From a virus (lineage: Duplodnaviria; Heunggongvirae; Uroviricota; Caudoviricetes), in IMG/VR virus record IMGVR_UViG_3300027608_000011: 64,000 nt of DNA; one strand, given 5' to 3'. Both the position numbers and the translations under genes were made by a program. The notes under the pieces were generated by a model. That model was not told the origin of the DNA. It saw nothing but the letters and a program-made list of their open reading frames with translations, and made no database searches. How positions within the stretch are numbered: the first letter of the stretch is position 1; each line of letters begins with the position of its first letter. This document shows, one piece after another, positions 1 through 64,000 of this stretch.

Positions 1-1
1 T

Positions 2-589
2 ACTATCACTGCAACTAGAGCCGGTTATCCGACCCTAAGTAAAATTTTTAGTCTTAGCAAGAGTAAACAGGGAGCCGCAGGCTCGGCTGGCGCAACAGGT
101 GCAACAGGTGCAACAGGTACTAGTGGAGCGGCAGGGGCTCGCGGAACTATGCAATTTTACGTGGCATCTGCGGGTCTTGCGTCGTGGAGTGACACGTTAG
201 CTACAAATGCCACTGCCGGTTATGGCGGGAATAAAGTCAATGATACCGTAACTGAATATAACAGTAATGGTGGATTCAGTGAAACCAGATTCTGGAGCGG
301 AAGTGCATGGACTGCACCAGGCCAAGTTATTGATGGTAACTTATTGGTTACCGGCACAATTGGAGCGGCCAAAATTAGTGCTAACGCAATTACAGCAGAA
401 AAAATTGCTACGGATGCAATTACCGCTGATAAGATTAGTGCTGGTGCTATTACTGCCGCAAAGATGACAGTTAGCAATTTATCCGCAGTAAGTGCGGCGA
501 TGGGTACGTTAACATCTGGTAAAATACAAAGTGCAGATGGCAGTTTTGTAATTGATTTCACTAATAAGTACATTAACATTACAGTTTAA
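2..589 (+). CDS. C-terminal part of tail tip/central fibre protein (gpJ-like), 5'-truncated by the window
   Basis: The frame is open from nt 2 (TITATRAGYPTLSK...), upstream of the track's start at 149. It has a collagen-like G-X-Y run and ITAxKI repeats (DGNLLVTGTIGAAKISANAITAEKIATDAITADKI) typical of J-like proteins. Confidence 0.7.
   Translation, partial: TITATRAGYPTLSKIFSLSKSKQGAAGSAGATGATGATGTSGAAGARGTMQFYVASAGLASWSDTLATNATAGYGGNKVNDTVTEYNSNGGFSETRFWSGSAWTAPGQVIDGNLLVTGTIGAAKISANAITAEKIATDAITADKISAGAITAAKMTVSNLSAVSAAMGTLTSGKIQSADGSFVIDFTNKYINITV
71..148 (+). repeat. Collagen-like Gly-X-Y coding repeat (GAAGSAGATGATGATGTSGAAGARGT)
   Basis: Tandem (g)gcaacaggt 9-mers; Gly at every third codon. 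Confidence 0.85.
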
Positions 590-599
590 GGCAGATACA

Positions 600-1256
600 A
601 TGAATATTGAATTAGTCAACGGTCTGATAACAGACATAGCAACAAATTACTCCGCACACGATAAAGTCTATCTTAAAAACGATAGAGGTGATGCGGTAGT
701 AGTTGTCGAACAGCCAGCCGACGACGACTTTATTGCTACAATATATCCCACTGATGTATTACACCCAGGATTAGTACTTGATATTACCAGGGATGAAACA
801 AAATATATTAATGGCCGCCCTATTATAATATATTGCAAAGGTACAACAATGTACGATTTCAGTATACCATTAGGGTTTCAAATGGCCGCGCCATATTGCG
901 GCAGACCGTTTATACATAAAAAATGGGACTGCTTTACATTATTGAAAGACTATTATAAGCGTGAATTAAGCGTTGAAATGCCACCAGTTGAATATTTTGA
1001 TGAATGGTGGAACAAAGGTCAAGACTTTTATCACACTACTAGTGGCGTGGCAGGATTTTATCCTGTGACAGAATTAAAAGTTCATGATGTTATTGCTATG
1101 CGTGTTGGTAGTCAAGTATTCAATCATAGTGCAATATACTTGGGCGGCGATAAGATATTACATCATTTAGGTGGAAAATTTAGTTGTATAGAAACTATTC
1201 GTCCTGCATTTTTTAAATTTATGTATGGATATTATAGGCATAAGGATTTAGCATAA
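600..1256 (+). CDS. NlpC/P60-domain tail tip assembly protein (lambda gpK-like)
   Basis: WDCFTLLKDYY (catalytic Cys) and HSAIYLG...ILHH motifs. Likely ATG at 600. Confidence 0.75.
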   Translation: MNIELVNGLITDIATNYSAHDKVYLKNDRGDAVVVVEQPADDDFIATIYPTDVLHPGLVLDITRDETKYINGRPIIIYCKGTTMYDFSIPLGFQMAAPYCGRPFIHKKWDCFTLLKDYYKRELSVEMPPVEYFDEWWNKGQDFYHTTSGVAGFYPVTELKVHDVIAMRVGSQVFNHSAIYLGGDKILHHLGGKFSCIETIRPAFFKFMYGYYRHKDLA

Positions 1257-1257
1257 C

Positions 1258-2721
1258 ATGGCAAAAACAATGTTCATGGGCCGACACACCGACGGTAATG
1301 TATATACGTGCATTTATCAAGGTACGAACGGAACTGGCGCGAATGACTTAATAGTCAATCCGTTAAACAGGATAAATGATGTATTGTTTCACAGCAATTT
1401 TGCATACTTAAAATCAAATGTGGCATACAACGCTACTATTACATTGCCTATCAGAAGTCCCGGGTCAAGTAGCAGTAAGAAAAAAGGCCGCACCGTTGCA
1501 GTACCAGCATATGGCACTGCCGATTATACTATTAGCAACGCTGATGTCGTATCCAGCGGTGTTGCACCAAATTTATTAGCTATTGATAGTGGCACTAATA
1601 GAACTATCACTGGTACTATGGTTATACAACAGGTCAATTCTGACAATACAAGATATGTATCAGTAAGTGCAAATTCATCGGGTATATTTTTAACAGAACA
1701 ATATGTCACATACAGTGCCAGTTTACCAGCAATTACTTTATATATTAAAGTATATGTAATTAAAGACTCTGCTGAAATAACTGATGCTGGCCGAGCTGTT
1801 CGTATTGAACCCACTGTAGTTAAAATTGCACAAGGCGTGTTTAACAGTGACTTGGGATATGTTAAAGTAAAAAGTGGCGTCAGCCTAGGCGGCTCGGCTA
1901 GTTCATATGTAGAAACAAGTAATAATTATTTTGAAGAAAACGGCTCACTAAGACGAGTTTGGAAATATCGTGTCAAGAACAACACCGGAGTTGCACTCAA
2001 TGAAGCCAATATTGGATGGGACGCATTTGAAAGATATGACGGTACCAAAGAAGGACTGTGGGCAGAAGTCATTGGAGATATAACAGAATGGTACAATGCC
2101 AATGATGGGTGGACATACAAGCGAGGCGCACAAGTTGAAGATAATCATGACTACACTTATACCTACGACATGTGGTATCTTAAAAAATATACTAGCGGTG
2201 CAAATATTGGTCAATATTTAAATCCGGCGCTTGAAACCAGCTGGGTATTAAGTAAAACCTATAACAGAAATTCAAAATTAGGTATTGAAGATGTGGACTG
2301 GAAAGGTACCCCAGACAATGCTCACTTGGCTTATGCATACGGGCCCCCTAGTGCATTGGCTAGGTCGGGTTCAACTTATGGCTCAGCCAATGGCTCGGAT
2401 TTTGTTAACGTCAACGGTAGACCATTTCAGTGTGTGGCAATAACTGGCGTAAATGCCGGAAGACCATTCTCATATCAGTTACGTGGAATTATTGACAACG
2501 GAACGTTAACAAGAAGTTATCAAGTTTATAGAACCCGTACTGTACCAATCAACACTGGGCGAGCTGGCGCGGCCTTTGTTAACGGACCAACAATGAATAT
2601 TGTTAATACTCCGGGCGGAGTCAGCACTGGATTAGCATTCTATTATGATGGCATTCAAAACAATTATGGTGATATTGTTGGATATCCAAGTAATACACTG
2701 TTTGGAGCGGCATTTGTATGA
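1258..2721 (+). CDS. Putative virion/tail-associated protein
   Basis: 487 aa, rich in G/S/T/N/Y and beta-forming residues, in the tail operon. Confidence 0.5.
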   Translation: MAKTMFMGRHTDGNVYTCIYQGTNGTGANDLIVNPLNRINDVLFHSNFAYLKSNVAYNATITLPIRSPGSSSSKKKGRTVAVPAYGTADYTISNADVVSSGVAPNLLAIDSGTNRTITGTMVIQQVNSDNTRYVSVSANSSGIFLTEQYVTYSASLPAITLYIKVYVIKDSAEITDAGRAVRIEPTVVKIAQGVFNSDLGYVKVKSGVSLGGSASSYVETSNNYFEENGSLRRVWKYRVKNNTGVALNEANIGWDAFERYDGTKEGLWAEVIGDITEWYNANDGWTYKRGAQVEDNHDYTYTYDMWYLKKYTSGANIGQYLNPALETSWVLSKTYNRNSKLGIEDVDWKGTPDNAHLAYAYGPPSALARSGSTYGSANGSDFVNVNGRPFQCVAITGVNAGRPFSYQLRGIIDNGTLTRSYQVYRTRTVPINTGRAGAAFVNGPTMNIVNTPGGVSTGLAFYYDGIQNNYGDIVGYPSNTLFGAAFV

Positions 2722-3272
2722 CCTTTATCACTCAGAGTAATAGGATTTATATTACCAGTGGCTCTGGAGCCAGTGCAAAAGTTAAGTATGATACATATGA
2801 GCCACATCCGTTGGTGTATAGTAGAGTTACTGGGTCCATTAGTGTTTCAAATGCAGTAAGTTCATATTCATTTGGTATCCCTGGCAGGGAAGGCGGCGGA
2901 ACTGAAACAAGATATTCTGCCACTGGTATTGACAGTTTGACAACATTGTATACTGCTCCGGCTGGGGTGTCTATTGATTTTTGCATTAGCTCAATTATGT
3001 TAACAGCATCCAATGCCACAGGCGGTGTTGGTGCTTATTACTATTGGCAGTTGCCTGCAAATAGGTGGTTTAGTTCCAATGGTAGTACATTAATTGATCA
3101 GTCAATACAATCAAACGGAAAATTACAACGTGCAAGTCAACTAACAATATACACATCCAACAATGTGGTGTATCTAAGATTTGTTAGATCGATGTATAGC
3201 GATGACGTGAGTACTGCACATTATTATAACATATCTTACAATACATTAGTATGTAAGGTTAAAGAAACTTAA
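2718..3272 (+). CDS. Putative tail-associated protein
   Basis: ATGA-coupled to the previous ORF; S/T/G-rich. Confidence 0.45.
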   Translation: MTFITQSNRIYITSGSGASAKVKYDTYEPHPLVYSRVTGSISVSNAVSSYSFGIPGREGGGTETRYSATGIDSLTTLYTAPAGVSIDFCISSIMLTASNATGGVGAYYYWQLPANRWFSSNGSTLIDQSIQSNGKLQRASQLTIYTSNNVVYLRFVRSMYSDDVSTAHYYNISYNTLVCKVKET

Positions 3273-3282
3273 AGGAAGCATT

Positions 3283-3567
3283 ATGACTATCGAAATTAGA
3301 AAACTTGAAAATGATTTCATGAATAAGTTAACTGTAGCTACAGTTGATGTATTTGAAACTATCAGTGGCATACAACGACTGCGTGATACATTTGTTATTA
3401 AACTAGACGGTATTATGGATATCGGCGATGATTCGTTACCAGACGTAATTTACGGCAAACTTCATGACATTGGATACGAAATAGTAGTGCAGACTAATGC
3501 GCCATATACACCACCAGTTAACAGTAATCCTGCAAATGACGCAGACCCAATACCAGCCGGCGAATAA
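3283..3567 (+). CDS. Hypothetical protein
   Basis: 94-aa ORF with an AGGAAG ribosome-binding site upstream; coupled to the next gene. Confidence 0.6.
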   Translation: MTIEIRKLENDFMNKLTVATVDVFETISGIQRLRDTFVIKLDGIMDIGDDSLPDVIYGKLHDIGYEIVVQTNAPYTPPVNSNPANDADPIPAGE

Positions 3568-4487
3568 TGAAAACATACTTGTTACCTTGTAGATGTGATT
3601 ATACTCCGTTCTGGAAAAGTCTGTGTTCTTTATATGGCGGGAATATATTGGACCGAACAAATACATTAACATTTGGAGAGTTTAATTACAAAACACTAAC
3701 TCCAATTCCAGAGTTTGTTTCAATGTCTTCAACGTTTGAAGAGCTATGCGATAGACGTGCATATCAATTGGGTCGTGAAGCAGAAGCAAGGAATTGTAAA
3801 ATTAATCTAATGTGGAGCGGCGGCATAGATAGTACTACGGCCGCTGTATCTTTTTTAAAAGACCCTATTGCAAGACAACGATTAGTAATATTATTGCAAC
3901 CCAAAAGCATAGGAGAGTATCCTTTATTTTATGAGTTATTACAACAAGAAGGCGTGACTTGTAAATTAGTACAAGATGCCAAAAAATTATTAACATTACA
4001 AGATATTAACATAACTGGAGAAATTGGCGACCAGTTATTCGGTAGCGCGGCCTTTGAAGATGCAATGAGAGCAGGAAAATTATTCGGCGCCCCGGAAGAT
4101 TATTTTAGTCCTGAATTATTACAGGCATTAGAACCACAACGAGTCCATGCGCCGTATCCGTTAGAGCAAGTTAAAGATGTAATGTGGTGGCTTAACTTTT
4201 CAATGAAATATCAAAATGTACAATTAAGAATTTATCCCAGTGTAATGTTACCATGGGGCGGTATAACTCATTATTTTGATACTGATTATTTCCAATTGTG
4301 GAGTATGAATAATCCTGACAAAAAGATAAGAGATACGTTGGAAAGTTATAAATGGCCAGCTAAAGATTATATATACAATTACACAAAAGATACTTACTAT
4401 AGAGATAATAAACTCAAAGTTGGTAGCTTAAAAATAGGACCTATAAAATGTTCTATAGATGAAAATTTTAAATACGAGGTATGCTAA
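3567..4487 (+). CDS. Stand-alone asparagine-synthetase-like (PP-loop) ATP pyrophosphatase/amidoligase
   Basis: WSGGIDST PP-loop and TGEIGDQLFG motif; no glutaminase domain. Confidence 0.7.
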   Translation: MKTYLLPCRCDYTPFWKSLCSLYGGNILDRTNTLTFGEFNYKTLTPIPEFVSMSSTFEELCDRRAYQLGREAEARNCKINLMWSGGIDSTTAAVSFLKDPIARQRLVILLQPKSIGEYPLFYELLQQEGVTCKLVQDAKKLLTLQDINITGEIGDQLFGSAAFEDAMRAGKLFGAPEDYFSPELLQALEPQRVHAPYPLEQVKDVMWWLNFSMKYQNVQLRIYPSVMLPWGGITHYFDTDYFQLWSMNNPDKKIRDTLESYKWPAKDYIYNYTKDTYYRDNKLKVGSLKIGPIKCSIDENFKYEVC

Positions 4488-5710
4488 AAATGGCTCTTGC
4501 TCAAACTTATTTGCAATTTACCAAGGAGGTTTCCAGAGGAACTTCCAAATCTAATGCTGAAATACTATCTTTAATTAATGAGTTGGATCACACCAACGAA
4601 GATTATTTAGAACAGTTGACACGATTATTGGTTTTGCTAATTACAAAAAAACCTCTGGTAACCCCGATAGTTGCACTAGATAAAAATACCAATTGGATGC
4701 AATATATGAAATCCAATGGCATTGATACAAAAGGCAGTGCTATGGCAAACACTATAAAAATGTTAGATAAAAATCCAGTAAATGAATGGATAATAACAGC
4801 TTACGAAGATAACTGGGCCAATACAAGAATGTTAGTTAATTATATTAATGGACTAACAGGTAAAGATAAAGTACCATATATTCAGGTATTCTTAAGGTCA
4901 ATGTACAAGATTATACACAATGGTGAGAAATTAAAAACAGAAGAACAGTTAAGAGATATGCTTACTAGACCAGATCTAATCGATCAAGTGGTTGCGGCAA
5001 GCGTAAGATTATCAGGCTTAAAAGCTATTGGTGGCGAAACTACTACAAACCCATCCTATTACAGTTGGTTAACTCAAGACGGAAATACCGATTTTAGAGT
5101 ATTATCAGACGTAATACAATCTGCCGAAGTTGCATATGACTTAGGAGGCGGCTATTGTACACCTGCTTTATCATGGCAGTTTAATAAAAAATTAATAGGA
5201 CTAGATTTAATTGATCCAGCCGAAGCAAGAACTGATCCAGTGCCTATTAATATGACCGGTATGAGTGTAAACTTAGACGAATATTTTGATTTATTAGATC
5301 AGCACCCCTGGCAAGAATTTAATGTATTTTTGAACCACATTGACTCTAGTGCCAACAGTTATTTTATTACTAGCTTTGGATTTGTAAGTAGTACTGTTAG
5401 TGGTGCGTTTGCAAACAAAACATGGATTGATACTACATATTCTGCGGTCAAATGTATTGCTGAACTTATTGCGGCCGGCAAAGATGTTTATTTTATATTA
5501 TACGGAAGACCTACTGTACGTGTACAACAAAATAAAGTAATAGGTATGAGATTCAATAATTATGAATTGCTGGATACAGAAATTTATCAAGATCCGTTTA
5601 ACACTGATACCAGTGGATATAATTTTGGAACGACTAGTCAAATACGTAAGAATAGGCGTGGAAATTTAGATTATATTGGAAAAAATTTAGATTATATTGC
5701 AAAAACTTAA
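4481..5710 (+). CDS. Hypothetical protein, possible SAM-dependent methyltransferase-like C-terminal half
   Basis: AYDLGGG resembles motif I and is followed by LIGLD (acidic end of beta2). Confidence 0.35.
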   Translation: MLKMALAQTYLQFTKEVSRGTSKSNAEILSLINELDHTNEDYLEQLTRLLVLLITKKPLVTPIVALDKNTNWMQYMKSNGIDTKGSAMANTIKMLDKNPVNEWIITAYEDNWANTRMLVNYINGLTGKDKVPYIQVFLRSMYKIIHNGEKLKTEEQLRDMLTRPDLIDQVVAASVRLSGLKAIGGETTTNPSYYSWLTQDGNTDFRVLSDVIQSAEVAYDLGGGYCTPALSWQFNKKLIGLDLIDPAEARTDPVPINMTGMSVNLDEYFDLLDQHPWQEFNVFLNHIDSSANSYFITSFGFVSSTVSGAFANKTWIDTTYSAVKCIAELIAAGKDVYFILYGRPTVRVQQNKVIGMRFNNYELLDTEIYQDPFNTDTSGYNFGTTSQIRKNRRGNLDYIGKNLDYIAKT

Positions 5711-5722
5711 TCATAATTACGC

Positions 5723-5751
5723 TTGACAATTTATATCTAGTATGTTAATAT
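5723..5751 (+). promoter_or_regulatory. sigma70-type promoter
   Basis: TTGACA-17 nt-TAATAT upstream of the clamp loader gene. Confidence 0.6.
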
Positions 5752-5769
5752 TACATACTAGATATTTTT

Positions 5770-6729
5770 ATGAGTATAACAATGACAAACGAACGCACAG
5801 AACTTAAACAATTATGGGTTGAAAAATACCGTCCGTCCAAGATGGAAGATTATGTTTGGATTGACCAAAATCAAAAGAAGATGATTGAGGGATGGGTTAA
5901 GGAACGATATCTTCCACAGCTATTACTGAGTGGGGGTGCTGGCACAGGCAAAACTACATTAGCTAAAATTCTAATTAACGAACTTAAGGTTGAGCCAGCA
6001 GATGTGTTGATTATCAATGCTAGTCGAGATAACAACGTTGATACTGTTAGAAATAAAATTACTAACTTTGGTCAGACAATGCCGTTTGGAGATTTTAAAA
6101 TTATTCTACTCGACGAAGCAGATTACTTGAGTCCCAACGCACAGGCCGCGCTACGTGGAGTTATGGAACAATATGCTAATGTAGTTAGATTTATTATTAC
6201 TTGTAATTATCCTCAAAAGATTATCCCAGCATTGCACAGTCGTTGCCAAAGTTTTAATTTTAGAAACTTGGACGAAGACGACTTTCTTGCGTATGTGCTT
6301 AAAATCTTAGTATCGGAACAAATTAGTGCAGACGAAGAAACTATTAGATCTTTCATTAAAGCAAAGTATCCAGATCTACGTAAGACTATTAATACTATCC
6401 AACAATACAGTACTACTGGCACATTGATACTGCCCGCAGTAGAGGAAGATGATGGCAAAGATTATCGTTTAGAAATGGTTGCATTATTTAGACAGGGCAA
6501 AATTAAAGAAGCTAGGAATCTAATTTGTAGCCAAATTGGCCTAGACGAGTATGACGACATGTTCCGTTTTATGTATCGTAACTTGGACTTTTGGGGTAAC
6601 TCGGATGACCAAAAAGATAGCGCAATTGTTGTGATCAGGCAAGGTATCATTAACCACAGTATGTGTTCTGATCCTGAAATTAATCTGTCAGCAACATTTG
6701 TTGAGCTGGAACGAATCAGTAAGTCTTAG
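5770..6729 (+). CDS. Clamp loader AAA+ subunit (T4 gp44 / RFC small subunit-like)
   Basis: LWVEKYRP, Walker A GAGTGKTT, Walker B LDEAD, SRC motif. Confidence 0.92.
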   Translation: MSITMTNERTELKQLWVEKYRPSKMEDYVWIDQNQKKMIEGWVKERYLPQLLLSGGAGTGKTTLAKILINELKVEPADVLIINASRDNNVDTVRNKITNFGQTMPFGDFKIILLDEADYLSPNAQAALRGVMEQYANVVRFIITCNYPQKIIPALHSRCQSFNFRNLDEDDFLAYVLKILVSEQISADEETIRSFIKAKYPDLRKTINTIQQYSTTGTLILPAVEEDDGKDYRLEMVALFRQGKIKEARNLICSQIGLDEYDDMFRFMYRNLDFWGNSDDQKDSAIVVIRQGIINHSMCSDPEINLSATFVELERISKS

Positions 6730-6770
6730 TTGACCACAAGATCAAAAATACACATTGAGCAGTAGGGGTC

Positions 6771-6799
6771 TTGACTTTCATTATATACCATGTTATAAT
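6771..6799 (+). promoter_or_regulatory. sigma70-type promoter
   Basis: TTGACT-17 nt-TATAAT. Confidence 0.75.
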
Positions 6800-6805
6800 A
6801 TTTAT

Positions 6806-7399
6806 ATGAGCAAAATTATATTAACAGACGCAGACGGTGTAATTTTAGATTGGGAATTTGCATTTGACATTTGGATGCAACAACACGGATTCAACAAAAT
6901 TCAAGGCGGCGCACTAATCTATAATATTGGACGTCGATATGATATTGGCGAAGAGCAGGGTCGCAAACTAATTAAAATTTTTAATGAAAGTGCGGCCATT
7001 GGATTCTTGCCTGCCCTACGAGACAGTATGTATTATGTTAAGCGACTACACGAAGAACATGGATATGTATTCCATTGCATTACTTCACTAAGCAAAGACG
7101 AAAATGCACAAGAATTACGTAGGATGAATCTTAAAAAATTGTTTGGAAAAACAGCGTTTGATAAATTTATCTTCTTAGACACTGGCGCCGACAAAGACGA
7201 AGCGTTACTACCTTATAAGGATTCGGGACTGTGGTGGATTGAAGATAAAATAGATAATGCAAAGGTTGGTGCTGATCTTGGCTTAAAGAGTATATTAATG
7301 GAACATGGTCATAACATGGACAAGCCCAGTGATAAGTACATTACAGTTAAAAACTGGAAACATATCTATGAGCTAATAACTAATGATACACACAATTAA
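6806..7399 (+). CDS. HAD-superfamily phosphatase (5'-nucleotidase-like)
   Basis: LTDADGVILDW (DxDG) and IEDK motif IV. The real start is ATG 6806, after the promoter. Confidence 0.8.
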   Translation: MSKIILTDADGVILDWEFAFDIWMQQHGFNKIQGGALIYNIGRRYDIGEEQGRKLIKIFNESAAIGFLPALRDSMYYVKRLHEEHGYVFHCITSLSKDENAQELRRMNLKKLFGKTAFDKFIFLDTGADKDEALLPYKDSGLWWIEDKIDNAKVGADLGLKSILMEHGHNMDKPSDKYITVKNWKHIYELITNDTHN

Positions 7400-8171
7400 C
7401 AGTAAAGCATTTGCCACATTTGATCATTTAGTGGACTTAAAAGAACTTAACCGTTTAAAGGATACTACTTGTGCGGCATTTGCCAGTAACTACAGTAAAT
7501 TATTTCCAGCCGCAGTAGGCGATCCAATGAACTGGCCGGATGGTAGTGAACCATTTATACCACAAAATGAATACACTGAACTTAGCTATGCGCTATCTAA
7601 AAGTGCCAGAGATCCATTGGATCCTTTATACAAGTATGCAAACAAAATTGGCAAGGACAATTATACATTAGGATACGAATATATGAAACTAATGTCCAAT
7701 AGTCAAAGCATAGGTAGTTGTATGATGTTACGTTATATTAAAGGCACGTTGTACAAAGATAAAGCAAAACAAGAAGCTACAGAATATACGCCATGGTCTA
7801 AGGATTTCTTACCCATTTTGAGTTGGGTGCAAGATCAAAATATATTTAAAGATTGGGGTCGAGTAATTATATTTTACAACGACGAACATCAGGGTTGCGG
7901 GATACATCGTGATTATAGTCCTGACAAAAGACCAGAAAAGCCGGATCAGTTTATATGGATTAATTTATTTCCTGACCGCAAGCAGTTTTTTGTCTTAGAC
8001 GGTGCTACGGGAGACAAGCATTATATCAATGGCCAAACTGGAATGTTTGACACTAGCAATTGGCACGGAAGCGATAGCCATCCACTTGCGGCATTTAGCC
8101 TAAGAGTAGATGGCATCTTCAGTGACGAGTGGCTTGTAAAGACAAACCTATTAGGATTTTATTCTTCCTGA
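7383..8171 (+). CDS. Putative 2OG-Fe(II)/cupin oxygenase-like protein
   Basis: HxD (GIHRD) with a distal His (NWHGS) in a beta-rich C-terminal half. Confidence 0.5.
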   Translation: MIHTINSKAFATFDHLVDLKELNRLKDTTCAAFASNYSKLFPAAVGDPMNWPDGSEPFIPQNEYTELSYALSKSARDPLDPLYKYANKIGKDNYTLGYEYMKLMSNSQSIGSCMMLRYIKGTLYKDKAKQEATEYTPWSKDFLPILSWVQDQNIFKDWGRVIIFYNDEHQGCGIHRDYSPDKRPEKPDQFIWINLFPDRKQFFVLDGATGDKHYINGQTGMFDTSNWHGSDSHPLAAFSLRVDGIFSDEWLVKTNLLGFYSS

Positions 8172-8929
8172 TATATCCTTAATATTTCAGCAACAGCTGG
8201 GTGACGTTCAATTTCTTTATTTCCAAACTTGATCAATCCCAGCATAGGGCTGTCTATTTGTTCTAGTCGTTGAACAAAATCCCATAACCCGTTTTCTTCA
8301 TAGCCCCTATCGTGTTGGGCTAAATCTCCAGTTACAACTACTTTACTACGGTCCCCTATTCTTGTTAGCAACATTTTCATTTGACTTGGTGTTGCATTTT
8401 GCATTTCGTCGGCAAGGATAATCGCATCCTTGAATGTTCTACCGCGCATATAAGCTAAAGGGCATATTTCAATTGTCTTTTCCTCTAACATATAAGCAAG
8501 TGTTTTTACAGACCAGTACTCCTCGAAAACATCAAATATAGGGCGTGTCCATGGATCCATTTTTTGATTTAAATCTCCAGGTAAAAATCCATGCTGTTCG
8601 TCAACACTAACTGCTGGGCGAGTAATGACAATTCGCTTGCACCTTCCTGCTTTTAGTTCTTGAACCGCATATAAACAAGCTAACAGAGTTTTTCCTGTGC
8701 CTGCTGGTCCTAATGCTAGAACCACTGGTTTCTTTCGATTTTCTAATAGATCTACGTATTGCTCTTGCTTTAAGTTTCTTGGGAGGATCTCTACTTCTCT
8801 GTTTCGTTCCTTGCGATAAACATCTAACTCTATGACACCCTGTTGCTCTAACATGGGTTTTCTATTGCGTTTATTATTAGCCAAGTCTGACCTCCAATTT
8901 GTAACGGATACCAGCAAGGATGCCAGCAT
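8159..8929 (-). CDS. phoH: PhoH-like ATPase
   Basis: GPAGTGKT, GFLPG, RGRTF, DEMQN, GDLAQHD. The true start may lie downstream of 8929. Confidence 0.93.
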   Translation of the reverse strand: MLASLLVSVTNWRSDLANNKRNRKPMLEQQGVIELDVYRKERNREVEILPRNLKQEQYVDLLENRKKPVVLALGPAGTGKTLLACLYAVQELKAGRCKRIVITRPAVSVDEQHGFLPGDLNQKMDPWTRPIFDVFEEYWSVKTLAYMLEEKTIEICPLAYMRGRTFKDAIILADEMQNATPSQMKMLLTRIGDRSKVVVTGDLAQHDRGYEENGLWDFVQRLEQIDSPMLGLIKFGNKEIERHPAVAEILRIYQEE

Positions 8930-8986
8930 CCAATTGTATTTAAGCAGGTATCATTAACAGCTAACATGACATGTAATGAACTAGGA

Positions 8987-8992
8987 TAAATA
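8987..8992 (+). promoter_or_regulatory. T4-like late promoter box TAAATA (one of a set)
   Basis: TAAATA lies shortly upstream of starts at 8987, 15120, 17595, 21943, 22281, 26219, 29512 (full TATAAATA at 29510), 30301, 40049, 49211 and 61118, and on the minus strand at 17551-17556. Confidence 0.6.
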
Positions 8993-9017
8993 GAAATGTA
9001 TAATATTATGGATCAAA

Positions 9018-9617
9018 ATGGCTGAACAAACCCAACAAAAAGAAATAGACAAAAATCTAGATTATATTCTAGGTAGTAAAACTGTGCTAGATGTTTTAAT
9101 GGAATTTGAAAACATGCTAGACACTGTTAATCTGTACGCTTTTAAAAACTGGAAATTTGGAGAAATCGTCGATGGGCCACGCCTAAGTAGATATTGGGTA
9201 ACGTGTACATTAATGTATCCGTACAATTTAATGCCAGATCCAAGCGGAGCAGAGCGATTAACAAAGTATGATTGTCACGTAGAGTATAAAAAAGCAAAAT
9301 ACCTGGTACCTAAAAAAATTAAAACTCCAGATGATGTTGAAACAAATGAAAAGGGCGAGCGCAGGGCAAAAATAGAAGAAAGAAAAGTATGGTTAATAAC
9401 CATAGAAATGCCGCGAAGATTCATTGACGAAGAAACATTTGATACGTCAGCAGTTGATACCGACGAAGTTGATACCGAAGCAGTTGATGACGCTTATGAT
9501 CAAGGCTTAGACGGTGAAGAAGCAGTTAAAGGTCAGAGCCAAGCACCCGATCCAGCACAAGCTCAACAAGGGCCAGGAGAAGCAACTCAACAACAACAAC
9601 CGGGGCCGCCGCAATAA
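9018..9617 (+). CDS. Hypothetical phage protein (acidic, Q/P-rich tail)
   Basis: 199-aa ORF after a late box. Confidence 0.65.
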   Translation: MAEQTQQKEIDKNLDYILGSKTVLDVLMEFENMLDTVNLYAFKNWKFGEIVDGPRLSRYWVTCTLMYPYNLMPDPSGAERLTKYDCHVEYKKAKYLVPKKIKTPDDVETNEKGERRAKIEERKVWLITIEMPRRFIDEETFDTSAVDTDEVDTEAVDDAYDQGLDGEEAVKGQSQAPDPAQAQQGPGEATQQQQPGPPQ

Positions 9618-9619
9618 TC

Positions 9620-10141
9620 ATGAACAATTCTTTAATTTATAATCTAAGAGATAAAGTCAAGCAACTCACTGAGAGTTTATTTGAGGGCGACCTACATAAA
9701 ATGGTATTCCCTGTAATACTAGTAGATGCTTATAAACCAAAATTTGGTGACGAAAAACGAACAGTTGTTGTTAGCATAACGTGTAAAGAAGAAGGCGCGG
9801 CCAGTGATATGGTTGATTTCATTGACAAGGGCAATTATTCTATTCACGATACTGATTATAGTCCGGCGCCAGACTCTACTGGAAATTTCCTAGTGTTTAT
9901 CGAACTTAAACGCAATCGTAGTATGTTTGATACATTAAACACAATTTTAGCCGATGCCGGTAATATTACAAATATTACCGATTGGGAATTTATTCCTTAT
10001 ACACATACCAAAAAATATAAGTGGGAGAAAGAGCCTTTCGAAAGTACGGTGCCACAGATGCCTCACTTATATGCACACAATTTAGACGAAGCAGAGAGAG
10101 AAAAACTTAGAAAAAGAATTAAGTTTTTGCTAGACTATTAA
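9620..10141 (+). CDS. Hypothetical phage protein
   Basis: 173-aa ORF in the same operon. Confidence 0.65.
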
Positions 10142-10362
10142 TGCCTAAAGAAGAGTTACTACAATTAGACGGACAGGTTGTTGATGTTTTACCCAACGCA
10201 ATGTTCAGGGTAAAACTGGAAAACGGGCATGTGCTTCTCGCAACTATCAACGGTAGGATGCGTAAAAATAATATTAATGTAAGTATGAATGATAGAGTGA
10301 CTGTGGAAATCAGTCCATATGATTTAAACAAAGGTAGAATTACGTATAGACGTAGGGGGTAA
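10141..10362 (+). CDS. infA: Translation initiation factor IF-1
   Basis: MPKEE...[17 protein letters not shown]...RMR.N.I.V...D.V.VE.SPYDL.KGRITYR. Confidence 0.95.
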
Positions 10363-10363
10363 T

Positions 10364-10849
10364 ATGGAACAACTACAAACACTTTTTAGTTATATTCCTA
10401 ATTCTATACTTAACTGGTTGTATTGGTTAATTATAGTATTGGGTATTAGTGGTATTTTTGCAGGATGGCTGGGCCGCTGGATTCCTATGTACGGAAAATA
10501 TGTTCAGTATCTAAAACCAATCGGTGTAGTTGTATTAGTGTTGGGTGTTTGGTTACGTGGAGGCTATGACACTGAAATGGCATGGAGAGCTAAAGTAGCC
10601 GCAATGGAAGAGAAAGTTGCTAAGTCAGAAGAACTTAGTAAACAAGCAAATACCGATATACAAGTTAAAGTAGTAACTAAAACAAAGATAGTTAGAGAAC
10701 AAGGTTTAGTTATCAAGCAATACTTGGATAGAGAAGTAGTTAAAGATAGAGAAGTTATTAAATTTGTAGAAAGTTGTCCTATACCTACAAAAATTATCGA
10801 AGTCCATAATGCCGCGGCAACTAATACGCCGGTGGAGGTTAAGAAATGA
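10364..10849 (+). CDS. Putative inner-membrane spanin (Rz-like)
   Basis: N-terminal TM segments followed by a periplasmic coiled coil; Cys near the C-terminus. Confidence 0.6.
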   Translation: MEQLQTLFSYIPNSILNWLYWLIIVLGISGIFAGWLGRWIPMYGKYVQYLKPIGVVVLVLGVWLRGGYDTEMAWRAKVAAMEEKVAKSEELSKQANTDIQVKVVTKTKIVREQGLVIKQYLDREVVKDREVIKFVESCPIPTKIIEVHNAAATNTPVEVKK

Positions 10850-10995
10850 GCGCAATTAAACAACTACAAACTGAACTGGCCAAAGACTTGGTAAAATTCG
10901 AGGAAAGTGATCTCAGTGAAGAACAGTTAGACATGATTGAAAAGACCTATCAGCAGGTATATGATATTCTTGGCGAGGTGGGGAAAGACAAATGA
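10846..10995 (+). CDS. 49-aa acidic hypothetical protein (not in ORF track)
   Basis: MSAIKQLQTELAKDLVKFEESDLSEEQLDMIEKTYQQVYDILGEVGKDK; ATGA overlaps at both ends; GGAGG upstream. Confidence 0.65.
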   Translation: MSAIKQLQTELAKDLVKFEESDLSEEQLDMIEKTYQQVYDILGEVGKDK

Positions 10996-11297
10996 ACGAC
11001 AATCAAAATCGAACTAGTACCATTATTGTTGCAGTATTGTTATTATTAATAATATTGGCTACTTGCACAGGATGTACTACCGTTCCCGTACAAAGATCAT
11101 TTCCTGATGTTCCAAAAGAATTATTGGAAAAATGTCCATATAAGTTAAAAATAGTAACCACTGATCCTACATCAATTGTTGACTTAACTGGAGTTGTTGT
11201 TGAAAACTACACAACGTATTATGAATGTGCAGTTAAACATGATGCATGGGTCGATTGGTATAACACTCAAAAAATTATATTCAATAGCGTAAAGTAA
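10992..11297 (+). CDS. Putative outer-membrane lipoprotein spanin (Rz1-like)
   Basis: Signal peptide, lipobox-like TG-C, Pro-rich segment and a conserved Cys (YYECAVKH). Confidence 0.65.
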   Translation: MNDNQNRTSTIIVAVLLLLIILATCTGCTTVPVQRSFPDVPKELLEKCPYKLKIVTTDPTSIVDLTGVVVENYTTYYECAVKHDAWVDWYNTQKIIFNSVK

Positions 11298-11326
11298 TTG
11301 ACATATAGTATTATGTGTAGTATAAT
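11298..11326 (+). promoter_or_regulatory. sigma70-type promoter
   Basis: Perfect TTGACA-17 nt-TATAAT. Confidence 0.8.
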
Positions 11327-11331
11327 AACAC

Positions 11332-12153
11332 ATGGATTATTATCAAATTCTTGGTCTTAGCCCTGGTGCAAGTGATGATGAAATTAAAAAAGCATATCGC
11401 AAGTTAGCCAGTAAACATCATCCCGACAAAGGAGGAGATACTGCCAAGTTCCAAGAGATTCAAGTAGCATATGATGCATTAACAAATCCAAATACAAACC
11501 AATCACCACAACAGTCTAGTCATCCATTTGAATGGGAAGACCTCCAAAGTGTGTTTTCCCAACATCGAGCACAAACCGGATTTGATCCATTCTCGCATAT
11601 ATTTAAAAACGGCCCGGGCGGCCGTCCAAAGAATCAAGACTTTCATGTTGATATAACTGTTGACTTAGAGCAGTTATTTAATAGTGAAGAAATTACTGTA
11701 AATTTAAGATTACCAAATACTCTTTCACAATCAATTAAACTTCAATTACATCCAGACTATAAACAAGGAACTCGTGTAAGATATCAAGGCTTAGGCAGTA
11801 AAGCAATTGCCCAAACCACAGCTGGGGATTTATATGTGACAATACAAGAACGTCCGCATGTAAAATTTGAACGTGCTGGAATTGATTTAATAACCGAAGA
11901 ACGAATATCTGTATGGAGTGCAATGGCTGGAATGGACTTGCAAGTTGCAACAATAGATAGTAAACTACTAGAAACACGAATACAACCAGGTACACAACCC
12001 GGAACGGTATTAAGATTAAGAGGATATGGCATGTACTATGGTGCTAACAAATTAAGGGGTGATATGTTAGTTAAGTTAAATATAGATATACCTAAACTAA
12101 CACAAACTGACTTAACCAAAACGATTGAGGAATTAAAGGAAACATATGAGTGA
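11332..12153 (+). CDS. dnaJ: DnaJ/CbpA-type co-chaperone (no Zn finger)
   Basis: J domain DYYQILG...HPDKGG, G/F region and DnaJ_C ([19 protein letters not shown]). Confidence 0.93.
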
Positions 12154-14401
12154 TAAAGATAAAATTAATGAGATGATCGGCCGCGCTTTTGCGTTGGCGT
12201 CTGACAACAAACACGAATATGTAACACTGGAACACGTACTATTTGCATTACTGGAAGACGACGGGGGCAAGGAATTAATAACTACTTTGGGTGGAGATGT
12301 ATCAGCATTACATTCTGAGTTGTTAGTTTTTCTAGGAGAACAAGCAAAGATTGAAATAATCGGCAAACAAAAGCCTAGAAAAACAACAACGCTGGAAAGA
12401 AGTTTCAATAGAGCGTTTACACAAGCATTATTCAATGGAAGAAATTTCATTGGGATAACTGATATTTTGTTAAGTATTCTCAGTGAAAAAAATAGTCATG
12501 CTAGTTATTTCCTTGCCTGTCAGGGAATTACTAAAGAGTCTGTTATTGCATTTTTGCAAAAATCTGCAGAAGAAGAGCAAGAAGAAACTGCCGACCCGAA
12601 TAACAAAGACAAACGTCGCCGCAAAGAAGAAGATAAGTTCCTTGCTAAGTTTTGTAAAAATTTATGTGACGAAGCAGTACTAGGAAAGATTGATGCAGTA
12701 ATCGGCAGGGATCGATTAATTGAAGACCTAACACAAGTTGTTGCCCGTCGTAAAAAGAATAATGTAATCCTAGTGGGCGATCCAGGCGTTGGTAAAACTG
12801 CTATTGCAGAAGGCTTGGCATATAAAATTGCCAATGGCCAAGTGCCTGACATTATAAAAAACAATGAACTATATAGTCTAGATATTGGATCATTACTAGC
12901 AGGAACCAAGTATCGTGGTGACTTCGAAGAACGCTTGAAGAACATTTTAGAAATTTTAGAAAAACGTGATAATGCTATTTTGTTCATTGACGAAATACAT
13001 ATGATTATGGGAGCAGGCTCTGGCGGTGGAGGCAGTGCCGATATGGCTAATCTAATTAAACCTTCACTGAACAATGGAAAAATACGTTGTATAGGTTCAA
13101 CTACCCACGAAGAGTATCGAAAGATATTTGAAAAGGATAGGGCTATGGGCAGACGCTTTTATAAACTAGATGTAGCTGAACCTACTGTAGATCAAGCAAA
13201 AGAAATACTGCAAGGATTAATTGGTAGTTACGAAAACTTCCATGAGTTAAAGTATACTAAAGAAGCACTTAATGCCGCAGTTGATTTAAGTAGCAAATAT
13301 ATGCTAGATAAACAATTGCCGGACAAAGCCATTGACATCATTGATGCGGCCGCGGCGCGACAACGCATTAAGCCAGAATCAAAACGTAAATTAATTATTG
13401 AAGTGTCAGATATCCAGTTTGAAGTAAGTCAGATTACTAAAATTCCATTGGATAGATTAACCACAGTAAATGACAAAGACCCTGGCAAGATTGATTATGA
13501 AGGTAAGCTGAAATCAGTTGTGTATGGACAGGATCATGCAATTGACGAGTTACTAAACAGTTTATATATTGCACAGGCTGGATTAAAAGAACCCAATAAG
13601 CCGCTGGGTAGTTTCTTATTCTTAGGGCCAACAGGTACTGGTAAGACTGAGTTAGCACTACAGCTTAGTAAGAGCATGGGACAACAACTTGTGCGATTTG
13701 ATATGAGCGAATATCAAGAACAACATAAAGTAGCCAGCCTAATAGGTAGCCCGCCGGGTTATGTTGGGTATAGTGATGGTAGTAGCGGTAGCGGTAAACT
13801 TATTAATGAAATTGAAAAAAATCCTAATTGTGTATTGTTACTGGATGAAATTGAAAAAGCGCACCCTAGTGTTATTAACGTATTCTTACAATTAATGGAT
13901 GCTGGCATTGTTACAGGTAGTGACGGCAAAACTGTTAACGGCCGCAATATTGTTTTAATTATGACTAGTAATTTAGGAGCGGCCGATGCCGAAAAGAATT
14001 CCATTGGATTTAGTGGTGGCAAAGTAACTGGGTCAGAAGATAAAGAAATGAAACGTTTCTTTACTCCGGAATTCCGCAATCGTCTAGACGGCATTATTAA
14101 ATTTAATAAGCTAGATAAAACTGTAATTATTAACATTGTTAACAAGTTTATAAATGAAATGAATGGTCAGTTATCCGAAAGAAACTTAAAATTAACATTA
14201 GACAAGCAAGCCCTTACGTGGTTAATTGATAATGGATATAATGAAACAATGGGAGCCCGTCCTTTGAAGCGACTTATTGCAACAGAAATCAAACAACCGC
14301 TTAGTAAGAAGATATTGTTTAGTTCTGATTATAAAAATCTTAATATTAAACTTTGCAGAACAAAAACAGGGTGGGATTTTAAAGAAACTAAGAGAAGATG
14401 A
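12146..14401 (+). CDS. clpA: ClpA-like AAA+ unfoldase
   Basis: Clp_N, two NBDs ([16 protein letters not shown]), [19 protein letters not shown] ClpP-docking loop; no ClpB M-domain. Confidence 0.9.
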
Positions 14402-15126
14402 ACGAGTATTATCAAATTAAAGATGAAGTAAGAGTCGTCGATAATTATCAACATTATTTCCTAGAGAAGCCACTATATGGGAACATGTTTTTTAAACTGT
14501 CCTATGATATTTCTTTAAAAGATACTGTTACTAAAATACCCGTTTGGAGGATGGATGCAAAATCTAGAAAAATCGCATGGAAACTGGTACAAGAACTATC
14601 TTGGGAAATTAAAAGATTTGCGGACTTAAATGGGTTTTCGGTACGAACACGAAGCGAAGGATATAGCGTAAATGTTTTTATAGAAACGGTTGAACAGGCA
14701 CGTTTAATAGCAACACAATTTACTGATTGCTTATTTAAAGTATGGGTACCTTATAATACTAAACAAATTATAGGCTTCAATGATTTGATATCTACTCCAT
14801 TGTTCAGGGCCCAACTATTTCTAGCATCCGCTGGGCATCCCGGATACAGGTATAAAACTGAATTACGAGCAACACCGGAAAATAAACTATTAGTTAAACG
14901 ACTGGGCAGTTTCCTTGTTAATATTAGCAAAAAAGACTATGAACTTAGCAAAAATGCAAGAGCGTTACTTAATTCCAAGGGCGATAATCTAAGCTACTGG
15001 AATACTATAACTATGTATTTCAATGATGAAAAAGATTTATTAATGCTAAAGCTAATGTTAGGTGCTGTTGATTTGGTAATATTTAAAGTAATTTTACATA
15101 GAGAACTTTTGGAAACGGATAAATAA
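14398..15126 (+). CDS. Hypothetical protein
   Basis: 242-aa ORF coupled to clpA. Confidence 0.6.
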   Translation: MNEYYQIKDEVRVVDNYQHYFLEKPLYGNMFFKLSYDISLKDTVTKIPVWRMDAKSRKIAWKLVQELSWEIKRFADLNGFSVRTRSEGYSVNVFIETVEQARLIATQFTDCLFKVWVPYNTKQIIGFNDLISTPLFRAQLFLASAGHPGYRYKTELRATPENKLLVKRLGSFLVNISKKDYELSKNARALLNSKGDNLSYWNTITMYFNDEKDLLMLKLMLGAVDLVIFKVILHRELLETDK

Positions 15127-15149
15127 CAGTATAATATAGGACTATTCAC

Positions 15150-15455
15150 ATGTCATTTACTGTAATTACAACTACTCGAAAACCAGCTAATGTTAAGTGG
15201 TGGGCAGATACTGCTCCTCACTCGCATCCGCAATGGGTAGCATTTGTGGCTACATTGCCTGGTATTGTTTCTAGTGTAGCCCGCACTTTGCCTAACAATT
15301 CAAATATCATGCAATCAGAAATGGTGTTTACTAGTCAGGCGGCGGCATTAGCCTACCACGATGCTACGAAAAAACGATTTGAGTGGCAAGCGAGAAGAGC
15401 ATACAATTCGGCTAAGGGAATTACTAGTACAGTAGTACACCGAACTAATCCTTAA
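15150..15455 (+). CDS. Small protein, paralogue of 15482..15775
   Basis: Shared TTT.KPA...W, PG, MVF..QA and W.AR..YN.A.GIT.STVV motifs. Confidence 0.65.
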   Translation: MSFTVITTTRKPANVKWWADTAPHSHPQWVAFVATLPGIVSSVARTLPNNSNIMQSEMVFTSQAAALAYHDATKKRFEWQARRAYNSAKGITSTVVHRTNP

Positions 15456-15481
15456 AATCAGAACATAAACGGAGATATAAA

Positions 15482-15775
15482 ATGGCGACAATTACATTGA
15501 CAACTACAGCTATTAAACCTGCAGACAAGCAATGGTTTAACGTAGCAGAGTCTACAAAAAATACGGCTTATATAGCATGGGCTAGAAGTTTCCCAGGTGT
15601 AACATCTTTTACTGGTAGTGCAGTAGATACAAACACATGGCGTACACAAATGGTATTTGAAAATCAAGCATCGTATGATACATGGCAGGTTTCCCGCTTA
15701 CTCAACGAACATTGGCTTGCAAGAAAAGACTATAACCTAGCCAATGGTATTACCGCAAGTACTGTAGTAGCGTAA
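15482..15775 (+). CDS. Small protein, paralogue of 15150..15455
   Basis: Same motifs; GGAG ribosome-binding site. Confidence 0.65.
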   Translation: MATITLTTTAIKPADKQWFNVAESTKNTAYIAWARSFPGVTSFTGSAVDTNTWRTQMVFENQASYDTWQVSRLLNEHWLARKDYNLANGITASTVVA

Positions 15776-15795
15776 CATTTAAGTTTACTAAGTAG

Positions 15796-15820
15796 AAAGC
15801 CGCAATTGCGGCTTTTTATT
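15796..15820. terminator. Bidirectional intrinsic terminator between convergent genes
   Basis: Perfect 20-bp palindrome AAAGCCGCAA/TTGCGGCTTT followed by a T-tract. Confidence 0.85.
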
Positions 15821-16910
15821 TGAACATGCTATCTGGATTATAATAATCTATAGGATTAAATTTTTCTAGTATCCTAAAGTCACTAGTAACCGCTTCATTT
15901 AAAATTCTATGGTTAAACACAGTATACAAACTGGGACGTTTAACTTTATTTGTAAAATATTCTAATTCTTTATTAAATGCATAGATGCTTTCTTTTGCAG
16001 TATACTTGTAATTCTTCCAATCAGTTATATACCTAACACTTGGATTACTAATACTCCATCGTTGAAAATCGTCAGTTTGATAGAAATGATACATAAATGT
16101 ATTATCCCACGTTTCAGTTATATTATTAATTAATGATGGGAATGCCAATGCATAGACTCTGAAATGTACACATTGCCATTTAAAACAAAAATTATACCAC
16201 CAAAAGAAATCGTTGTTTTTTTCCAGGGTAATATTTGTTTTTACGCTAGACTCTATAACCGCATCTATTAATATATTACTAACTTTTTCATTTTTAATTT
16301 TACTGTTAATATACTTAAAAATCTTATCTCTAGAGAACTGGTCATTAATTTCGTCAGCGCCTATTGAAGTTAGATAAAACTTAATCAAGTCACTACCAAA
16401 CAACTGGTCATTGAATTCCCCGGTTACTAGGATCATCGATCCGTCAAATAACCAAGGAGTCATTTCACTAGTGATTAATTCAAAGTTGGGAATTACATAA
16501 TCTTTATAAAATGCATAATTTTCAAACGATGACTCGGTACTCATTATAACTTTAATTCTAGATTTAAGGTCAGCTAAACTATAATTCCTAAGGAACCCCA
16601 CCATTACCGCGGTGCTATCGATGCCGCCACTCCATAATATACCAATAGGTTTATCAAGCCTTACACTGGCTTCATATATTTCTTTTACCCTCAGATCAAT
16701 ACAATCGTCGTAGGTTAGTGATGTAGTATATAACTCCGGTAATTGACATTTGGGATATATGGATAAATTTACTGGCTGAGTAAAGGTTTCGGTTCGGTCG
16801 CACATACCAACTGCTGTCCCAATCAGCCTATATACATTTTCCCATAACGCTACATCCGGGGTAGGCATAGTTTTAATAGTTAATGGATTAAAATAATATA
16901 ATGCTGTCAT
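15816..16910 (-). CDS. Second stand-alone AsnB-like PP-loop amidoligase
   Basis: WSGGIDST and TGEFNDQLFG; paralogue of 3567..4487. The likely start at 16910 is an ATGA overlap with the upstream gene. Confidence 0.7.
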   Translation of the reverse strand: MTALYYFNPLTIKTMPTPDVALWENVYRLIGTAVGMCDRTETFTQPVNLSIYPKCQLPELYTTSLTYDDCIDLRVKEIYEASVRLDKPIGILWSGGIDSTAVMVGFLRNYSLADLKSRIKVIMSTESSFENYAFYKDYVIPNFELITSEMTPWLFDGSMILVTGEFNDQLFGSDLIKFYLTSIGADEINDQFSRDKIFKYINSKIKNEKVSNILIDAVIESSVKTNITLEKNNDFFWWYNFCFKWQCVHFRVYALAFPSLINNITETWDNTFMYHFYQTDDFQRWSISNPSVRYITDWKNYKYTAKESIYAFNKELEYFTNKVKRPSLYTVFNHRILNEAVTSDFRILEKFNPIDYYNPDSMFK

Positions 16911-17542
16911 ATTAAACTGTTCAACCACAATTCTCTAACCATAGCTTGTCTGGTTAGTTCTATTTCTTCTTTAGTTACACAAGCATTAATTCTATTTTTC
17001 CATTTTTCTTCTAAAGCAGATACTCTAAACTTTGTAATATTGTCTGAGTCAATTCGTAGTTTTAATTCTTTATATGCTAATTCTATAGGTTGTTCCAATG
17101 TACGTGCATATTCTTGGATTAGTATACTGTATTCGCCTGTTACAGGATTACTAGCATCCAATGCCTCCTGGGCCACAACATCAAATGAATCCCATGTATG
17201 TTTAATAGTTCTGGCTAAACTGGCATTGATGTTTGATTCCCAATTCCAAAATGCATCCTGTTTGTATCTGAGTAACTGCTGTTTTTCTTTCCAGCTATCA
17301 GTTACGTTTCCTGATGGTACTTCTACTAGTTCATTTCTATGGTTATTAATCTGGTATACTTTATTAACAAACATATCTCTGTCAGTTATTGTATTGTAAC
17401 TTATACAATTACTAATGGTAACTCCGCGGATCATTGAGTCCCCATCACCCGAAATTAAAGCATTTGCAGTAATTACCCTTGTTGTCCAAGTATAAACGCA
17501 GAAATTTTCCTGGCTTATAATCAAATATTTCATATCATTCAT
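16907..17542 (-). CDS. Hypothetical protein with helical C-terminus, cotranscribed with the AsnB-like gene
   Basis: 211-aa ORF downstream of a minus-strand TAAATA at 17551-17556. Confidence 0.6.
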   Translation of the reverse strand: MNDMKYLIISQENFCVYTWTTRVITANALISGDGDSMIRGVTISNCISYNTITDRDMFVNKVYQINNHRNELVEVPSGNVTDSWKEKQQLLRYKQDAFWNWESNINASLARTIKHTWDSFDVVAQEALDASNPVTGEYSILIQEYARTLEQPIELAYKELKLRIDSDNITKFRVSALEEKWKNRINACVTKEEIELTRQAMVRELWLNSLI

Positions 17543-17619
17543 TATGTGAGTATTTATTCAACATAGTATAATGCTCAGGACGACCTAAAGCAAATAAATA
17601 CAATATACTGGAGAGAGAT

Positions 17620-17787
17620 ATGGCAAAAATACAAGAAGAGCTTATCGTTGTTAAATTAAGTAAACTAGTTAAAGATAGTACAGATGATGGAGAATCGATT
17701 ACGACCCACGATCTTATTGGAAATCTAGAAGCAGTTGTACAAGAATTAGTTGGCAATGGTATAGTAGTAGAAATAATCAAGGGCTAA
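17620..17787 (+). CDS. 55-aa hypothetical protein (not in ORF track)
   Basis: MAKIQEELIVVKLSKLVKD...VEIIKG, with a GGAG ribosome-binding site and TAAATA upstream. Confidence 0.7.
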   Translation: MAKIQEELIVVKLSKLVKDSTDDGESITTHDLIGNLEAVVQELVGNGIVVEIIKG

Positions 17788-17790
17788 AAA

Positions 17791-19329
17791 ATGACAACAA
17801 GAATTGTATCTAGAGGCGACATAGAATTTGATGCCAGTACTGGCAGGCTGATCGCTAATTACGAAATCGCCGACGGGGAGAACAGCCACCTAGTCGCTAC
17901 CACTAAGTGGGTGACAAACGCTGTTAATAATTTAATTGGTGGCGCACCCGGAACACTAGATACACTAAACGAATTGGCCGCGGCCATTGGTGATGACCCG
18001 GACTTTTATACAAATATTACAACAATCGGAGGCAATGCAGTAACTCGATCTGGTGATACAATGACTGGCCCGTTGATTTTATCACGTGATCCAGTTGAAG
18101 CACTAGAAGCCGCAACTCGCCGTTGGACTATTGCACAGTTGGATGCACAAACAACTGATGTTATAGAAGAAGGTTCAACTAACAAATATTATTTAGATGA
18201 CAGGGCACGTGGTGCTATCAGTGTGGCGTTAGATAATACACTAGTCAATCCAGTTGGATATGTTCGTGGCGATGGCGTAATAACCTATAATCCAAGCACA
18301 ACTGTTCTAGTAGAAGGTAATAAGCTATTTTATACAGATACGAGAGCAAGAGCCAGTTTAAGTTACACAACTGGAATTGCTAATTACAACCCTGCTACCG
18401 GACAGATTACAATCCCACGGAATACTTCACAAATCAGTGAAGATCCACAATCAAGTGTTACAAGTGGTACAATGTATTTCACTAATGCTCGCGCTCGTGG
18501 CGCCATTAGTGTACAAGGGCCACTGACTTACGATGCAACGGCTGGAACGGTAGGTGTTCCAGATTCTGGTGTAACAGCTGGATCATATGAATATGCTGAC
18601 ATTACTGTGGATCGATATGGAAATGTATCTAGCGCAGTTAGTTCTAGTAGAATTACAACAACTGGCACTGCACCAAATTTAACAGTTAATTTATTCCCTA
18701 CAGGAACAGGAACAGTAGAATTGCACGGTGACACTAATGTAACTGGAGACTTTTATGCATCTGGCAATATTACAGCCGGCGGAAATATTACACTAGGCGA
18801 TGCTCCTACTGATACTATTACATTAGCGGCTGAAGTTAACAGTGATATATTACCGTTAACCACCGACACTTATAATATTGGTAGTGATACCAATCGTTGG
18901 TCAACCACTTATGCCAAGACAACAATAAACAATAAACAAATGGTTGTTAGCGACATTGATGCCACTGTTAATACTTCCAATTATGTGTTGACCTGCACTA
19001 CTACTGATGCTAGTTCTACCCAGTTAACCATTGTAGGAACTACAAAAATCACTATTCCCACAGAGTCCAGTGCTAGTTTTGAAATTAAGTTTGTGGGTGC
19101 TAATAGCACACAACGTTATGCCAGTATTATTAAAGGATTGGTTATCAATGTCGGTGGAATAACATCACTGGTAGGATCCAATAATAAAGAATTAATAGCA
19201 ACAACTAGTCCAGACTTAAATACTGTGGTAGCATTGTCCGGAAATACGTTGACTATATCAGCAACTGGACTAGCAAGTACTACTATCAAATGGACAGCAT
19301 TTGCCAGTATTACAACAGTAACATTCTAA
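17791..19329 (+). CDS. Tail-fibre-like virion structural protein
   Basis: GAPGTLDTLNELAAAIGDD fibre motif; three internal [YF]x[DN]xRARxx[IL]S repeats; T-rich. Confidence 0.7.
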   Translation: MTTRIVSRGDIEFDASTGRLIANYEIADGENSHLVATTKWVTNAVNNLIGGAPGTLDTLNELAAAIGDDPDFYTNITTIGGNAVTRSGDTMTGPLILSRDPVEALEAATRRWTIAQLDAQTTDVIEEGSTNKYYLDDRARGAISVALDNTLVNPVGYVRGDGVITYNPSTTVLVEGNKLFYTDTRARASLSYTTGIANYNPATGQITIPRNTSQISEDPQSSVTSGTMYFTNARARGAISVQGPLTYDATAGTVGVPDSGVTAGSYEYADITVDRYGNVSSAVSSSRITTTGTAPNLTVNLFPTGTGTVELHGDTNVTGDFYASGNITAGGNITLGDAPTDTITLAAEVNSDILPLTTDTYNIGSDTNRWSTTYAKTTINNKQMVVSDIDATVNTSNYVLTCTTTDASSTQLTIVGTTKITIPTESSASFEIKFVGANSTQRYASIIKGLVINVGGITSLVGSNNKELIATTSPDLNTVVALSGNTLTISATGLASTTIKWTAFASITTVTF

Positions 19330-19330
19330 A

Positions 19331-19657
19331 ATGAACCCTAATAACATAACAATGCCAGTTACTGATGATCAAGAGTTTGATCATTTTATTAGAATAGTAA
19401 CCGACGATGAACTTGATAGTCTTGTTCTTAAAGAATATTTTAAATTGGTATATAAGAGTCCAGTTGGTAAATTAATCGATCAACAAGACGATGGTACAGT
19501 GATGATATATCATACAAGAGATGACGACCATTGCTATGACATTCCGCTAACTACCAATATCAGCAAAATAGATGGAGATATATTATCTAGAAAACTCTTG
19601 ACAATATTTCCGTTTGACTTTAATATAGAAGCTAGTACTGCTAATGCCAATATATGA
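19331..19657 (+). CDS. Hypothetical protein
   Basis: 108-aa ORF. Confidence 0.55.
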   Translation: MNPNNITMPVTDDQEFDHFIRIVTDDELDSLVLKEYFKLVYKSPVGKLIDQQDDGTVMIYHTRDDDHCYDIPLTTNISKIDGDILSRKLLTIFPFDFNIEASTANANI

Positions 19658-19871
19658 AAGCCCTGATGGTGGCCAAACCATTTATGAACGTTTACCAGGC
19701 TCATCAGCTCGCGATTTAATAAAAGACAATCGCACAGTTGATGGCCGTCCACTACACGAACATATTATGGAAAGCAAGATGTGGGGTGAGATTCACCGAA
19801 TGGCTAAAACCAATCCAACTATCAAACATGCTTTGGATGAAGTTATCCTATTATACCAATTATCAAAATAA
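19644..19871 (+). CDS. Hypothetical small phage protein
   Basis: 75-aa ORF MPIYESPDGGQTIYER... Confidence 0.6.
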   Translation: MPIYESPDGGQTIYERLPGSSARDLIKDNRTVDGRPLHEHIMESKMWGEIHRMAKTNPTIKHALDEVILLYQLSK

Positions 19872-19874
19872 TAA

Positions 19875-19903
19875 TTGACATCTAAGCTATTTTTAGCTAT
19901 AAT
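19875..19903 (+). promoter_or_regulatory. sigma70-type promoter
   Basis: Perfect TTGACA-17 nt-TATAAT. Confidence 0.8.
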
Positions 19904-19909
19904 GTTGAT

Positions 19910-20269
19910 ATGCATATTACATCGTCTAGTCCATTAATTCATATTAATACCAGTAGTACCCATACACCATATATTAGTCCTGGCGCCCAGAGTGCTGGTA
20001 TATTAAGATATAACACCGGTACACACAACACGGAAGTGTATGATGGTAATGGTTGGCAACAACTTAGTACGCCAATGACCACTGTCAACGTAGATCCAAC
20101 TCTTGAAGTGGCCGTAAGGTGGGTCATGGATCAGATGCACAAAGAAGCTGAAATTAAGGCGCTGGCTAAAACACATGCCAGCATACAGCATGCCGTAGAC
20201 AATGTAGATCAAGCAAAAAAAGAATTAGAATTAATTTATCAACTAACAAAGGAACATTCAAATGTTTGA
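19910..20269 (+). CDS. Hypothetical protein
   Basis: 119-aa ORF directly after the promoter. Confidence 0.55.
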   Translation: MHITSSSPLIHINTSSTHTPYISPGAQSAGILRYNTGTHNTEVYDGNGWQQLSTPMTTVNVDPTLEVAVRWVMDQMHKEAEIKALAKTHASIQHAVDNVDQAKKELELIYQLTKEHSNV

Positions 20270-20540
20270 AATTGAATTTACCCCAGAAGATACTCTGGAC
20301 CAACGTAACGAGACAATTAAAGATCTTTTGCGAGAGAATCATTGCGAAATTACTTTTACTAAAGTCGACGGCTCTCAGCGTGTTATGCCATGCACTCTTA
20401 GGGAAGGAAGTTATCCCCTAGTAGAAAGTAAAGGCACTAAAAAAGCCAACCCAGAAGTAATGAGTGTATTTTGCACAGACAAGCAAGAATGGCGAAGTTT
20501 TAAAATAATGAATGTTACTCAACTTAAAATTATTGAATAA
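20262..20540 (+). CDS. WYL_2/SH3-like small phage protein
   Basis: ITFTKVDGSQRVMPCTL...DKQEWRSF pattern. Confidence 0.65.
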   Translation: MFEIEFTPEDTLDQRNETIKDLLRENHCEITFTKVDGSQRVMPCTLREGSYPLVESKGTKKANPEVMSVFCTDKQEWRSFKIMNVTQLKIIE

Positions 20541-20908
20541 TGGCCTTTGGATATAACGATAAATTTACTCTAGTAGAAGTACAAGACTTTGCTAGGATTA
20601 GTGGCGATGATCAAGAAATACATATTGTACATGGCGTAGTGCAAGGTGGCTTTATTGTCAGTAAATTGCCACTGTGGCTAGTACGCAGTAAGTTTACGGA
20701 TCAAGAACATTTTAAAGACATTAGGTATGCACTTAGCGCAAAGATGGATTTAAAATTTAGTAAGCCACTTAAAGTTGAAACTCCGTTTATAATAGAGTTT
20801 TCGTGCCAAAATATTACAAAAGCAATTATTACAATTGATTGGCTGTTAAAAACAGAAGAACATAAACATTGCTGGGGTCAATGGAAAGTGGTAACTAAAC
20901 ATGATTAA
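20540..20908 (+). CDS. MaoC-like hotdog-fold dehydratase
   Basis: FARISGDDQEIH...VHG hydratase-2 motif; LKFSKPL. Confidence 0.7.
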   Translation: MAFGYNDKFTLVEVQDFARISGDDQEIHIVHGVVQGGFIVSKLPLWLVRSKFTDQEHFKDIRYALSAKMDLKFSKPLKVETPFIIEFSCQNITKAIITIDWLLKTEEHKHCWGQWKVVTKHD

Positions 20909-21911
20909 ACGAATTGGTTTTGCCTGTAAATGGATTGATAATCCTGATCAGGTTAACGGTATTAAACCCACTGATGACTGTAAACAGTACAACACCGGTA
21001 CTACTACTATTAGCTGGTTAAATAGGCAAACTAAAGAAGTTGCAGAACAACGACTGTGGGACTTAATGGTTCAAAACATTGAATCTACCCGCAAACTTGT
21101 AGAAAGAGTAGGAACATTAAATGAAAATCTTCGTATGGTGCGTATTAGTAGTGACTTGCTTCCTGCTTATACCGAGCCTAGTTGGAGTTACTTTTGGCGT
21201 CGCGCTGATGTTGTTAGCTATCTTGAGCACAATTTTTTGGTGGTTGGCGACCACGCTCGTAACACTAGTGTACGTCTTAGCTTTCATCCTGGCCAGTTTT
21301 GCGTTCTGGCTAGCGACCGTCCCGATGTAGTAAATAGAAGCATCGAGGAGTTTGAATATCATGCTGACATGGCACGTTGGATGGGTTATGGACAAACCTT
21401 TCAGGACTTTAAAATCAATGTCCACATTGCAGGTAGAGCCGGCCCCAGCGGTATCAAAGCAGTTATCCCAAGACTCAGCCCCGAAGCAAGAAACTGTCTT
21501 ACAATCGAAAACGACGAAATCTCTTGGGGTATCGATTCGAGCATAGAATTAATGGATACTTGTGCGCTAGTACTAGATATTCATCATCACTGGATTAAAA
21601 CTGGAGAATATATTGAAAAAACTGATGACCGTATTAAAAAAATTATTGATAGTTGGCGCGGTGTTAGGCCTGTTATACATTACTCCGTCAGTCGTGACGA
21701 CGTACTTGTCGGCCATTCCGGATTACAGTTACCCTCTCTTTTATCATTAATGGAAGCAGGCCATAAAAAAGGCAAACTCAGAGCACACAGTAATTTTTAT
21801 TGGAATGAGGCAGTTAATCAATGGGCACTTACACATAATGATTGGGCAGATATTATGTGCGAAAGTAAAGGTAAGAATTTGGCTAGCTTTAAATTAGTGG
21901 CTAGTCACTAA
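20901..21911 (+). CDS. uvsE: UV-damage endonuclease UvsE/Uve1
   Basis: RIGFACK, VRISSDLLP, RLSFHPGQF, LTIENDE, LDIHHHW, HYS, LRAHS, IMCESKGK. Confidence 0.92.
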   Translation: MIKRIGFACKWIDNPDQVNGIKPTDDCKQYNTGTTTISWLNRQTKEVAEQRLWDLMVQNIESTRKLVERVGTLNENLRMVRISSDLLPAYTEPSWSYFWRRADVVSYLEHNFLVVGDHARNTSVRLSFHPGQFCVLASDRPDVVNRSIEEFEYHADMARWMGYGQTFQDFKINVHIAGRAGPSGIKAVIPRLSPEARNCLTIENDEISWGIDSSIELMDTCALVLDIHHHWIKTGEYIEKTDDRIKKIIDSWRGVRPVIHYSVSRDDVLVGHSGLQLPSLLSLMEAGHKKGKLRAHSNFYWNEAVNQWALTHNDWADIMCESKGKNLASFKLVASH

Positions 21912-22033
21912 AATACTTAGTGAAATATGTTGCTCTGCAACATAAATAATGTTATACTACAGTTTGTACCGTAGTACACATGGAATGCCTACGATGGGGT
22001 TCCTATTTTTAACTCGCTTTTAAGGAGAATTTT

Positions 22034-22252
22034 ATGTTAGAAAAAATCAAAGAAACCACAACCCAGTACGCAACTGGTGTTAACCAAGCCGCTTTAGAGT
22101 TTACTAAAAGTTTGCTAGAAGCACAAAGTGCTGTAGCAAAAACTTTTACTTCTGAATTTACCAAGCATTATGACCAAGAGAAAGTTAATTCTTTCTTCAA
22201 GCCATGGCAAGAGTTAGCAGTTCAATCTGCTAGAGTTTTTGTTGCTAAGTAA
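22034..22252 (+). CDS. Phasin-like small amphipathic helical protein
   Basis: 72 aa, A/T/Q-rich amphipathic helix pattern; strong AAGGAG ribosome-binding site. Confidence 0.4.
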   Translation: MLEKIKETTTQYATGVNQAALEFTKSLLEAQSAVAKTFTSEFTKHYDQEKVNSFFKPWQELAVQSARVFVAK

Positions 22253-22268
22253 TTAGTAACGTTAGCAT

Positions 22269-22303
22269 AACAGCCCTTGATAAATAATATCAAGGGCTGT
22301 TTT
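22269..22303 (+). terminator. 13-bp hairpin overlapping a late-promoter box and the downstream RBS
   Basis: AACAGCCCTTGAT-aaataat-ATCAAGGGCTGTT followed by a T-run. Confidence 0.75.
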
Positions 22304-22306
22304 ACT

Positions 22307-23245
22307 ATGCGACTATACGAATTATTAACTGAATACACTATATCTGAATTTGCACCAGGACCTGGTGGAGATGACGGATCCGGTGATGACCCATACAAAT
22401 ATCCCAAGCCAGAGCATTTTAGTCGTAGCGTAGATTTCTTTGGTCAATTCGAATCAGGTCACTTTGACCGTGAAGACATCGATGATGCCACTGGTGTGTT
22501 TAAAGGCTATTGGGGTAAAGATCAAATTGCCTATTTCAAATTTGATAACCCGCGGCGCACAGGCAGTGATGACCCGGGCATGGGCTGGTACTATGAACCC
22601 AGCGCAAACAGCAACGATAGTAACGACATGGTAGGGCATGCCGCTGACGATTCTGCACAACGCAAGCAACAAGAATTAAGCATGATTCGTGCGTTTTTAA
22701 AATCCGGACAAACTGCAAAGCCAGGCAGTCAGATTTATAGTTTAATGAAACGACATGGTGTAGCTGAAGGCAAGTTAGGGAATGTAATATCTTGGCCAGA
22801 AGTTGTGAACAAAATCACCAGCGCCATGAAAGCCACGGGCTGGAAAGGTCAGCGCCAAAGCGATGACGCTTTTATGTTTAGCACTAAAGGCCAACTTGAT
22901 GATGAGTGGTATATTGCTATTATTGACAATGTTGGGGATGGATTCTTTACATACGCATTAGGCACCGTAGAAGAAGGTGATCCGTATATCGACGATGCTT
23001 TTAAAGGTAAATTGCCTAATACCGAAGCTAGTGTAAGCGAACTATTAAATATTATCCGTGATGGGTATGGTTTAAATGAAGCTACTTACAAAGGTCGAGA
23101 AGTTAATTTAGGTGTTCCAGTAAAACACGGCGAGCATTTCTTTGTATACCAAAAAGATCCTATTACGCTAAGAGTTAAAAAGATTATTCTTAAAGACCCT
23201 ACAAAAAAAATTAAGCAAATTAAGCATCGTCGCCGCAGGCACTAA
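22307..23245 (+). CDS. Modular putative head-internal protein
   Basis: Starts MRLYELLTE; internal HGVAEG, ISE and LNE junctions. Confidence 0.6.
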   Translation: MRLYELLTEYTISEFAPGPGGDDGSGDDPYKYPKPEHFSRSVDFFGQFESGHFDREDIDDATGVFKGYWGKDQIAYFKFDNPRRTGSDDPGMGWYYEPSANSNDSNDMVGHAADDSAQRKQQELSMIRAFLKSGQTAKPGSQIYSLMKRHGVAEGKLGNVISWPEVVNKITSAMKATGWKGQRQSDDAFMFSTKGQLDDEWYIAIIDNVGDGFFTYALGTVEEGDPYIDDAFKGKLPNTEASVSELLNIIRDGYGLNEATYKGREVNLGVPVKHGEHFFVYQKDPITLRVKKIILKDPTKKIKQIKHRRRRH

Positions 23246-23258
23246 CTCAGGGATAGTA

Positions 23259-24173
23259 GTGAATTGGCTTAAACGAATAATACAAGCTTCGACATCAAAA
23301 TCTACGTGGGTATATCGAAATAAACCACGCAATTATAAAAACCCACGTATAGATTCTCATGCTATTGTACTTGTAGTATGTTATAAAGATTACCATTTAC
23401 TTCATATTTGTTTAAAGTCATTAGCAAAGAATTGGTTAGGTAATAAACATATCATTTTTATTTCGGAAGATATGGGTGATGAATATAAAGGTATAACTGC
23501 TGATATTTTGACGGACTGGAAAATAGAACACTACATGGCTCCTATTATGACACAGTATAATGGATGGTACAGGCAACAATGCTGTAAATTATGGGCAGGA
23601 CTAGTTGCTAAAGTAGAATGGCTAATAATTTTAGATTGTAAAAATGCATTGATAAAGCCCGTAGAATCCACAGAATTTATCAATGAAGACTATGTGTTAC
23701 TAAACGGTATTTCTGAACAAATAGGTTATGATCATAAATGGAGTTATAAAGTAAATACCAATAGTAAGTCCTGGGTTAACGGAAAAGACATAGGACTGTG
23801 TCCTGACACTACCACTCCTTGGGTTTTTAATGTCAGTGAACTCAAACTACTATGGGATAAATTTGACTTTACTGCATATACTGAAACAGAATGGGACGGG
23901 ACTGAGTTTTTTATATATTGGTATTGGGTTAATGAAAAATTTAACTGGGTACTTAACAGAATTACGTCAGGTGCATTAGCACTGGAGCCAACTCCCAACC
24001 TTATAGAACTTAATCCTGATTCTGTGATATATACTGCTGACCGCAGTCATTTAAAAGATCCTGTATTTTTTAAAATGTACATAGATTACCTAATTAAATT
24101 AGAAATATTAAATAATAAAGACTATGAAACAATACAAAATTACCAGCGAGACTTTCAGGAGTCCGGGCGATGA
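23259..24173 (+). CDS. GT-A-like / DUF6492-like putative glycosyltransferase
   Basis: VLVVCYKD, GWYRQQCCKL and LDCKN (DxD-like) motifs. Confidence 0.5.
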   Translation: MNWLKRIIQASTSKSTWVYRNKPRNYKNPRIDSHAIVLVVCYKDYHLLHICLKSLAKNWLGNKHIIFISEDMGDEYKGITADILTDWKIEHYMAPIMTQYNGWYRQQCCKLWAGLVAKVEWLIILDCKNALIKPVESTEFINEDYVLLNGISEQIGYDHKWSYKVNTNSKSWVNGKDIGLCPDTTTPWVFNVSELKLLWDKFDFTAYTETEWDGTEFFIYWYWVNEKFNWVLNRITSGALALEPTPNLIELNPDSVIYTADRSHLKDPVFFKMYIDYLIKLEILNNKDYETIQNYQRDFQESGR

Positions 24174-24426
24174 CCCAACAATACCTGACACTATTGTAGA
24201 TCCAGTAGCACTGGCCGAGCTTAAAAAATTAGCAGGGATAGACAGCCTAGGCATTATGGAAAGACATAGGGCATCCTCAGAAAGCCCTGTTGACGGACAC
24301 GTTGGCACAGACAAAGCTGAATATCAACGACAGCATAATATACGTCCAGGTACAGATGAATGGTTTAAACTGTGGTTTGCCCGTCAAAGTCTGACCGGTG
24401 AAGATCCTATGCCCAAAAAAAGTTGA
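24124..24426 (+). CDS. Small putative head-associated protein
   Basis: MKQYKITSE start resembles a T4 capsid-targeting sequence; LKKLAG; NIRPGTDEWFKLWF. Confidence 0.5.
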   Translation: MKQYKITSETFRSPGDDPTIPDTIVDPVALAELKKLAGIDSLGIMERHRASSESPVDGHVGTDKAEYQRQHNIRPGTDEWFKLWFARQSLTGEDPMPKKS

Positions 24427-24451
24427 CGGGGTAAGGTAAATACTGTATAAT
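24423..24451 (+). promoter_or_regulatory. sigma70-type promoter with an embedded TAAATA
   Basis: TTGACG-17 nt-TATAAT; TAAATA at 24437-24442. Confidence 0.7.
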
Positions 24452-24462
24452 AAGGAATCGCT

Positions 24463-25089
24463 ATGAGCATATACTATAAACGACTGGGATTAAACAGACT
24501 AGAAGATTTTCAAACATACATGATTGAAAATTATGTAACTACTCCTATTGAACCCAATATCACTGGCGACGGGCCGCCACTGTATAAATCTTTTCAGCCT
24601 CCTGAATTCCTATATACATTATTGAATTGGGAAGCCATTCAAATCCTAACAGGATCAAATGCCGTGACTCCGGGATATTTCAATATTATTGGGTTACCAC
24701 AACAAGAATACCCAAAAGTAGAAATTTCTAAACAAATTAAGACACACGTTGCAACACAAAAAGAAGCTAGTCAATTAAACACATGGTGGCTATTGCGTTT
24801 AACCATGTATGTTCCTATTAAAAATGGCGCTGATCACACATTGGAATTGTATGACGCAGAGTCAGGGCAACTTGTGGATTCCGTGGCATTAACAACACCA
24901 ATAATTGTAAGTAATGACCTGCATGTAAAAAGTGTAATTAATAATCCAGCTGGATGCTGGCATGTACAATTTTGTTTCCTTACTAACCATGCTTATGCCC
25001 ACACAGGAGAAACATTAATTACTCGTCTCACTACTGCAATGAAGCCGGTATCGGTTAGCTTCCCTAACAGCCAATATCTACCAGATTAA
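24463..25089 (+). CDS. Hypothetical protein, possible degenerate cupin/2OG-oxygenase fold
   Basis: Beta-rich, with His residues at plausible but noncanonical positions. Confidence 0.3.
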   Translation: MSIYYKRLGLNRLEDFQTYMIENYVTTPIEPNITGDGPPLYKSFQPPEFLYTLLNWEAIQILTGSNAVTPGYFNIIGLPQQEYPKVEISKQIKTHVATQKEASQLNTWWLLRLTMYVPIKNGADHTLELYDAESGQLVDSVALTTPIIVSNDLHVKSVINNPAGCWHVQFCFLTNHAYAHTGETLITRLTTAMKPVSVSFPNSQYLPD

Positions 25090-25090
25090 C

Positions 25091-26194
25091 ATGTATCAAA
25101 AACTCCATCCCTTAGGTCCACATACTACAGTAAGTCAGTTACCCGCCGATCATCCCATTTCGTGGGAAGTTGCTAATGGGTGTCCCACTACGTTTAGTTG
25201 GGAATATAATGACCATCGTAAAGAGTTATTAACACTCTACGAAAAAGCTAAAATTGGACAATGGGACGCTCAGACTAGAATTGATTGGACTATACCTACC
25301 GATCCCACTAATCCCATGGGTATAGATGAAACAATTATACCTTTATACGGCACTGAGTTATGGGGCAAATTGGGCAAAAAGGCGCAAGACGGTATTATAT
25401 ATGATTATAATGCTTACTTAATTGGTGCATTTTTACACGGCGAACAAGGTGCAATGATTAGTGCGGCAAAGATAATAGAAAGTGCTCCTGACCACGATGC
25501 TAAGTGGCTTGCAACTACACAGGCTATAGACGAAAGCAGACATATAGAAGCGTTTGGTAAATTTGCTCATAGGATTGACATGGTTCGTCCAGTACAGCGT
25601 AGCTTGATGAAAATGTATGAAGTTGCGTTTAAAAGCGACAAGTGGGACTTGGTCATGTTGAACAGTCACGTTGTTGCAGAGGGATGGGGACTGGGCAGTA
25701 TGCAATTGATGCGAGACAATGCCACTAACCCCTTGGCTAAAAGCATGTTGGCATATATTATGCAAGACGAAGCTAGACACATAGCATTTGGACGATATGT
25801 TCTTAAGGACCATTTTAGTAAATTAACCGCACAAGAGTTAATTGACCGAGAAGACTATTTAATTGCTTGTGTAATGTGGTTATACGCAAGATTAGATTTT
25901 ACAGAAATACTGGACCATCATCTGGACATGAAAGATGTTGGCCGTCAGATCAAAGATAACGTGGGATATCATAAAGTTAAAAAGCATATGATGAGTAGGA
26001 TAGTTCCTATTATAAGAGATATCGGGCTATTAACTCCTAGGATTCAAAAAACGTTTATTAAGTTGGGTATACTAGAAAACATAGATTTAAATTTCGATAC
26101 AATGTGGGATGAAGACAATGCCATTGCCACAAGTATGGAAGAAATAGTTAGAAATAGACTACTACAAGTTGGCGTAAATCCTGCTGTTCTGTAA
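25091..26194 (+). CDS. Ferritin-like diiron oxygenase (AurF-like)
   Basis: HGEQGAM, QAIDESRH, AEGWG and QDEARH paired DExRH diiron motifs. Confidence 0.8.
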   Translation: MYQKLHPLGPHTTVSQLPADHPISWEVANGCPTTFSWEYNDHRKELLTLYEKAKIGQWDAQTRIDWTIPTDPTNPMGIDETIIPLYGTELWGKLGKKAQDGIIYDYNAYLIGAFLHGEQGAMISAAKIIESAPDHDAKWLATTQAIDESRHIEAFGKFAHRIDMVRPVQRSLMKMYEVAFKSDKWDLVMLNSHVVAEGWGLGSMQLMRDNATNPLAKSMLAYIMQDEARHIAFGRYVLKDHFSKLTAQELIDREDYLIACVMWLYARLDFTEILDHHLDMKDVGRQIKDNVGYHKVKKHMMSRIVPIIRDIGLLTPRIQKTFIKLGILENIDLNFDTMWDEDNAIATSMEEIVRNRLLQVGVNPAVL

Positions 26195-26243
26195 CAAAAT
26201 CAAATGAAAATAATTCAATAAATATAAGTTATTGGATCATATT

Positions 26244-27485
26244 ATGCGTTTGTACGAACTTTTTATACCTGACAACCAGCATCAACTATTAGAATATAAT
26301 AGAGATGCTACATTAAAAAACTACGGTGGCAAGGTCGTCACTGTGGCACGTAAAGACCGCAGTATCCCACAGCAATTCAGAAGTACAGAAGTCTCAGATG
26401 ATCAGTTATTAGACTTAGTAATGACGCAGATAGAAGGATCCGACCCCACCCGCAATAAAGAGTATAGCCAAGCACTAACTAAAATATATACCAATGGCCA
26501 GACAGCATTTGAAGACATGGGGTCTACTGTAGCTGATTACTTAACAAAGTTTGACAAATTAAAACGTAAGAAAAAAATTCCAGCTCCACGTAACGATTTT
26601 ATGCGTTATGCTAACATAGGAGATTTCCTAAGTGTCGTTGATGAATATCCTAACCCCGATGAAGAAGAGTTAACTGACAAAGGTAGCTCAGACGAAATAT
26701 ACAAAGATGCTACGGTTCGTGTACTGCGCCCAAATAATAAAGAAGCGGCATGCTATTATGGGCAAGGCACTAAATGGTGTACTGCCGCAAAAAGTAATAA
26801 CCTGTTTGATACCTATGCTAGTAAGGGTGAATTATACATTATTATTCCAACTAAGCCGGAGTATGCAGGCGAGAAATATCAGTTTCACTTCCAAAGTCAT
26901 CAGTTCATGGATGAGCAGGATCAGAATGCAGACTTATTTGTTATCATCAATAAGTTCCCGCAACTTAAAAAACTATTTCATGACCAAGCTATAAAAAATA
27001 GTGAAGTTGCGTTCTTTATGTCTAGGCAAGAATTAGAAAAGAAATTACCAAAAGTAATACAGTCTATATATACTGGACTTAAGAATGAATATAAAGTTCA
27101 ATCAAGGGCCATGGCCAATGATGCGGCCAAAGATTTAAAAGCGTACATTGACAAAGGTATAGCACGTGAAGCCGCAGATGAATTCTTCGAGCAATTACAA
27201 GAACCTGACGGCGTTGCAGAGCTATTGTTTAGTGTTATACGTCAGTTACAACAAGACTATCATACTGGGCTCGACGAGGACGAATGGTTTGATAATACCT
27301 TAGATGTTTTCCAAGATTGGGTAACTGAACATTCTAATGCTTATTTGTTAATAACTGATTTTTACGAAGAAGATGACCAAATCTTTATGGATACTAATTT
27401 TTCATTGGCTGGAATTATGCAGAGTGTGGCAACAAAATATGTTATGGAAAATTTTAGAAAACTACTACTACAAGGAACTATATGA
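26244..27485 (+). CDS. Putative head-internal protein with PcfJ-like WC domain
   Basis: True start MRLYELF (26244); EAACYYGQGTKWCTA...Y...LYII motif. Confidence 0.55.
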   Translation: MRLYELFIPDNQHQLLEYNRDATLKNYGGKVVTVARKDRSIPQQFRSTEVSDDQLLDLVMTQIEGSDPTRNKEYSQALTKIYTNGQTAFEDMGSTVADYLTKFDKLKRKKKIPAPRNDFMRYANIGDFLSVVDEYPNPDEEELTDKGSSDEIYKDATVRVLRPNNKEAACYYGQGTKWCTAAKSNNLFDTYASKGELYIIIPTKPEYAGEKYQFHFQSHQFMDEQDQNADLFVIINKFPQLKKLFHDQAIKNSEVAFFMSRQELEKKLPKVIQSIYTGLKNEYKVQSRAMANDAAKDLKAYIDKGIAREAADEFFEQLQEPDGVAELLFSVIRQLQQDYHTGLDEDEWFDNTLDVFQDWVTEHSNAYLLITDFYEEDDQIFMDTNFSLAGIMQSVATKYVMENFRKLLLQGTI

Positions 27486-28876
27486 GATTTAGAGAATTAG
27501 TCGAGAACGCTATAGCCAGCGACATTAACGAAGAAAAAAAGATTAACGGACTATCAGTTATTAGCTTAACTGATTTTGTTCATGATAAAGAAGTCGACGA
27601 GCAAGGTGTAGCGGAAAGCTCGGGAGATACTGTAAAGTTTGAAGTTGATTCAGAAAACGCCTACAATCATGTTATGAAGCAGTTTGGGTCAGTAGTTGAA
27701 TGGAATGGCGACACTATGGTTGCTCCACGTAAGTATTGGGGCTCCATACAAGAATTAGCATATTCCGCCGGAGGTGAAGCAACCGAAGTTGGTAACGAGC
27801 AAGGCGTGGCGGAAGGCAGTTTAAAAGAAGCACCAGGCGACTTTGGCCTAGGTGCAAACTATCGTTCTATTCCAGATGATGAAATGCAAGACTTCATGGA
27901 CAGAAGCAAAACAAAAAAGAAAACCAAACGAGATAAATTTGATTATCCATATGTACACGGTAGCAACATTGAAGTTAAAGATGAAGCTGGAAAAAAATAT
28001 AATACAGAAGCTCTTAAGTCTGCAATTATGCAACGTCCTAAAAGTATACTAGGACAAAATGCTAAGATGCAACATAGTGAAACTGGCACCGAAGCAGTAT
28101 ATGATATTGGATTACCGGCTCTTAAAGGTCTTGCAGTAAATGAGAATACCGGCGAGTTTGTAGTAGTAGATACCTGCCCCGGGGCCGGCGCTTGCAAAAC
28201 ATATTGCTATGCGATGAAAGGTAGTTATGTTATGTTTAAGGCAGTTAGCCTAGGACTGTCACGTATGCTTAACTTCTTATTAAATGATCCAGAAGGCTTC
28301 TCGGCAAAACTCAATGACGAGATTGCCGAAGCTAAATTAAAAAATGCTAAAAAGGGAGCCAAGACTGTTGTGCGTTGGCATGATGCTGGAGACTTCTTTA
28401 GCGAGCAATATTTAGATATGGCTTATTCCGTTGCTAACACAAACCCAGGCGTAAGTTTTTATGCTTATACTAAAATGGGAGATGTAGCCAATGCAAGCCG
28501 TCCTAAGAACTTTAATATGAACTTTAGTCAAGGCGCATCCAGTGAGCAAGAGAAAAAAGTTGACATTGTACGCACCAAGCATAGTAAAGTAGTTCCCAAG
28601 GATATGTTCTTTGACTTGATTGACAGGGATGGTAATAATCTTAATAAAGATAGCAAAGGACGTATGCAATTTGCAAGTCCAGAAAAACGTAAAGAATTTA
28701 AAATACGTTTAGCCCACAAATATACAATAGACCCCACTACCATTTTAACCTATGATGAAATGATGCAACTTCCAATTGGTAGTAAACCAAAATGGAACGT
28801 TATCGTCATGCCAGGTGATGGGGATAATTCAGCCAATCGCAACGATGTCGTCGGTAGTTACTTATTGTTTCATTAA
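27482..28876 (+). CDS. Modular head-internal polyprotein with C-terminal GP88-like Fe-S/radical-SAM-like domain
   Basis: MRFRELVE start; two EQGVAE repeats; TCPGAGACKTYCYA, RWHDAGDFF and FYAYTK. Confidence 0.65.
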   Translation: MRFRELVENAIASDINEEKKINGLSVISLTDFVHDKEVDEQGVAESSGDTVKFEVDSENAYNHVMKQFGSVVEWNGDTMVAPRKYWGSIQELAYSAGGEATEVGNEQGVAEGSLKEAPGDFGLGANYRSIPDDEMQDFMDRSKTKKKTKRDKFDYPYVHGSNIEVKDEAGKKYNTEALKSAIMQRPKSILGQNAKMQHSETGTEAVYDIGLPALKGLAVNENTGEFVVVDTCPGAGACKTYCYAMKGSYVMFKAVSLGLSRMLNFLLNDPEGFSAKLNDEIAEAKLKNAKKGAKTVVRWHDAGDFFSEQYLDMAYSVANTNPGVSFYAYTKMGDVANASRPKNFNMNFSQGASSEQEKKVDIVRTKHSKVVPKDMFFDLIDRDGNNLNKDSKGRMQFASPEKRKEFKIRLAHKYTIDPTTILTYDEMMQLPIGSKPKWNVIVMPGDGDNSANRNDVVGSYLLFH

Positions 28877-29490
28877 TGCCATATAATACAAATATCCCCG
28901 GGCACATGAGTACCCAAGAATTGGCTGTAATCGAACAATGGGCCGCACAAGTTCCAAAAAACGGAGTTGTAGTCGAAGTAGGTAGCTTTTTTGGTAGGAG
29001 CGCAGTATGCTGGGCCATGTCATGTGATCCCAGTGTTGAAATAATATGTGTTGATCAGTTTCCTACTATTCTTCAAGTCCCACTTTCTTTTAAAGCGCAT
29101 CCTGGCAGTCCAACGCCCGGGGTTGATTACAGACTATGGGACATGTTTCGTGACAACACAAAAGAATACCCTAACATAACACCTGTACGTGGCCTAAGCC
29201 CATGGAAGATATCTTATCCAGGCAATTTAATTGATTTGTTTTTCTTAGACGCGGCACATACCAATCCCAGTGACTGGGACAACATTGTGTATTTTTCTAC
29301 TTTCCTAAAACCAGGTGCAATAATTGCTGGCCATGACTACGATAGTATGTTCCCTGACGTTGTTGAAAATGTACATAGATTAGAAAATATATACAATACC
29401 AAAGCAACATTTTATAAAGGCGGATGGTTATGGTCCATTACTATCCCCAATACTAATAAGTTAACAGACCATATAATTACTAATAAATGA
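28876..29490 (+). CDS. Class I SAM methyltransferase (Methyltransf_24-like)
   Basis: VEVGSFFGRS, FLDAAH and GHDY. Confidence 0.8.
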   Translation: MPYNTNIPGHMSTQELAVIEQWAAQVPKNGVVVEVGSFFGRSAVCWAMSCDPSVEIICVDQFPTILQVPLSFKAHPGSPTPGVDYRLWDMFRDNTKEYPNITPVRGLSPWKISYPGNLIDLFFLDAAHTNPSDWDNIVYFSTFLKPGAIIAGHDYDSMFPDVVENVHRLENIYNTKATFYKGGWLWSITIPNTNKLTDHIITNK

Positions 29491-29524
29491 AACATTCTGT
29501 ATTATTCAGTATAAATATATTACT

Positions 29525-29872
29525 ATGAGATTAAACGAACTTAAATCAGGAAGAAATACGCTAGGGCATACAGGTTCTGGGGATATTGAAATATCCAGAA
29601 TTGCCAGAAAAGCCCGTGCTATGTATCCTAATTTACAGCACGACGATTTAGAAGCCGTACTAAAATATCTAGACGTGGGATTAGACGGTGGCCAACGTGA
29701 AGTAGAAAAAATATCTAGAAGTGACGCAGAGCAAGAAAAAGATATTGATCACTTGGATCAAGAAGTTGATCAGTTAGATCGAGAAGTCGATGACTTAGAG
29801 TCCAAAGAAAAGACTGATAGAGATATTATTGCCGATTTACGCAATACCATTAAAATACTGCAAGCAAGATGA
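29525..29872 (+). CDS. Putative head-internal coiled-coil protein
   Basis: Follows TATAAATA; MRLNEL start; acidic heptads. Confidence 0.55.
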   Translation: MRLNELKSGRNTLGHTGSGDIEISRIARKARAMYPNLQHDDLEAVLKYLDVGLDGGQREVEKISRSDAEQEKDIDHLDQEVDQLDREVDDLESKEKTDRDIIADLRNTIKILQAR

Positions 29873-30279
29873 GATTATACGACCTACTCGAAGATGGTGA
29901 TACAAGTGCCGGGTCAATGGCAGTTGCAGTAATGCCTATAGGAACTATGCAACGTAGGATTCCTAGAAAAAAGAAAACAATAAAAGAAACGCCGATACAG
30001 CCAAATTTAGATGAGCCAACTAACCCTGACATATATGGCACAAAGGCAAATCCCAGTAATTTAAATTCACGTAGGTTACGTGCAATGGGACAATTAAAAG
30101 AGTTATCTAAACGTGCAGAGTCTGCAGAACAACATAATAGTTTAGAAATGTGGGAAAGCATCGTCGCTGATTTTAAAGAACTAACAATGAATATTGGCGA
30201 AATAGACCATGCTATTAATGAACTACGTGCATTACGAAAACGTGGCGGCATGTATAGCCGCGGAATCCCAAAACTTTAA
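29869..30279 (+). CDS. Putative head-internal protein
   Basis: MRLYDLLED start. Confidence 0.55.
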   Translation: MRLYDLLEDGDTSAGSMAVAVMPIGTMQRRIPRKKKTIKETPIQPNLDEPTNPDIYGTKANPSNLNSRRLRAMGQLKELSKRAESAEQHNSLEMWESIVADFKELTMNIGEIDHAINELRALRKRGGMYSRGIPKL

Positions 30280-30352
30280 TTATTTTATTTCTTTTTCAGC
30301 TAAATAATACATGAAAATCCCATTTAATGGGTACAAATCTGCGAGTTAATAT

Positions 30353-31774
30353 ATGAGTAAAAAATCAATGCAAACACAAATCATTGAAAGCGTATTGGAT
30401 GACACTGATGATGCTGGATTTATGGCAAAAAGTAATCTGTATAAGGCGATCAAAAACGGCATTCAATTACATAAGTTGATTACTGACACTGATCCTCTAG
30501 AGCCGTGGATTGCTGAAAAAATTAGCCTTGCATCCGATTACTTAGAAACTGTCAAGGACTATGTAGAATATAGAAATGTACACAACAACGAATTTACATT
30601 AGATGGTACCCGAGCTCATAGGCATCACGAATATGAAGAAAGTGCAATAAGCGAAGCAGAACAACAAGATCCTAATGCACAACAGGACCCAACACAAAAT
30701 CAACCAGCGGCGGCCGCTACTCCTGCTCCTGCACCACAAGCCGGTGCGTTAGCAACTGAGCCAGCTGTACCAACTGAAGTTGCTCCAGACCTAGGCAAGA
30801 TATTAGACGGTATTAAAAGAATTCAAAAGTATGCTAAATCTCGTGGTGACTTAGATCCTGAGTTTGACAAGGACAAGTTAGTCAAATTAATTAGTAAGAA
30901 GATAGAAGGTACCAGTCCGCAAGATGCAGAGAAGATTGCTAAATTTATATTTGACGGTGTTACTGAAAGTACAACCGTTAGAGTTGCAGAAGGCGGCACA
31001 AAAGATCGTCAATGGTCCAACAAAGACATGGAGAGGTTGCGTGTTGCCACCCGAGACTTTGATGATATAATGGCATCTGATGGACCTGACCAAACCAAGC
31101 ACGATTTAATTAAGAAGCGAATTCAAACAAAACCATTGGCAGGTCCTAAGGGCGTATTACCCGAAGAGCAAGGTGTAGCGGAAGGTGTAATGAAAGATAT
31201 ACATTTAGAATTATCGCAAATAGCAGAAGACGAAGACTACGATGCATTATATAATTTGATGTCGTCTGGCTCACCTGCAGGCAAATACGTGCAAAACATG
31301 GCCGAAGACATTACAATCGACAAGCGTTTACATCCAGATGATGACTTTGAGGAAATTCAAGAAGTGCTAATGGATCGTATAGTTGAAGAATTTGGCGGCG
31401 AAGATGTAGCCGAAGGTAATGGGGCTCATATGTTTGCCATGGGAGAGATTGTTTACCATGACAACAAAAAAGGTAAAGTAGATCGTCAAGAAGGTAACAA
31501 AGTATTTGTTCATATAGGCCATGGCGATATGGACGTGTGGCCAGCAGACGAAACAAGTATAGTCCGTCAAGGTGCTATTCCTACAATGAAAAAGCACATA
31601 GGACAAATGGGTAGAGGACTTAAAGGATTTGTAACTGGACGTCCTGAGTTAGAAGAACAAAATGTAATGGACGAGTGGGCACAATATAAATTATCAACCA
31701 CACGTTCTACTAGTAACGAATCGGTCGAGCAAGAAGTTCAAATGCGTATGTCTAAGATGTTTGGTAAAAAATAA
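30353..31774 (+). CDS. Modular putative head-internal polyprotein
   Basis: After TAAATA; RVAEG, EQGVAEG and EDVAEG junctions; P/A/Q linker. Confidence 0.6.
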   Translation: MSKKSMQTQIIESVLDDTDDAGFMAKSNLYKAIKNGIQLHKLITDTDPLEPWIAEKISLASDYLETVKDYVEYRNVHNNEFTLDGTRAHRHHEYEESAISEAEQQDPNAQQDPTQNQPAAAATPAPAPQAGALATEPAVPTEVAPDLGKILDGIKRIQKYAKSRGDLDPEFDKDKLVKLISKKIEGTSPQDAEKIAKFIFDGVTESTTVRVAEGGTKDRQWSNKDMERLRVATRDFDDIMASDGPDQTKHDLIKKRIQTKPLAGPKGVLPEEQGVAEGVMKDIHLELSQIAEDEDYDALYNLMSSGSPAGKYVQNMAEDITIDKRLHPDDDFEEIQEVLMDRIVEEFGGEDVAEGNGAHMFAMGEIVYHDNKKGKVDRQEGNKVFVHIGHGDMDVWPADETSIVRQGAIPTMKKHIGQMGRGLKGFVTGRPELEEQNVMDEWAQYKLSTTRSTSNESVEQEVQMRMSKMFGKK

Positions 31775-33060
31775 TGGCCGGACCCATAGCACCAACAAAG
31801 CCATTGCTACCCGGACAAAAGCCGCCGATGTCTGGTGCGCCAGGCCAGACGCCTGCTAATCCTAATGCTCCACAAGCGCCAGGCCAGCCGCCTGCTAATC
31901 CCAACGATCCTAATGCACAGGCCAATCCTAATGCGCCTGATCCAACTACTAAGGCTCCGGGTGAATCTTCGTTTAGTATTAAAACAGCACAAGATCCTAC
32001 TGGAACGTTCCATATATTCGCTAAAAGTGAAATGGAAGCAAAACAAAAATATGAGCAAATGGGTAAACCAATGGGCCCAGCAACTCAAGCATCAAAAGTA
32101 AATGAGGAATCAATCATGACATATCGAGAACGTGTAGAACAATTTCACAATGAATCTTTTCCAACGTTGGAAAATGCCATTGTAAATACATTACAAGAAA
32201 ACCTACTTGAAAATGGAGTAGATTATTACGTTGACAACGGAATTAAGACACGCATTAAACAAACAGCAGTAGATATTGTGGAAACATTATTACAGTACAG
32301 TAATGATTTTATTCCGTTTTACGTTGAAAGCAACGGAGAATATACTATTAAAATTGGTACATTAGAAGAAGAAACTTTAGTAGAAGCAGATGTTAGTATT
32401 CCTGACCCAACTAAAATTTCTGTTAAACAAAATGCCGCTGGCACATTTAAAGTGTATGTAGGTGAGAATATTGCAGATACATTCGATAGCATCAAAGGTG
32501 CTACGAAATTTGTACAAACTTTAGTGTCAGAGACACGAGCACAATTTGACGAATTGGACGAAATGTTCCAATATACTATCGGAGTAAGTATGGTAAACGA
32601 AGGCAAAAAGAAAATGGCTAAAGAAGGCAGTGCCTTTGATTGGCAATCTAAAACTGATGATGACAAACCAAAAGTTGGAAGTAAAAAACAAACTAGCAAA
32701 GGCGAAGTTGAATATACTGCTACTGGACAAATTCATCGTTCAAAACAAAATTATGGCGGAGCGCCTGATTCAGACGACAACGAAGAAGGCAAAGACAAAA
32801 ACGGTGAGCCACGTGGCCGCGGCCGTCCTCGCACAAGACCGTTGCCAGATCCTGATGCACCAAAGCGCGGTCGTGGACGTCCAAAGAAAGTCAAAGAAGC
32901 ACAAATTCAAATGGCTACTCTTAAGAAACAAGTTAAAGAAACTATTCGTAAGATTGAGTCGTTACCGTCAGGTCAACGCAATAGTGCAAAAGTAGCAGAA
33001 GTAGTACAAAAATTACACGAGTCTGTTAGTCGTGCTGTTCATGCCGCTCGTATGCTATGA
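31774..33060 (+). CDS. Putative head-internal protein with two AT-hooks
   Basis: PRGRGRPR and KRGRGRPKK; Pro/Asn/Gln-rich N-terminus. Confidence 0.6.
   Translation: MAGPIAPTKPLLPGQKPPMSGAPGQTPANPNAPQAPGQPPANPNDPNAQANPNAPDPTTKAPGESSFSIKTAQDPTGTFHIFAKSEMEAKQKYEQMGKPMGPATQASKVNEESIMTYRERVEQFHNESFPTLENAIVNTLQENLLENGVDYYVDNGIKTRIKQTAVDIVETLLQYSNDFIPFYVESNGEYTIKIGTLEEETLVEADVSIPDPTKISVKQNAAGTFKVYVGENIADTFDSIKGATKFVQTLVSETRAQFDELDEMFQYTIGVSMVNEGKKKMAKEGSAFDWQSKTDDDKPKVGSKKQTSKGEVEYTATGQIHRSKQNYGGAPDSDDNEEGKDKNGEPRGRGRPRTRPLPDPDAPKRGRGRPKKVKEAQIQMATLKKQVKETIRKIESLPSGQRNSAKVAEVVQKLHESVSRAVHAARML
31837..31911 (+). repeat. 39-nt imperfect tandem duplication (APGQxPANPNxPx)
   Basis: gcgccaggccag(a/c)cgcctgctaatcc at 31837 and 31876. 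Confidence 0.8.
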
Positions 33061-33209
33061 GATTGTTTGAGTTAATTGAATCGAGAAAAGAGAATACTAA
33101 AATATTCTCTCCTCAAGTTAAAGCTACGGAAAAAGCAAAAAATATCCCCGTTGGTAAATGGGGTACAAAACACCCATTCAATGGTAGATTAGTAGGCGAG
33201 GGATCGTAA
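33057..33209 (+). CDS. 50-aa putative head-internal protein (not in ORF track)
   Basis: MRLFELIESRKENTK...HPFNGRLVGEGS; ATGA overlap; carries the shared N-terminal motif. Confidence 0.7.
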   Translation: MRLFELIESRKENTKIFSPQVKATEKAKNIPVGKWGTKHPFNGRLVGEGS

Positions 33210-33210
33210 C

Positions 33211-33651
33211 ATGGAAGAATTAGTTCACTCAATGAAAGTTGTACAAGCCAGTACATTTGCTTTTTATTTAAAAACACATAACTTTCACTGGAATGTAGAA
33301 GGTCCAGACTTCCCACAATATCATAAATTCTTTGAAGAATTGTATACCGAACTATGGTTAGCAGTTGATCCAATCGCCGAACACATTAGAGCCCTTGGCG
33401 CATTTGCTCCTGGCAGTTTAGCTAGGTTTGCTGAACTAAGTGTAATCGAAGATGAATTAAAAGTGCCGGCTGGCCTAGCTATGATTGCCAAATTACATGA
33501 TGATAACGAGCAAGTCATTGGCACATTGTTTAAAGCATATGAGTATGCAAACGCAATGCAAGAAATAGGTCTGAGTAATTTTATTCAAGACCGTGTAGAC
33601 GTCCATAAAAAACATGCTTGGATGCTACGTAGTATTTTACGCAGAAACTAA
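33211..33651 (+). CDS. dps: Dps (mini-ferritin)
   Basis: KTHNFHWNVEG..F...H.FFEELY......D.IAEHIRALG; HKKHAWML. Confidence 0.93.
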   Translation: MEELVHSMKVVQASTFAFYLKTHNFHWNVEGPDFPQYHKFFEELYTELWLAVDPIAEHIRALGAFAPGSLARFAELSVIEDELKVPAGLAMIAKLHDDNEQVIGTLFKAYEYANAMQEIGLSNFIQDRVDVHKKHAWMLRSILRRN

Positions 33652-33679
33652 ATTAGTTTCGAACCCCGGGTAACTGCTG

Positions 33680-34006
33680 ATGTTACCAATTTTTATTACC
33701 AATATGCAAAAGTATAAACCACGCCATAAGGCGACCACTAAGTCGCGGCCGAATGAAAATATATCTCCTAATGAAATCCACCAATTGACTAAATTGTTCA
33801 GTGATGAAGAATTAACTATTGTCAAGAAACTGGCATTAAAGGAAATAGATTATAATAGCTCACCAGTGTCAGACGATATTCAAGATAAGTTATATGATTT
33901 CTTTCATAACAAAATGCCGTCAAATATAATTCAAAATGCATTTCAAAGTCCTGGCAACTGGATTGTTAATCGATTAAATAGCTTATATAGAAACACACTA
34001 CCTTAG
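33680..34006 (+). CDS. Hypothetical protein
   Basis: 108-aa ORF; start uncertain. Confidence 0.5.
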   Translation: MLPIFITNMQKYKPRHKATTKSRPNENISPNEIHQLTKLFSDEELTIVKKLALKEIDYNSSPVSDDIQDKLYDFFHNKMPSNIIQNAFQSPGNWIVNRLNSLYRNTLP

Positions 34007-34085
34007 GACCTTATGGTTTTCAGTGTGGGGCGGCTACTGCCCTGGAACAAGTAGGAGTCGTGCCCGAAAGTTCCTAAAGTGTGCA
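34005..34085 (+). ncRNA. Candidate structured intergenic RNA of unknown family
   Basis: GC-rich island in AT-rich DNA with three helices and a possible loop-loop pseudoknot. Confidence 0.4.
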
Positions 34086-34096
34086 TTAATTTAGTA

Positions 34097-34125
34097 TTGA
34101 CTCATTGGCCAGTTAATGCTATAAT
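34097..34125 (+). promoter_or_regulatory. sigma70-type promoter
   Basis: TTGACT-17 nt-TATAAT. Confidence 0.75.
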
Positions 34126-34133
34126 TACATGTT

Positions 34134-34760
34134 ATGAATATAATTGAAATTAATAAAGACCCAGCTATCATTGATGTTGAGTTTCCTGAATTTGAAAGAT
34201 TTGACACCGACAAGTTATTCGAAGCCGCACCTAGTAGAATTAATTATGGTGAGTTAGATGTGGAAGCGGAAAGACTTACTATACTTCCACTAAATGATAA
34301 CAATGAAGAATTTGATAATTTTAGCAAAGAATTATATACACCGTTACGTCTTATTACAAAAAAATTAATTGAGTTAGATCCTATACGATATCCATTGTTT
34401 GATAGTCCTAACTTTGATCTGTGGTATACTAAGCGTTTTGCAAGTCGAGTTAAAATAGGATTTAGTAGAATAATCGACAGCCCCGGATTTCACCAAAGCT
34501 GGCACATTGATAATAGATTTGTTTTGCTGTCAGGTATAATAAATCTACAAGACAATGAAACACAGACCCATTTTGCCAGCGAACGTATTATGCGCTGGAT
34601 GCCGGAACAAGTAGAGCATGAGTACCCAGAAAAAATCAGGCATCGCGGCCGAAATAAAAAATGGCAAGGTACATTCTGGCTTAATACTGAAACCCAATGG
34701 CATTGCGTACCACTAGTAACTACTACTAGAAAGATTTTATTGTGTAATTTATTCTTATGA
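34134..34760 (+). CDS. Putative 2OG-Fe(II) oxygenase-like protein
   Basis: WHIDN (HxD) ... WHCV distal His, followed by RK. Confidence 0.55.
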   Translation: MNIIEINKDPAIIDVEFPEFERFDTDKLFEAAPSRINYGELDVEAERLTILPLNDNNEEFDNFSKELYTPLRLITKKLIELDPIRYPLFDSPNFDLWYTKRFASRVKIGFSRIIDSPGFHQSWHIDNRFVLLSGIINLQDNETQTHFASERIMRWMPEQVEHEYPEKIRHRGRNKKWQGTFWLNTETQWHCVPLVTTTRKILLCNLFL

Positions 34761-35500
34761 AAAAATACTTTACTATTCCTTATAAGGTTCTGTACCTACA
34801 AATATTAGCACATCTAGGATTAGCTTATCAGTTGTTCTACGGAGACGTATGGATGTGGATAGTGTCACTGGTAGTATTTGTTATATCAGGATGCTTTGGC
34901 TTGGTAATGACGTATCATAGATTACTAGCACACAATAGTTGGCCAGCTAGTTCCACATATAGAAAGGTAGGTAGCCTATTAGGATCGTATGCTGGAATAG
35001 GCAGTCCAATGGTATGGACTGCGGTACATAGAGCCCATCATAAATTTGTAGATACTGCTAAAGATCCACATAGCCCCGAACACCTAGGCTTTGCCCGAGT
35101 GCAATTTTTAGGAATGTTTGGTCAAGCAGGCGGCGAACATATTATAGATATGTTAAGGGATAAGTTTCAAACTAATTTAAATCGTTACTATTTTCACTTA
35201 CATATATTAGTAGGTATAGTTTGGTTGGTTATTAATCCTGCATTGTTTATATGTGCATATCTTGCTCCAATGGCATTACTGTGGGAAATAGGTGGTAGCG
35301 TAAACACTATTAATCATTTGTTTGGTTACAAGAACAAAGAAAACTCCAAGCATCATGCCTACAATAATCCCATAACAGGATATATGTTTTTTGGGGAAGG
35401 CTGGCATGCTAACCATCACGATGACCCGTTAAATTATACAACTAAACAAAAGTGGTGGGAATTTGATCTTGCAGGACTGATGATCAAATTGGTTAAATAG
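34757..35500 (+). CDS. Membrane fatty-acid (delta-9-like) desaturase
   Basis: Three His boxes (YHRLLAH, HRAHH, WHANHH), NTINH and TM segments. Confidence 0.9.
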   Translation: MKKYFTIPYKVLYLQILAHLGLAYQLFYGDVWMWIVSLVVFVISGCFGLVMTYHRLLAHNSWPASSTYRKVGSLLGSYAGIGSPMVWTAVHRAHHKFVDTAKDPHSPEHLGFARVQFLGMFGQAGGEHIIDMLRDKFQTNLNRYYFHLHILVGIVWLVINPALFICAYLAPMALLWEIGGSVNTINHLFGYKNKENSKHHAYNNPITGYMFFGEGWHANHHDDPLNYTTKQKWWEFDLAGLMIKLVK

Positions 35501-35503
35501 TAC

Positions 35504-36163
35504 ATGCGCCACGAAGACTTTCTATCAGAATACGACGAATCATCTAAGAATAGTAAGCAAATCATATCTAAATTAAAAGAATTAGGATATGATATGCTAG
35601 GGTCCGGCTACGATTCTACTGTATGGAGTAAAGATGCTGGCAGTGTTATTAAAATTATAATGCCCAGTGATGTAGTTCGTGCTGAGGGAGATTCTGCTTT
35701 TGTAAATTTCTACGAATTTTGTAAGGCAAACTCTAGTCCATTTTTACCAAAGTTTATTAGTATAGGCGGCGAGGATCATACAGTGTTTACGCTAAACGAT
35801 GTCCCGTACAGACAAATATCCATGGAAAAACTTAAACCCATACCAGTTAATACATTTAACGAACAAATGGTGTGGGCATTATCTGAATTGGCTGTTGTGC
35901 CATTTATTAAATGGCGTGATGCAAAAAAACAAATCACCCAAGCTGAATTTTGGAAACATTTCGAAGGGCCGGGTGATGAACAAGATGTAATAAGAAATTT
36001 AGCTAATCCTCAGACAGAGCATTTATGGTTATCGTTTCTAGATGTAATAAAAAAATTATATATCTTTGGTCGTGGACGCGGAATGGGCTGGGATTTACAT
36101 ACTGAAAATGTAATGATGAGAGGCGAGGTTCCTGTTATTGTTGACCCGTTCACAGGATCATAA
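35504..36163 (+). CDS. Protein-kinase-like enzyme with capsid-targeting-like N-terminus
   Basis: LGSGYDSTV, VIK, MEKL, DLHTEN and VDP; MRHEDFLSE start. Confidence 0.8.
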   Translation: MRHEDFLSEYDESSKNSKQIISKLKELGYDMLGSGYDSTVWSKDAGSVIKIIMPSDVVRAEGDSAFVNFYEFCKANSSPFLPKFISIGGEDHTVFTLNDVPYRQISMEKLKPIPVNTFNEQMVWALSELAVVPFIKWRDAKKQITQAEFWKHFEGPGDEQDVIRNLANPQTEHLWLSFLDVIKKLYIFGRGRGMGWDLHTENVMMRGEVPVIVDPFTGS

Positions 36164-36165
36164 TT

Positions 36166-39100
36166 ATGAAACTAAGAGAATTACTTGAAACAATTGTTAC
36201 TGAAAGTACACTAAGCGTTGATGTGCCAACTGAAGAATGGCTACAGGATAAAATTGATTACGCTAAGAAAAAAGGCCGCAACGAATACGGAGTTCCATAT
36301 ATGGGTAGCACCACTGCGTCAGTTCGTGGAACTCCGCCAAAGGTACGTGTAGTTAGATTGCACAGCCTTCGCGGTATGCGCCGTGAGCAAACCAATGTTC
36401 GCTACAATGATTTAAAGTGGTTAATGGACTACATGGATAAGAATAAGAAGTTACCGCCCATGGGTAGCAGTCCTGATAGTGAATACTTGCCTTACATTAT
36501 GGTTGCTTACAATGGTGAAGCATGGGTCAATGAAGGCAATCATCGTATTATGGCCGCATATAGATTAGGATGGGATACTATGCCCATTGAGATCAGATAC
36601 TTTGACGGCGGAGAGCGAGTAGAAGATGGTCCCATGTACCCGGGAAAAATAGGATTAGGTAATACACCAAAAGTTAAAGAGCAAGATGTTTCAGAAGCAC
36701 CGGCTGGATACAAAGAAATAGAATTTGTATGTGTTAATCCACAATTCCCAGATGCTACTGATCCTGCATTGCAGAAAAAGATGTATCGCGGACTAAAACA
36801 AATTGACGGAGTTGTTCCATTATGGCAAGAATGGGGTGATTACAGTGAAGGTCAGGCAAGTCTAAGTGCAATATATCAAGATTCTGACAGTCGTGATAAA
36901 ATATTATCACTGGCAAAACAACTGGGTGTTGAAGTGGATCTAGAGCAAGCAGTATCAGCTGACTATGTTGACCGTGCCAGGCGCGGAGAGCACGAAGGCC
37001 AGCAAGGCGTGGCGGAAGGCTTACAGAATAATGGAATTAGTTTTCGTGTACAAAAGGGTAAAAATAAATTTGTCACTACCATGACAGTTAATAACGAGCA
37101 GGTGGGTGTATACCAATATGATGCTACTACAGGTCGTAGCATAGCCGAGGTTTATCCAGAATTCAAGGGCAAAGGATTTGGTAAATTATTGGTTTTACAT
37201 GCTATCTATACCGCGGCCAAATTAGGATTAGATTTCCAAGAAGATGAATCAAGAACTGCTGAGTATGATAATGTGTTAGACAGTTTGAGTAGCAACAGTT
37301 ATATTGTAGATGATGATGGATATTGGTACGTTACTGGTGAGGGCGAACAATACCTACAACAATCATTAAAACAAGGTGTGGCGGAAGGCTCTGTACAGAT
37401 TAGTGAATATAGAGATAGATTGTTGCAATATGTCAAGAGTCTGTTACCTAACTACCCGGAGTATGTTCTTAAAGATTGGTTGGTACCCAACAAAGGTGAC
37501 TTTAGCAATTTGCCAGACACAGATCTCAAAAATGGCATAATGGAAAAATTAAAGTTGGCAGGACTTACACCTAACACCAAATGGCAACTTGTACCCGATA
37601 TGAAGTTTACAATGGATATGTTTGAGCCAAAGACTAAGCAACGATTGATTGGTCGTGCCGGCGGCTCAAGTGATTTAGGTATGGGTATACCTCGAGACAA
37701 AGAAAGACACGCAACTCAAGCGGCCTTAGCACAACAACAAGGTGGTGTGCGTAAAGAACCAGTGCTATTAATAAAAACAGACAAGGGCTACGAATTGTTA
37801 GAAGGGTGGCATAGAACTATACAACACTTTGCCAAGTATCCCAACGGTTATACAGGGCCTGCTTATGTGGCAGTTGCACAGCAAGGTGTGGCGGAAGCAC
37901 GTAGTAACCCAGAGCAGAATGTCAAGTACGAGTCCGGCATGAAAGAATTGGTGGCTGTTGCCAACTCTATTGCAGATACAGAAAACTGGGCCATTAGCAT
38001 GACCAGTGAGGCCAAGCTAGGCATCAACCCGCAAGTGGGCATCAGTGAAGACACACCCAAAGGCATTTACTTCTATCCACTGGACTATGCTGTAGACTTT
38101 GCCCGCCGCGGTAAAAAATTACCCTGGGGCCATGACTACCTTTATATTCAGTTGTTTCAATATGACCGTTCAGGTGAAATGACAAAAGAAACATCTGTAG
38201 ATTCTAATAAACTAAAACAAGCATTGCTTCAATATTGTCCTGAAGATGTAATTCAACAGGCCATAGACGAACCCGAATACGATGGTACACCATATTATTT
38301 CATTTACGATTGTTTAAGCAGACTGGGAAAAAGCGACGAAACTAATGTTGTTCGTTGGAACAAGGTCCTGCGTGATCTAGGCTTTACCAGTGTGTTTGAC
38401 GACGGGCATGGATGGATTGCCCACAATGAACCCACGCAAGGTGTAGTACTAGATCCAAGAGTTATCAAACAACTCAAGACTATTAGTAATAAAAAACAAT
38501 CAAAATTAATTACACCTGCTGTGATTGAACGGGCCATATTTGAGACTATGGACATGGAGTTAGCCGCTAGTAGATCATGGCAAGCATATGATCCAGACGG
38601 CAGTAAACTTAGAGCGGCGGCCAAGGAGTATGCCAAGAAACCTGAATTCAAACAGTGGTTTGGAAAACAAGCCACAGAAGAAATATTTGATAAGGCGGCA
38701 AGCTGGGGCAGATATGGTGCAAGACAATTGAGCCAAGAAGCGTGGGCTTGGTATAAAGAACAACAAGCTCAACAACCAGTTAAACAAGAAAGTTTAGAAG
38801 AGGCTCCATTGGCTGATTACGAGCCATTGGGAGACTTTACTAAGCCCGGACCGTTCACAGGTGCGGATAAAAAATTAATCCCACATCCGGCTAATCAACT
38901 TAAAGCTGAACAATTCTTTTCCAAGACGCCGTATGATATTAGATTATTCTTTAGTAACCTTACTGGTACAGGAAAATACAGTGAGTATGGTGTTATGGCC
39001 CCAGATGTGTTAAAGATAATATTTGGTGACGATGCTGATAAAATTATCAATGGACACGATGATGCAATCACAGTGGTATATGTTGGCAACAAAGGCGACA

Positions 39101-39627
39101 GCAAAAAAATGCTGACTCCTTGGGTTATGGCACATCGATTAGGACACGCTATACAAGCCGGAGTTAGATCAAAGGGATTGGGTCGCAAAGATCCTGATCA
39201 TCCATGGGCTCGTGGTGAAGATCATTTCTTTAAAGCAGTTAATTCTATGTTAGAAGAACACTATGGTAAACGTGGTACAGCCGGCGGTGACTTAAAATAT
39301 GAACTTACTCCAGAATATAACGCATTGTTTAATGCTATGGGAACACAACGAAGTAGTCGCAGTAACGAAATCCGCAGACCATATGAATTTTTATATGAAA
39401 TATTTGCACAATATCTAGGAACTGGAAAAGTTACATTTAACCCGTTACCAGCTAATTTAGCATACGGACGCAAAGCGTGGGGAAATCCCACTAAGTATAT
39501 GAACATTAAGCCGGAATATAAAGAAGAAACTGACAGGCATCAAATTGCAGATCAGTTGGCATACGACATGGAACTAATGTTTAATGACGTAATGAGTCAG
39601 ATGGTTGGTAAAATTTTAGTAATGTAA
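36166..39627 (+). CDS. 1153-aa polyvalent head-internal polyprotein (ParB-like, unknown, GNAT, ParB-like, unknown, zincin-like)
   Basis: EGNHR, VYPEFKGKGFGKLL, EGWHR, TPKGIYFYPL and HRLGH modules; the first five are separated by QGVAE/QDVSE repeats, the last by SLEE. Confidence 0.75.
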   Translation: MKLRELLETIVTESTLSVDVPTEEWLQDKIDYAKKKGRNEYGVPYMGSTTASVRGTPPKVRVVRLHSLRGMRREQTNVRYNDLKWLMDYMDKNKKLPPMGSSPDSEYLPYIMVAYNGEAWVNEGNHRIMAAYRLGWDTMPIEIRYFDGGERVEDGPMYPGKIGLGNTPKVKEQDVSEAPAGYKEIEFVCVNPQFPDATDPALQKKMYRGLKQIDGVVPLWQEWGDYSEGQASLSAIYQDSDSRDKILSLAKQLGVEVDLEQAVSADYVDRARRGEHEGQQGVAEGLQNNGISFRVQKGKNKFVTTMTVNNEQVGVYQYDATTGRSIAEVYPEFKGKGFGKLLVLHAIYTAAKLGLDFQEDESRTAEYDNVLDSLSSNSYIVDDDGYWYVTGEGEQYLQQSLKQGVAEGSVQISEYRDRLLQYVKSLLPNYPEYVLKDWLVPNKGDFSNLPDTDLKNGIMEKLKLAGLTPNTKWQLVPDMKFTMDMFEPKTKQRLIGRAGGSSDLGMGIPRDKERHATQAALAQQQGGVRKEPVLLIKTDKGYELLEGWHRTIQHFAKYPNGYTGPAYVAVAQQGVAEARSNPEQNVKYESGMKELVAVANSIADTENWAISMTSEAKLGINPQVGISEDTPKGIYFYPLDYAVDFARRGKKLPWGHDYLYIQLFQYDRSGEMTKETSVDSNKLKQALLQYCPEDVIQQAIDEPEYDGTPYYFIYDCLSRLGKSDETNVVRWNKVLRDLGFTSVFDDGHGWIAHNEPTQGVVLDPRVIKQLKTISNKKQSKLITPAVIERAIFETMDMELAASRSWQAYDPDGSKLRAAAKEYAKKPEFKQWFGKQATEEIFDKAASWGRYGARQLSQEAWAWYKEQQAQQPVKQESLEEAPLADYEPLGDFTKPGPFTGADKKLIPHPANQLKAEQFFSKTPYDIRLFFSNLTGTGKYSEYGVMAPDVLKIIFGDDADKIINGHDDAITVVYVGNKGDSKKMLTPWVMAHRLGHAIQAGVRSKGLGRKDPDHPWARGEDHFFKAVNSMLEEHYGKRGTAGGDLKYELTPEYNALFNAMGTQRSSRSNEIRRPYEFLYEIFAQYLGTGKVTFNPLPANLAYGRKAWGNPTKYMNIKPEYKEETDRHQIADQLAYDMELMFNDVMSQMVGKILVM

Positions 39628-39637
39628 AGGATAATAT

Positions 39638-40024
39638 ATGAGAGCACACGAATTATTTGAAGATGGGTACCATGAAGAAAAGCAACCCAGATGGGGACAA
39701 GATCGTGCCAAGATTGATATCATTGGTTTGGGCCATTTGATCCTGGCAGGAACAGTACCAGTAGGAAAAAATGCAGTTAGTAGTATCAAATCTTTGTCCA
39801 GTGTAGGCATAACCTTTGCAGATTTACATACTAGATTAGAAGAATTTTACAAAGAAAAAGAAGACAGCGAAGCCGATTGTATACCAATCATTAAAAAATG
39901 GTTACTGACACATAAGCCACATATTGCACAAGAGCTACACAGTGAACATTGGGAAACAACCCCAAAAAGTTCATCAATGATGAGCAGTAAACAAACGCAA
40001 CATCCTCCCACGGCTACTAGTTGA
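39638..40024 (+). CDS. Small putative head-internal protein
   Basis: MRAHELFED start; AGGA ribosome-binding site. Confidence 0.55.
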   Translation: MRAHELFEDGYHEEKQPRWGQDRAKIDIIGLGHLILAGTVPVGKNAVSSIKSLSSVGITFADLHTRLEEFYKEKEDSEADCIPIIKKWLLTHKPHIAQELHSEHWETTPKSSSMMSSKQTQHPPTATS

Positions 40025-40054
40025 CAATCACGATTAACTATTGTATAATAAATA
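40021..40054 (+). promoter_or_regulatory. Perfect sigma70 promoter overlapping a TAAATA box, driving the radical SAM array
   Basis: TTGACA(40021)-17 nt-TATAAT(40044); TAAATA at 40049. Confidence 0.8.
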
Positions 40055-40065
40055 CGTAGTTAATT

Positions 40066-41712
40066 ATGCGCCCATACATACACACCAATCCCCTAACCAC
40101 CACTGAAGTTACCAAAATACAGGAGTCTAGCACTGAATGGCTTAATGCCCAAAGTCCTAGCATGTGTTTAGCCAAGTGGTATCACGTTAGTTTACATTTA
40201 ACTAACGGACGTACCCATAGCTGTTATCACCCTCCTACACATAAAATTAACATAGAAGATATCAAATACAAAGCCAGTGCATTACATAACACTGACCAAA
40301 AAATTATAGAGCGTAAACAAATGCTCCGCGGAGAGAAGCCAGAAGGATGTAAGTACTGCTGGAGTTTAGAAGATCAAGGTAACCTTAGCGACCGTCACTA
40401 TCGTAGCAGTGAACATTGGGCATTGCCGTACAGAGATAGTGCGTCTGTTAATTTAGAACCCAATCCAACTTACGTAGAAGTAAACTTTAATCAAAGTTGC
40501 AATTTTAAATGTAGCTATTGCAGTCCGCATCTAAGTACAGCCTGGGAAGAAGAAATTAAAGAATTTGGTCCGTATCCCACCAGTGCTCCACACAATGCTA
40601 TCCAAGCATTGGATACATTAGAACTAATGCCACTCAAAGTAGCAAACAAAGACAATGCTTATGTAGAAGCGTTCTGGAGATGGTGGCCAGAATTATATAA
40701 CACATTGCTAGTATTTCGTATGACTGGTGGTGAGCCGCTAATGGATAAGAATACGTTTAAGGTGCTGGACTATGTTGCTAATAATCCCAAAGGCGATTTA
40801 GAGATTAGCATTACCAGCAACATGGTGCCGCCTGATCCTAAGTTAATGGATAAGTTTATTAATACTATACAAGACATAGAAAAATATACTGCCAGTGCAA
40901 CAGTAGTTGCTATAAACAATGGAAAGAAAAGTCACGATAAATGGCCAAGGCATGTGTTAAACAAATCTAGTGTTAACGCAGATACCTTACACAGATTACA
41001 GATTAATGGGTTACCAAATACTAACAGTATTCCCGACGATGGCAGTTTCGGTTACGAGTTAACAACTACCAAAGCATGTCGACATGTTGGTGTATATGTT
41101 AGTTGCGACAGTGTAGGAGAACAAGCGGAATATATACGCTATGGTCTCGAGTACGCCACATTGATTAATAATGTAAAGCGTGTGTTATACGATACGCATA
41201 TGACTACTATTACTTTTATTAATACTTTTAATATTTTAAGTATTCCTAAATTACAACAGTATTTAGAAATGATTCTAGAAATGCGTAGGTATGTTAATAC
41301 CCTTAAGGATATTCCTGAAAAGAATCCAACATATAATAATTTCTGGAGTCGACAGCGTGTATGGTTTGATTTGCCAACGTTACGTACCCCAGTATGGTTA
41401 ACTGTGCAAACATTACCCAGCAATATGTATGTGTTATTAGATAATGCATTAAAATATATGTCAGCCAATTCTACAGATGTACACGGAGATTTAATAGGAT
41501 TTGCAGATTTTGAAATAGATAAACTCAAACGAAATATCGATTGGATGAAATCCAGTTTGCTATCGGAATCGCAAAAACAATTATTACGTAGTGATTTCTA
41601 TGCATTTTTTAAAGAGTATGATTATAGAAAGAATACTAATTTTGTGAAGACATTCCCAGAGCTACAGCTTTATTGGAAGCAATGCGAGAACAATTATAAT
41701 GCAAGAACCTAA
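40066..41712 (+). CDS. Radical SAM enzyme with N-terminal twitch/SPASM-like Cys cluster (#1)
   Basis: CNFKCSYC, TGGEP; N-terminal C..KW...SCYHP...CKYCW. Confidence 0.9.
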   Translation: MRPYIHTNPLTTTEVTKIQESSTEWLNAQSPSMCLAKWYHVSLHLTNGRTHSCYHPPTHKINIEDIKYKASALHNTDQKIIERKQMLRGEKPEGCKYCWSLEDQGNLSDRHYRSSEHWALPYRDSASVNLEPNPTYVEVNFNQSCNFKCSYCSPHLSTAWEEEIKEFGPYPTSAPHNAIQALDTLELMPLKVANKDNAYVEAFWRWWPELYNTLLVFRMTGGEPLMDKNTFKVLDYVANNPKGDLEISITSNMVPPDPKLMDKFINTIQDIEKYTASATVVAINNGKKSHDKWPRHVLNKSSVNADTLHRLQINGLPNTNSIPDDGSFGYELTTTKACRHVGVYVSCDSVGEQAEYIRYGLEYATLINNVKRVLYDTHMTTITFINTFNILSIPKLQQYLEMILEMRRYVNTLKDIPEKNPTYNNFWSRQRVWFDLPTLRTPVWLTVQTLPSNMYVLLDNALKYMSANSTDVHGDLIGFADFEIDKLKRNIDWMKSSLLSESQKQLLRSDFYAFFKEYDYRKNTNFVKTFPELQLYWKQCENNYNART

Positions 41713-43105
41713 AACATATTATTCTAAATTATTAGAGACTAAAGAAAAACTCAATGCAGTTGGTAAGGGTTTTTGCCTAATGAAGTGGCAAACGGAAACG
41801 TTATATCTACACATGGGAGATAATCATAGCTGTTACCATCCGCGTCCACATAAAATATTGTTAAGTGATATTAAACGGAACCCCAGTGGATTACATAATA
41901 CTGCATTTAAAAAAGAACAACGTAAAGTTATGCTCGAAGGCGGGAGACCCAATGAATGTCAGTATTGTTGGAATGTAGAGGATCTAGAAGGGGATCATGT
42001 AAGTGATAGAATGGTGCATAGTACCAGTGATTATGCAATTAAAGACTATGATGCTATTCGTAATTTAGATGCGGATGCAGATTGGAATCCTAGACATATT
42101 GAAATTAGCTTTGGTAATGCTTGCCAACTTAAATGTGGATATTGTTGTCCCCAGGCCAGTAGTGCATGGATGGAAGAAATCAAACGTAAGGGAGATTACG
42201 ATATTACCACCAAACAATATAGCATTGACTTTTTAAAGTCAGGCGTATTTTACGAGCCAGACATGGAAAATCCCTATGTGGATGCATTTTGGGAGTGGTG
42301 GCCAACTTTAAAAAATGACTTAGAAGTATTTCGCATTACTGGCGGAGAGCCGTTACTTAACAGCAATACATTTAAATTGTTAGATATGTTAGATGATGAT
42401 CCTAGTCCACATCTGCAAATACATATTAACAGTAACTTAGGAATGAAGTCTAGCTTAGTAGAAAAGCTAAGTGCTAAAGTAAATAAGTTACTAACAGAAG
42501 GCAAGATTAAAGATTTTAGATTATTCACTAGTATTGACGGATGGGGAGAACGTGCAGAATATATGCGTAACGGTTTAGATTGTGCGTTATGGGAAAAGAA
42601 TGTTCGTATATTTTTAGATACTGTACCCAACAGTAAAATTAATTTAATGATTACATTTAATGTTCTCAGCGTTGTGCAATTTAGGCTTCTGTTAGATAAG
42701 ATTTCTAGTCTGCGTAAAGAGTATGGCACGTTGGAGAATATGCATACACAACGTATTGGCTTTGATACTCCGTACTTAAAAGAGCCGCCACACTGGATGA
42801 TTAATATATTGCCCAGGCAATATATGGATTTCATGCACGATCATTTACGTCATATGACTATTAATGAACGAACTGTTAACAACCAACACGGCTTTGATAA
42901 AGTAGAAATTGAAAAATTTAAACGTGTAGTTGATTACATGGGAGCCAGTAATGTTGATCCCGAAGTTATTAAACAAGGCCGTAGAGATTTTTACACGTTC
43001 TTTACAGAACATGACAAGAGAAGAAATGTTAGTTTACTAGATACATTTCCAGAATACACAGATTTTTATAATTTCTGTGAACAAGTATATAGGAATTACA
43101 AATGA
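41699..43105 (+). CDS. Radical SAM/twitch enzyme (#2)
   Basis: CQLKCGYC, TGGEP; SCYHP, CQYCW. Confidence 0.9.
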   Translation: MQEPKTYYSKLLETKEKLNAVGKGFCLMKWQTETLYLHMGDNHSCYHPRPHKILLSDIKRNPSGLHNTAFKKEQRKVMLEGGRPNECQYCWNVEDLEGDHVSDRMVHSTSDYAIKDYDAIRNLDADADWNPRHIEISFGNACQLKCGYCCPQASSAWMEEIKRKGDYDITTKQYSIDFLKSGVFYEPDMENPYVDAFWEWWPTLKNDLEVFRITGGEPLLNSNTFKLLDMLDDDPSPHLQIHINSNLGMKSSLVEKLSAKVNKLLTEGKIKDFRLFTSIDGWGERAEYMRNGLDCALWEKNVRIFLDTVPNSKINLMITFNVLSVVQFRLLLDKISSLRKEYGTLENMHTQRIGFDTPYLKEPPHWMINILPRQYMDFMHDHLRHMTINERTVNNQHGFDKVEIEKFKRVVDYMGASNVDPEVIKQGRRDFYTFFTEHDKRRNVSLLDTFPEYTDFYNFCEQVYRNYK

Positions 43106-44400
43106 GATTAATGAATTATGATGTACCGGCGTTGTATGGCCCGGGAGAAATTTCAGGCATGCACTTAGAATTAACAGACAAATGTAATGCTGGTTGTCCT
43201 ATGTGCCCGCGTTATATCAACAACGGCGCAGAAGTCAACCCTAATGTATTAGAAACAGAAATTACCCTAGAGCAATTTAAAACTTGGTTCCCTCCTAGTT
43301 TTGTTAAACAACTCAAACGTGTGTATGCTTGCGGCAATTACGGTGACCCAATTGTTGCCAAGGATAGTTTAAAGATCTTCCAGTACATGAGAGAACACAA
43401 TGACACTATGGCTCTTACATTGCACACCAATGCCAGTGCCCGTAGCTTGTCGTGGTGGACAGAGTTAGGTAAAGTAGTTAATAACTTTGAACGCGGTGAC
43501 TTTTGTGTATTCAGTGTGGACGGATTAGCAGACACTAACCCATTGTATAGACGTAATACAAACTTTGAAAAAATCTATGCAAATATGAAAGCGTTCAAAG
43601 CCGCGGGCGGTGTTGCAAAATGGGATTACATTGTATTCAAACATAATGAACATCAAGTGGAAGAAGCTAGGCAAATTGCCAAAGACTTGGGTTTTGAATT
43701 CTTTAATGTCAAACGTACCACACGTTGGCATAAATGGGACGAGCGCGGCCGCGGCTTTTTTGAAGTATATGATAAAACAAAAGAAATTACACACAAACTA
43801 GAACAGCCAGAGAATGAAAATTTTAGAGATAGTAATTTTAAAGAATTGAAGGGCGTTGGTATTGTGCCTATGTATATAACTAATCAAGAATTTGATAAGA
43901 TGAATCAGATTAGTTTAGAGCACAGAGAATGGGACAATCAGAAAAACGAATGGGTTTCATTTCAGCATAATAAAATTGAAGTAAGTTGCAGAGCACAACA
44001 TCACGAAAAGGGCGGCAACAACATGGTGAATGAAATATTTGTCAGTGCCAGCGGGCATGTATTTCCTTGTTGTTTTATTGGTGGTGAACCTTGGCGTCAT
44101 ATCAATGATGATCGTCCATGGGAAGTGGCTAAACAAGGTCCTGCATTTAAAGGTTCCAGTGATGATGCAAGTATGCAAATGATTGAACTAGCTGGCGGAC
44201 TAGATACATTAAGTCTGCACAAAAATACATTGACAGAAGTATTGCAAGGCCAGTTCTTTGATCGATATCTGCCGCGTAGTTTATACAAAGGACACAATAT
44301 GCGTAGCAGACAATGCAGTACATGTTGCGGTAAAGAATGGAATAAATTAGACAATGGTGAGTTAGGCACCCACCACAACAAAACTCATACTGATGAATGA
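43102..44400 (+). CDS. Radical SAM enzyme with C-terminal SPASM/twitch domain (#3)
   Basis: CNAGCPMC; C-terminal SC...GHVFPCC...CSTCC. Confidence 0.9.
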   Translation: MRLMNYDVPALYGPGEISGMHLELTDKCNAGCPMCPRYINNGAEVNPNVLETEITLEQFKTWFPPSFVKQLKRVYACGNYGDPIVAKDSLKIFQYMREHNDTMALTLHTNASARSLSWWTELGKVVNNFERGDFCVFSVDGLADTNPLYRRNTNFEKIYANMKAFKAAGGVAKWDYIVFKHNEHQVEEARQIAKDLGFEFFNVKRTTRWHKWDERGRGFFEVYDKTKEITHKLEQPENENFRDSNFKELKGVGIVPMYITNQEFDKMNQISLEHREWDNQKNEWVSFQHNKIEVSCRAQHHEKGGNNMVNEIFVSASGHVFPCCFIGGEPWRHINDDRPWEVAKQGPAFKGSSDDASMQMIELAGGLDTLSLHKNTLTEVLQGQFFDRYLPRSLYKGHNMRSRQCSTCCGKEWNKLDNGELGTHHNKTHTDE

Positions 44401-45742
44401 CATTAAAACACTAATTGAAGTACGTGATAAGTTAAACGAAGTTGGTAAGGGATTTTGTTTACTCAAATGGACACAACAAACGCTGTACTTGCAGACAGGT
44501 GATAACCATAGTTGTTATCATCCCTACCCACACAAAATTGCATTGACTGACATTCAGCGTAGTCCAGCCGGTATACATAATACTGCTCACAAAAAGGAAC
44601 GCAGAAAGCAAATGTTGTCCAATGAACGTCCAGACGAATGTTATTTTTGTTGGCAAGTAGAAGACAACGGACACATCAGTGATAGAATTATTAATAGTGC
44701 AAACGACATAACACAGTTTGACGTTATTAAAAACTTATCTAGTGAAGCTGATTACAATCCAAGTTTTATTGAAGTCAACTTTGGCAACGTTTGTAATTTT
44801 ATGTGCGGATACTGTACCCCTACTGTTAGTAACAGTTGGATCAACGATATTGCAAAGAACGGAGAGTTCCCAGTAAAAACAAATCAATACAAAATTGATT
44901 TTATCCGAGATCGAGAATATTACGAAAGTGACGATGAGAACAATCCTTACGTTAAAGCCTTTTGGGAGTGGTGGCCTGACCTTGTCAAGGATCTAAAAAC
45001 TCTAAGGATTACCGGCGGCGAACCCATGCTTAATCAAAACACATGGCAACTGTTGGATAAGTTAGAAGCAGAGCCGGCTCCACATTTAACTTTGTTGATC
45101 AACAGTAACTTAGGTGTTAAGCCTGGCCTAATTGAACGACTTAGTCAGCGTGTTCGAACACTGTTACAAAAGAAATGTATTAAAGATTATCGTATGCACG
45201 TTAGTATAGACACATGGGGTAAGCCGGCAGAATATATACGCTATGGACTGGACTGTGATATATTTGAAAAGAATCTAATAACTATAATGGATAATTTTAA
45301 AGATATCAATGCCAGTATAGAAATTATGGTCACATACAACAATTTAGTGTTACCTAGCTTTAGACAATTGTTAATTAAAATTCAAGAGTGGAGAAAATTA
45401 TACGGCGACCGCTTAGAATTTATTACTCCGCATCTTAAAGAGCCAGTCCACTGGAGTATTAATATCTTACCGAAAAGTTTTGTTAAATACATAGATAACG
45501 ATATTGAGTTTATGCAACAGCAGGGATTTAACCCAATTGAAATAGAAAGATTAGATAGGGTTCGTAGTCATATGATAAATTATACGTACCCCGTAGATGT
45601 AGAATACAACGCCAAATCAGATTTTTATAACTTCTTTACCGAACATGATCGCCGACGCGGTACTAATTTTATAGAAGTATTTCCGGAATACAAAGACTTT
45701 TTCAATGACTGCAAAAAATACACTCTGCATACTCCCATTTAA
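44393..45742 (+). CDS. Radical SAM/twitch enzyme (#4)
   Basis: CNFMCGYC, TGGEP; SCYHP, CYFCW. Confidence 0.9.
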   Translation: MNDIKTLIEVRDKLNEVGKGFCLLKWTQQTLYLQTGDNHSCYHPYPHKIALTDIQRSPAGIHNTAHKKERRKQMLSNERPDECYFCWQVEDNGHISDRIINSANDITQFDVIKNLSSEADYNPSFIEVNFGNVCNFMCGYCTPTVSNSWINDIAKNGEFPVKTNQYKIDFIRDREYYESDDENNPYVKAFWEWWPDLVKDLKTLRITGGEPMLNQNTWQLLDKLEAEPAPHLTLLINSNLGVKPGLIERLSQRVRTLLQKKCIKDYRMHVSIDTWGKPAEYIRYGLDCDIFEKNLITIMDNFKDINASIEIMVTYNNLVLPSFRQLLIKIQEWRKLYGDRLEFITPHLKEPVHWSINILPKSFVKYIDNDIEFMQQQGFNPIEIERLDRVRSHMINYTYPVDVEYNAKSDFYNFFTEHDRRRGTNFIEVFPEYKDFFNDCKKYTLHTPI

Positions 45743-46925
45743 TACTCTAAGCATAGGACAAAGTGGACATCAGCGTTTATGCTGTAATGCACTTAACGGA
45801 GGACTTAGTGGTGAGGGCTGGCCTGGCCCGGTAACACAACGACCTACATTGCAATGGCAACAGGGTCAGACTATACAAAAGATACGAGATGTAATGGTTG
45901 CTGGATATAAGCCATCCCAGTGTGAACGTTGCTGGGAATTAGAAAAGATGGGATCTGAAAGTTATCGACAAATTAATAACACATACAGATTTCCTGAAAG
46001 CTATGCTAAATTAGAAGCAGGCGACCAAACTGTTAAACTAGAAAGATTAGAATTAGACTTTGGTAACAAATGTAATCTTGCTTGCCGTATGTGTCACCCA
46101 TATAGTAGTAGTTTGCTGGCGCAAGAAGTTGCAAAAGATCCTGTAAATGCATATACAACTATTGATATTAAATTCCTAGAAGAAAACAGTTGGGTTAAAC
46201 GTAGTAGATTGTTTGATGTTGTCCGTGAACAAGGACATGATTTAAAGAGCGTGTATATAATTGGTGGTGAGCCATTGATTATGGATGAGCAAGAAGAATT
46301 CTTAGATTTACTTATAGAATTAGATTTTGCTAAAAATATTTCATTGGAGTATAATAGCAACATTACAACTATTGGAAAAAAATGGTACGACAAGTGGAGC
46401 AACTTTAGAGAAGTTAATTTAAATGCTAGTATTGACGGAGTAGGATCAATATATGAATATGTACGTTGGCCTGCGAAGTGGGATAAAATTTATAACAATT
46501 TAAAAGAGCTACAGGATTGGCATAAACAAGACACAACTAAAAACAAAGTATGTGTTCACTCCACGCTTAGTAATTTAACTGTCCCGGGCATTGCCGAAAC
46601 AGCTGACATACTAATAGGAGAAATGAATTTTAATATATTTTTTATTAATGTAGATCATCCCACTTGTATGCGACCTGAAGTACTACCGGCAAAGGTTAAG
46701 CAGACCCTTGCCCGTACGGGAATAGAACATATTCAAAAGAACTTTAAGGATCATTATTCATTGTCAAATGTTGTCAGAACATTAGAGCGTGTAGTTGCCA
46801 GTAGTGAGCCCAGTGAACAAGACAAAATAGATTTTATAAAAAGAATGAATTACATGGACAAGCATCGTAAGCAAAATCTATTAGATTTACATCCGTGGTT
46901 TGAGGAATGGTATGTACATCAATAA
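45705..46925 (+). CDS. Radical SAM/twitch enzyme (#5)
   Basis: CNLACRMC, IGGEP; LC.LPF...LCC, CERCW. Confidence 0.9.
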   Translation: MTAKNTLCILPFNTLSIGQSGHQRLCCNALNGGLSGEGWPGPVTQRPTLQWQQGQTIQKIRDVMVAGYKPSQCERCWELEKMGSESYRQINNTYRFPESYAKLEAGDQTVKLERLELDFGNKCNLACRMCHPYSSSLLAQEVAKDPVNAYTTIDIKFLEENSWVKRSRLFDVVREQGHDLKSVYIIGGEPLIMDEQEEFLDLLIELDFAKNISLEYNSNITTIGKKWYDKWSNFREVNLNASIDGVGSIYEYVRWPAKWDKIYNNLKELQDWHKQDTTKNKVCVHSTLSNLTVPGIAETADILIGEMNFNIFFINVDHPTCMRPEVLPAKVKQTLARTGIEHIQKNFKDHYSLSNVVRTLERVVASSEPSEQDKIDFIKRMNYMDKHRKQNLLDLHPWFEEWYVHQ

Positions 46926-48102
46926 ACAAACATTCTGCATACATCCAAATGCGGCCATCAGTACCACACCCGACGGACATTATAAAACATGTTGTATGAG
47001 CGAAGAAGTCATACGTAAACCAGACAGTACTCCTTACAAACCCAGTATTGATAATATGCAAGAAGCGTTTGATAGTCCATGGATGAATAACTTACGCAGA
47101 GATTTAAATATTGGATTTAAACATCCTAATTGTAAAAGATGCTGGGATGAGGAACGTGCTGGCCAAAATAGTAAGCGTATGCGAGATAGTAGGGAATACT
47201 TGGATGGCGTAAAAACTATTAACAAAGGCGAACACATAATTAAGATAGTGGATTTGAAAATGGGTAACTTGTGTAACCTAAAATGTAGAATTTGTAATCC
47301 ATGGAATAGCAGTCAATGGATAGATGAATGGTATAAACTAAAGCCTCCTCAAGAATCTAAGATTGAATTTCACAAAACATTCAAAGCAATGCGTGATGCA
47401 TGGAAATCAGATCAAAACATTTGGACCAACTTGAAACAGGCATTACCGCATATTGAACATATGGACCTGTACGGCGGAGAGCCGTTAATGATTGAAAACA
47501 TGTGGGACATTCTAACACATAGTGTAGAAAATGGTTACAGTAAAAATCAAACAATACACTACAACACCAATGGCAGTATAATGCCCAGTGACGAGCAAAT
47601 AGAATTATGGAAACAATTTAAATTAGTTGATGTGCAAGTGAGTGTAGATGATATTAATGACAGGCATCATTATCAACGTTATCCCAGTGAATGGGATAAA
47701 GTGCGAGACAATGTGCTAAAATTTAAAAATCACAGTTGGATCAGATTAAGTACCAATGCCACTATAAGTAACTATAATATTTTTTACTTGGATGAGATCA
47801 CTGACGAGATTGTAAAGAACATTGGTACCAGTGTTTGGTATAATATATTACATGCACCATATGATCAAAGCGTGGCGGCGCTGGATCCTGAAATTAAAGA
47901 AATATTAGTTAAAAAATTAGAACACCTTAACTCGTATCAACATGAGATTATGCCCATATTGAATTTCGTAGCCAGTAAGCCAGACCCAGAAAAAATTAGA
48001 ATGTTTTTAACTCGTAATGAAGAACAAGATGAATATCGTAAACAGAGCTTTGCAACCACTTTCCCAGAGTGGAACGCAATCCTTAGATCCCACTACAAAT
48101 AA
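46912..48102 (+). CDS. Radical SAM/twitch enzyme (#6)
   Basis: CNLKCRIC, YGGEP; FC.HP...TCC, CKRCW. The start at 46912 has a GAGG ribosome-binding site. Confidence 0.9.
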   Translation: MYINKQTFCIHPNAAISTTPDGHYKTCCMSEEVIRKPDSTPYKPSIDNMQEAFDSPWMNNLRRDLNIGFKHPNCKRCWDEERAGQNSKRMRDSREYLDGVKTINKGEHIIKIVDLKMGNLCNLKCRICNPWNSSQWIDEWYKLKPPQESKIEFHKTFKAMRDAWKSDQNIWTNLKQALPHIEHMDLYGGEPLMIENMWDILTHSVENGYSKNQTIHYNTNGSIMPSDEQIELWKQFKLVDVQVSVDDINDRHHYQRYPSEWDKVRDNVLKFKNHSWIRLSTNATISNYNIFYLDEITDEIVKNIGTSVWYNILHAPYDQSVAALDPEIKEILVKKLEHLNSYQHEIMPILNFVASKPDPEKIRMFLTRNEEQDEYRKQSFATTFPEWNAILRSHYK

Positions 48103-49213
48103 AAGTATCTGTACGTTCCCATGGGTACACTTGCACGCCTGGCCGGACGGTAAAGCGTTTCCATGTTGCATGAGTGATCCATTAAAACCTATAGGCGATT
48201 TGAAAAAGAATAAAATAATCGAAATTGTCAACGGTGACAAGTATACTGAGATTAAAAATAAAATGTTAGCAGGTGAGAAAGTTGATACTTGTTATAAATG
48301 TTATCAGCAAGAAGACATGGGTATGGAGAGTATGAGGTTAAGTAGCTTTAAATATCACCCTACTGATTTTAAAGAATTTAAACTTAAATATTTAGATATT
48401 AGATTTAGCAATGTATGTAATCTAGCCTGTGTTACATGCGGTCCTACATTTAGTAGTAAATGGCATAACGATTGGATTACATTAGGACGCACTAGCGGCC
48501 ACGAAAGACTATTAGAGTTAGACATTATGAATGAATTAACAGCCGAACACTTATGTGACGTAGAAAACGTAACCTTTGCAGGTGGTGAGCCATTGGTAAC
48601 GGACCAACATTTTCAAATACTAGAATATTGGATCGAAGAACAACAGGACGTTAACATTTCTTATATTACAAATTTAACAAACTTAAATTATAAGAACAAA
48701 AACATACTAGAATTATGGAATAAATTTAAACGTGTCAGTATGTTAGTTAGCGTGGATAATGTATGGGACAAATTCAATTACATACGTTGGGGCGCCGATT
48801 GGCAACAACTACTAATTAATTTAGAAAAAGTTCATACACAATGTCCTCATATTGATATTAAGATTACTCCTACTATTAGTATTTTAAATATATTAGATTT
48901 AGACAAAATTGAACGTGCTATACATAGTCAGACTGGAATCCACAATTATCAGTATAATTTCTTATCTTATCCCGAATACTTAAAGGCAGAGTTATTACCA
49001 GAAAAGTACAGAGATGAAGCAAGACGTATGGTATCCTATCATAAAACATGGTTAAGCGATAACAACTTAACTTCGACAATGCCTGCATTAGTAGAAAGCA
49101 TACTCGAAAATCACGATAATATTGAAAAACTAGAAGAGACTCGAAAATACCTCGGTGATCTAGATGTTATTAGAAAGACTAATAGTAAAGAGTTGTTTCC
49201 GTATATTTGGTAA
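48017..49213 (+). CDS. Radical SAM/twitch enzyme (#7)
   Basis: CNLACVTC, AGGEP; IC.FPW...PCC, CYKCY. Start uncertain (overlaps #6). Confidence 0.88.
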   Translation: MKNKMNIVNRALQPLSQSGTQSLDPTTNKSICTFPWVHLHAWPDGKAFPCCMSDPLKPIGDLKKNKIIEIVNGDKYTEIKNKMLAGEKVDTCYKCYQQEDMGMESMRLSSFKYHPTDFKEFKLKYLDIRFSNVCNLACVTCGPTFSSKWHNDWITLGRTSGHERLLELDIMNELTAEHLCDVENVTFAGGEPLVTDQHFQILEYWIEEQQDVNISYITNLTNLNYKNKNILELWNKFKRVSMLVSVDNVWDKFNYIRWGADWQQLLINLEKVHTQCPHIDIKITPTISILNILDLDKIERAIHSQTGIHNYQYNFLSYPEYLKAELLPEKYRDEARRMVSYHKTWLSDNNLTSTMPALVESILENHDNIEKLEETRKYLGDLDVIRKTNSKELFPYIW

Positions 49214-49241
49214 ATATATACATACTTACAGGAGCACCCAT

Positions 49242-49781
49242 ATGTCTAGAACTATTGGAGAAAACGGATTAGAATTAATTAAACATTTCGAAGGATGTTA
49301 TAGTTCAGTCCCAGGATCGGCCGCATTAGGAAAAATAAAGCCAAAGCCCGTTACAAATTTAAAAAACGAAGAACAATCAGTATATAGCTATCGTTGCTCC
49401 GCCAATGTAGCAACTATTGGTTGGGGTAATACAAGATGGGCAGACGACGAGCCTGTAACAGACGGTGATGAATGTACTCTTGCTGACGCAAATAGCTTAT
49501 TTTCAGTCGAAGTAGCAGAGTTTGCACATAACGTTGACAGACTTATTACCAATCCGCATGTTACACAAAACATGTTCGATTCGTTAGTTAGTTTTGCCTA
49601 TAACGCAGGTGTTGGCAATCTCAAAGCTAGTACTTTGTTAAAAACAGTTAATGCTGGTGATTTTCACGGAGTGCGCGAGCAGTTCATGCGTTGGAACAAA
49701 GCAGGCGGTAAAGAACTTGCTGGTTTAACCAAAAGGCGTGTTGCCGAAGCAACATTGTTCGAAACACCGGATGACGAATAA
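49242..49781 (+). CDS. Phage lysozyme (GH24 endolysin)
   Basis: LIKHFEG, TIGWG, FDSLVSFAYNAG, WNKAGG and GLTKRR.AE; TAAATA and GGAG upstream of ATG 49242. Confidence 0.92.
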   Translation: MSRTIGENGLELIKHFEGCYSSVPGSAALGKIKPKPVTNLKNEEQSVYSYRCSANVATIGWGNTRWADDEPVTDGDECTLADANSLFSVEVAEFAHNVDRLITNPHVTQNMFDSLVSFAYNAGVGNLKASTLLKTVNAGDFHGVREQFMRWNKAGGKELAGLTKRRVAEATLFETPDDE

Positions 49782-49840
49782 TGATTAATACTATTGACGA
49801 AGGTTGCCCATTCTGCGGCGGCAAACACCCAAAGAAATAA
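49781..49840 (+). CDS. Possible 19-aa CxxC micropeptide MINTIDEGCPFCGGKHPKK
   Basis: TAATG overlap with the lysozyme stop; not in ORF track. Confidence 0.3.
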   Translation: MINTIDEGCPFCGGKHPKK

Positions 49841-49862
49841 TCGCCAATACAGTTAAACTGAC

Positions 49863-49891
49863 TTGACTTTGCATATAAACTAAATTATAAT
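49863..49891 (+). promoter_or_regulatory. sigma70-type promoter
   Basis: TTGACT-17 nt-TATAAT. Confidence 0.75.
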
Positions 49892-49919
49892 GTTGAATAA
49901 ACATTTATAGGAGGCTTAT

Positions 49920-50180
49920 ATGCCAGGACGTTCATTTAATTCAGAAGATATTGCAAAACTCAAACGACTCTTTACGGAGGGTATGCGTGTAATGCGCGAG
50001 ATGGAAGATCTTCGAGAAGGTTTGAAAGATACAGTTAAATCCATAGCAGAAGAAATGGATATGAAGCCTGCTACTCTTAGCAAGGCATTAAAAATTGCAC
50101 ATAAAAATGCATTAAAAGACGAGCAAGAATCATTTGCCGGTGTTGAAGAAGTATTAGAAGCCGCCGGTTATACTCTTTGA
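49920..50180 (+). CDS. T4 DsbA/GapR-like dsDNA-binding protein
   Basis: Helical 86 aa, LREGLKDTVKSIAEEMDMKPATLSKALKIAHK; GGAGG ribosome-binding site. Confidence 0.7.
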   Translation: MPGRSFNSEDIAKLKRLFTEGMRVMREMEDLREGLKDTVKSIAEEMDMKPATLSKALKIAHKNALKDEQESFAGVEEVLEAAGYTL

Positions 50181-50479
50181 TCAATAAACTTAAATCTTGG
50201 TTCGCTCCTACTCTGGAGTGGATTAAAGAAGACTATCAAGCCTGGCCGTTTCGATTTTATATTGAAGTTATAGCCTGGACAATTAGTATTGGCAATAGCA
50301 TTGTAATGATGTTGACAGTACCTACTCCGCCGCTTATAATACTGTATCCTATATGGATCTGCGGTTGTGCGTTGTATGCTTGGGCGGCCTGGACAAGAGG
50401 CAGTTTCGGTATGCTAGCCAACTACATGTTGTTGGTAACTATAGATTCCATTGGGCTAATTAGGATGATTATTAAATGA
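50177..50479 (+). CDS. Small multi-TM membrane protein
   Basis: About three hydrophobic segments. Confidence 0.6.
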   Translation: MINKLKSWFAPTLEWIKEDYQAWPFRFYIEVIAWTISIGNSIVMMLTVPTPPLIILYPIWICGCALYAWAAWTRGSFGMLANYMLLVTIDSIGLIRMIIK

Positions 50480-53115
50480 GTTATGTAGACGCTTTCTACA
50501 ATAAAGAAAAAGATTTGGTGCATGTAGTAGAACGTGTTGACGGCCAAAGGAAGTTTAGAGACATTCCAGTTAAGTATACCTTTTATTATCCTGATAATAA
50601 AGGAAAATACAAAAGCATACATGGATATCCATTATCCAAAGTATCTGTTAACAACCATAAGTCGTTTGACAAAGAAAAACGAATCATGGGCGGAAAGAAA
50701 CTTCATGAGAGTGATATTAAACCTGTGTTCAGAGTGCTAGAGGAAGAATATCCAGATGCGGATACTCCTAATCTTAATAAAGTTTTCTTTGACATTGAGG
50801 TAGCATTTAATAAAGAAAAAGGATTTGCTGATCCCAGTGATCCGTTTAATCCTATTACCAGTATTACATTACACCTAAGTTGGTTAGATAAACTTATTAC
50901 TATCTGCAATAAGCCCGATAGTTTGACTACTGAACAAGCACAGGAAATTTGCAGTAGGTTTGATAATACTGTGCTGTGCGAAACAGAAGAAGAAATGTTG
51001 GACATGTTCCTAAGTCTAGTCGACGACGCTGATATTATCAGTGGATGGAACAGCGAAGGCTTTGATATTCCGTACACACTAAATCGTATTGGTCGAATCA
51101 TGGGGCAGGATCATAATAGACGACTTTGCCTATGGGGACAAAAACCCAAAACAAGAGAGTTTGAAAAGTATGGAAAAACATCAATTACATTTGACTTGAT
51201 AGGTCGTGTACACTTAGATTATCTTGAACTATACCGCAAGTATACATATCATGAATTACATACGTATCGTCTAGACTTTGTCGGAGAGTACGAACTAGGT
51301 GAAACAAAAGTCCAATATGAAGGTACACTAGATCAGCTATACAACAACGATTTCGAAAAGTTTATTGCTTATAATAGGCAAGATACAATGTTGTTAGTTA
51401 AGTTAGATAAGAAGTTACAATATATTGACTTAGTAAATGTATTAGCACATGCCAATGGTGTATTGTTTCCAACGACTATGGGCGCAGTTGCAGTTACTGA
51501 TCAAGCCATTATCAAAGAAGCACACAATAGAGGACTAGTAGTTCCTGACAGGATACGAGATCATGCAGAGACACAGGCCGCTGGTGCGTATGTAGCATAT
51601 CCTAAAAAAGGCATTCACGAATGGATAGGTAGTATGGACTTGAACAGTTTGTACCCTAGTATTATTCGTGCGTTAAACATGAGTCCGGAAACTATTGCTG
51701 GCCAAGTTCGTTTAGATATGACTAAGAAGATGCTAACTGATGGCATGGACTCTGGTAAAAGTTTTGCAGACTGCTGGGACGGAAGATTCGCTGTCATGGA
51801 ATATGAAGCAGTTATGAATCAGGATATCGGCACTGACGTTATTATCGACTGGGAAAATGGTCATAGTGAACAAGTAAGCGGTAAAGAAGCGTACGAGAAG
51901 ATATTCTTGACGGGACAAAATTTGATTATGAGTGCCAATGGTACTATCTTTACGTATGCCAATAAAGGAGTTATTCCTGGATTGCTTGAACGTTGGTATA
52001 CTGAACGTAAAGAATTACAAAAGAAATTAAAAGAAGCAAAGACTCCTGAAGAGATTGAATTTTGGGACAAACGACAACTAGTTAAGAAGATTAACTTGAA
52101 CTCCGCATATGGTGCGTTGCTTAATGCAGGCAGTAGGTTCTTTGACCAACGTTTAGGACAATCAACTACATTAACTGGTCGTTGTATTGCCAAGCATATG
52201 GCCGCGCAGGTTAATGCTATGTTTACTGGGGAATATGATCATATAGGTAAGTCAATTATATATGGTGATACTGACTCTGTATACTTTAGTGCCTGGCCTA
52301 TATTTAAAGAAGAAGTTGAATCCGGCAAACTAGATTGGAGTAGAGAAAAGGTAATCGAACTTTATGATGCAGTCAGTGAAGAAGTCAACGGCACTTTCCC
52401 AGCGTTTATGAATCAAGCATTTAATGTTCCTAGTTTGTATGCTCAACCTATTAGGGCAGGTCGTGAAGTAGTCGCTAGTAAAGGTATTTACATGACCAAG
52501 AAGCGTTATGCTGTTCTTATCTATGACAAAGAAGGCAAGCGCAAAGACGTTGGGTCACCCGGAGAAGTTAAAGCTATGGGCCTGGACCTTAAACGAGCAG
52601 ACACTCCTGAATTCATGCAAAAGTTTTTAGAGGAAGTATTGCTAATGCTACTAACCGGGGAAGATCAACAAAAGATATTGGATCGGATATTAGCATTTAG
52701 AAAAGAATTTAAAGTTAGGCCGGCATGGGAAAAAGGTACACCTAAACGTGTAAACAATTTAACCAAACACACTGACGTCTTTAAGAAGACCGGTAAATGT
52801 GGTATTGGTCATGCATTGGCGGCAATCAATTGGAATAGAGTTAAGAAGATGCATAACGATAGCTATTCCATGGATGCTACAGACGGAATGAAAGTTATCG
52901 TTTGTAAACTCCGCTCTAATCCATTGGGTATGACTAGTATTGCATATCCAACAGATGAACATCGATTACCATTGTGGTTTAAAGAATTACCATTTGATAA
53001 CGATGCAATGGAAGAAGCAATTATTGATAATAAAATTGATAACTTGCTGGGGGTGTTGGGTTGGGACTTGCAGTCTACAAAAATGAAGAATACATTTAAC
53101 CTATTATTTGAATAA
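50476..53115 (+). CDS. polB: Family B DNA polymerase (T4 gp43-like)
   Basis: Exo FDIE, WNSEGFD; polymerase DLNSLYPS, KINLNSAYG, YGDTDS, KKRY. Confidence 0.97.
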   Translation: MSYVDAFYNKEKDLVHVVERVDGQRKFRDIPVKYTFYYPDNKGKYKSIHGYPLSKVSVNNHKSFDKEKRIMGGKKLHESDIKPVFRVLEEEYPDADTPNLNKVFFDIEVAFNKEKGFADPSDPFNPITSITLHLSWLDKLITICNKPDSLTTEQAQEICSRFDNTVLCETEEEMLDMFLSLVDDADIISGWNSEGFDIPYTLNRIGRIMGQDHNRRLCLWGQKPKTREFEKYGKTSITFDLIGRVHLDYLELYRKYTYHELHTYRLDFVGEYELGETKVQYEGTLDQLYNNDFEKFIAYNRQDTMLLVKLDKKLQYIDLVNVLAHANGVLFPTTMGAVAVTDQAIIKEAHNRGLVVPDRIRDHAETQAAGAYVAYPKKGIHEWIGSMDLNSLYPSIIRALNMSPETIAGQVRLDMTKKMLTDGMDSGKSFADCWDGRFAVMEYEAVMNQDIGTDVIIDWENGHSEQVSGKEAYEKIFLTGQNLIMSANGTIFTYANKGVIPGLLERWYTERKELQKKLKEAKTPEEIEFWDKRQLVKKINLNSAYGALLNAGSRFFDQRLGQSTTLTGRCIAKHMAAQVNAMFTGEYDHIGKSIIYGDTDSVYFSAWPIFKEEVESGKLDWSREKVIELYDAVSEEVNGTFPAFMNQAFNVPSLYAQPIRAGREVVASKGIYMTKKRYAVLIYDKEGKRKDVGSPGEVKAMGLDLKRADTPEFMQKFLEEVLLMLLTGEDQQKILDRILAFRKEFKVRPAWEKGTPKRVNNLTKHTDVFKKTGKCGIGHALAAINWNRVKKMHNDSYSMDATDGMKVIVCKLRSNPLGMTSIAYPTDEHRLPLWFKELPFDNDAMEEAIIDNKIDNLLGVLGWDLQSTKMKNTFNLLFE

Positions 53116-53118
53116 TAC

Positions 53119-53147
53119 TTGACACGACCTAAATAAACATATACAAT
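53119..53147 (+). promoter_or_regulatory. sigma70-type promoter with an embedded TAAATA
   Basis: TTGACA-17 nt-TACAAT; TAAATA at 53130. Confidence 0.7.
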
Positions 53148-53169
53148 TACACATAGAAGGAGATCTCAG

Positions 53170-53910
53170 ATGAAAGACATCGTATTAGACATCGTAAGAC
53201 ATACTAGCGGACTAGGCATTATTGACAGTCTCAAAGTAACCGGTACCGACACCGAAACACAACTAGCGGCAATTGATCCAGACAAAACTGTTATTTTAAA
53301 TGCCAAATTACATAAACCAGAGGCTGACTTTGTTGGCGAGTTTGGTATGGGTAATTTAGGATTCTTAAATGGAGTTTGTAACCTGTACGCAAAAGATGGT
53401 ACAACAGTAGAAGTAACAAAGTCACAACGTAACGGCGTAGAGCTTCCAGAAACATTAGTGTTTAAAGATGCTGATGGTAATTCAGACAAGTACCGTTTAA
53501 TGAGTAAAGAAGTAGTTGACACTCAGATTCAAACAGTAAAGTTTAAAGGCGCCAGCTGGGACGTTACATTTGAACCTAAAAAGGCAAGAGTACAAGACTT
53601 AGCACAGGCCGCAGGGATTTATTCCAGCATTGAGCCAACATTCACTGTACGTACTGAAAACGGAAATCTTGTTTTTGAATTAGGTAGTGCAAATGGTGGC
53701 AGTCACTTTGGTAAAAGAACATTTGCTGAAAATATAACAGGAACAATCAAAGGCGACTTATGTTTTCCACTTACACAATTTTTGAATATTCTTAAATTAG
53801 GAATGGGCGGAATCTGTGCAGTTAATTTCAGTAATCAAGGTGCATGTATGATCAGTGTTGATAGTGGACAAGGATTGTATAATTACATTTTACCAGCAAT
53901 GACTCGTTAA
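53170..53910 (+). CDS. Sliding clamp (gp45/PCNA-like)
   Basis: 246 aa, two-domain alpha/beta pattern ending YNYILPA; directly follows polB. Confidence 0.7.
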   Translation: MKDIVLDIVRHTSGLGIIDSLKVTGTDTETQLAAIDPDKTVILNAKLHKPEADFVGEFGMGNLGFLNGVCNLYAKDGTTVEVTKSQRNGVELPETLVFKDADGNSDKYRLMSKEVVDTQIQTVKFKGASWDVTFEPKKARVQDLAQAAGIYSSIEPTFTVRTENGNLVFELGSANGGSHFGKRTFAENITGTIKGDLCFPLTQFLNILKLGMGGICAVNFSNQGACMISVDSGQGLYNYILPAMTR

Positions 53911-53922
53911 AAGGAGACAACT

Positions 53923-54108
53923 ATGTACGAAGGCAGAATTAAACATCTGACGGAAGCTCATGATCTTTTAGACAGACAAATTGCAGACATGGAACGTAAT
54001 CATCCACATGTAGAAGAAAAAAAGTTACATGACATGAAAAAGCATAAGTTATTGCTTAAAGATGAAATTGCTAACTTTAAACGGTTACAGAAAGAACATG
54101 ATGCATAA
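53923..54108 (+). CDS. YdcH/DUF465-like small coiled-coil protein
   Basis: HL.EAH..LD.QI..ME...L..MKK.KL.LKDEI. Confidence 0.75.
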   Translation: MYEGRIKHLTEAHDLLDRQIADMERNHPHVEEKKLHDMKKHKLLLKDEIANFKRLQKEHDA

Positions 54109-55636
54109 GACAACTGTGGACTTAGATCCACGTAACAAAGACTACGCTATATTTTTACCTAGTATTAGCGGCTTTTATAATACCTTTATTTCTAAACAAA
54201 GAGAAGGTAACAATTTTATAGAAGACTCCAGGATTCCAGCGGAATTCGAAAATGGTATTGAAGGTATGAATTTCCTTAATAAGGAAAAAGCATACTTCCA
54301 TTATAGTCATGCATTGTATTCAGCCGGACATGCACAACTAGACCTTAACAAGTCTTGGGTGCAAGAATCGATGGTACAGCAACGAGACAAACCTAATACA
54401 TTTATTTTAGGCGACAGTGGCGGATTCCAAATTGGTAAGGGCATTATTAACTTTGACTGGAAACATTTCTGGGAGAAACAAGGTGATGCTGGCTATGTAG
54501 GAGAAGCAGATAAAACTCGTATGGCTATTCTTAACTGGTTAGAGTTTACTGCTGATTACAGTATGATACTAGACTTGCCAACATGGGCAAGTAATCCTAT
54601 TAATCAACCAAGAACAGGTCTTAAAGACTTTAATGACTGCCTTAAAGGAACATTGTTTAACAACGATTTCTTCTTAAAGCATCGTCAAGGTAAGACTAAG
54701 TTCTTAAACGTACTGCAAGGCGGTAACAACGTTGATGCAGAGATTTGGTATGAAGCTGTTAAACATTTCCCGTTTGAAGGTTGGGCAATGGGAGGCAATA
54801 ACATGAAGGATGTGGATCTAATGTTACGCCGATTGATTAAACTGCGAGATGATAAACTACTAGAACCTGGACGAGATGTTATTCACTTCTTGGGTACTAG
54901 TAAACTTGAACTTGCTTGCCTGTTGACTGCCGTTCAACGTAATCTACGTGAACATGTTAATCCTAAAATGAAGGTAACGTTTGACTGTGCAAGTCCATTC
55001 TTGGCAACTGCATACGGACAAGTGTATACTCAGCACGTTCATCAAAATGATAGATTTAGTTATATTATGACTAAGGCTATTGATAATAAGAAGCTGAGTG
55101 GTAGTAAGATTGCTTGGCCTTGGTCGAGTCCAGTGGGAGAGCGTTTAACTATGGGCGACCTGTGTTATTATGCTCCAGGTATGCTTAATAAATTAGGTAA
55201 AGAAGGTAAAACTTCTTGGGATAGTTTTTCTTACTTCTTAATGATGGGCCATAATGTTTATCAACATATGGAAAGTGTACAACGTGCTAATGCATTAACC
55301 GATTCGGCATCTGTACTGCATAAGCCTGATCCTGCAAGTTGGCACAAAGTTAAAAAAGGCCAAGATGAAATGAGCGAATGGGTTCCACGTAATGTTATCT
55401 ATATCACTGAGTTAGTCAATCGTGTGTTTACTAGTGAAACACCATATACTGAATTAGACAAAGCGCAAGATTTATTAGCTAACTTTAATGGTGCAAAAAC
55501 TCTCAAGAGTTCTATTGCTGGTTTTAGTAATCTGTTTGATGTTGAAGAAGCTGGTGGGGACAATGATAGCAATATGTTTGATGATCCAGAGACCGCAGAG
55601 CAAAGCGAGCAGATACTAGAAAGCATCTTGAAATAA
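54098..55636 (+). CDS. dpdA: tRNA-guanine transglycosylase-fold enzyme, DpdA-like (deazaguanine insertion into DNA)
   Basis: LGDSGGFQ, MILD.P, VLQG, IHFLG, TFD..S and HN; context with folE/queD and polB. Confidence 0.75.
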   Translation: MMHKTTVDLDPRNKDYAIFLPSISGFYNTFISKQREGNNFIEDSRIPAEFENGIEGMNFLNKEKAYFHYSHALYSAGHAQLDLNKSWVQESMVQQRDKPNTFILGDSGGFQIGKGIINFDWKHFWEKQGDAGYVGEADKTRMAILNWLEFTADYSMILDLPTWASNPINQPRTGLKDFNDCLKGTLFNNDFFLKHRQGKTKFLNVLQGGNNVDAEIWYEAVKHFPFEGWAMGGNNMKDVDLMLRRLIKLRDDKLLEPGRDVIHFLGTSKLELACLLTAVQRNLREHVNPKMKVTFDCASPFLATAYGQVYTQHVHQNDRFSYIMTKAIDNKKLSGSKIAWPWSSPVGERLTMGDLCYYAPGMLNKLGKEGKTSWDSFSYFLMMGHNVYQHMESVQRANALTDSASVLHKPDPASWHKVKKGQDEMSEWVPRNVIYITELVNRVFTSETPYTELDKAQDLLANFNGAKTLKSSIAGFSNLFDVEEAGGDNDSNMFDDPETAEQSEQILESILK

Positions 55637-56397
55637 TGAAAGCCAAAGATCCACTAACGTTAATGCAATTAGACAAAGTTCCTAATTTAATTAGGAAATA
55701 TAAAAGTGTGGTTGCATTGCCGTTGGATCTGCCAACATTAGAGCTCGACAATGTCGAAGCCTTTTGGGATACGTGGGATAAGGAAGTAGGATTAGTTACT
55801 AGACAACATATTGATCGTGGTGCGATGGGCATTGACAAACCGGAGATGAATATAGTACAATGGGAAGGATTAGCAGTATATGAAAATTTATTGTTAATTA
55901 ATAAACTTGCATGGAATACTAATCTAAGTTCAGCAATGGCAAATTCACAACGTAACTATATTAATCAAATAATTAAAAGTCTTGATTTTATGCAACTCAG
56001 AAGTATTAGATTTTGGAGTGCAGTAAGAGACATACCAGCTCATTATGATGGCAATATGCCAGAGACATTAGATGGCGTTCAACGGTTTCCTGCTGAAATA
56101 AGAATAATGTTATACGATGAAAATCCAAGCTCGACATTTTGGTTAGTTAATGCTAATAAGCATAGCCCGCACACAACTATTAATGACAGCGATAAATTTT
56201 ATATAAAGTTACCCGAATCATCTAACACATTCATATGGAACAACGAAGAATACTTACATGGTGCAGACTATGATCCTAAATACAAAAAGATACTTGTAGT
56301 AATTAAAGGCTGGATTACTGATATGGATAAGTTAGAGTTGTTGTTAGACCAAAGTATAGAAAAATACCCCGGACATGTTATAAGAGAAACAATATGA
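55636..56397 (+). CDS. Putative 2OG-Fe(II)/cupin oxygenase-like protein
   Basis: PAHYDG (HxD) ... YLHGAD distal His. Confidence 0.5.
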   Translation: MKAKDPLTLMQLDKVPNLIRKYKSVVALPLDLPTLELDNVEAFWDTWDKEVGLVTRQHIDRGAMGIDKPEMNIVQWEGLAVYENLLLINKLAWNTNLSSAMANSQRNYINQIIKSLDFMQLRSIRFWSAVRDIPAHYDGNMPETLDGVQRFPAEIRIMLYDENPSSTFWLVNANKHSPHTTINDSDKFYIKLPESSNTFIWNNEEYLHGADYDPKYKKILVVIKGWITDMDKLELLLDQSIEKYPGHVIRETI

Positions 56398-57272
56398 AAA
56401 GTTTAGTTATTGGTATGGGTATCGGACAGTTATATAAAACAGTATTAGAACAACTTGGATCTACTGTTGTCACCGTAGATAGTGATCCCTCTAAGAAAGC
56501 ACAATATCTATCAGTAGACATTGCAATATTAGTAGAAGGTCCGTTTGATACTGCACATATATGCACTCCAAACTTTACGCATTTTAGTTTAGCGGGCCAG
56601 GTAGCAAAACATTCAAAAATAGTATTTGTCGATAAACCCGGAGTAACAGATAGTCATTCTTGGAATATGTTAGTCTCTGGATTTCCTGATACACGTTTCA
56701 TGATGGTTAAAAACAATATGTGGCGTAGTAATATATCTGACTTACAAAGTAAAGCAACTAAGGCAAAAGTAGTAAACATTAAATGGATTCGCCGTAATTG
56801 TATTCCTAGTCCAGGCAGTTGGTTTACTACTAAGAAATTAGCATTTGGCGGAGTTAGTCGCGACCTTATGCCTCACTTGCTAAGTTTATATGTTGCAATG
56901 AACTCTGAATGGATGGACGAAGCTGTCAGCGGACAAACAGCATTAATGTGTTGGATGTTAAAAGATATTGAAAGTACAGATTACGGAGTTATAAATCCTA
57001 ATGGAACATATGACGTCGACGACCTGTGTGTTATCAATTTTGGTACCAAATGGAAATTAGAAGCCAATTGGCGCAGTATGATTGAAGAAGATAGTTCAAT
57101 TGAATTTATAATGCCAGACGATAGTGTAGAACGTTTTGAATTAGGATGGTGTCCTGAAGAAGCGTACTACAATATGATTAAAGAAACATTAGAACAAATC
57201 AATAACAAAAAATATTGGTTAGATCAATGTGAAATAGATTCGTGGATACATAAACAAATACAAGGACTATAA
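56394..57272 (+). CDS. Gfo/Idh/MocA-family oxidoreductase
   Basis: IGMGIG, HICTPNFTH, VDKP and DLMPH. Confidence 0.8.
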   Translation: MKSLVIGMGIGQLYKTVLEQLGSTVVTVDSDPSKKAQYLSVDIAILVEGPFDTAHICTPNFTHFSLAGQVAKHSKIVFVDKPGVTDSHSWNMLVSGFPDTRFMMVKNNMWRSNISDLQSKATKAKVVNIKWIRRNCIPSPGSWFTTKKLAFGGVSRDLMPHLLSLYVAMNSEWMDEAVSGQTALMCWMLKDIESTDYGVINPNGTYDVDDLCVINFGTKWKLEANWRSMIEEDSSIEFIMPDDSVERFELGWCPEEAYYNMIKETLEQINNKKYWLDQCEIDSWIHKQIQGL

Positions 57273-57280
57273 AGATACGT

Positions 57281-58177
57281 ATGAATAGAATATTAGTAAC
57301 TACTGGTAACGGTAATTTTGAAGAACAGGAATATAATAGGCCTTTTTTAAAAGAAAACGAAATCTGTGTTCAAAGTGTATTGACCGGTGTTTGCCGTAGT
57401 GACATAGATATGATGGTAGGAGAGTTTGGACCATTACCGTTGCATATGAGTGGTCATGAAGGGCTAGGAGTTGTTGTTGGGATTGGTGAAGATATTAAGA
57501 ATGTAGAGTTTGGAGATTATGTGGCCACACGCGGTGAGCCTGCGTATGCTGACCTTTACAATGTAAGACAAAACGAATATGTAAAAGTACCCAATGCTAG
57601 TCCAAAATATATACTAGAGCCAGTGGCTTGTGGTATTAACATTGTTACTCAGTCAATAAGAGAGATTGCAGAACGTAGTGGTCCAAATAAAAAATTATTA
57701 ATCATTAGCAGTGGATTTTTAGCTTGGGTTGCATATAACACTATTAAACTGAATCATATTGACATTGAAATTGATGTATTAGGTTCAAATAACGAAGAGC
57801 TGTGGGCAGGTCGACTTCTATTAGGCACCAGCGAAAGTTATGACGTAGTTATAGACTTGACAGGAAAATATGAACTAGGTACCGAGATCAACCTAAATAA
57901 CAATGCCGTAATTGTAGACGGAGTTGGTAAGGCAGTAAGTAAACCGGAAGCACAAGCACAACTTTGGAAGGCTGTTACTACTATTAAACCAAGTCCACGT
58001 ACTGATAAGTTTTATCAATGTATGGTGGATGCAGAATACTGGATAACAAACGGTGACATTGTTGTTGACACGTTCTGGTCTAAATGTTATAATAGACAGA
58101 CAGAGTGGCAACAGGCTTTTACTGACGGACTAACTCGACCAGCTGGATATTCCAGAGGTTATATTAAATGGGATTAA
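57281..58177 (+). CDS. Zn-dependent alcohol/polyol dehydrogenase (MDR family)
   Basis: GVCRSD, GHEGLG and LEP; the structural-Zn lobe is absent. Confidence 0.8.
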   Translation: MNRILVTTGNGNFEEQEYNRPFLKENEICVQSVLTGVCRSDIDMMVGEFGPLPLHMSGHEGLGVVVGIGEDIKNVEFGDYVATRGEPAYADLYNVRQNEYVKVPNASPKYILEPVACGINIVTQSIREIAERSGPNKKLLIISSGFLAWVAYNTIKLNHIDIEIDVLGSNNEELWAGRLLLGTSESYDVVIDLTGKYELGTEINLNNNAVIVDGVGKAVSKPEAQAQLWKAVTTIKPSPRTDKFYQCMVDAEYWITNGDIVVDTFWSKCYNRQTEWQQAFTDGLTRPAGYSRGYIKWD

Positions 58178-58178
58178 A

Positions 58179-58700
58179 ATGCTAGAACTGGATACACAGG
58201 GTCGTAAGCAAGTAATTTACTTTATTGGCACCGAAGTAGAAAATACCGCAATGAAAGGCGAAAAAACTTTATTTGTTGTGGGTATTCAGCCTGTAGAAGA
58301 AATTGTCGACCATGCAACTAATAATAAACTTAGACATTTGTATTTTGGTACAAGTCAAAGTTTTCAACCAAAAAGCCATGACGATTGGCGCAACTGGAAT
58401 TCAATGATTACTCCGTTACTGGAAAAAGGTTATTGGGTTACTTTAGACTTTGGAGTAGAATATGCTAATGATATTCACGAGGAAGGATGGACCGATTTTA
58501 ATACGTTTATCCCTATGATTAGCGTTAAGTTGCCTTATATAAGATTATATAACTATAACACTACTCTTAAAATTGATGATACTACATGGGGACATAGTAA
58601 TCCTGGTGTATGGTGTCATCCGTTAAACACACTATTAGAAAGGAATGTATATACCGATTGGAAAGATTATATCGGTGATACACCTATTAAAGATGACTGA
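58179..58700 (+). CDS. Hypothetical protein in the deazaguanine cluster
   Basis: 173-aa alpha/beta ORF directly before the QueD-like gene. Confidence 0.6.
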   Translation: MLELDTQGRKQVIYFIGTEVENTAMKGEKTLFVVGIQPVEEIVDHATNNKLRHLYFGTSQSFQPKSHDDWRNWNSMITPLLEKGYWVTLDFGVEYANDIHEEGWTDFNTFIPMISVKLPYIRLYNYNTTLKIDDTTWGHSNPGVWCHPLNTLLERNVYTDWKDYIGDTPIKDD

Positions 58701-58842
58701 ACAAGACGCAGAACAATGGATGAAACAAGTATTAAATGTACTTGAAGAAATTAATTTTAAGTTAATGGTACTTAATAAAAATTTATTAGCCGAACCTAAG
58801 AAAGAGGAAGAAAATGCAAATGCAACAGTGGATTTACGTTAA
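58693..58842 (+). CDS. Small hypothetical protein
   Basis: MTEQDAEQWMKQ..., overlapping both neighbours. Confidence 0.4.
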   Translation: MTEQDAEQWMKQVLNVLEEINFKLMVLNKNLLAEPKKEEENANATVDLR

Positions 58843-59191
58843 GTTTCAAAAAGAAGGAATGCACAAGTATCCTGCGGCCGCAACAGACCCTAACTTGGCT
58901 ACAGGTGACGAATACGATGTTAGCTTCCTTGCTAACCCTCATCGTCATATTTTCCATTTCAGGGTGTACATTGCTGTTACTCACGATGACAGGGACATCG
59001 AGTTTATCCAATTCAAAAGATGGCTCGAAAAACTCTACTCAGGTGGAACCCTTGAGTTCAATTACAAATCCTGCGAAATGATGGCAGACGATTTGTACAA
59101 ACAAATTTCAACAAAATATCCCGGGCGCAGTGTCCGTTTAGATATCTCAGAGGATGATGAAAATGGCGCATACATTGAATACAACAACTAA
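58814..59191 (+). CDS. queD: QueD/6-pyruvoyl-tetrahydropterin-synthase-like T-fold protein
   Basis: H..., PHRHIFH Zn-His cluster, SCEMMA and SEDDE. Confidence 0.7.
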   Translation: MQMQQWIYVKFQKEGMHKYPAAATDPNLATGDEYDVSFLANPHRHIFHFRVYIAVTHDDRDIEFIQFKRWLEKLYSGGTLEFNYKSCEMMADDLYKQISTKYPGRSVRLDISEDDENGAYIEYNN

Positions 59192-59588
59192 TACAGTACA
59201 CTACAATCGCGATAATCGCGATTACAATCGTAGTGACAATCGTGACAAGTATGGTAACAGTCCGATGAACAAACCACAAATTAGTATGGATAATATTAAG
59301 TACGACCTACTTAAAATTGCAGAACCATACGATGGTATTATGTACGAAGGCAGTGGTTATCTTGTAGTGGATTTGTTCCACGCTTATTTGACTGACCTAC
59401 AACGAGATCGATTGATCTACGGATATGATTTGCCAGAAGAGCAGTACAAAGAAAATTCTGTTACATTTGATGCTTTAATTCAGTTAACAGAAGATCGTAG
59501 TCCTAAGAAACTAAAGATCCACGTTGGTGTTTATAAAAGTGCGTGGAACAAGCCGCACGTAGCAGTTCCTGCTTCATGGAAAAGATAA
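59154..59588 (+). CDS. Hypothetical protein with N-terminal NRD repeats
   Basis: NRDNRDYNRSDNRD; start uncertain. Confidence 0.5.
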   Translation: MMKMAHTLNTTTNTVHYNRDNRDYNRSDNRDKYGNSPMNKPQISMDNIKYDLLKIAEPYDGIMYEGSGYLVVDLFHAYLTDLQRDRLIYGYDLPEEQYKENSVTFDALIQLTEDRSPKKLKIHVGVYKSAWNKPHVAVPASWKR

Positions 59589-60662
59589 ATGGCAAATGTA
59601 TTTCTAATTGATTTAGAACCTGTCGAGACCAGGTACACGGGACAGTGGAAGTCTCATGTACCTGAACTCCTACGAAAGGCTGGCCACAATGTTCAAGTTA
59701 TCTCTGGTCCTGAAGACATTCCTAGTGCCACTACTCCTGGCGCCTTTCTTAATTTTGGCGGGACTAATATATATAAGTCTAGTCAAGTTGAATGGATGGG
59801 TCGTTTATTTTGTAGCGGATCCGTTCATCCTGGCGACCACTTTATTTTTACTGACGCTTGGCATCCAGGCATTATAAACTTAAAGTACATGAGCGAACTA
59901 TTAAACGTTCCTGTAACAATACATGGCTTGTGGCATGCTGGTAGTTATGATCCCCAAGACTTCTTAGGACGACTTATCGGCGATGCCAAATGGGTCAGAC
60001 ACGCAGAGTGTAGTTTCTTTGATGCTATTAACCATAATTACTTTGCCACAGACTTTCATATACAATTATGGAGTGATTGCTTTTTACATCCAGATGCAAA
60101 GAAATCATTAATGATGTCTAAGAAAATTGTAAAGACTGGCTGGCCAATGGAGTATCTTAAAGATACACTAGTACCATATAGCAACTTAGAAAAAGAAAAC
60201 ATCATTTTGTTTCCGCATCGTATTGCTCCTGAAAAGCAACTTGATATCTTTAGAGACTTGGCTCAAGCATTACCAGAATATAAATTTGTTATTGCACAAG
60301 ATCAACAATTATCTAAACATGAATATCATACATTGTTAGGTAAAAGTAAAATTGTGTTTAGTGCTAACTTGCAAGAAACATTAGGTATTAGTTGCTTTGA
60401 AGCATTGTGTGTTAATGCATTTCCATTAGTTCCCAATAGACTTAGTTATACAGAAATGTACCCGAGTGTATTTAAATATGATTCAAGATGGACACAGAGC
60501 TTTGATAGTTACTTACAATTTAAAGATAGGTTAGTTGAGCATATACGTACTATAATGACAGAGATGGACGGAGCCTTGCATTTTGAGAAAATAATTCAAA
60601 CTCGAGAACTTATCCATCATAACTTTTTTAGTGCAACAAACTTGCTGGAAAATATTAAATGA
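59589..60662 (+). CDS. GT-B (GT4-like) glycosyltransferase
   Basis: FPHRIAPEKQ and QETLGISCFEA (Ex7E) motifs. Confidence 0.8.
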   Translation: MANVFLIDLEPVETRYTGQWKSHVPELLRKAGHNVQVISGPEDIPSATTPGAFLNFGGTNIYKSSQVEWMGRLFCSGSVHPGDHFIFTDAWHPGIINLKYMSELLNVPVTIHGLWHAGSYDPQDFLGRLIGDAKWVRHAECSFFDAINHNYFATDFHIQLWSDCFLHPDAKKSLMMSKKIVKTGWPMEYLKDTLVPYSNLEKENIILFPHRIAPEKQLDIFRDLAQALPEYKFVIAQDQQLSKHEYHTLLGKSKIVFSANLQETLGISCFEALCVNAFPLVPNRLSYTEMYPSVFKYDSRWTQSFDSYLQFKDRLVEHIRTIMTEMDGALHFEKIIQTRELIHHNFFSATNLLENIK

Positions 60663-61117
60663 TCTTTAGCAAAGTACGAGAACTTAAAGACAAAAAGCTA
60701 AAAATAGGAATTACTTTTAGCCAATTTGATTTGCTTCATGCTGGCCATATCGCAATGCTTGCCGAAGCCAAAAATCATTGTGACTATTTAATTGCAGGAT
60801 TACAAAATAATGCTAAATGGGATCGTCCTCAAAAGAACGAACCTGTTCAAAGTATAGTTGAAAGACAAATCCAATTAGCGGCTGTTCGATATGTGGACGA
60901 AATTGTTGTGTATAATACTGAACAAGACCTTGTAGACCTATTGCTTATTTTACCTATTGATGTTAGAATACTAGGTATAGAGTACGCTAATGGTGGATTC
61001 AGTGGTTCTGAAGAATGTGCAAGCCGCGGCATTGAAATTGTTTTCAACGAAAGAAGTCACAGTTTTAGTTCTAGCAATTTACGCAAAAGAGTAATCGAAG
61101 CAGAAGCTACAAAGTAA
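60659..61117 (+). CDS. TagD-like HIGH-family cytidylyltransferase
   Basis: TFSQFDLLHAGH, LIAGL, VRYVDE, G.EY and SSS.LR. Confidence 0.85.
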   Translation: MIFSKVRELKDKKLKIGITFSQFDLLHAGHIAMLAEAKNHCDYLIAGLQNNAKWDRPQKNEPVQSIVERQIQLAAVRYVDEIVVYNTEQDLVDLLLILPIDVRILGIEYANGGFSGSEECASRGIEIVFNERSHSFSSSNLRKRVIEAEATK

Positions 61118-61183
61118 TAAATATCTTTGCTACACAAAGGTAGCAAATTCTAAAAATAAATCCGCGTAAGGAAGGATATCAAT

Positions 61184-61864
61184 ATGTCATATAATAAAAC
61201 AAAAACTGATCCAGAGCTAGGTCAAGCAGTACACCAGCACTTAGTTAAAATGGGGGTAGAGACACCTACGTTTCAACATGTCCTGGATCGTAAAGATAAA
61301 ATAGAGTTAATTGAAAAAGACTTTAAACATATCATGGAAGTGCTGGGCTTAGACCTCACCGATGATAGTCTGATGGATACACCAAAGCGTGTAGCCAAGA
61401 TGTATGTTAACGAAATCTTTTGGGGTCTTGACTATGAAGCATTTCCAAAGTGTACTACTGTAGATAACAAAATGAAATATGATGAAATGGTCATTGAGCG
61501 CAATGTCAATGTACAAAGTAATTGTGAACATCATTTTGTTGTAATTGATGGGGTTGCATGTGTTGCATATATTCCAAATCAAAAGGTACTGGGATTATCT
61601 AAAATTAATCGTATTGTCGAATACTTTGCCAAGCGACCACAAATTCAAGAAAGATTAACTGAACAAATTTATCATGCGTTGAGTTTTATTCTTGAAACTG
61701 ACAATGTGGCTGTGGTTATTGATGCACAACATTATTGTGTTAAAAGTCGCGGAGTAGAGGATGTTGGTTCTAGTACTGTTACTAGTAAACTAGGCGGCTG
61801 TTTTAAAAATGAACCTGCTGTACGCAATGAGTTCATGAACATTGTTAATAATTGTAAGCGGTAA
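61184..61864 (+). CDS. folE: GTP cyclohydrolase I
   Basis: DTPKRVAKMY, SNCEHH, GLSK..R, RPQIQERLT and HYCV..RG. Confidence 0.96.
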   Translation: MSYNKTKTDPELGQAVHQHLVKMGVETPTFQHVLDRKDKIELIEKDFKHIMEVLGLDLTDDSLMDTPKRVAKMYVNEIFWGLDYEAFPKCTTVDNKMKYDEMVIERNVNVQSNCEHHFVVIDGVACVAYIPNQKVLGLSKINRIVEYFAKRPQIQERLTEQIYHALSFILETDNVAVVIDAQHYCVKSRGVEDVGSSTVTSKLGGCFKNEPAVRNEFMNIVNNCKR

Positions 61865-61866
61865 TT

Positions 61867-62397
61867 ATGTCAGATTCAATTGACGACTTGAAACCCATCG
61901 AGTTTGACTGGAAGGATGACGACATTTATATATCTACGTCATCGGACGATTGCTATACTATTACTCTTGACTCCGGATCAATACCTCCGTTAACTGCATA
62001 TGACTTACAAAATATGAGTATGTCAGGTTCCGTTAGTCCAGGCTATGGTGCAGTACCTCCTAGTAATATTACTATAAATTCGGCATCTGCACATTCCATG
62101 TCTAATACAAATACTATATACAGTGTAGGGGCGGGTAGCACTTATACCATGGGAAGTGTTGGTATTTCATCGCCAGTTCTTAGTTCAAACGAAACTAAAT
62201 TAGAAATTAACTGCAATGAAGGTGATATTATTTTTAATACCAAGAAGAACAAAGTGGTATGGGACACGTTTGTTGATGATGTCAATATGATTAAACGAAT
62301 GTTCATGACAATGAGCAATAATGAAGACTTAATGAAAAAGTATCCAGAGATACGAGATATGTTAGCCGAATGGATGTTAAGAGAGTTGAAAAAATGA
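61867..62397 (+). CDS. Hypothetical S/T-rich protein
   Basis: 176-aa ORF. Confidence 0.55.
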   Translation: MSDSIDDLKPIEFDWKDDDIYISTSSDDCYTITLDSGSIPPLTAYDLQNMSMSGSVSPGYGAVPPSNITINSASAHSMSNTNTIYSVGAGSTYTMGSVGISSPVLSSNETKLEINCNEGDIIFNTKKNKVVWDTFVDDVNMIKRMFMTMSNNEDLMKKYPEIRDMLAEWMLRELKK

Positions 62398-62555
62398 ATA
62401 AATTTATTAATATAACCGGTATTATTTTAGTTATTTGCCTAGCTGTGGTGACCTGGGATAACTGGGGGAATGAGCTGGGTAGTGTATATATGTTAGCTAC
62501 CTTTGGTTGGCTGATTGCTATAATAGAACGTTTAGACCCACGACGAGTATCATGA
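62394..62555 (+). CDS. Small two-TM membrane protein
   Basis: MNKFINITGIILVICL...; ATGA overlaps. Confidence 0.5.
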   Translation: MNKFINITGIILVICLAVVTWDNWGNELGSVYMLATFGWLIAIIERLDPRRVS

Positions 62556-63103
62556 AAAAATTACTAATTAATAATCGACAGTTGAAAGGTCTAGTTACTG
62601 ACCTTGCCAGACAAATTGTTGCAGATGAGTGGAAGCCAGATTATATCATAGGTATAAGTCGAGGCGGTCTTACTCCTGCAATTATGCTAAGTCATTGGTT
62701 TGATATTCCAATGAAGCCGTTGCAAGTTAGTTTACGTGACGGCGGAGAATGTGTAAGTGATCTCAGTTCAGCTGAAGATGCATTTGGATATATTACACAA
62801 CTGGAAATTCCAGTGCCGCCGAATCTGGTACGTTCGGATCCTGCCTTACGTAAAAATATCCTTATTGTCGACGACATCAATGACAGTGGCGCAACATTCA
62901 ATTGGATTAAAGAAGATTGGCGCAGTGGTTGTTTACCCGATGATCCAGCGTGGGATCAAATTTGGGGATACAATGTTCGTACTGCGGTACTAGTAAATAA
63001 TCTGGGCAGTGAATTTTCAGATATTGATTATCATGGAATGGAAATTAATAAGAACGAAAACGATCAATGGATCGTATTCCCTTGGGAAGATTGGTGGCTG
63101 TAA
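62552..63103 (+). CDS. Type I phosphoribosyltransferase (xanthine/hypoxanthine PRT-like)
   Basis: IIGISRGG, LIVDDINDSGAT PRPP loop and WIVFPWE. Confidence 0.88.
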   Translation: MKKLLINNRQLKGLVTDLARQIVADEWKPDYIIGISRGGLTPAIMLSHWFDIPMKPLQVSLRDGGECVSDLSSAEDAFGYITQLEIPVPPNLVRSDPALRKNILIVDDINDSGATFNWIKEDWRSGCLPDDPAWDQIWGYNVRTAVLVNNLGSEFSDIDYHGMEINKNENDQWIVFPWEDWWL

Positions 63104-63501
63104 TGCGTCATGAAGATAAAATCTTTGGCCATATTCCCAACGATAAAGAAGATAGTAGTGCCCCATGGGATGATTTATATAAGGAAGATTTCCACGTAGC
63201 AGTTTATAAAGATAAGTATCCTGTATCACTTGGCCATTTACTCTTTGTGCCTAAATATAATTCCATTGGAATATTAACGCAGGCCTTTGAAGATGCAGTA
63301 AGAACTGGCATAGGAATGGTAAAATCTGGGAAAATCGATGGTTTCAACATTGGACTTAATTATGGCAAAACTGCGGGTCAGACTGTGGACTGGCCTCATG
63401 TACACCTCATACCGCGCTTCGAGGGCGATGTCAAAGATCCAATCGGTGGCGTCAGAGGAGTCATTCCAGGCAAGGCTAATTATAGAAAGACAGAAAAATG
63501 A
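63103..63501 (+). CDS. HIT-family nucleotide hydrolase
   Basis: YPVSLGHLLFVPK, GFNIGLN.G..AGQTV and HVHLIPR. Confidence 0.88.
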   Translation: MRHEDKIFGHIPNDKEDSSAPWDDLYKEDFHVAVYKDKYPVSLGHLLFVPKYNSIGILTQAFEDAVRTGIGMVKSGKIDGFNIGLNYGKTAGQTVDWPHVHLIPRFEGDVKDPIGGVRGVIPGKANYRKTEK

Positions 63502-63734
63502 AAAACGAAAATTTTAACTTAAACACACGACAAGTTACTGTAACAGAAACTCCGTCATTTAAAATGAGCATTAAAGTAAATGACATGCTTCGTCCATCCG
63601 ACACTAAAGCAGTATATTGGGTACGAGAAGAATTTGATAAAGACGGCAATCAAATCAATGAAAGCGTCTACGAGTTCTTTTTGAATCCAGAAGAAATGAA
63701 CACAGTATCAAAATTCTTTACAAATATCAATTGA
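63498..63734 (+). CDS. Hypothetical protein
   Basis: 78-aa ORF with an ATGA overlap. Confidence 0.55.
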   Translation: MKNENFNLNTRQVTVTETPSFKMSIKVNDMLRPSDTKAVYWVREEFDKDGNQINESVYEFFLNPEEMNTVSKFFTNIN

Positions 63735-63759
63735 CATTGCAACGTAATAATTGTATAAT
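63731..63759 (+). promoter_or_regulatory. sigma70-type promoter
   Basis: Perfect TTGACA-17 nt-TATAAT. Confidence 0.8.
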
Positions 63760-63764
63760 GTGAT

Positions 63765-64000
63765 ATGGACTTACCTATTGACGTTAATTTAAGCAGAGAC
63801 ATAGAAAATTGCGAATGGATTCGTAACAAAATCCGTAGCGATGAAAAATATGCACAAAATGTATACTCTGCCTTGTGTAATATAGTATGGTACAAAATGG
63901 AATTTCTTCCAACACTTAAAGGTGATAACGAATGGACTTGCACATGGAGATGGGCAGGTGGATTTGTATCTGCCATTAGAAAAGGTATTGGCGGTGGAGA
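63765..64000 (+). CDS. Hypothetical protein, 3'-truncated (not in ORF track)
   Basis: MDLPIDVNLSRDIENCEWIRNKIRSDEKYAQNVYSALCN...WTCTWRWAGGFVSAIRKG runs off the window. Confidence 0.65.
   Translation, partial: MDLPIDVNLSRDIENCEWIRNKIRSDEKYAQNVYSALCNIVWYKMEFLPTLKGDNEWTCTWRWAGGFVSAIRKGIGGG

Follow-up and report, generated by a model that had tools for sequence, protein, structure and literature searches.

A DNA-conserved, in-frame linker repeat marks module boundaries in putative head-cargo polyproteins of a T4-superfamily jumbo phage

In a 64,000-nucleotide stretch of DNA (the window) from an uncultured freshwater (lake) jumbo phage of the T4 superfamily, a short repeat encoding the peptide QGVAE recurs in frame across four genes, at boundaries between unrelated modules that relatives carry in other orders and other genes. 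On balance, we think it probable that these genes encode late-made, head-targeted polyproteins that are cut at (V/L/I)-x-E into separate cargo, and that the linker DNA acts as an in-frame recombination joint.

Exact matches to CAAGGNGTNGCNGAA numbered six in the window, all on the + strand, against 0.00 expected from 100 dinucleotide shuffles. All six are read in frame as QGVAE, two of them in the ORF 27482-28876, one in 30353-31774 and three in 36166-39627. Four degenerate copies (HGVAEG at 22754, RVAEGG at 30980, DVAEGN at 31400 and QDVSEA at 36679) also lie in frame, which gives ten copies spread over four + strand genes. The peptide VAEG occurs eight times in the ~19,170 aa of the window, compared with 0.28 expected, and seven of these occurrences fall within the four linker genes. 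Both the core and the degenerate copies had been reported in a first-pass annotation of this DNA, and both sets were recovered at the same places.

The first linker gene (22307..23245; this and all genes and joints below are on the + strand) encodes a two-module tagged product of 312 aa, MRLYELLTE..., whose homology to loci L003 and L004 over residues 9-154 ends 2 nt from HGVAEG. This degenerate linker, HGVAE|G (CAT GGT GTA GCT GAA GGC), lies at 22754..22774, and the DNA match ends at 22769. The second, a tagged polyprotein of 464 aa, MRFRELVEN... (27482..28876), consists of a tag region, a 66-aa mini-module and a module with a GP88 domain (PF17338, E = 6e-32), which occurs on its own after a tag in L043, L001 and L105 and after a different module in L033. 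Its core linkers are EQGVAE|S at 27599..27619 (two mismatches to the 20-mer consensus), where the L119 match (residues 43-107) begins, and EQGVAE|G at 27797..27817 (one mismatch), with module matches beginning at residues 103-106. The latter adjoins a candidate second site, SLKE|AP (27818..27832), of the same L-x-E|AP type as the site at 38787. The third gene (30353..31774, 473 aa) has a variant N-terminus (..QTQIIE|S) and an N-domain (residues 24-73) common to tagged proteins of relatives. It carries a degenerate copy with an in-frame VAEG, RVAE|GG (30980..31000), an exact copy of the repeat, EQGVAE|G (31166..31186), at which matches begin (residues 270-273), and a degenerate linker, EDVAE|G (31400..31420), at which homology matches stop (residues 354-355).

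The fourth and longest product, the tagged MKLRELLETIVTE|S... (36166..39627, 1153 aa), comprises six modules, every one of which is found elsewhere alone or in other combinations: residues 1-171 (ParB-like), 178-284, 285-407 (GNAT-like), 408-577 (ParB/Srx fold), 578-874 and 875-1153 (zincin-like, a lead only). Its joints are the degenerate EQDVSE|A (AG CAA GAT GTT TCA GAA GCA; 36679..36699), where homology to L018 and L010 begins at 36680; the core linkers QQGVAE|G (37000..37020, one mismatch), with matches ending or starting at 37001-37035, KQGVAE|G (37369..37389, one mismatch), which is followed by a tag remnant, SVQISE|YRDRL, and QQGVAE|A (37879..37899, two mismatches), with matches ending at 37880-37897; and a junction without QGVAE, ESLEE|APLADY (38773..38787), whose counterpart in alignments with stand-alone homologues is the tag site FLIE|APLTDY. 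The two L-x-E|AP junctions, SLKE|AP at 27818-27832 and SLEE|AP at 38773-38787, were not part of the first-pass annotation. The module identities (ParB/Srx fold, GNAT, kinase and the zincin-like lead) are weak, being drawn from sub-threshold matches and one fold match with Z = 7.6.

Further tagged genes lie among these. MRLYELF... (26244..27485, 413 aa), the first gene of the operon containing 27482, has no canonical linker and matches viral families of unknown function. The others are MRLNELK... (29525..29872, 115 aa), MRLYDLLED... (29869..30279, 136 aa), the mini-gene MRLFELIES... (33057..33209, 50 aa), the kinase-like MRHEDFLSE... (35504..36163, 219 aa; phrog_15752 protein kinase, E = 2.9e-6, with a PF18762 Kinase-PolyVal match below cut-off at E = 0.067) and MRAHELFED... 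(39638..40024, 128 aa). In total, at least nine genes at 22.3-40.0 kb begin with a tag of 8-13 residues, M-R/K-x-x-E/D-L/F-hydrophobic-x-E, a feature absent from the earlier annotation. Judging by its sequence, we read the tag as a probable counterpart of the T4 capsid targeting sequence (CTS), of which 10 residues are enough for targeting, residues 4 and 7 being needed for targeting and residues 8 and 10 for processing (PMC9026906). This capsid-targeting-like tag is the strongest argument for head delivery. Across the family loci, the tag is present on 31 of 54 linker proteins and on 76 of the 1217 remaining ORFs (odds ratio 20, p = 1e-21); some of the 23 linker proteins without a recognisable tag may be start-codon miscalls. 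The complete relative G001 has a tag-like N-terminus, MILNELYQRE, on a small gene between portal and protease, a position at which T4 carries prohead-core genes.

Tag sites and internal joints proved to be equivalent positions. Stand-alone MRASEFLIE|YRDRL aligns with QGVAE|GSVQISE|YRDRL of the window, stand-alone MRASEFLIE|APLTDY aligns with SLEE|APLADY, and the window tag ..ETIVTE|S aligns with an internal IKEQTVTE|G of L033 and L061. More generally, window modules recur in relatives as stand-alone tagged genes, with the L/I-x-E site of the tag at the position of the linker or junction in the window. At both the DNA and the protein level, homology to ~140 related viral contigs begins or ends near linkers. 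Within 36166-39627, DNA match boundaries other than contig ends are never more than 19 nt from a joint, apart from three at 34-38 nt, and 127 database protein matches have boundaries that group at residues 172, 278-289, 402-409 and 577-582. L018 is 100% identical to the window from 36680 onward and unrelated upstream, a sharp break that marks the start of homology and not the position of a crossover; L010 begins at the same base with 91.5% identity. Two syntenic loci, L005 and L007 (~89% identical over 20 kb), show silent differences throughout the upstream module, share the linker at 18/18 positions and are unrelated downstream. For nine copies out of ten (22754, 27599, 27797, 31166, 31400, 36679, 37000, 37369 and 37879), homology limits bear out the proposal that they fall at module boundaries, and relatives do hold the same modules in other orders and genes, with homology breaking at the motif.

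Relatives of the phage, including one complete genome of 347 kb, carry a gp21-type prohead protease together with gp23; in G001 and G003 these are a PF03420 protease (87 bits) and a gp23 capsid gene (325 bits). The DNA polymerase of these relatives is 59% identical to that of the window, and it is in them alone that protease and capsid genes were observed. V-A-E followed by G fits the T4 gp21-type rule, in which P3 is hydrophobic and the cut follows Glu, making the linker a candidate protease site by its sequence. In the G001 capsid propeptide, P3 of the predicted sites (LLE|G twice, ILE|N and LKE|N) is Leu or Ile rather than Val, and acceptance of Val-Ala-Glu by the protease is therefore assumed. 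Of the earlier protease-site claim, the fit to the rule and the protease of the relatives stand, and cleavage at VAE itself is a prediction.

Expression may be late. ATAAATA occurs nine times on the + strand of the window, always intergenic and 14-197 nt upstream of a start codon. Three of these T4 late-promoter-like boxes precede the strings of tagged genes beginning at 22307 (box at 22280..22286, 27 nt upstream), 26244 (26218..26224, 26 nt upstream) and 29525 (29511..29517, 14 nt upstream and within a full TATAAATA box). TATAAATA is depleted in the window, with two found and 11 expected. No such box belongs to gene 36166 itself. For the previous description of these genes as late, the support comes from the promoter-like boxes.

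Put together, the region at 22.3-40.0 kb would be a set of head-cargo proteins, each opening with the tag. The four linker genes would be polyproteins of two to six unrelated modules joined by QGVAE|G, by its drifted forms or by L/I-x-E|A/Y tag remnants. After late expression of the cargo genes, the tag would bring the entire chain to the prohead core, where the gp21-type prohead protease would take off the tag and cleave after Glu at each (V/L/I)-x-E joint. The separate small proteins would remain in the head and go into the cell together with the DNA. Because every joint would be cut, one gene could deliver several separate small proteins. We infer late expression, packaging, cleavage at VAE, injection and an anti-host or anti-defence effector role. 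The linker DNA, AGCAAGGTGTGGCGGAAGGC, a 20-nt in-frame direct repeat common to all such genes, would meanwhile offer a homology patch at which the phage's own recombination could join, swap, gain or lose modules with the reading frame intact. The non-chance boundary repeat, the DNA constraint, the shuffling and the fit to the protease rule from the earlier overall interpretation hold, while cleavage, packaging, injection and effector function stay at the level of a model.

Alternatively, these could be multi-domain 'polyvalent' proteins acting uncut, with QGVAEG as an exposed hinge and recombination joint. In other phages and plasmids, polyvalent proteins can function or move at full length (PMC5512222), no cleavage has been seen, and in an AlphaFold model of the 36166 product linkers 2 and 3, which flank a confident ParB/Srx-fold domain, have pLDDT <50 and are probably flexible, a pattern that also speaks for the main reading. 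Yet an invariant hexapeptide is rare in flexible hinges, drift leaves V/L, a small residue and E (HGVAE, DVAE, QDVSE, QTVTE, QEVDE), as the protease rule demands, and the internal joints align with the tag processing sites of stand-alone homologues. We regard the uncut alternative as unlikely.

The linker is constrained as DNA as well as peptide. Its family-wide consensus, the 20-mer AGCAAGGTGTGGCGGAAGGC, covers silent positions and the last two bases of the variable preceding codon. As had been claimed, CAA, GCG and GAA are fixed in the core copies. CAA and GAA are common codons and therefore uninformative, but GCG encodes Ala in all six copies while making up 10.9% of Ala codons in the window (p ~ 2e-6 if independent). 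In 33 distinct contexts, from loci found by module homology and not by motif, the linker uses GCG in 29 (background 8%), GTG in 28 (31%) and GGT in 29 (34%); the Gly that follows is GGC in 17 of 18. The preceding codon varies in amino acid and keeps the ending AG (GAG for 9/10 Glu, CAG for 6/6 Gln). Across 144 canonical copies, information content drops to ~0.1 bit directly outside the 20-mer, and the 12-mer GGTGTGGCGGAA is in frame within a long ORF at 110 of 112 places. By contrast, the codons of the N-terminal tag, an internal control, vary freely among synonyms. As a point against the proposed reading, silent-site identity is 79% in the linker versus 62% in homologous flank pairs, a modest gap in a partly ascertainment-biased set. 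In 30 of 174 GVAE copies the codons have drifted to AT-rich forms with the peptide retained, which points to two layers of constraint. We take recombination, rather than another constraint, to be what probably keeps the linker DNA fixed. Selection for evolvability is a weak force, and another DNA or RNA constraint may act on the linker.

One such constraint would be a function in mRNA or translation, for example a programmed pause for module folding at rare GUG and GCG with a Shine-Dalgarno-like AGGUG. GCG makes up 8-11% of Ala codons and GTG 13-31% of Val codons, AGGUG is within the consensus, and two bases are conserved in a codon of varying amino acid. Against this, no known RNA family matches the linker element, and the copies share no fold (z-scores -1.15 to +1.86, with pairings that differ in each copy). 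Moreover, the 30 of 174 drifted copies persist without the special codons, and a pause would leave unexplained why inter-phage homology breaks exactly at the element. We consider such a function improbable.

It is more doubtful still that the linkers are cut by another enzyme, be it the zincin-like C-terminal module, a different phage protease or a host protease. As a lead only, a language-model search places module 875-1153 close to ATLF/M90-type peptidase clusters (score 0.92-0.93); the module has a conserved H-R-x-G-H and a downstream E..FAQY, and self-processing by such domains has been proposed for polyvalent proteins (PMC5512222). However, all five aligned members have Arg in place of the catalytic Glu of HExxH, a zincin-like module is missing from most linker proteins (27482 and 30353 among them), and the site matches the gp21 rule in a family that co-occurs with gp21-type proteases. 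Finally, we see only a slight chance that a dedicated recombinase or nuclease moves in-frame cassettes with the 20-mer as its core site and the peptide as a tolerated by-product. In favour of this, DNA conservation stops very sharply at both edges of the strictly in-frame element, and cassette gain and loss map exactly to it. Against it, the site has neither dyad symmetry nor a folded form, an unsystematic look found no linked candidate enzyme, T4-type phages need no special enzyme to recombine at short homologies (PMC2839356), and the drifted copies retain the peptide, which is therefore itself selected.

We found no paper describing the QGVAE-linker polyprotein system, and several known systems resemble it in part. 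Integron cassettes (attC/attI, IntI) also form arrays of exchangeable units bounded by a recurring short site. Their sites are folded imperfect palindromes between genes, used by a tyrosine recombinase, whereas the linker is a direct, unfolded, in-frame repeat; no attC-like folded site was found at the linkers, and the 'integron-like' label of the first-pass annotation survives only as an analogy. To our knowledge, no dedicated enzyme exchanges the linkers. In polymorphic toxins, a pre-toxin motif such as VENN in CdiA is likewise a short conserved peptide that, with its DNA, marks the point of C-terminal toxin exchange, but there is one boundary per protein, delivery is by bacterial secretion systems and no capsid protease is involved.

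Closest in the proposed delivery are the T4 internal proteins IPI, IPII, IPIII and Alt, unrelated proteins that share a short N-terminal tag ending in L/I-x-E (PMC9026906; PMC5694885), in the same superfamily, with a gp21-family protease (here in relatives) and cargo that varies between relatives. T4 cargo consists of single proteins that lose the CTS to gp21 and are cut once or twice at their ends, whereas here, as known from sequence, up to six unrelated modules follow one tag with an invariant internal site. In the giant phages phiKZ, 201phi2-1 and SPN3US, many head proteins, among them inner-body and ejection proteins processed by gp175 or gp245, are cut after Glu in a short motif, sometimes at several sites per chain as proposed here. 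These phages differ in lineage, in propeptides of >100 residues and in the motif (S/A/G-x-E or A-x-E), and neither strings of shuffled modules nor sites conserved at the DNA level are reported for them. Polyvalent proteins (Iyer et al. 2017, PMC5512222) combine 2-15 conflict-related domains per polypeptide, are thought to be delivered with the DNA, and share ParB-like, GNAT, kinase and zincin-like peptidase domains and extensive mosaicism with the present proteins. Their proposed processing is by their own metallopeptidase, the domains here match only below Pfam cut-offs, and no conserved linker appears to be described for them, as the word 'linker' is absent from the text of PMC5512222.

For the joint itself, T-even gp38 glycine-rich motifs (Trojet et al. 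2011, PMC3157838) are in-frame conserved motifs between hypervariable segments, with exchanges in or near them. They form the structural core of one domain in one gene family, whereas the linker separates independent, unrelated domains in many gene families and resembles a cleavage site. PeSL cassettes (Arbiol et al. 2010, PMC2839356; Comeau et al. 2014, PMC4122927) place short conserved homology patches around variable genes, so that the phage's own recombination inserts, deletes and swaps cassettes at safe places. PeSLs are intergenic, ~100 bp long and contain a promoter and a terminator hairpin, while the linker is 20 nt, intragenic, in frame and peptide-coding. A length of 20 nt is short for efficient homologous recombination and counts against the recombination-joint reading; T4-type recombination, whose cassette shuffling is mediated by conserved linker sequences, needs <50 bp of homology (PMC2839356). 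Since the joints are 20-nt in-frame direct repeats, short-homology recombination, as at the PeSLs of T4-type phages, is the closer known mechanism.

All six core copies of the QGVAE/G linker (the slash marks the putative cut) proposed in the first-pass annotation were found where it had placed them (27599, 27797, 31166, 37000, 37369 and 37879). Each reads QGVAE in frame, and the pattern was absent from 100 shuffles. The four degenerate copies (22754, 30980, 31400 and 36679) are likewise in frame. The alanine of the motif is encoded by GCG in 6/6 core copies, compared with 10.9% of Ala codons, and VAEG occurs eight times in the window proteins against 0.28 expected. Seven of these eight lie within the four linker genes (22307-23245, 27482-28876, 30353-31774 and 36166-39627, all on the + strand), the last of which encodes a polyprotein of 1153 aa. 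A chance or low-complexity repeat is ruled out by the shuffles and the VAEG excess. Together, the core copies, the in-frame degenerate copies, the VAEG excess and the use of GCG confirm the original observation.

The DNA layer is stronger than could be seen from the window alone. We assembled 139 loci from IMG/VR, searching by protein and by pattern, and counted codons in 33 distinct linker contexts from loci found through module homology, and hence unbiased for linker codons. The linker alanine was GCG in 29/33 contexts (background 8%), the valine GTG in 28/33 (31%) and the glycine GGT in 29/33 (34%), while the glycine following the linker was GGC in 17/18 (36%). The codon 5' of the linker glutamine specifies E, Q or K, yet ends in AG. 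The consensus, AGCAAGGTGTGGCGGAAGGC, is built from 144 canonical copies and has sharp limits, with an information content of about 0.1 bit outside both edges; the six core copies of the window differ from it by one or two mismatches. Its 12-mer core lies inside a long ORF and in frame at 110 of 112 places. In 30 of 174 GVAE copies the codons have drifted to ordinary AT-rich ones with the peptide kept, and the degenerate copies of the window retain V, a small residue and E, so that constraint acts at two layers, the peptide and the DNA. Silent sites of the N-terminal tag vary freely in the same proteins, which shows that conservation of a short peptide does not by itself fix its codons in these genes. 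When silent sites were compared with homologous flanks, the excess was modest, with 79% in the linker versus 62% in the flank; codon use across unrelated contexts is the stronger evidence. No Rfam family reached the gathering score over 22-40.1 kb, and no shared RNA fold was found around the six core copies (z from -1.15 to +1.86). A second L/I/V-x-E site just 3' of the linker was rejected as a general feature, being not enriched (27/147 contexts within 14 residues after the linker; background 2.2% per position). Such a second site does exist at particular joints.

The expected rearrangement of modules was borne out in related genomes, where the same modules stand alone or beside different neighbours. 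The 1153-aa protein comprises six modules (residues 1-171, 178-284, 285-407, 408-577, 578-874 and 875-1153), each of which recurs elsewhere. Boundaries of DNA matches in 36166-39627, with contig ends excluded, fell at most 19 nt from a joint, apart from three that fell 34-38 nt before one. For 127 matches to large database proteins, the boundaries clustered at residues 172, 278-289, 402-409 and 577-582. Residues 172-590 have modules in common with more than 234 long database proteins, and at least one linker was present in 107 of 120 among the module-sharing proteins listed. Extra enzyme domains in relatives include deaminase, NUDIX, nucleotidyltransferases, lysozyme-type, Zeta toxin and GIY-YIG. 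Two junctions were particularly clear. One related locus (L018) matches the window with 100% identity from 36680, in the opening bases of a degenerate linker, and is unrelated immediately 5' of it. Two further loci, L005 and L007, are syntenic with about 89% identity over 20 kb; in an orthologous gene of this pair, the upstream module differs at silent positions throughout, the linker is shared (18/18) and the sequences after it are unrelated. Three relatives have the GP88 module of 27482 alone behind a tag, and a fourth has it behind another module. In 30353, the limits of module 278-354 are the core copy at 31166 and the degenerate one at 31400, and homology in 22307 stops 2 nt from the copy at 22754. 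We infer that recombination is the cause of the conservation of the linker DNA.

Several metagenome contigs or gene calls have their start or end 0-25 nt from a linker, a count too small to test: P0003, a gene call starting at VAEG (window 37372), and the contigs L072, L114 and L106. Such ends would be expected if assemblies branch there, with co-existing strains having different modules beside the same linker. Runs of mini-modules were also seen. On the reverse strand of locus L044, linkers at 3763, 3925, 4090 and 4252 are regularly spaced by 162-165 nt and delimit units of about 54 aa, and locus L073 has another such run with seven linkers within 892 aa. These runs look like tandem cassette duplication via unequal exchange between linkers.

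The window has a G+C content of 37.7%, with nearly all genes on the + strand. It contains tail-fibre genes, a family-B DNA polymerase and, near 5.8 kb, a gene that we take from its N-terminal sequence to be clamp-loader-like; no head genes were found in the 64 kb. The best cultured matches of the polymerase are the jumbo phages Sinorhizobium phage Phosso, Agrobacterium phage Atu_ph07 and the PBECO4 group (43-50% identity, the nearest at 45-50%). A close cultured relative was not recovered, as Megablast of 26-40 kb gave no DNA match. A tblastn search of cultured phages with the 1153-aa protein gave no match, and the only matches of the GP88 module among cultured phages were actinophage hypothetical proteins. 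The same 1153-aa protein also occurs on metagenome contigs, the longest of them 219 kb; a 172-kb contig comes from JGI sample 3300027797. The best available relative (G001) is a complete viral genome of 346,856 bp with terminal repeats, whose polymerase is 59% identical to that of the window.

Between 22.3 and 40.0 kb, nine genes open with a tag (M-R/K-x-x-E/D-L/F-hydrophobic-x-E) resembling the T4 capsid targeting sequence (CTS), by pattern match to its published description and not by homology (PMC9026906). In T4, ten N-terminal residues are enough for even a foreign protein to be loaded into the head, with residues 4 and 7 serving targeting and residues 8 and 10 processing (PMC9026906). The tag of relatives mostly reads MRAxEF..E. 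Across the family loci it was found on 31/54 linker proteins versus 76/1217 other ORFs, a comparison set that contains spurious ORFs (odds ratio 20, p = 1e-21). The small gene between portal and protease in G001, at the position of prohead-core genes in T4, has a tag-like N-terminus. Three alignments show that tag sites and internal joints are equivalent. Module 408-577 on its own begins MRASEFLIE/YRDRL, and in the window it is preceded by QGVAE/GSVQISE/YRDRL; module 875-1153 on its own begins MRASEFLIE/APLTDY, the window counterpart being SLEE/APLADY; and a window tag ending ETIVTE/S aligns with an internal IKEQTVTE/G in two relatives. Because a cut after Glu would leave the same mature N-terminus in every arrangement, we take the joints as putative processing sites, for which this equivalence is the best indirect evidence. 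A homologue of the T4 prohead protease gp21 (Peptidase_S77, PF03420) is encoded beside the genes for scaffold and the capsid protein gp23 in G001 (87 bits) and in a second relative, G003 (85 bits). The four L/I-x-E sites in the G001 capsid propeptide have no Val at P3, so that acceptance of V-A-E by the protease is assumed.

Module identities were weak overall. A GP88 domain was detected in 27482, a ParB-like PHROG family in module 1 of the 1153-aa protein (E = 0.0015) and a kinase PHROG match in 35504; PF18762 (Kinase-PolyVal, E = 0.067) and GNAT (E = 0.002) both fell below Pfam cut-offs. Residues 472-575 matched a ParB/Srx fold (Z = 7.6, rmsd 2.8 A over 81 residues), and five further ParB/Srx-type chains were among the top fold matches at Z 5.2-6.3. 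An AlphaFold model of residues 160-600 was confident for the 409-575 domain only. Modules 172-284 and 285-407 stayed below pLDDT 60, and no fold is therefore claimed for either; pLDDT was below 50 at linkers 2 and 3. The last module (38788-39624) gave a peptidase-like lead, with H-R-x-G-H at the HExxH position. An invariant M-A-H-R-x-G-H-A stands where a zincin has HExxH, and a conserved E..FAQYL follows downstream. The module is also common as a tagged gene of its own, with homologues in related loci L001, L105, L011 and L019, and may represent a metallopeptidase fold that is inactivated or unusual.

The T4 late-promoter consensus ATAAATA was matched nine times on the + strand (8986, 15119, 17594, 21942, 22280, 26218, 29511, 40048 and 61117), always in intergenic sequence and 14-197 nt upstream of a start codon. 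Three of the boxes precede strings of tagged genes, at 22307, 26244 and 29525. The full TATAAATA is strongly depleted in the window, with 2 found versus 11 expected. ATAAATA is probably the late-promoter box of this phage, and could serve to map its late regulon. The box at 40048 belongs to a run of radical-SAM-type genes (40066-48102) that directly follows the last tagged gene. Interleaved with the cargo genes are an AurF-like di-iron oxygenase, a ferritin/Dps-like gene and a fatty-acid desaturase (25091-26194, 33211-33651 and 34757-35500), named after Pfam labels on an identical contig. Directly 3' of the polyprotein gene 30353, in the same late-looking operon, 31774-33060 encodes a 428-aa protein with neither tag nor linker, whose N-terminus is P/Q/N-rich and whose C-terminus has GRGRP/RGRGRPKK AT-hook-like repeats; it may bind DNA as a protein of the head or nucleoid. 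Further upstream, adjacent genes at 11332-14401 look DnaJ-like and ClpA/ClpB-like by their N-terminal sequences, and would form a phage chaperone pair.

The first-pass annotation had read these genes as a toolkit of effector cassettes that recombine at a shared joint, are packaged as polyproteins, cut at VAE and injected with the DNA. This reading is partly supported: the repeat, the mosaic and the silent-site conservation are shown, as is the N-terminal tag, and packaging, cleavage, injection and effector roles are inferred. We tentatively propose, as a serious possibility that falls somewhat short of probable, that the linker is a dual-coded element of 18-20 nt: in protein, a cut site freeing cargo modules in the capsid; in DNA, a universal in-frame splice point in hundreds of genes across a whole lineage of giant lake phages. 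Ordinary recombination would then move any module into any cargo gene of any related phage, and the moved module would automatically be expressed, packaged and released. If true, prokaryotes would have an intron-free equivalent of exon shuffling, making combinatorial arsenals of injected proteins. It would explain how giant phages assemble and rapidly re-assort large sets of proteins that enter the host with their DNA, at the stage of infection when success or failure against restriction, CRISPR and other defences is settled. One short sequence would also be selected twice, as protease site and as recombination joint, a clear natural case of selection at two levels. The T4 CTS is already in use for loading single proteins; with a tag-module-linker-module scheme, one gene could supply a phage head with several proteins of choice. 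The tag together with QGVAEG further offers a simple sequence rule for finding candidate injected effectors among unannotated environmental jumbo-phage genes.

Among known systems, the integron-like comparison made in the first-pass annotation fails on site structure: attC is a folded imperfect inverted repeat, whereas the linker, a direct repeat of 20 nt, lacks both dyad symmetry and a fold shared by its six core copies. Closer parallels exist in T4, in which proteins reach the head via the CTS and are then processed by gp21. T4 CTS cargo has a tag of about ten residues with hydrophobic targeting positions and a terminal L/I-x-E, and the window tags fit this pattern. Multiple cuts after Glu are described for giant-phage head proteins (PMC9026906, PMC5694885). 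The polyvalent proteins of phages and plasmids are multi-effector polypeptides with at least two unrelated effector-type domains per chain (Iyer et al. 2017, PMC5512222). The 1153-aa protein with its six modules fits this description, and its domain types overlap with theirs, although here the matches are weak. Of the signature families of polyvalent proteins, which include DdrB-like ParB, Kinase-PolyVal and MPTase, Kinase-PolyVal stays below its cut-off. Shuffling at short conserved sequences is known in T4-type phages from the intergenic promoter/stem-loop (PeSL) cassettes (PMC2839356) and, in gp38, from glycine-rich motifs (PMC3157838). The linker is not a PeSL, which is an intergenic promoter and stem-loop of about 100 bp, whereas the linker is 20 nt long, in frame within ORFs and free of a stem-loop; by analogy, it may nevertheless work like one. 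A full-text literature search for QGVAE returned, among the matches listed, only alpha-synuclein and no phage. Tag/gp21 delivery, multiple cuts after Glu, multi-effector chains and shuffling at short sequences were each already known; we found no description of their combination, with an invariant in-frame linker as both a candidate cut site and a DNA joint for module exchange.

Follow-up and report, generated by a model that had tools for sequence, protein, structure and literature searches.

A phage chain of six mobile modules joined at sites that match those of T4-type prohead proteases

Does the 1153-aa product of a single gene in a 64,000-nucleotide stretch of tailed-phage DNA (the window) act as one intact multidomain protein, or is it a precursor of several separate ones? 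An earlier note, made from the sequence alone, had described it as a polyvalent conflict protein of six delimited modules whose boundaries can be read from the DNA. The ORF was confirmed, the identical protein occurred on 4 assembled contigs, and the motifs quoted from it were all in place (EGNHR at 36532, the GNAT motif at 37150, EGWHR at 37801, TPKGIYFYPL at 38053, module 6 from 38803). The division into six also held, as homologs bore out the independent mobility of all six: each module was met in related phages alone or beside other neighbors. The chain thus consists of six mobile modules and seven domains, with M5 alone comprising two. The relatives referred to below are five records (two complete) with DNA polymerases 57–66% identical; a tblastn search of cultured-phage records gave no match. 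The whole protein yielded no PolyVal Pfam model above cut-off, no LPD or MuF match, and no HExxH peptidase.

36166..39627, + strand: polyprotein ORF, 1153 aa
36205..36681, + strand: M1, ParB/Srx-like (E-G-N-H-R)
36697..37002, + strand: M2, approximately 102 aa, conserved YKEIEFxC start, found at 15 loci, solo and fused
37018..37371, + strand: M3, GNAT-like acetyltransferase, motif A
37387..37881, + strand: M4, second ParB-like module (E-G-W-H-R)
37897..38775, + strand: M5, ART-fold core (approximately aa 603–777) plus a variable helical C-terminal domain
38803..39627, + strand: M6, 274 aa, C-terminal in 65/65 aligned homologs

The ParB labels given earlier to M1 and M4 stand on their motifs (GxHR, which in this superfamily follows a beta hairpin) and on profile matches that were weak and sub-threshold (E 0.002–0.6). 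In M1, G, N, and R were invariant and H nearly so among 74 homologs; matches were obtained to PHROG ParB (E 0.0017), SbnI/ParB (E 0.03–0.6), and, in one member, ddrB-ParB (E 0.0034). In M4, GWHR was invariant in 58 homologs, 12 and 9 of which matched PHROG ParB families (E 0.003–0.004). An internal duplication as the origin of the pair was unsupported, the hhalign comparison of M1 with M4 being not significant. M3 is GNAT-like by motif A, the acetyl-CoA motif being conserved and the PDB GNAT 1yvk matching with E 0.019, but the Pfam GNAT families (E 0.002–0.03) stayed below cut-off. M2 had no match in Pfam, PHROG, or Atlas.

For M5, the guess of an ADP-ribosyltransferase-like module was supported at the level of the fold. 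The AlphaFold model (pLDDT 81) aligned with 9k3a_B (Z 8.4, rmsd 3.5, 148 residues aligned; Foldseek E 6e-5) and with the anti-CRISPR 6kyf_A (Z 6.8, rmsd 3.5, 124 aligned), the best structural match being a cyanophage pre-ejectosome protein; ParT, MbcT, RES, and tankyrase scored lower. The model places S-M-T on strand 1, G-I-Y on strand 2, and the invariant E755 and Q758 at the last core strand, so that the catalytic positions, as read from it, appear not to be the canonical H-Y-E or R-S-E. The single ART-PolyVal domain compared with it by hhalign matched weakly (31 columns, E 0.009). The zincin-like label of M6 is weak, and that of a metallopeptidase fails on the motif. Zincin metallopeptidases are defined by HExxH (PMC5512222); M6 has HRxGH (H990, H994), invariant together with E1074 and E1078 in 65 homologs, the catalytic Glu is absent, and the zincins reached only Z 3.4 (4l7a; 148 aligned, rmsd 5.3) and 3.1 (1yqy). 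The structure model (pLDDT 90) suggests a topology that is distantly zincin-like at best. There was no significant PDB fold match, and Atlas and BFVD gave uncharacterised relatives only.

The modules meet at five joints, in which the slash marks the module start.

36680..36698, + strand: joint 1, QDVSE/A, V-x-E site in a degenerate repeat
37001..37019, + strand: joint 2, QGVAE/G, DNA repeat and V-x-E site
37370..37388, + strand: joint 3, QGVAE/G, DNA repeat and V-x-E site
37880..37898, + strand: joint 4, QGVAE/A, DNA repeat and V-x-E site
38783..38802, + strand: joint 5, QESLEE/A, L-x-E site only, no DNA repeat

At the DNA level, the claim of legible boundaries thus applies to joints 2 to 4, which agree with the consensus at 18/19 nt, but not to joint 1 (14/19) or joint 5 (9–10/19). 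The three are copies of a repeat of approximately 17 bp that is fixed even at silent positions; its 16-mer occurs five times in the window (≤1 mismatch) versus 0.00 expected by chance. In copies not used in selecting the loci, GTG made up 85% of the respective codons (background 23%) and GCG 86% (background 10%). The exact 14-mer was read in the frame of GVAE in 354/354 copies, and a Chi-like dispersed motif was rejected on this ground. As a pattern, the DNA that spells QGVAEG is where modules are swapped: near-identical modules switch neighbors exactly at the repeat, and the identity of shared modules dropped sharply at its edges in 38 + 60 pairs, which are not mutually independent and in which the motif regex itself fixes some positions. 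M3 in L159 showed 99.2% DNA identity between the repeats, with unrelated flanks. At joint 1, L153 matched over 36680–36896, where its contig ends, with 100% identity, and its upstream DNA was different; the M1/M2 junction had no match in metagenomes. The non-repeat joint 5 gives rise to new fusions as well, as in P0017, in which the same tail (QQPVKQESIEE) is followed by a different module.

What all five joints have in common is a peptide, [V/L]-x-E. Among distinct contexts, the residue at -1 before the module was E in 76/78 cases for M5 and 90/90 for M6, and that at -3 was V, I, or L in 74/78 and 81/90, respectively, against a background for [ILVM]xE of 1.5% per position; the starts of the remaining modules showed the same pattern. 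Only about one quarter of the internal joints use the VAE spelling. Many others are unrelated in DNA and yet have [V/I/L]-x-E exactly where the module begins. In passing between solo genes and chains, modules invariably keep the reading frame, and nearly all follow a V/I/L-x-E. Near joint 3, I-S-E at aa 414 forms a second site, which coincides with the start point of solo M4 genes. [ILVM]xE is also present inside M1, M3, M4, M5, and M6, so any cutting at such sites would depend on accessibility.

The leaders of the solo genes (119 distinct 9-aa leaders) follow the consensus M-R-A-x-E-F-[I/L]-x-E and are putative targeting sequences by their resemblance to the T4 capsid-targeting sequence (CTS) MKTYQEFIAE (10.1101/2021.01.19.427310). 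T4 gp21 cleaves after E, for example at ITE and LTE in Alt (PMC5694885). The joints match such T4-type prohead protease sites in sequence, and they coincide with the end of the CTS-like leader, which in solo genes stops at the same residue as the joint sites. The polyprotein has a leader of its own, and further proteins with such leaders or joints are encoded in the window:

36166..36204, + strand: N-terminal leader of the polyprotein, 13 aa, ending V-T-E (L-L-E also at aa 8), capsid-targeting-like by sequence
35504..36163, + strand: upstream solo gene with CTS-like leader, kinase-like (Kinase-PolyVal E 0.067, weak)
39638..40024, + strand: downstream 128-aa gene with CTS-like leader MRAHELFE
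27482..28876, + strand: another polyprotein of the same system, two GVAE joints and a GP88 module
30353..31774, + strand: another protein with GVAE and DVAE joints
22307..23245, + strand: protein with CTS-like leader and one GVAE joint

Besides CTS-leader genes, the neighborhood of the polyprotein contains ferritin, desaturase, and radical SAM genes.

These observations bear on the classical alternative, an intact polyvalent protein in which the six domains remain joined and work jointly, QGVAEG being only a flexible linker that recombination has spread. The repertoire fits, given the ART fold of M5 and the presence of the M1 family in giant polyvalent proteins of 3000 aa with LPD38, LPD22, and ART-PolyVal domains, and conservation of the DNA could arise without selection on the peptide. 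A linker of this kind would, however, leave unexplained that many unrelated spellings end in [V/I/L]-x-E at the module start and that solo-gene leaders stop at the same residue. Moreover, 65/69 close homologs of M1 had the site, compared with 1/20 among proteins of at least 1300 aa; the three of these giants that were checked were all classical polyvalent proteins (LPD and ART-PolyVal domains). The polyvalent description thus stands for the domain repertoire, while the evidence favors a cleavable polyprotein over an intact multidomain protein, and we regard the intact form as unlikely.

Since the modules begin right after an apparent protease site, packaging of the chain in the head, followed by cutting and injection, is probable. 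A Peptidase_S77 (gp21-type prohead protease) is encoded in three of the five relatives' records, including both complete ones, and in one relative the first 42 aa of a gp23-like capsid protein contain four [L/I]xE sites. We therefore consider it likely that the chain is a polyprotein targeted to the capsid, that the prohead protease cleaves it into individual effectors for injection, and that recombination over short homologies shuffles its modules; packaging, cleavage, and function are all inferred. The gene product would be a polyprotein carried as head cargo by a jumbo phage of the T4 superfamily. Like the T4 CTS, its leader would direct the precursor to the core of the prohead, and a gp21-type protease would cut after the E of [V/I/L]-x-E at aa 13, 177, 284, 407/414, 577, and 879, giving six proteins. 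These would accompany the ejected DNA and affect the host early. The predicted activity is that of a ParB-like nuclease or nucleotidase for M1 and M4, acetylation for M3, ADP-ribosylation or the binding of NAD or nucleic acid for M5, and metal binding for M6. With a shared leader and exchangeable modules, one leader could package many effectors, and new ones could be added.

Separate products could also arise outside the virion, by cytoplasmic cutting with a host or phage protease or by separate translation from Shine-Dalgarno-like internal starts. The purine-rich repeat does resemble a Shine-Dalgarno sequence, the locus lies away from head genes (none was recognised in the 64-kb window), and a ClpA-like ATPase is encoded there. 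Start codons, however, are not enriched in frame after the repeat, ATG amounting to ≤2.3% at any of six positions, and internal translation starts at the repeat were rejected for this reason; the leader matches the T4 CTS, and M6, the sole peptidase-like module, lacks the catalytic Glu. This explanation is highly improbable.

Within the favored head-cargo reading, module exchange at the QGVAEG repeat would most likely proceed by UvsX/RecA-type recombination on short homology. RecA/UvsX was found in four of the five relatives; a homology of 14–17 bp is short for RecA-type recombination. The same peptide sites could instead be combined with a DNA repeat on which a dedicated site-specific recombinase or nuclease acts, the modules being in-frame integron-like cassettes. 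Rare codons fixed despite an AT-rich genome, sharp breakpoints at the 14–17-bp core, and some 268 different modules (rough clustering) downstream of 385 joints would suit such a system. Against it, neither tyrosine integrase (PF00589) nor reverse transcriptase was detected in the five relatives (two complete), and the repeat is a direct, non-palindromic, coding sequence with little folding (mean 1.1 kcal/mol below shuffles, sd 2.8), which does not fit an attC-like site. Core mismatches did not sort to one side of any fixed crossover point, and exchange also takes place at non-repeat joints. A dedicated recombinase or nuclease thus seems quite unlikely.

A bolder extension, which we offer tentatively and hold to be rather doubtful, is a clade-wide in-frame cassette system in which the 17-bp sequence is both prohead-protease site and target of a putative recombination factor, with which jumbo phages would assemble hundreds of effectors, including polyvalent-shared domains, as programmable injected payloads. 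If the head-cargo reading is right, the motif marks domain-exact boundaries of hundreds of proteins that are candidates for injection in anti-defence or host takeover (approximately 268 module families in this sample). It would then connect T4 capsid-targeted internal proteins with polyvalent proteins, two ideas so far known separately, and tailed phages would be seen to use polyprotein processing for delivering a shuffled library of effectors. The conversion of a protease site into a recombination joint would also become testable.

Literature on phage polyproteins and prohead proteases contained no description of this system that we could find, and among the matches listed for QGVAE every paper was unrelated, synuclein-related ones included. 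Four known systems are comparable. Polyvalent proteins, in the sections of Iyer et al. 2017 (PMC5512222) used here, similarly combine 2–15 conflict domains per polypeptide, among them ParB-like, GNAT-like, and ART-fold domains, and processing is mentioned there only for P1 DarA and DdrB; unlike the proteins described in those sections, the polyprotein has a standard protease-like site at every joint, and its modules are found as solo genes with a CTS-like leader, too. Through the PeSL cassettes of RB49/phi1 (PMC2839356), accessory genes of T4-type phages are likewise gained, lost, and exchanged at repeats, and no dedicated recombinase has been identified there either, but PeSLs are intergenic promoter-terminator elements of approximately 100 bp, whereas the repeat described here is approximately 17 bp, coding, in frame, and also a putative protease site. 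In phiKZ and SPN3US, ejected head proteins are extensively cut after Glu by gp175/gp245 (PMC5694885), as predicted here; there, cutting removes propeptides, whereas here it would part unrelated functional proteins. The fourth comprises T4 Ip1-3 and Alt with their CTS and gp21 processing (PMC3012670, PMC9026906, PMC5694885, PMC12373910), which share the ...E-F-I-x-E leader, the [I/L]-x-E cut motif, and a variable repertoire, the S77 protease and gp23-like capsid protein occurring in the polyprotein's relatives. The T4 Ips, however, are separate small genes whose products are cut once, in contrast to a 1153-aa chain with five internal joints in a system with up to about ten modules per leader, enzyme-like domains, and shuffling at a coding repeat.

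The open reading frame at 36166-39627 (+ strand) encodes a 1153-aa polyprotein that is identical in four assembled contigs, and this frame and every motif quoted in the earlier note were found in place. From N- to C-terminus it comprises modules M1 (ParB/Srx-like), M2, M3 (GNAT-like), M4 (ParB-like), M5 (ART fold) and M6 (HRxGH motif), separated by joints 1-5. Searches with M1-M6 singly recovered 6 to 44 viral loci each, plus hundreds of proteins, in which each module occurs solo or joined to different neighbours in varying orders (e.g. M4-M1, M3-M1, M5-M3). The six proposed modules are thus real units that are exchanged in frame; M6 is C-terminal in every aligned homolog. A 1055-aa chain with eight GVAE joints (related locus L252, G004, 8848-12015) carries an M3 cassette 99% identical to that of the window. 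A short module with the start E|NFADG is very often the final one in chains (L165, L173, L186, L220 and many related proteins) and may serve in C-terminal targeting or tethering.

With a family B DNA polymerase, a ClpA-like ATPase and UvdE, the window appears to belong to a jumbo phage. Five viral records of 210-353 kb (relatives) encode DNA polymerases that share 57-66% identity with that of the window; a tblastn search of cultured phage records gave no matches. At 11332-14401, a DnaJ-like gene, recognized by eye from its N-terminus, lies directly upstream of the ClpA-like ATPase gene, and approximately seven tandem genes of 400-550 aa, several with radical SAM matches, occupy 40066-49213.

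The proposed module identities fared differently. GxHR motifs are invariant or near-invariant in M1 and in M4, in line with ParB-like modules, but ParB profile matches were weak; a comparison of M1 with M4 detected no similarity. M2 had no matches in Pfam, PHROG or Atlas. M3 contains GNAT motif A, but its Pfam matches stayed below threshold. M5 consists of an N-terminal core of ~200 aa, where several homologs stop, and a variable helical tail. Its structural model (pLDDT 81) matched a cyanophage A4 pre-ejectosome protein of ART fold (Z 8.4, Foldseek E 6e-5), the anti-CRISPR protein 6kyf (ART fold, Z 6.8), which we take to be the ART AcrIF11, and, more weakly, the ART folds of ParT, MbcT and tankyrase. 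By fold, this bore out the guess of an ADP-ribosyltransferase-like module; in the model, the catalytic positions look non-canonical. The zincin-like resemblance of M6 is distant at best: its confident model (pLDDT 90) gave zincin structural matches of only Z 3.1-3.4, and all homologs read HRxGH at the motif and keep two Glu further downstream. M6 may bind metal; it is unlikely to be a standard peptidase, which argues against self-processing by M6.

A site of the type [V/I/L]-x-E stands near-universally directly before module starts. Residue -1 is E in 76/78 distinct contexts of M5 and 90/90 of M6, and V, I or L occupies position -3 in 74/78 and 81/90, respectively (background rate for [ILVM]xE, 1.5% per position); the remaining modules show the same pattern. 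Spellings are diverse (VAE, ITE, VDE, LNE, ISE, LEE), with VAE in only ~1/4 of internal joints. The T4 prohead protease gp21 and its giant-phage homologs cleave after Glu, e.g. at ITE and LTE in Alt (PMC5694885). A gp21-type protease (Peptidase_S77) is present in three of the five relatives, including 2/2 complete ones; in one relative, the protease gene is followed downstream by a homolog of T4 gp23 (E 3e-40) with four [L/I]xE sites within its first 42 aa.

Solo genes start with a leader of the consensus M-R-A-x-E-F-[I/L]-x-E (119 distinct 9-aa sequences), which stops at the very residue at which the internal joint stops. By sequence, this leader resembles the T4 capsid-targeting sequence (CTS), MKTYQEFIAE (10.1101/2021.01.19.427310), in which residues 4 and 7 serve targeting and residues 8 and 10 processing (PMC9026906). 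In the solo M5 proteins P0108 and P0117, the final leader residue is D, not E; in T4, Asp at this position stops processing, not packaging (PMC9026906). The leader pattern is matched by seven genes in the window, and since all of them fall within 22307-40024, this stretch is suggested to be a head-cargo island. Further features were observed there:

26244 and 29525: starts that resemble the leader but escaped the pattern.
27482-28876: GP88 (PF17338) domain, the module behind two GVAE joints, also present in the giant polyvalent protein P0375.
33211-35500: ferritin-like gene and fatty-acid desaturase, within the putative island.
35504-36163: solo gene that ends 2 bp before the polyprotein frame, kinase-like by its motifs (GSGxxxxV, WDLHxENVM, DP) and a weak match to Kinase-PolyVal, and bearing a CTS-like leader.

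The M1 family reaches into giant proteins of 1300-3900 aa, and the three that were checked have LPD22 or LPD38 plus ART-PolyVal matches, all domains of polyvalent proteins. The site precedes M1 in 65/69 close homologs versus 1/20 giant proteins; thus, it is not part of the M1 fold and tracks the clade bearing the leader. This control supports a polyvalent affinity of the M1 domain together with the cleavage reading of the joints.

The claim that boundaries can be read from the DNA stood for joints 2-4, whose repeat encodes QGVAE and matches a 19-nt consensus at 18 positions, but not for the degenerate joint 1 (14 positions) or for joint 5 between M5 and M6 (9-10 positions, no repeat). A 16-mer has five matches in the window versus 0.00 expected by chance, and the repeat pattern has at least 120 in viral contigs. 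The repeat is conserved at silent sites: in GVAE copies outside those that selected the loci, GGT, GTG and GCG account for 96%, 85% and 86% of the respective G, V and A codons versus 46, 23 and 10% in the background, and 354/354 distinct exact copies of the 14-mer are read in the GVAE frame. M3 in L159 is 99.2% identical over 37001-37389 with unrelated DNA on either side, and M2 in L153 is 100% identical from 36680 up to the contig end. At the edges of the repeat, mismatch rose abruptly from close to the background level to 60-80% in 38 pairs with a common downstream and 60 with a common upstream module; these pairs are non-independent, and the search itself had fixed some positions of the motif.

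RecA/UvsX occurs in four of the five relatives; neither a tyrosine integrase nor a reverse transcriptase was detected in any of the five. The motif is non-palindromic, folds barely and is not followed by start codons. Exchange is most simply read as short-homology recombination, for which PeSL cassettes provide a precedent (PMC2839356); a dedicated recombination factor acting at the repeat is a less likely alternative. New fusions arise also at the non-repeat joint 5 (P0017), so that the primary element would be the peptide site, with the DNA repeat as a secondary accelerator.

The gene product is probably a cleavable, capsid-packaged and injected polyprotein with shuffled modules; we infer packaging, cleavage and injection, as well as the enzyme activities and the recombination route. 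Among the papers listed in our literature searches, none described this system. T4 internal proteins enter the host by injection and inhibit its defences (PMC12373910, PMC3012670); the polyprotein would work like them but departs from their format of one small protein per gene. It fits the broad definition of polyvalent proteins (PMC5512222), as had been proposed, but differs from these in that its modules are probably cut apart. What sets the locus apart is the large size and enzyme-like character of its modules, exchange at a joint that is not a repeat, and the polyvalent-protein control.

Follow-up and report, generated by a model that had tools for sequence, protein, structure and literature searches.

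A tandem array of seven predicted radical SAM enzymes in an uncultured giant phage, six of them from the functionally uncharacterised NF033640 family

The stretch of phage DNA analyzed here (64,000 nucleotides, called the window below) carries, at 40066-49213 of the plus strand, seven separate genes for predicted radical SAM enzymes arranged as one operon of an uncultured giant phage. Six of them are, by sequence, members of the catalogued family NF033640, which is a named family without a known reaction, and the array is a new instance of a known but functionally uncharacterised kind. The seven products are best explained as working enzymes that would act oxidatively on one shared scaffold, with a carbohydrate as the most likely substrate. 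This explanation is tentative, and its chance of being correct falls somewhat short of even. The genes are the following:

40066..41712, plus strand: R1, N_Twi_rSAM type A, 548 aa, including an insert of roughly 100 aa
41699..43105, plus strand: R2, N_Twi_rSAM type A, 468 aa
43102..44400, plus strand: R3, radical SAM of another family, 432 aa, with a C-terminal Cys-rich (SPASM/twitch-like) domain
44393..45742, plus strand: R4, N_Twi_rSAM type A, 449 aa
45705..46925, plus strand: R5, N_Twi_rSAM type B, 406 aa, on a long tree branch
46900..48102, plus strand: R6, N_Twi_rSAM type B, 400 aa, TTG start
48017..49213, plus strand: R7, N_Twi_rSAM type B, 398 aa

The seven consecutive ORFs described in an earlier note on this DNA overlap (by 4-86 nt between neighbours) and contain exactly one CxxxCxxC motif apiece. 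All of them match Pfam Radical_SAM (PF04055) with E values from 1e-4 to 4e-11; R1, R5, R6 and R7 (29.5, 39.4, 43.8 and 39.2 bits) are at or above the gathering threshold of 29.5 bits, and R2, R3 and R4 (26.7, 24.3 and 22.4 bits, E 7e-6 to 1.5e-4) slightly under it. With NCBIfam NF033640 (N_Twi_rSAM, 'twitch domain-containing radical SAM protein'; curated whole-protein cut-off, 170 bits), end-to-end matches were obtained for R1 (295 bits), R2 (305), R4 (298), R5 (300), R6 (315) and R7 (333). These full-length matches, together with the fold models, settle the radical SAM membership. R3 gave 47.8 bits with only its core matched, and it was therefore not placed in N_Twi_rSAM.

The six N_Twi proteins show, ahead of CxxxCxxC, the N-terminal pattern C-x17-18-C-x41-45-C-x2-C, in agreement with the auxiliary Cys cluster that had been noticed in front of the barrel. 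They also share the GGEP motif with NF033640, and the C-terminal D-x-x-[RK]-x-x-[NS]-x4-[FH]P reported earlier with R at its fourth position, which is K in R1 only. The cysteines lie at 34/53/95/98 plus C145-C149-C152 in R1, and at 8/26/27/73/76 plus C123-C127-C130 in R5, while residues 32-96 of R7 match Pfam SPASM (E 1.7e-9). The twitch cysteines C50, C92 and C95 are invariant among 35 sequences. The reversed domain order is not new, as it defines the already catalogued NF033640.

R3, assigned to phrog_21308 and belonging to a family of 1595 proteins, has neither the N-terminal Cys cluster nor the C-terminal D..R..N motif of the other six. The C-terminal SPASM/twitch domain previously ascribed to it is supported in part: C323, C324, C405 and C409 are invariant, C296 is nearly so, and many R3 homologues do have PF13186 (SPASM), but R3 itself gave no match to PF13186 at E<0.01.

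Concerning transcription, the array is preceded by the following element:

40021..40049, plus strand: sigma70-type promoter TTGACA-17-TATAAT before R1, a 12/12 consensus match

Six perfect sigma70 sites were observed in the window against 0.11 expected, and the counterpart of this one in a relative, L004, is TTGACA-17-TAGAAT, with the -35 element kept exactly. The promoter, which the earlier note had also seen, is real and conserved, and to judge from these sites the R1-R7 operon is read from a host-type (sigma70-like) promoter, which would suit early or middle expression. The late box said to overlap it is not supported. The proposed box, TATAATAAATA, is also retained in L004, and it mismatches the T4 late consensus TATAAATA. 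This consensus itself occurs less often in the window than chance would give (2 against 11), and thus there is no sign of a late promoter.

The paralogues R1-R7 are 22-50% identical in pairwise comparisons and fall in separate clades of the tree, common to other phages and bacteria; the R1 clade, for instance, contains 11 viral and 3 bacterial rows. Selection was measured against L004, whose orthologues are 71-87% identical (81% for R1 and 82% for R6). The values of dN were 0.10-0.20 and those of pS 0.74-0.83, with synonymous sites saturated, and 66 of 69 cysteines were kept, as was CxxxCxxC. Each of the seven genes is, on these substitution patterns, under purifying selection, which indicates distinct working enzymes. 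Selection and old divergence fit the earlier proposal that the paralogues serve different substrates or steps, and fit redundancy less well. R2 and R4 are sisters (support 99), and R4, missing from the collinear arrays of other phages (L167-L175), where the R2 orthologues are 52-54% identical, is a lineage-specific duplicate of R2. So, it can be said that the earlier interpretation stands as regards radical SAM proteins with the auxiliary domain before the barrel, old divergence and purifying selection, and is not supported as regards the late promoter. The family-model scores put six of the seven in NF033640 and none in QueE, viperin or MoaA.

Arrays of this kind recur. At least 589 NF033640 members were found in IMG/VR, all 82 sampled N_Twi loci held 3-8 copies, and of 80 loci in a sample seeded with R3, 70 had an N_Twi gene no more than 8 kb away. 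Large aquatic phages, as far as gene content tells, routinely keep N_Twi_rSAM genes in arrays. Like the present one, those arrays are made of tandem, translationally coupled and anciently diverged copies, with type A genes first and type B after. They follow a canonical five-gene order, whereas the window array represents a second archetype, in which an enzyme of the R3 family is inserted among the N_Twi genes, R2 has an extra duplicate and clade 2 has no member. A collinear R1-R2-R3-R5-R6-R7 set was found in L168 and across L167-L175, which are divergent uncultured phages, and the order is kept at only 31-54% identity; the window array is, in its predicted gene content, this six-gene set plus R4. 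Counted among the arrays of large aquatic phages is also a marine genome of T4-like type in which 12 radical SAM genes are described (PMC5332604).

The real bacterial chromosomes contain 1-3 copies of NF033640 each, compared to six in a row plus R3 in this phage. The single-copy members of cultured bacteria have heterogeneous neighbours with no sugar theme. In bacterial loci there are genes for carbamoyltransferase and for the Wzt O-antigen ABC transporter. The family is over-represented in Bdellovibrionota, and fusions to TPR or Sel1 repeats occur among its bacterial homologues. Among GenBank phages, a DNA near-identity search with the window returned nothing; at the protein level, the only matches of R7 were in Vibrio phages K566/K567 and in Ralstonia phage RsoM2USA, and R2 and the companion family c0 (see below) matched only RsoM2USA, a cultured phage with a c0/N_Twi sub-module whose genes are all annotated as 'hypothetical'. 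In this sub-module, RsoM2USA_349 is the type-A N_Twi gene and RsoM2USA_350 the c0 gene. A literature search gave no paper naming NF033640 or an N-terminal twitch and no studied NF033640 member, and a search of the jumbo-phage literature gave nothing relevant.

The neighbours of the arrays in other phages suggest the nature of the substrate. A carbamoyltransferase gene was near the array in 38 of 82 loci and an NDP-sugar epimerase gene in 25 of 82. Two companion families were more frequent: c0 in 62 of 82 loci (and in 67 of 80 of the R3-seeded sample) and c1 in 57 of 82. Family c0, with at least 8000 proteins and without known domain, is named 'GT2-like' in the atlas, and 8 of 24 members gave weak GT2 matches at a DxD motif. 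Every weak PDB match of c1 was glycogenin, which is a GT8 enzyme. The c0 and c1 matches to glycosyltransferases are all weak (E 0.01-0.3); for c0, hhalign against real GT2 and against c1 and a PDB profile search were negative, and a homologue search returned only 'hypothetical protein'. Both c0 and c1 weakly resemble GT-A glycosyltransferases. Together, the c0, c1, carbamoyltransferase and epimerase genes beside other arrays indicate sugar tailoring. The window array is physically apart from these companions: none of the recurrent ones was found within the 64 kb by BLAST and HMM, and in the relative they lie about 44 kb from the array, together with an eighth copy. Fe-S assembly and carbamoyltransferase genes were not found in the 184-kb contig of the relative (about 52% complete).

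One gene of the window is a probable companion of this array type:

34134..34760, plus strand: 208-aa protein, probable companion of R3-type arrays, with an invariant HxD...H

Its homologues (29-38% identity) are directly behind the R3-type arrays in L169, L170, L171, L173 and L174, and in L004 the gene is 1.2 kb upstream of the array. The invariant residues are H124, D126, H190 and R199. Assignment of this protein as a 2OG/Fe(II) oxygenase was rejected, hhalign against PhyH neighbours and a PDB profile search both being negative.

The models of R3 (pLDDT 85.3) and R7 (pLDDT 88.6) were placed by fold searches only in the SPASM/twitch subgroup, and a PDB sequence search with the two proteins yielded nothing. 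In both cases the best fold match was BlsE (PDB 7vob), a cytosylglucuronate decarboxylase and thus a nucleoside-sugar enzyme, 14-19% identical to them (R3, Foldseek E 1.5e-10; R7, Z 12.8, rmsd 3.4 over 216 residues). R3 also matched SuiB, SkfB and anSME. SkfB, anSME, CteB, MoaA and viperin were within about 1.5 Z units of BlsE, that is, sugar, peptide and nucleotide enzymes were tied, and therefore the BlsE match indicates subgroup and not function.

A precedent for the chemistry is BtrN, a 2-deoxy-scyllo-inosamine dehydrogenase that acts on a small sugar-like molecule and has one auxiliary [4Fe-4S] on four cysteines, proposed as the electron acceptor for the substrate radical (PMC9012708). 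A single auxiliary cluster on four cysteines is also what is predicted for the N_Twi proteins. The twitch domain is at the C-terminus in BtrN but at the N-terminus in the N_Twi proteins, the sequences are not detectably related outside their common superfamily, and the fold matches listed did not include BtrN.

With these elements, the following mechanism may be proposed. The CxxxCxxC/GGEP core would cleave SAM, and the N-terminal twitch would hold a second [4Fe-4S] on four cysteines. All paralogues would work on one shared scaffold, each abstracting a hydrogen atom at a position of its own or from an intermediate of its own. The auxiliary cluster, being fully ligated, could take the electron of the substrate radical, by analogy with BtrN, and the steps would for that reason be oxidative (dehydrogenation, cross-linking or rearrangement). 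The substrate would most likely be a nucleotide-sugar or a glycan synthesised in the course of infection, for which the companion genes, the carbamoyltransferase and Wzt genes of bacterial loci, the BlsE fold match and the BtrN precedent all speak. The points against it are the absence of the companions from the window, the position of the array there (virion-cargo genes on one side, lysozyme and DNA polymerase genes on the other), the weak c0 and c1 matches, the tied folds and the mixed bacterial neighbours. A carbohydrate context is compatible with a virion protein, a DNA base or the host envelope as the final acceptor.

Modification of a protein or peptide (for example a host protein, or else tail fibres or virion cargo) through the oxidation, epimerisation or cross-linking known from SPASM/twitch RiPP and protein maturases is unlikely, although it has an appreciable chance of being right. 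The RiPP SPASM maturases SkfB, CteB and SuiB, as well as anSME, are of the same subgroup by fold as R3 and R7 and among the best fold matches, but their auxiliary domain is at the opposite protein end from that of the N_Twi proteins, and, compared to the maturases, R1-R7 come without RRE domain and leader-peptide gene. Pfam and NCBIfam scans of R1-R7 detected no RRE or PqqD-like domain, and near the arrays there is no recurrent small precursor-like gene, the recurrent neighbours being enzyme-sized. The TPR/Sel1 fusions of bacterial homologues and a tail-fibre-like gene upstream of 40 of 82 arrays are in favour. So is the position of the window array, which comes after capsid-cargo-like genes. 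A 128-aa ORF immediately upstream is 61% conserved in L004, but it is limited to this close relative, and a 1153-aa polyprotein is an insertion missing in L004.

Rather improbable is an action on nucleotides or phage DNA, for example decorating a 7-deazaguanine made by DpdA/FolE or producing viperin-like modified nucleotides. A DpdA/FolE cluster lies 5-12 kb downstream of the array, with FolE, a GT1-like gene, a cytidylyltransferase and dehydrogenases at 56-62 kb; viperin is among the fold matches, and the operon has the promoter class of the DNA polymerase gene. Against this, the family models gave 15-35 bits for cut-offs of 180-284: R1-R7 scored 17-24 bits with TIGR03963 (QueE; cut-off 260), 15-35 with NF038283 (viperin; 180) and 18-31 with TIGR02666 (MoaA; 284). 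None of the seven can be taken as QueE with scores so far under the cut-off, and the relative encodes its own true QueE elsewhere in its genome (177 bits on phrog_2076). Moreover, the arrays of other phages adjoin tail-fibre-like and sugar genes, not replication genes.

Tailoring of a lipid or other small molecule, tied to the upstream fatty-acid desaturase and an acyl-tailoring cluster further along the genome, is a very doubtful proposition. The desaturase is at 34757-35500 in the window and just upstream of the array in L004, but of the 241 loci sampled, just 2 have it next to a family member; the weak matches to the lipid enzyme Tes/GDGT-MAS (E ~5e-4) are far below the cut-off, and the Bdellovibrionota enrichment is the remaining point in favour. 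Redundant or decaying duplicates of one enzyme, already disfavoured, are hardly credible: R2 and R4 (50% identity) separated comparatively recently, but the Fe-S and SAM motifs are intact in all seven genes under purifying selection, and their order is conserved among divergent phages.

Returning to the carbohydrate as substrate, a bolder form of it, which we regard as improbable, is that the arrays and their GT-like companions build an infection-only, heavily radical-tailored sugar or glycan, attached to phage DNA (here perhaps to 7-deazaguanine) or to the virion. If true, at least six different radical SAM steps would go into such a sugar, and to our knowledge no known phage pathway requires so many.

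Radical SAM enzymes are costly and oxygen-sensitive. That seven are kept here, and three to thirteen in hundreds of phages, implies therefore an important gain. NF033640 and c0 rank among the more abundant unexplained gene sets of aquatic phages, to which the window adds a second conserved array layout; it also suggests, from the gene arrangement, that an array can function at a distance from the genes that normally accompany it. The work points to Ralstonia phage RsoM2USA as a cultured phage holding the sub-module. The array product, once found, would be new phage biochemistry and probably new radical chemistry.

The region 40066-49213 was filled by seven plus-strand ORFs, the adjacent ones overlapping by 4–86 nt.

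Radical SAM ORFs of the array
R1: 40066-41712, plus strand, radical SAM ORF
R2: 41699-43105, plus strand, radical SAM ORF
R3: 43102-44400, plus strand, radical SAM ORF
R4: 44393-45742, plus strand, radical SAM ORF
R5: 45705-46925, plus strand, radical SAM ORF
R6: 46900-48102, plus strand, radical SAM ORF with TTG start
R7: 48017-49213, plus strand, radical SAM ORF

Each protein contained CxxxCxxC a single time and matched Pfam Radical_SAM. R1, R2 and R4 to R7 matched NF033640 ("N_Twi_rSAM") over the whole length with 295–333 bits (curated cut-off, 170 bits), and had in common an N-terminal C-x17-18-C-x41-45-C-x2-C cluster, a GGEP motif and a C-terminal D-x-x-[RK]-x-x-[NS]-x4-[FH]P tail. The cluster region of R7 (residues 32-96) was matched by Pfam SPASM (E 1.7e-9). 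In a 35-sequence alignment of the N_Twi family, the auxiliary cysteines, the GGE and the D/R of the tail were invariant or almost so. R3 scored only 47.8 bits against the same cut-off and belongs to another large, unnamed family (1595 proteins). The array described in the earlier note, with its seven overlapping CxxxCxxC ORFs, six of them sharing the N-terminal cysteine cluster and the tail, is real and was well described, and the reversed domain order is the defining trait of a family already catalogued and unstudied. Concerning the C-terminal SPASM/twitch domain ascribed to R3, the conserved cysteines were there (296, 323, 324, 405 and 409), while the C-terminal PF13186 match was found in many of its homologues.

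The same seven genes, in the same order, were found in two other IMG/VR contigs, L004 and L005, with 71–87% amino-acid identity, and a partial copy in a third, L003. Compared to L004, non-synonymous divergence was 0.10–0.20 with saturated synonymous sites (pS 0.74–0.83), and 66 of 69 cysteines were kept, for which reason all seven copies are under purifying selection. These selection data exclude that the copies are redundant. Mutual identities were 28–50% within type A (R1, R2, R4), 23–27% within type B (R5, R6, R7) and about 22–25% between types; the paralogues are old. In a 144-row tree, the paralogues fell in distinct clades, with viral and bacterial rows interleaved. R2 and R4 were sisters, so their duplication is specific to this lineage; the R1 clade held 11 viral and 3 bacterial rows, and R5 (on a long branch), R6 and R7 each fell in a separate small clade.

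The family occurred in at least 589 IMG/VR stretches. As to copy number in related phages, to be checked according to the earlier note, 3–8 copies were present within about 21 kb in 82/82 sampled loci, many of which kept a canonical order of five clades, 0-2-1-4-3. In an independent sample of 80 loci seeded with R3, N_Twi genes lay within 8 kb in 70, and three or more in 49. The loci nearest to R3 showed a second layout, collinear with the window: in L168 the identities were R1 44%, R2 53%, R3 53%, R5 34%, R6 35% and R7 31%, and L167 and L169-L175 were variants of it. The window array is this six-gene set, R1-R2-R3-R5-R6-R7, with R4 added. In 2017, 12 radical SAM genes were described in one T4-like marine viral genome (PMC5332604). 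N_Twi arrays are a widespread trait of large aquatic phages.

Species-representative genomes contained 440 relatives, mainly in Bdellovibrionota, Flavobacteriales and other Bacteroidota. Bacterial contigs longer than 300 kb had 1–3 copies each, and arrays of four or more lay on contigs of 2.5–262 kb. Six of 16 such arrays included c0 and c1, two companion families of the viral arrays; these six probably sit on contigs of phages that were binned into MAGs. Both families were missing from the Bdellovibrionota arrays. Bacterial loci also held PhyH dioxygenases, a carbamoyltransferase and a Wzt-type ABC transporter. Two Elusimicrobia MAG contigs (L075, L081) carried tandem arrays of long proteins (670–1030 aa, each 300–410 bits on the N_Twi profile), which are fused forms in a groundwater bacterium.

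The window comes from an uncultured T4-superfamily jumbo phage, since its DNA polymerase (50476-53115) shares 50% identity with the enzyme of Sinorhizobium phage Phosso and 45% with that of Agrobacterium phage Atu_ph07; no close relative at the DNA level was found among GenBank phages. The sigma70 promoter noticed earlier was confirmed as a perfect TTGACA-17-TATAAT at 40021-40049, kept at the same place in L004 as TTGACA-17-TAGAAT. The overlapping late box was not: the T4 late consensus TATAAATA was unmatched at the array promoter and under-represented across the window. Perfect TTGACA-N17-TATAAT sites numbered six, all on the plus strand (11298, 19875, 40021, 50312, 58065 and 63731), against 0.11 expected, and one precedes the DNA polymerase gene. 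As a set they resemble early/middle promoters of the host polymerase, and we infer early or middle transcription of the array by the host polymerase.

In the window, the array has cargo-type genes on one side, and on the other a lysozyme gene with the DNA polymerase gene behind it. The true start of the lysozyme-family ORF (49164-49781) is probably its internal Met27, because its 178-aa orthologue in L004 begins after the R7 stop; a 50-nt overlap with R7 would then disappear. A kinase-like gene and a 1153-aa polyprotein (35504-39627) are absent from the otherwise syntenic L004, and are an insertion unlinked to the array; in L004, a 208-aa gene, a desaturase and a 122-aa gene run directly into it. 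The window's 208-aa protein (34134-34760), without Pfam or PHROG match, has invariant H124-x-D126, H190 and R199, and in five further phages its homologues come immediately after R3-type arrays. The protein may be a small oxygenase of the Fe(II)/2OG type; profile tests for that fold were negative.

The 184-kb contig of the relative phage (G001:C1, about 52% complete) has an eighth, type-A copy, which lies some 44 kb downstream from the array in a minus-strand operon (L166 12046-19783; G001:C1:112046-119783) with three c0 genes, c1 and c54. This operon is collinear with RsoM2USA_347 to _352 in Ralstonia jumbo phage RsoM2USA, which has been cultured and was the only GenBank phage to match R2 and c0. 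The equivalent region of the window phage lies past the window. The same contig encodes a TauD-family dioxygenase, a second desaturase-like paralogue and a 527-aa radical SAM enzyme with a B12-binding domain (L166 4615-9385; G001:C1:104615-109385), probably part of a tailoring cluster beyond the window. It also has a clear QueE (G001:C1:86427-87293; phrog_2076, 177 bits), which by synteny lies some 0.4 kb beyond the end of the window and completes the FolE/QueD/DpdA deazaguanine set at 54–62 kb.

Concerning the substrate, companion genes were counted in the 82 N_Twi-seeded loci unless indicated.

Recurrent companions of the arrays
c0: about 310 aa, 62/82 loci (67/80 R3-seeded), no Pfam or PHROG match
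c1: about 270 aa, 57/82 loci, no Pfam or PHROG match
DUF6071-like protein: 56/82 loci, weak DUF6071 match
Tail-fibre-like protein: 40/82 loci, PHROG tail-fibre match
Carbamoyltransferase: 38/82 loci, clear Pfam match
NDP-sugar epimerase: 25/82 loci, clear PHROG match

An IDGDN motif is conserved in the most constant neighbour, c0 (e.g., L127:6268-7164 and L166:17006-18010), which includes tandem fusions of about 535 aa among its members. Its family (at least 8000 environmental proteins, all unnamed) is almost purely viral. Its nearest atlas clusters are labelled "glycosyltransferase 2-like" and 8/24 members gave weak GT2 matches around IDGDN; its profile was negative against real GT2. In c1, which carries LDxDYL, all 17 of 17 weak PDB matches were to glycogenin, a GT8 enzyme. 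Because these companions look sugar-linked, they make a case of moderate strength for a carbohydrate as the substrate. By BLAST or HMM, the 64 kb window had no homologue of any of the 25 companion families met most often. The window array has a distinct layout and is unusually separated from its usual companions.

Modification of a protein or peptide would agree with the fold neighbours and with TPR fusions in bacteria, but neither an RRE domain nor a recurrent precursor gene was found. The R7 model (pLDDT 88.6) matched BlsE (Z 12.8), SkfB (12.1), anSME (12.0), CteB (11.6), MoaA (11.5) and viperin (11.3), and that of R3 (pLDDT 85.3) matched BlsE first, then SuiB, SkfB, MoaA, viperin, anSME and DesII. 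By these matches, both proteins belong to the SPASM/twitch subgroup, and the matches do not discriminate between sugar, peptide and nucleotide substrates. Action on DNA or a nucleotide would agree with the promoter class and with nearby FolE, GT and cytidylyltransferase genes; however, scores on the QueE, viperin and MoaA models fell far short, and a QueE proper to the lineage is encoded shortly after the end of the window. A lipid substrate is poorly supported, the desaturase not being a recurrent array neighbour.

A twitch domain holds one auxiliary cluster (PMC9012708). That of MoaA has three cysteines and an open iron binding the substrate, while that of BtrN has four cysteine ligands and is the proposed acceptor of the substrate-radical electron in a two-electron oxidation (PMC9012708). 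Because the N-terminal cysteines number four or five in each of the six N_Twi proteins, compared to the four of the BtrN cluster, a BtrN-like role is favoured, in which the auxiliary cluster would take the electron of the substrate radical. Each paralogue may then act on the same scaffold as the others, at a position or in a step of its own.
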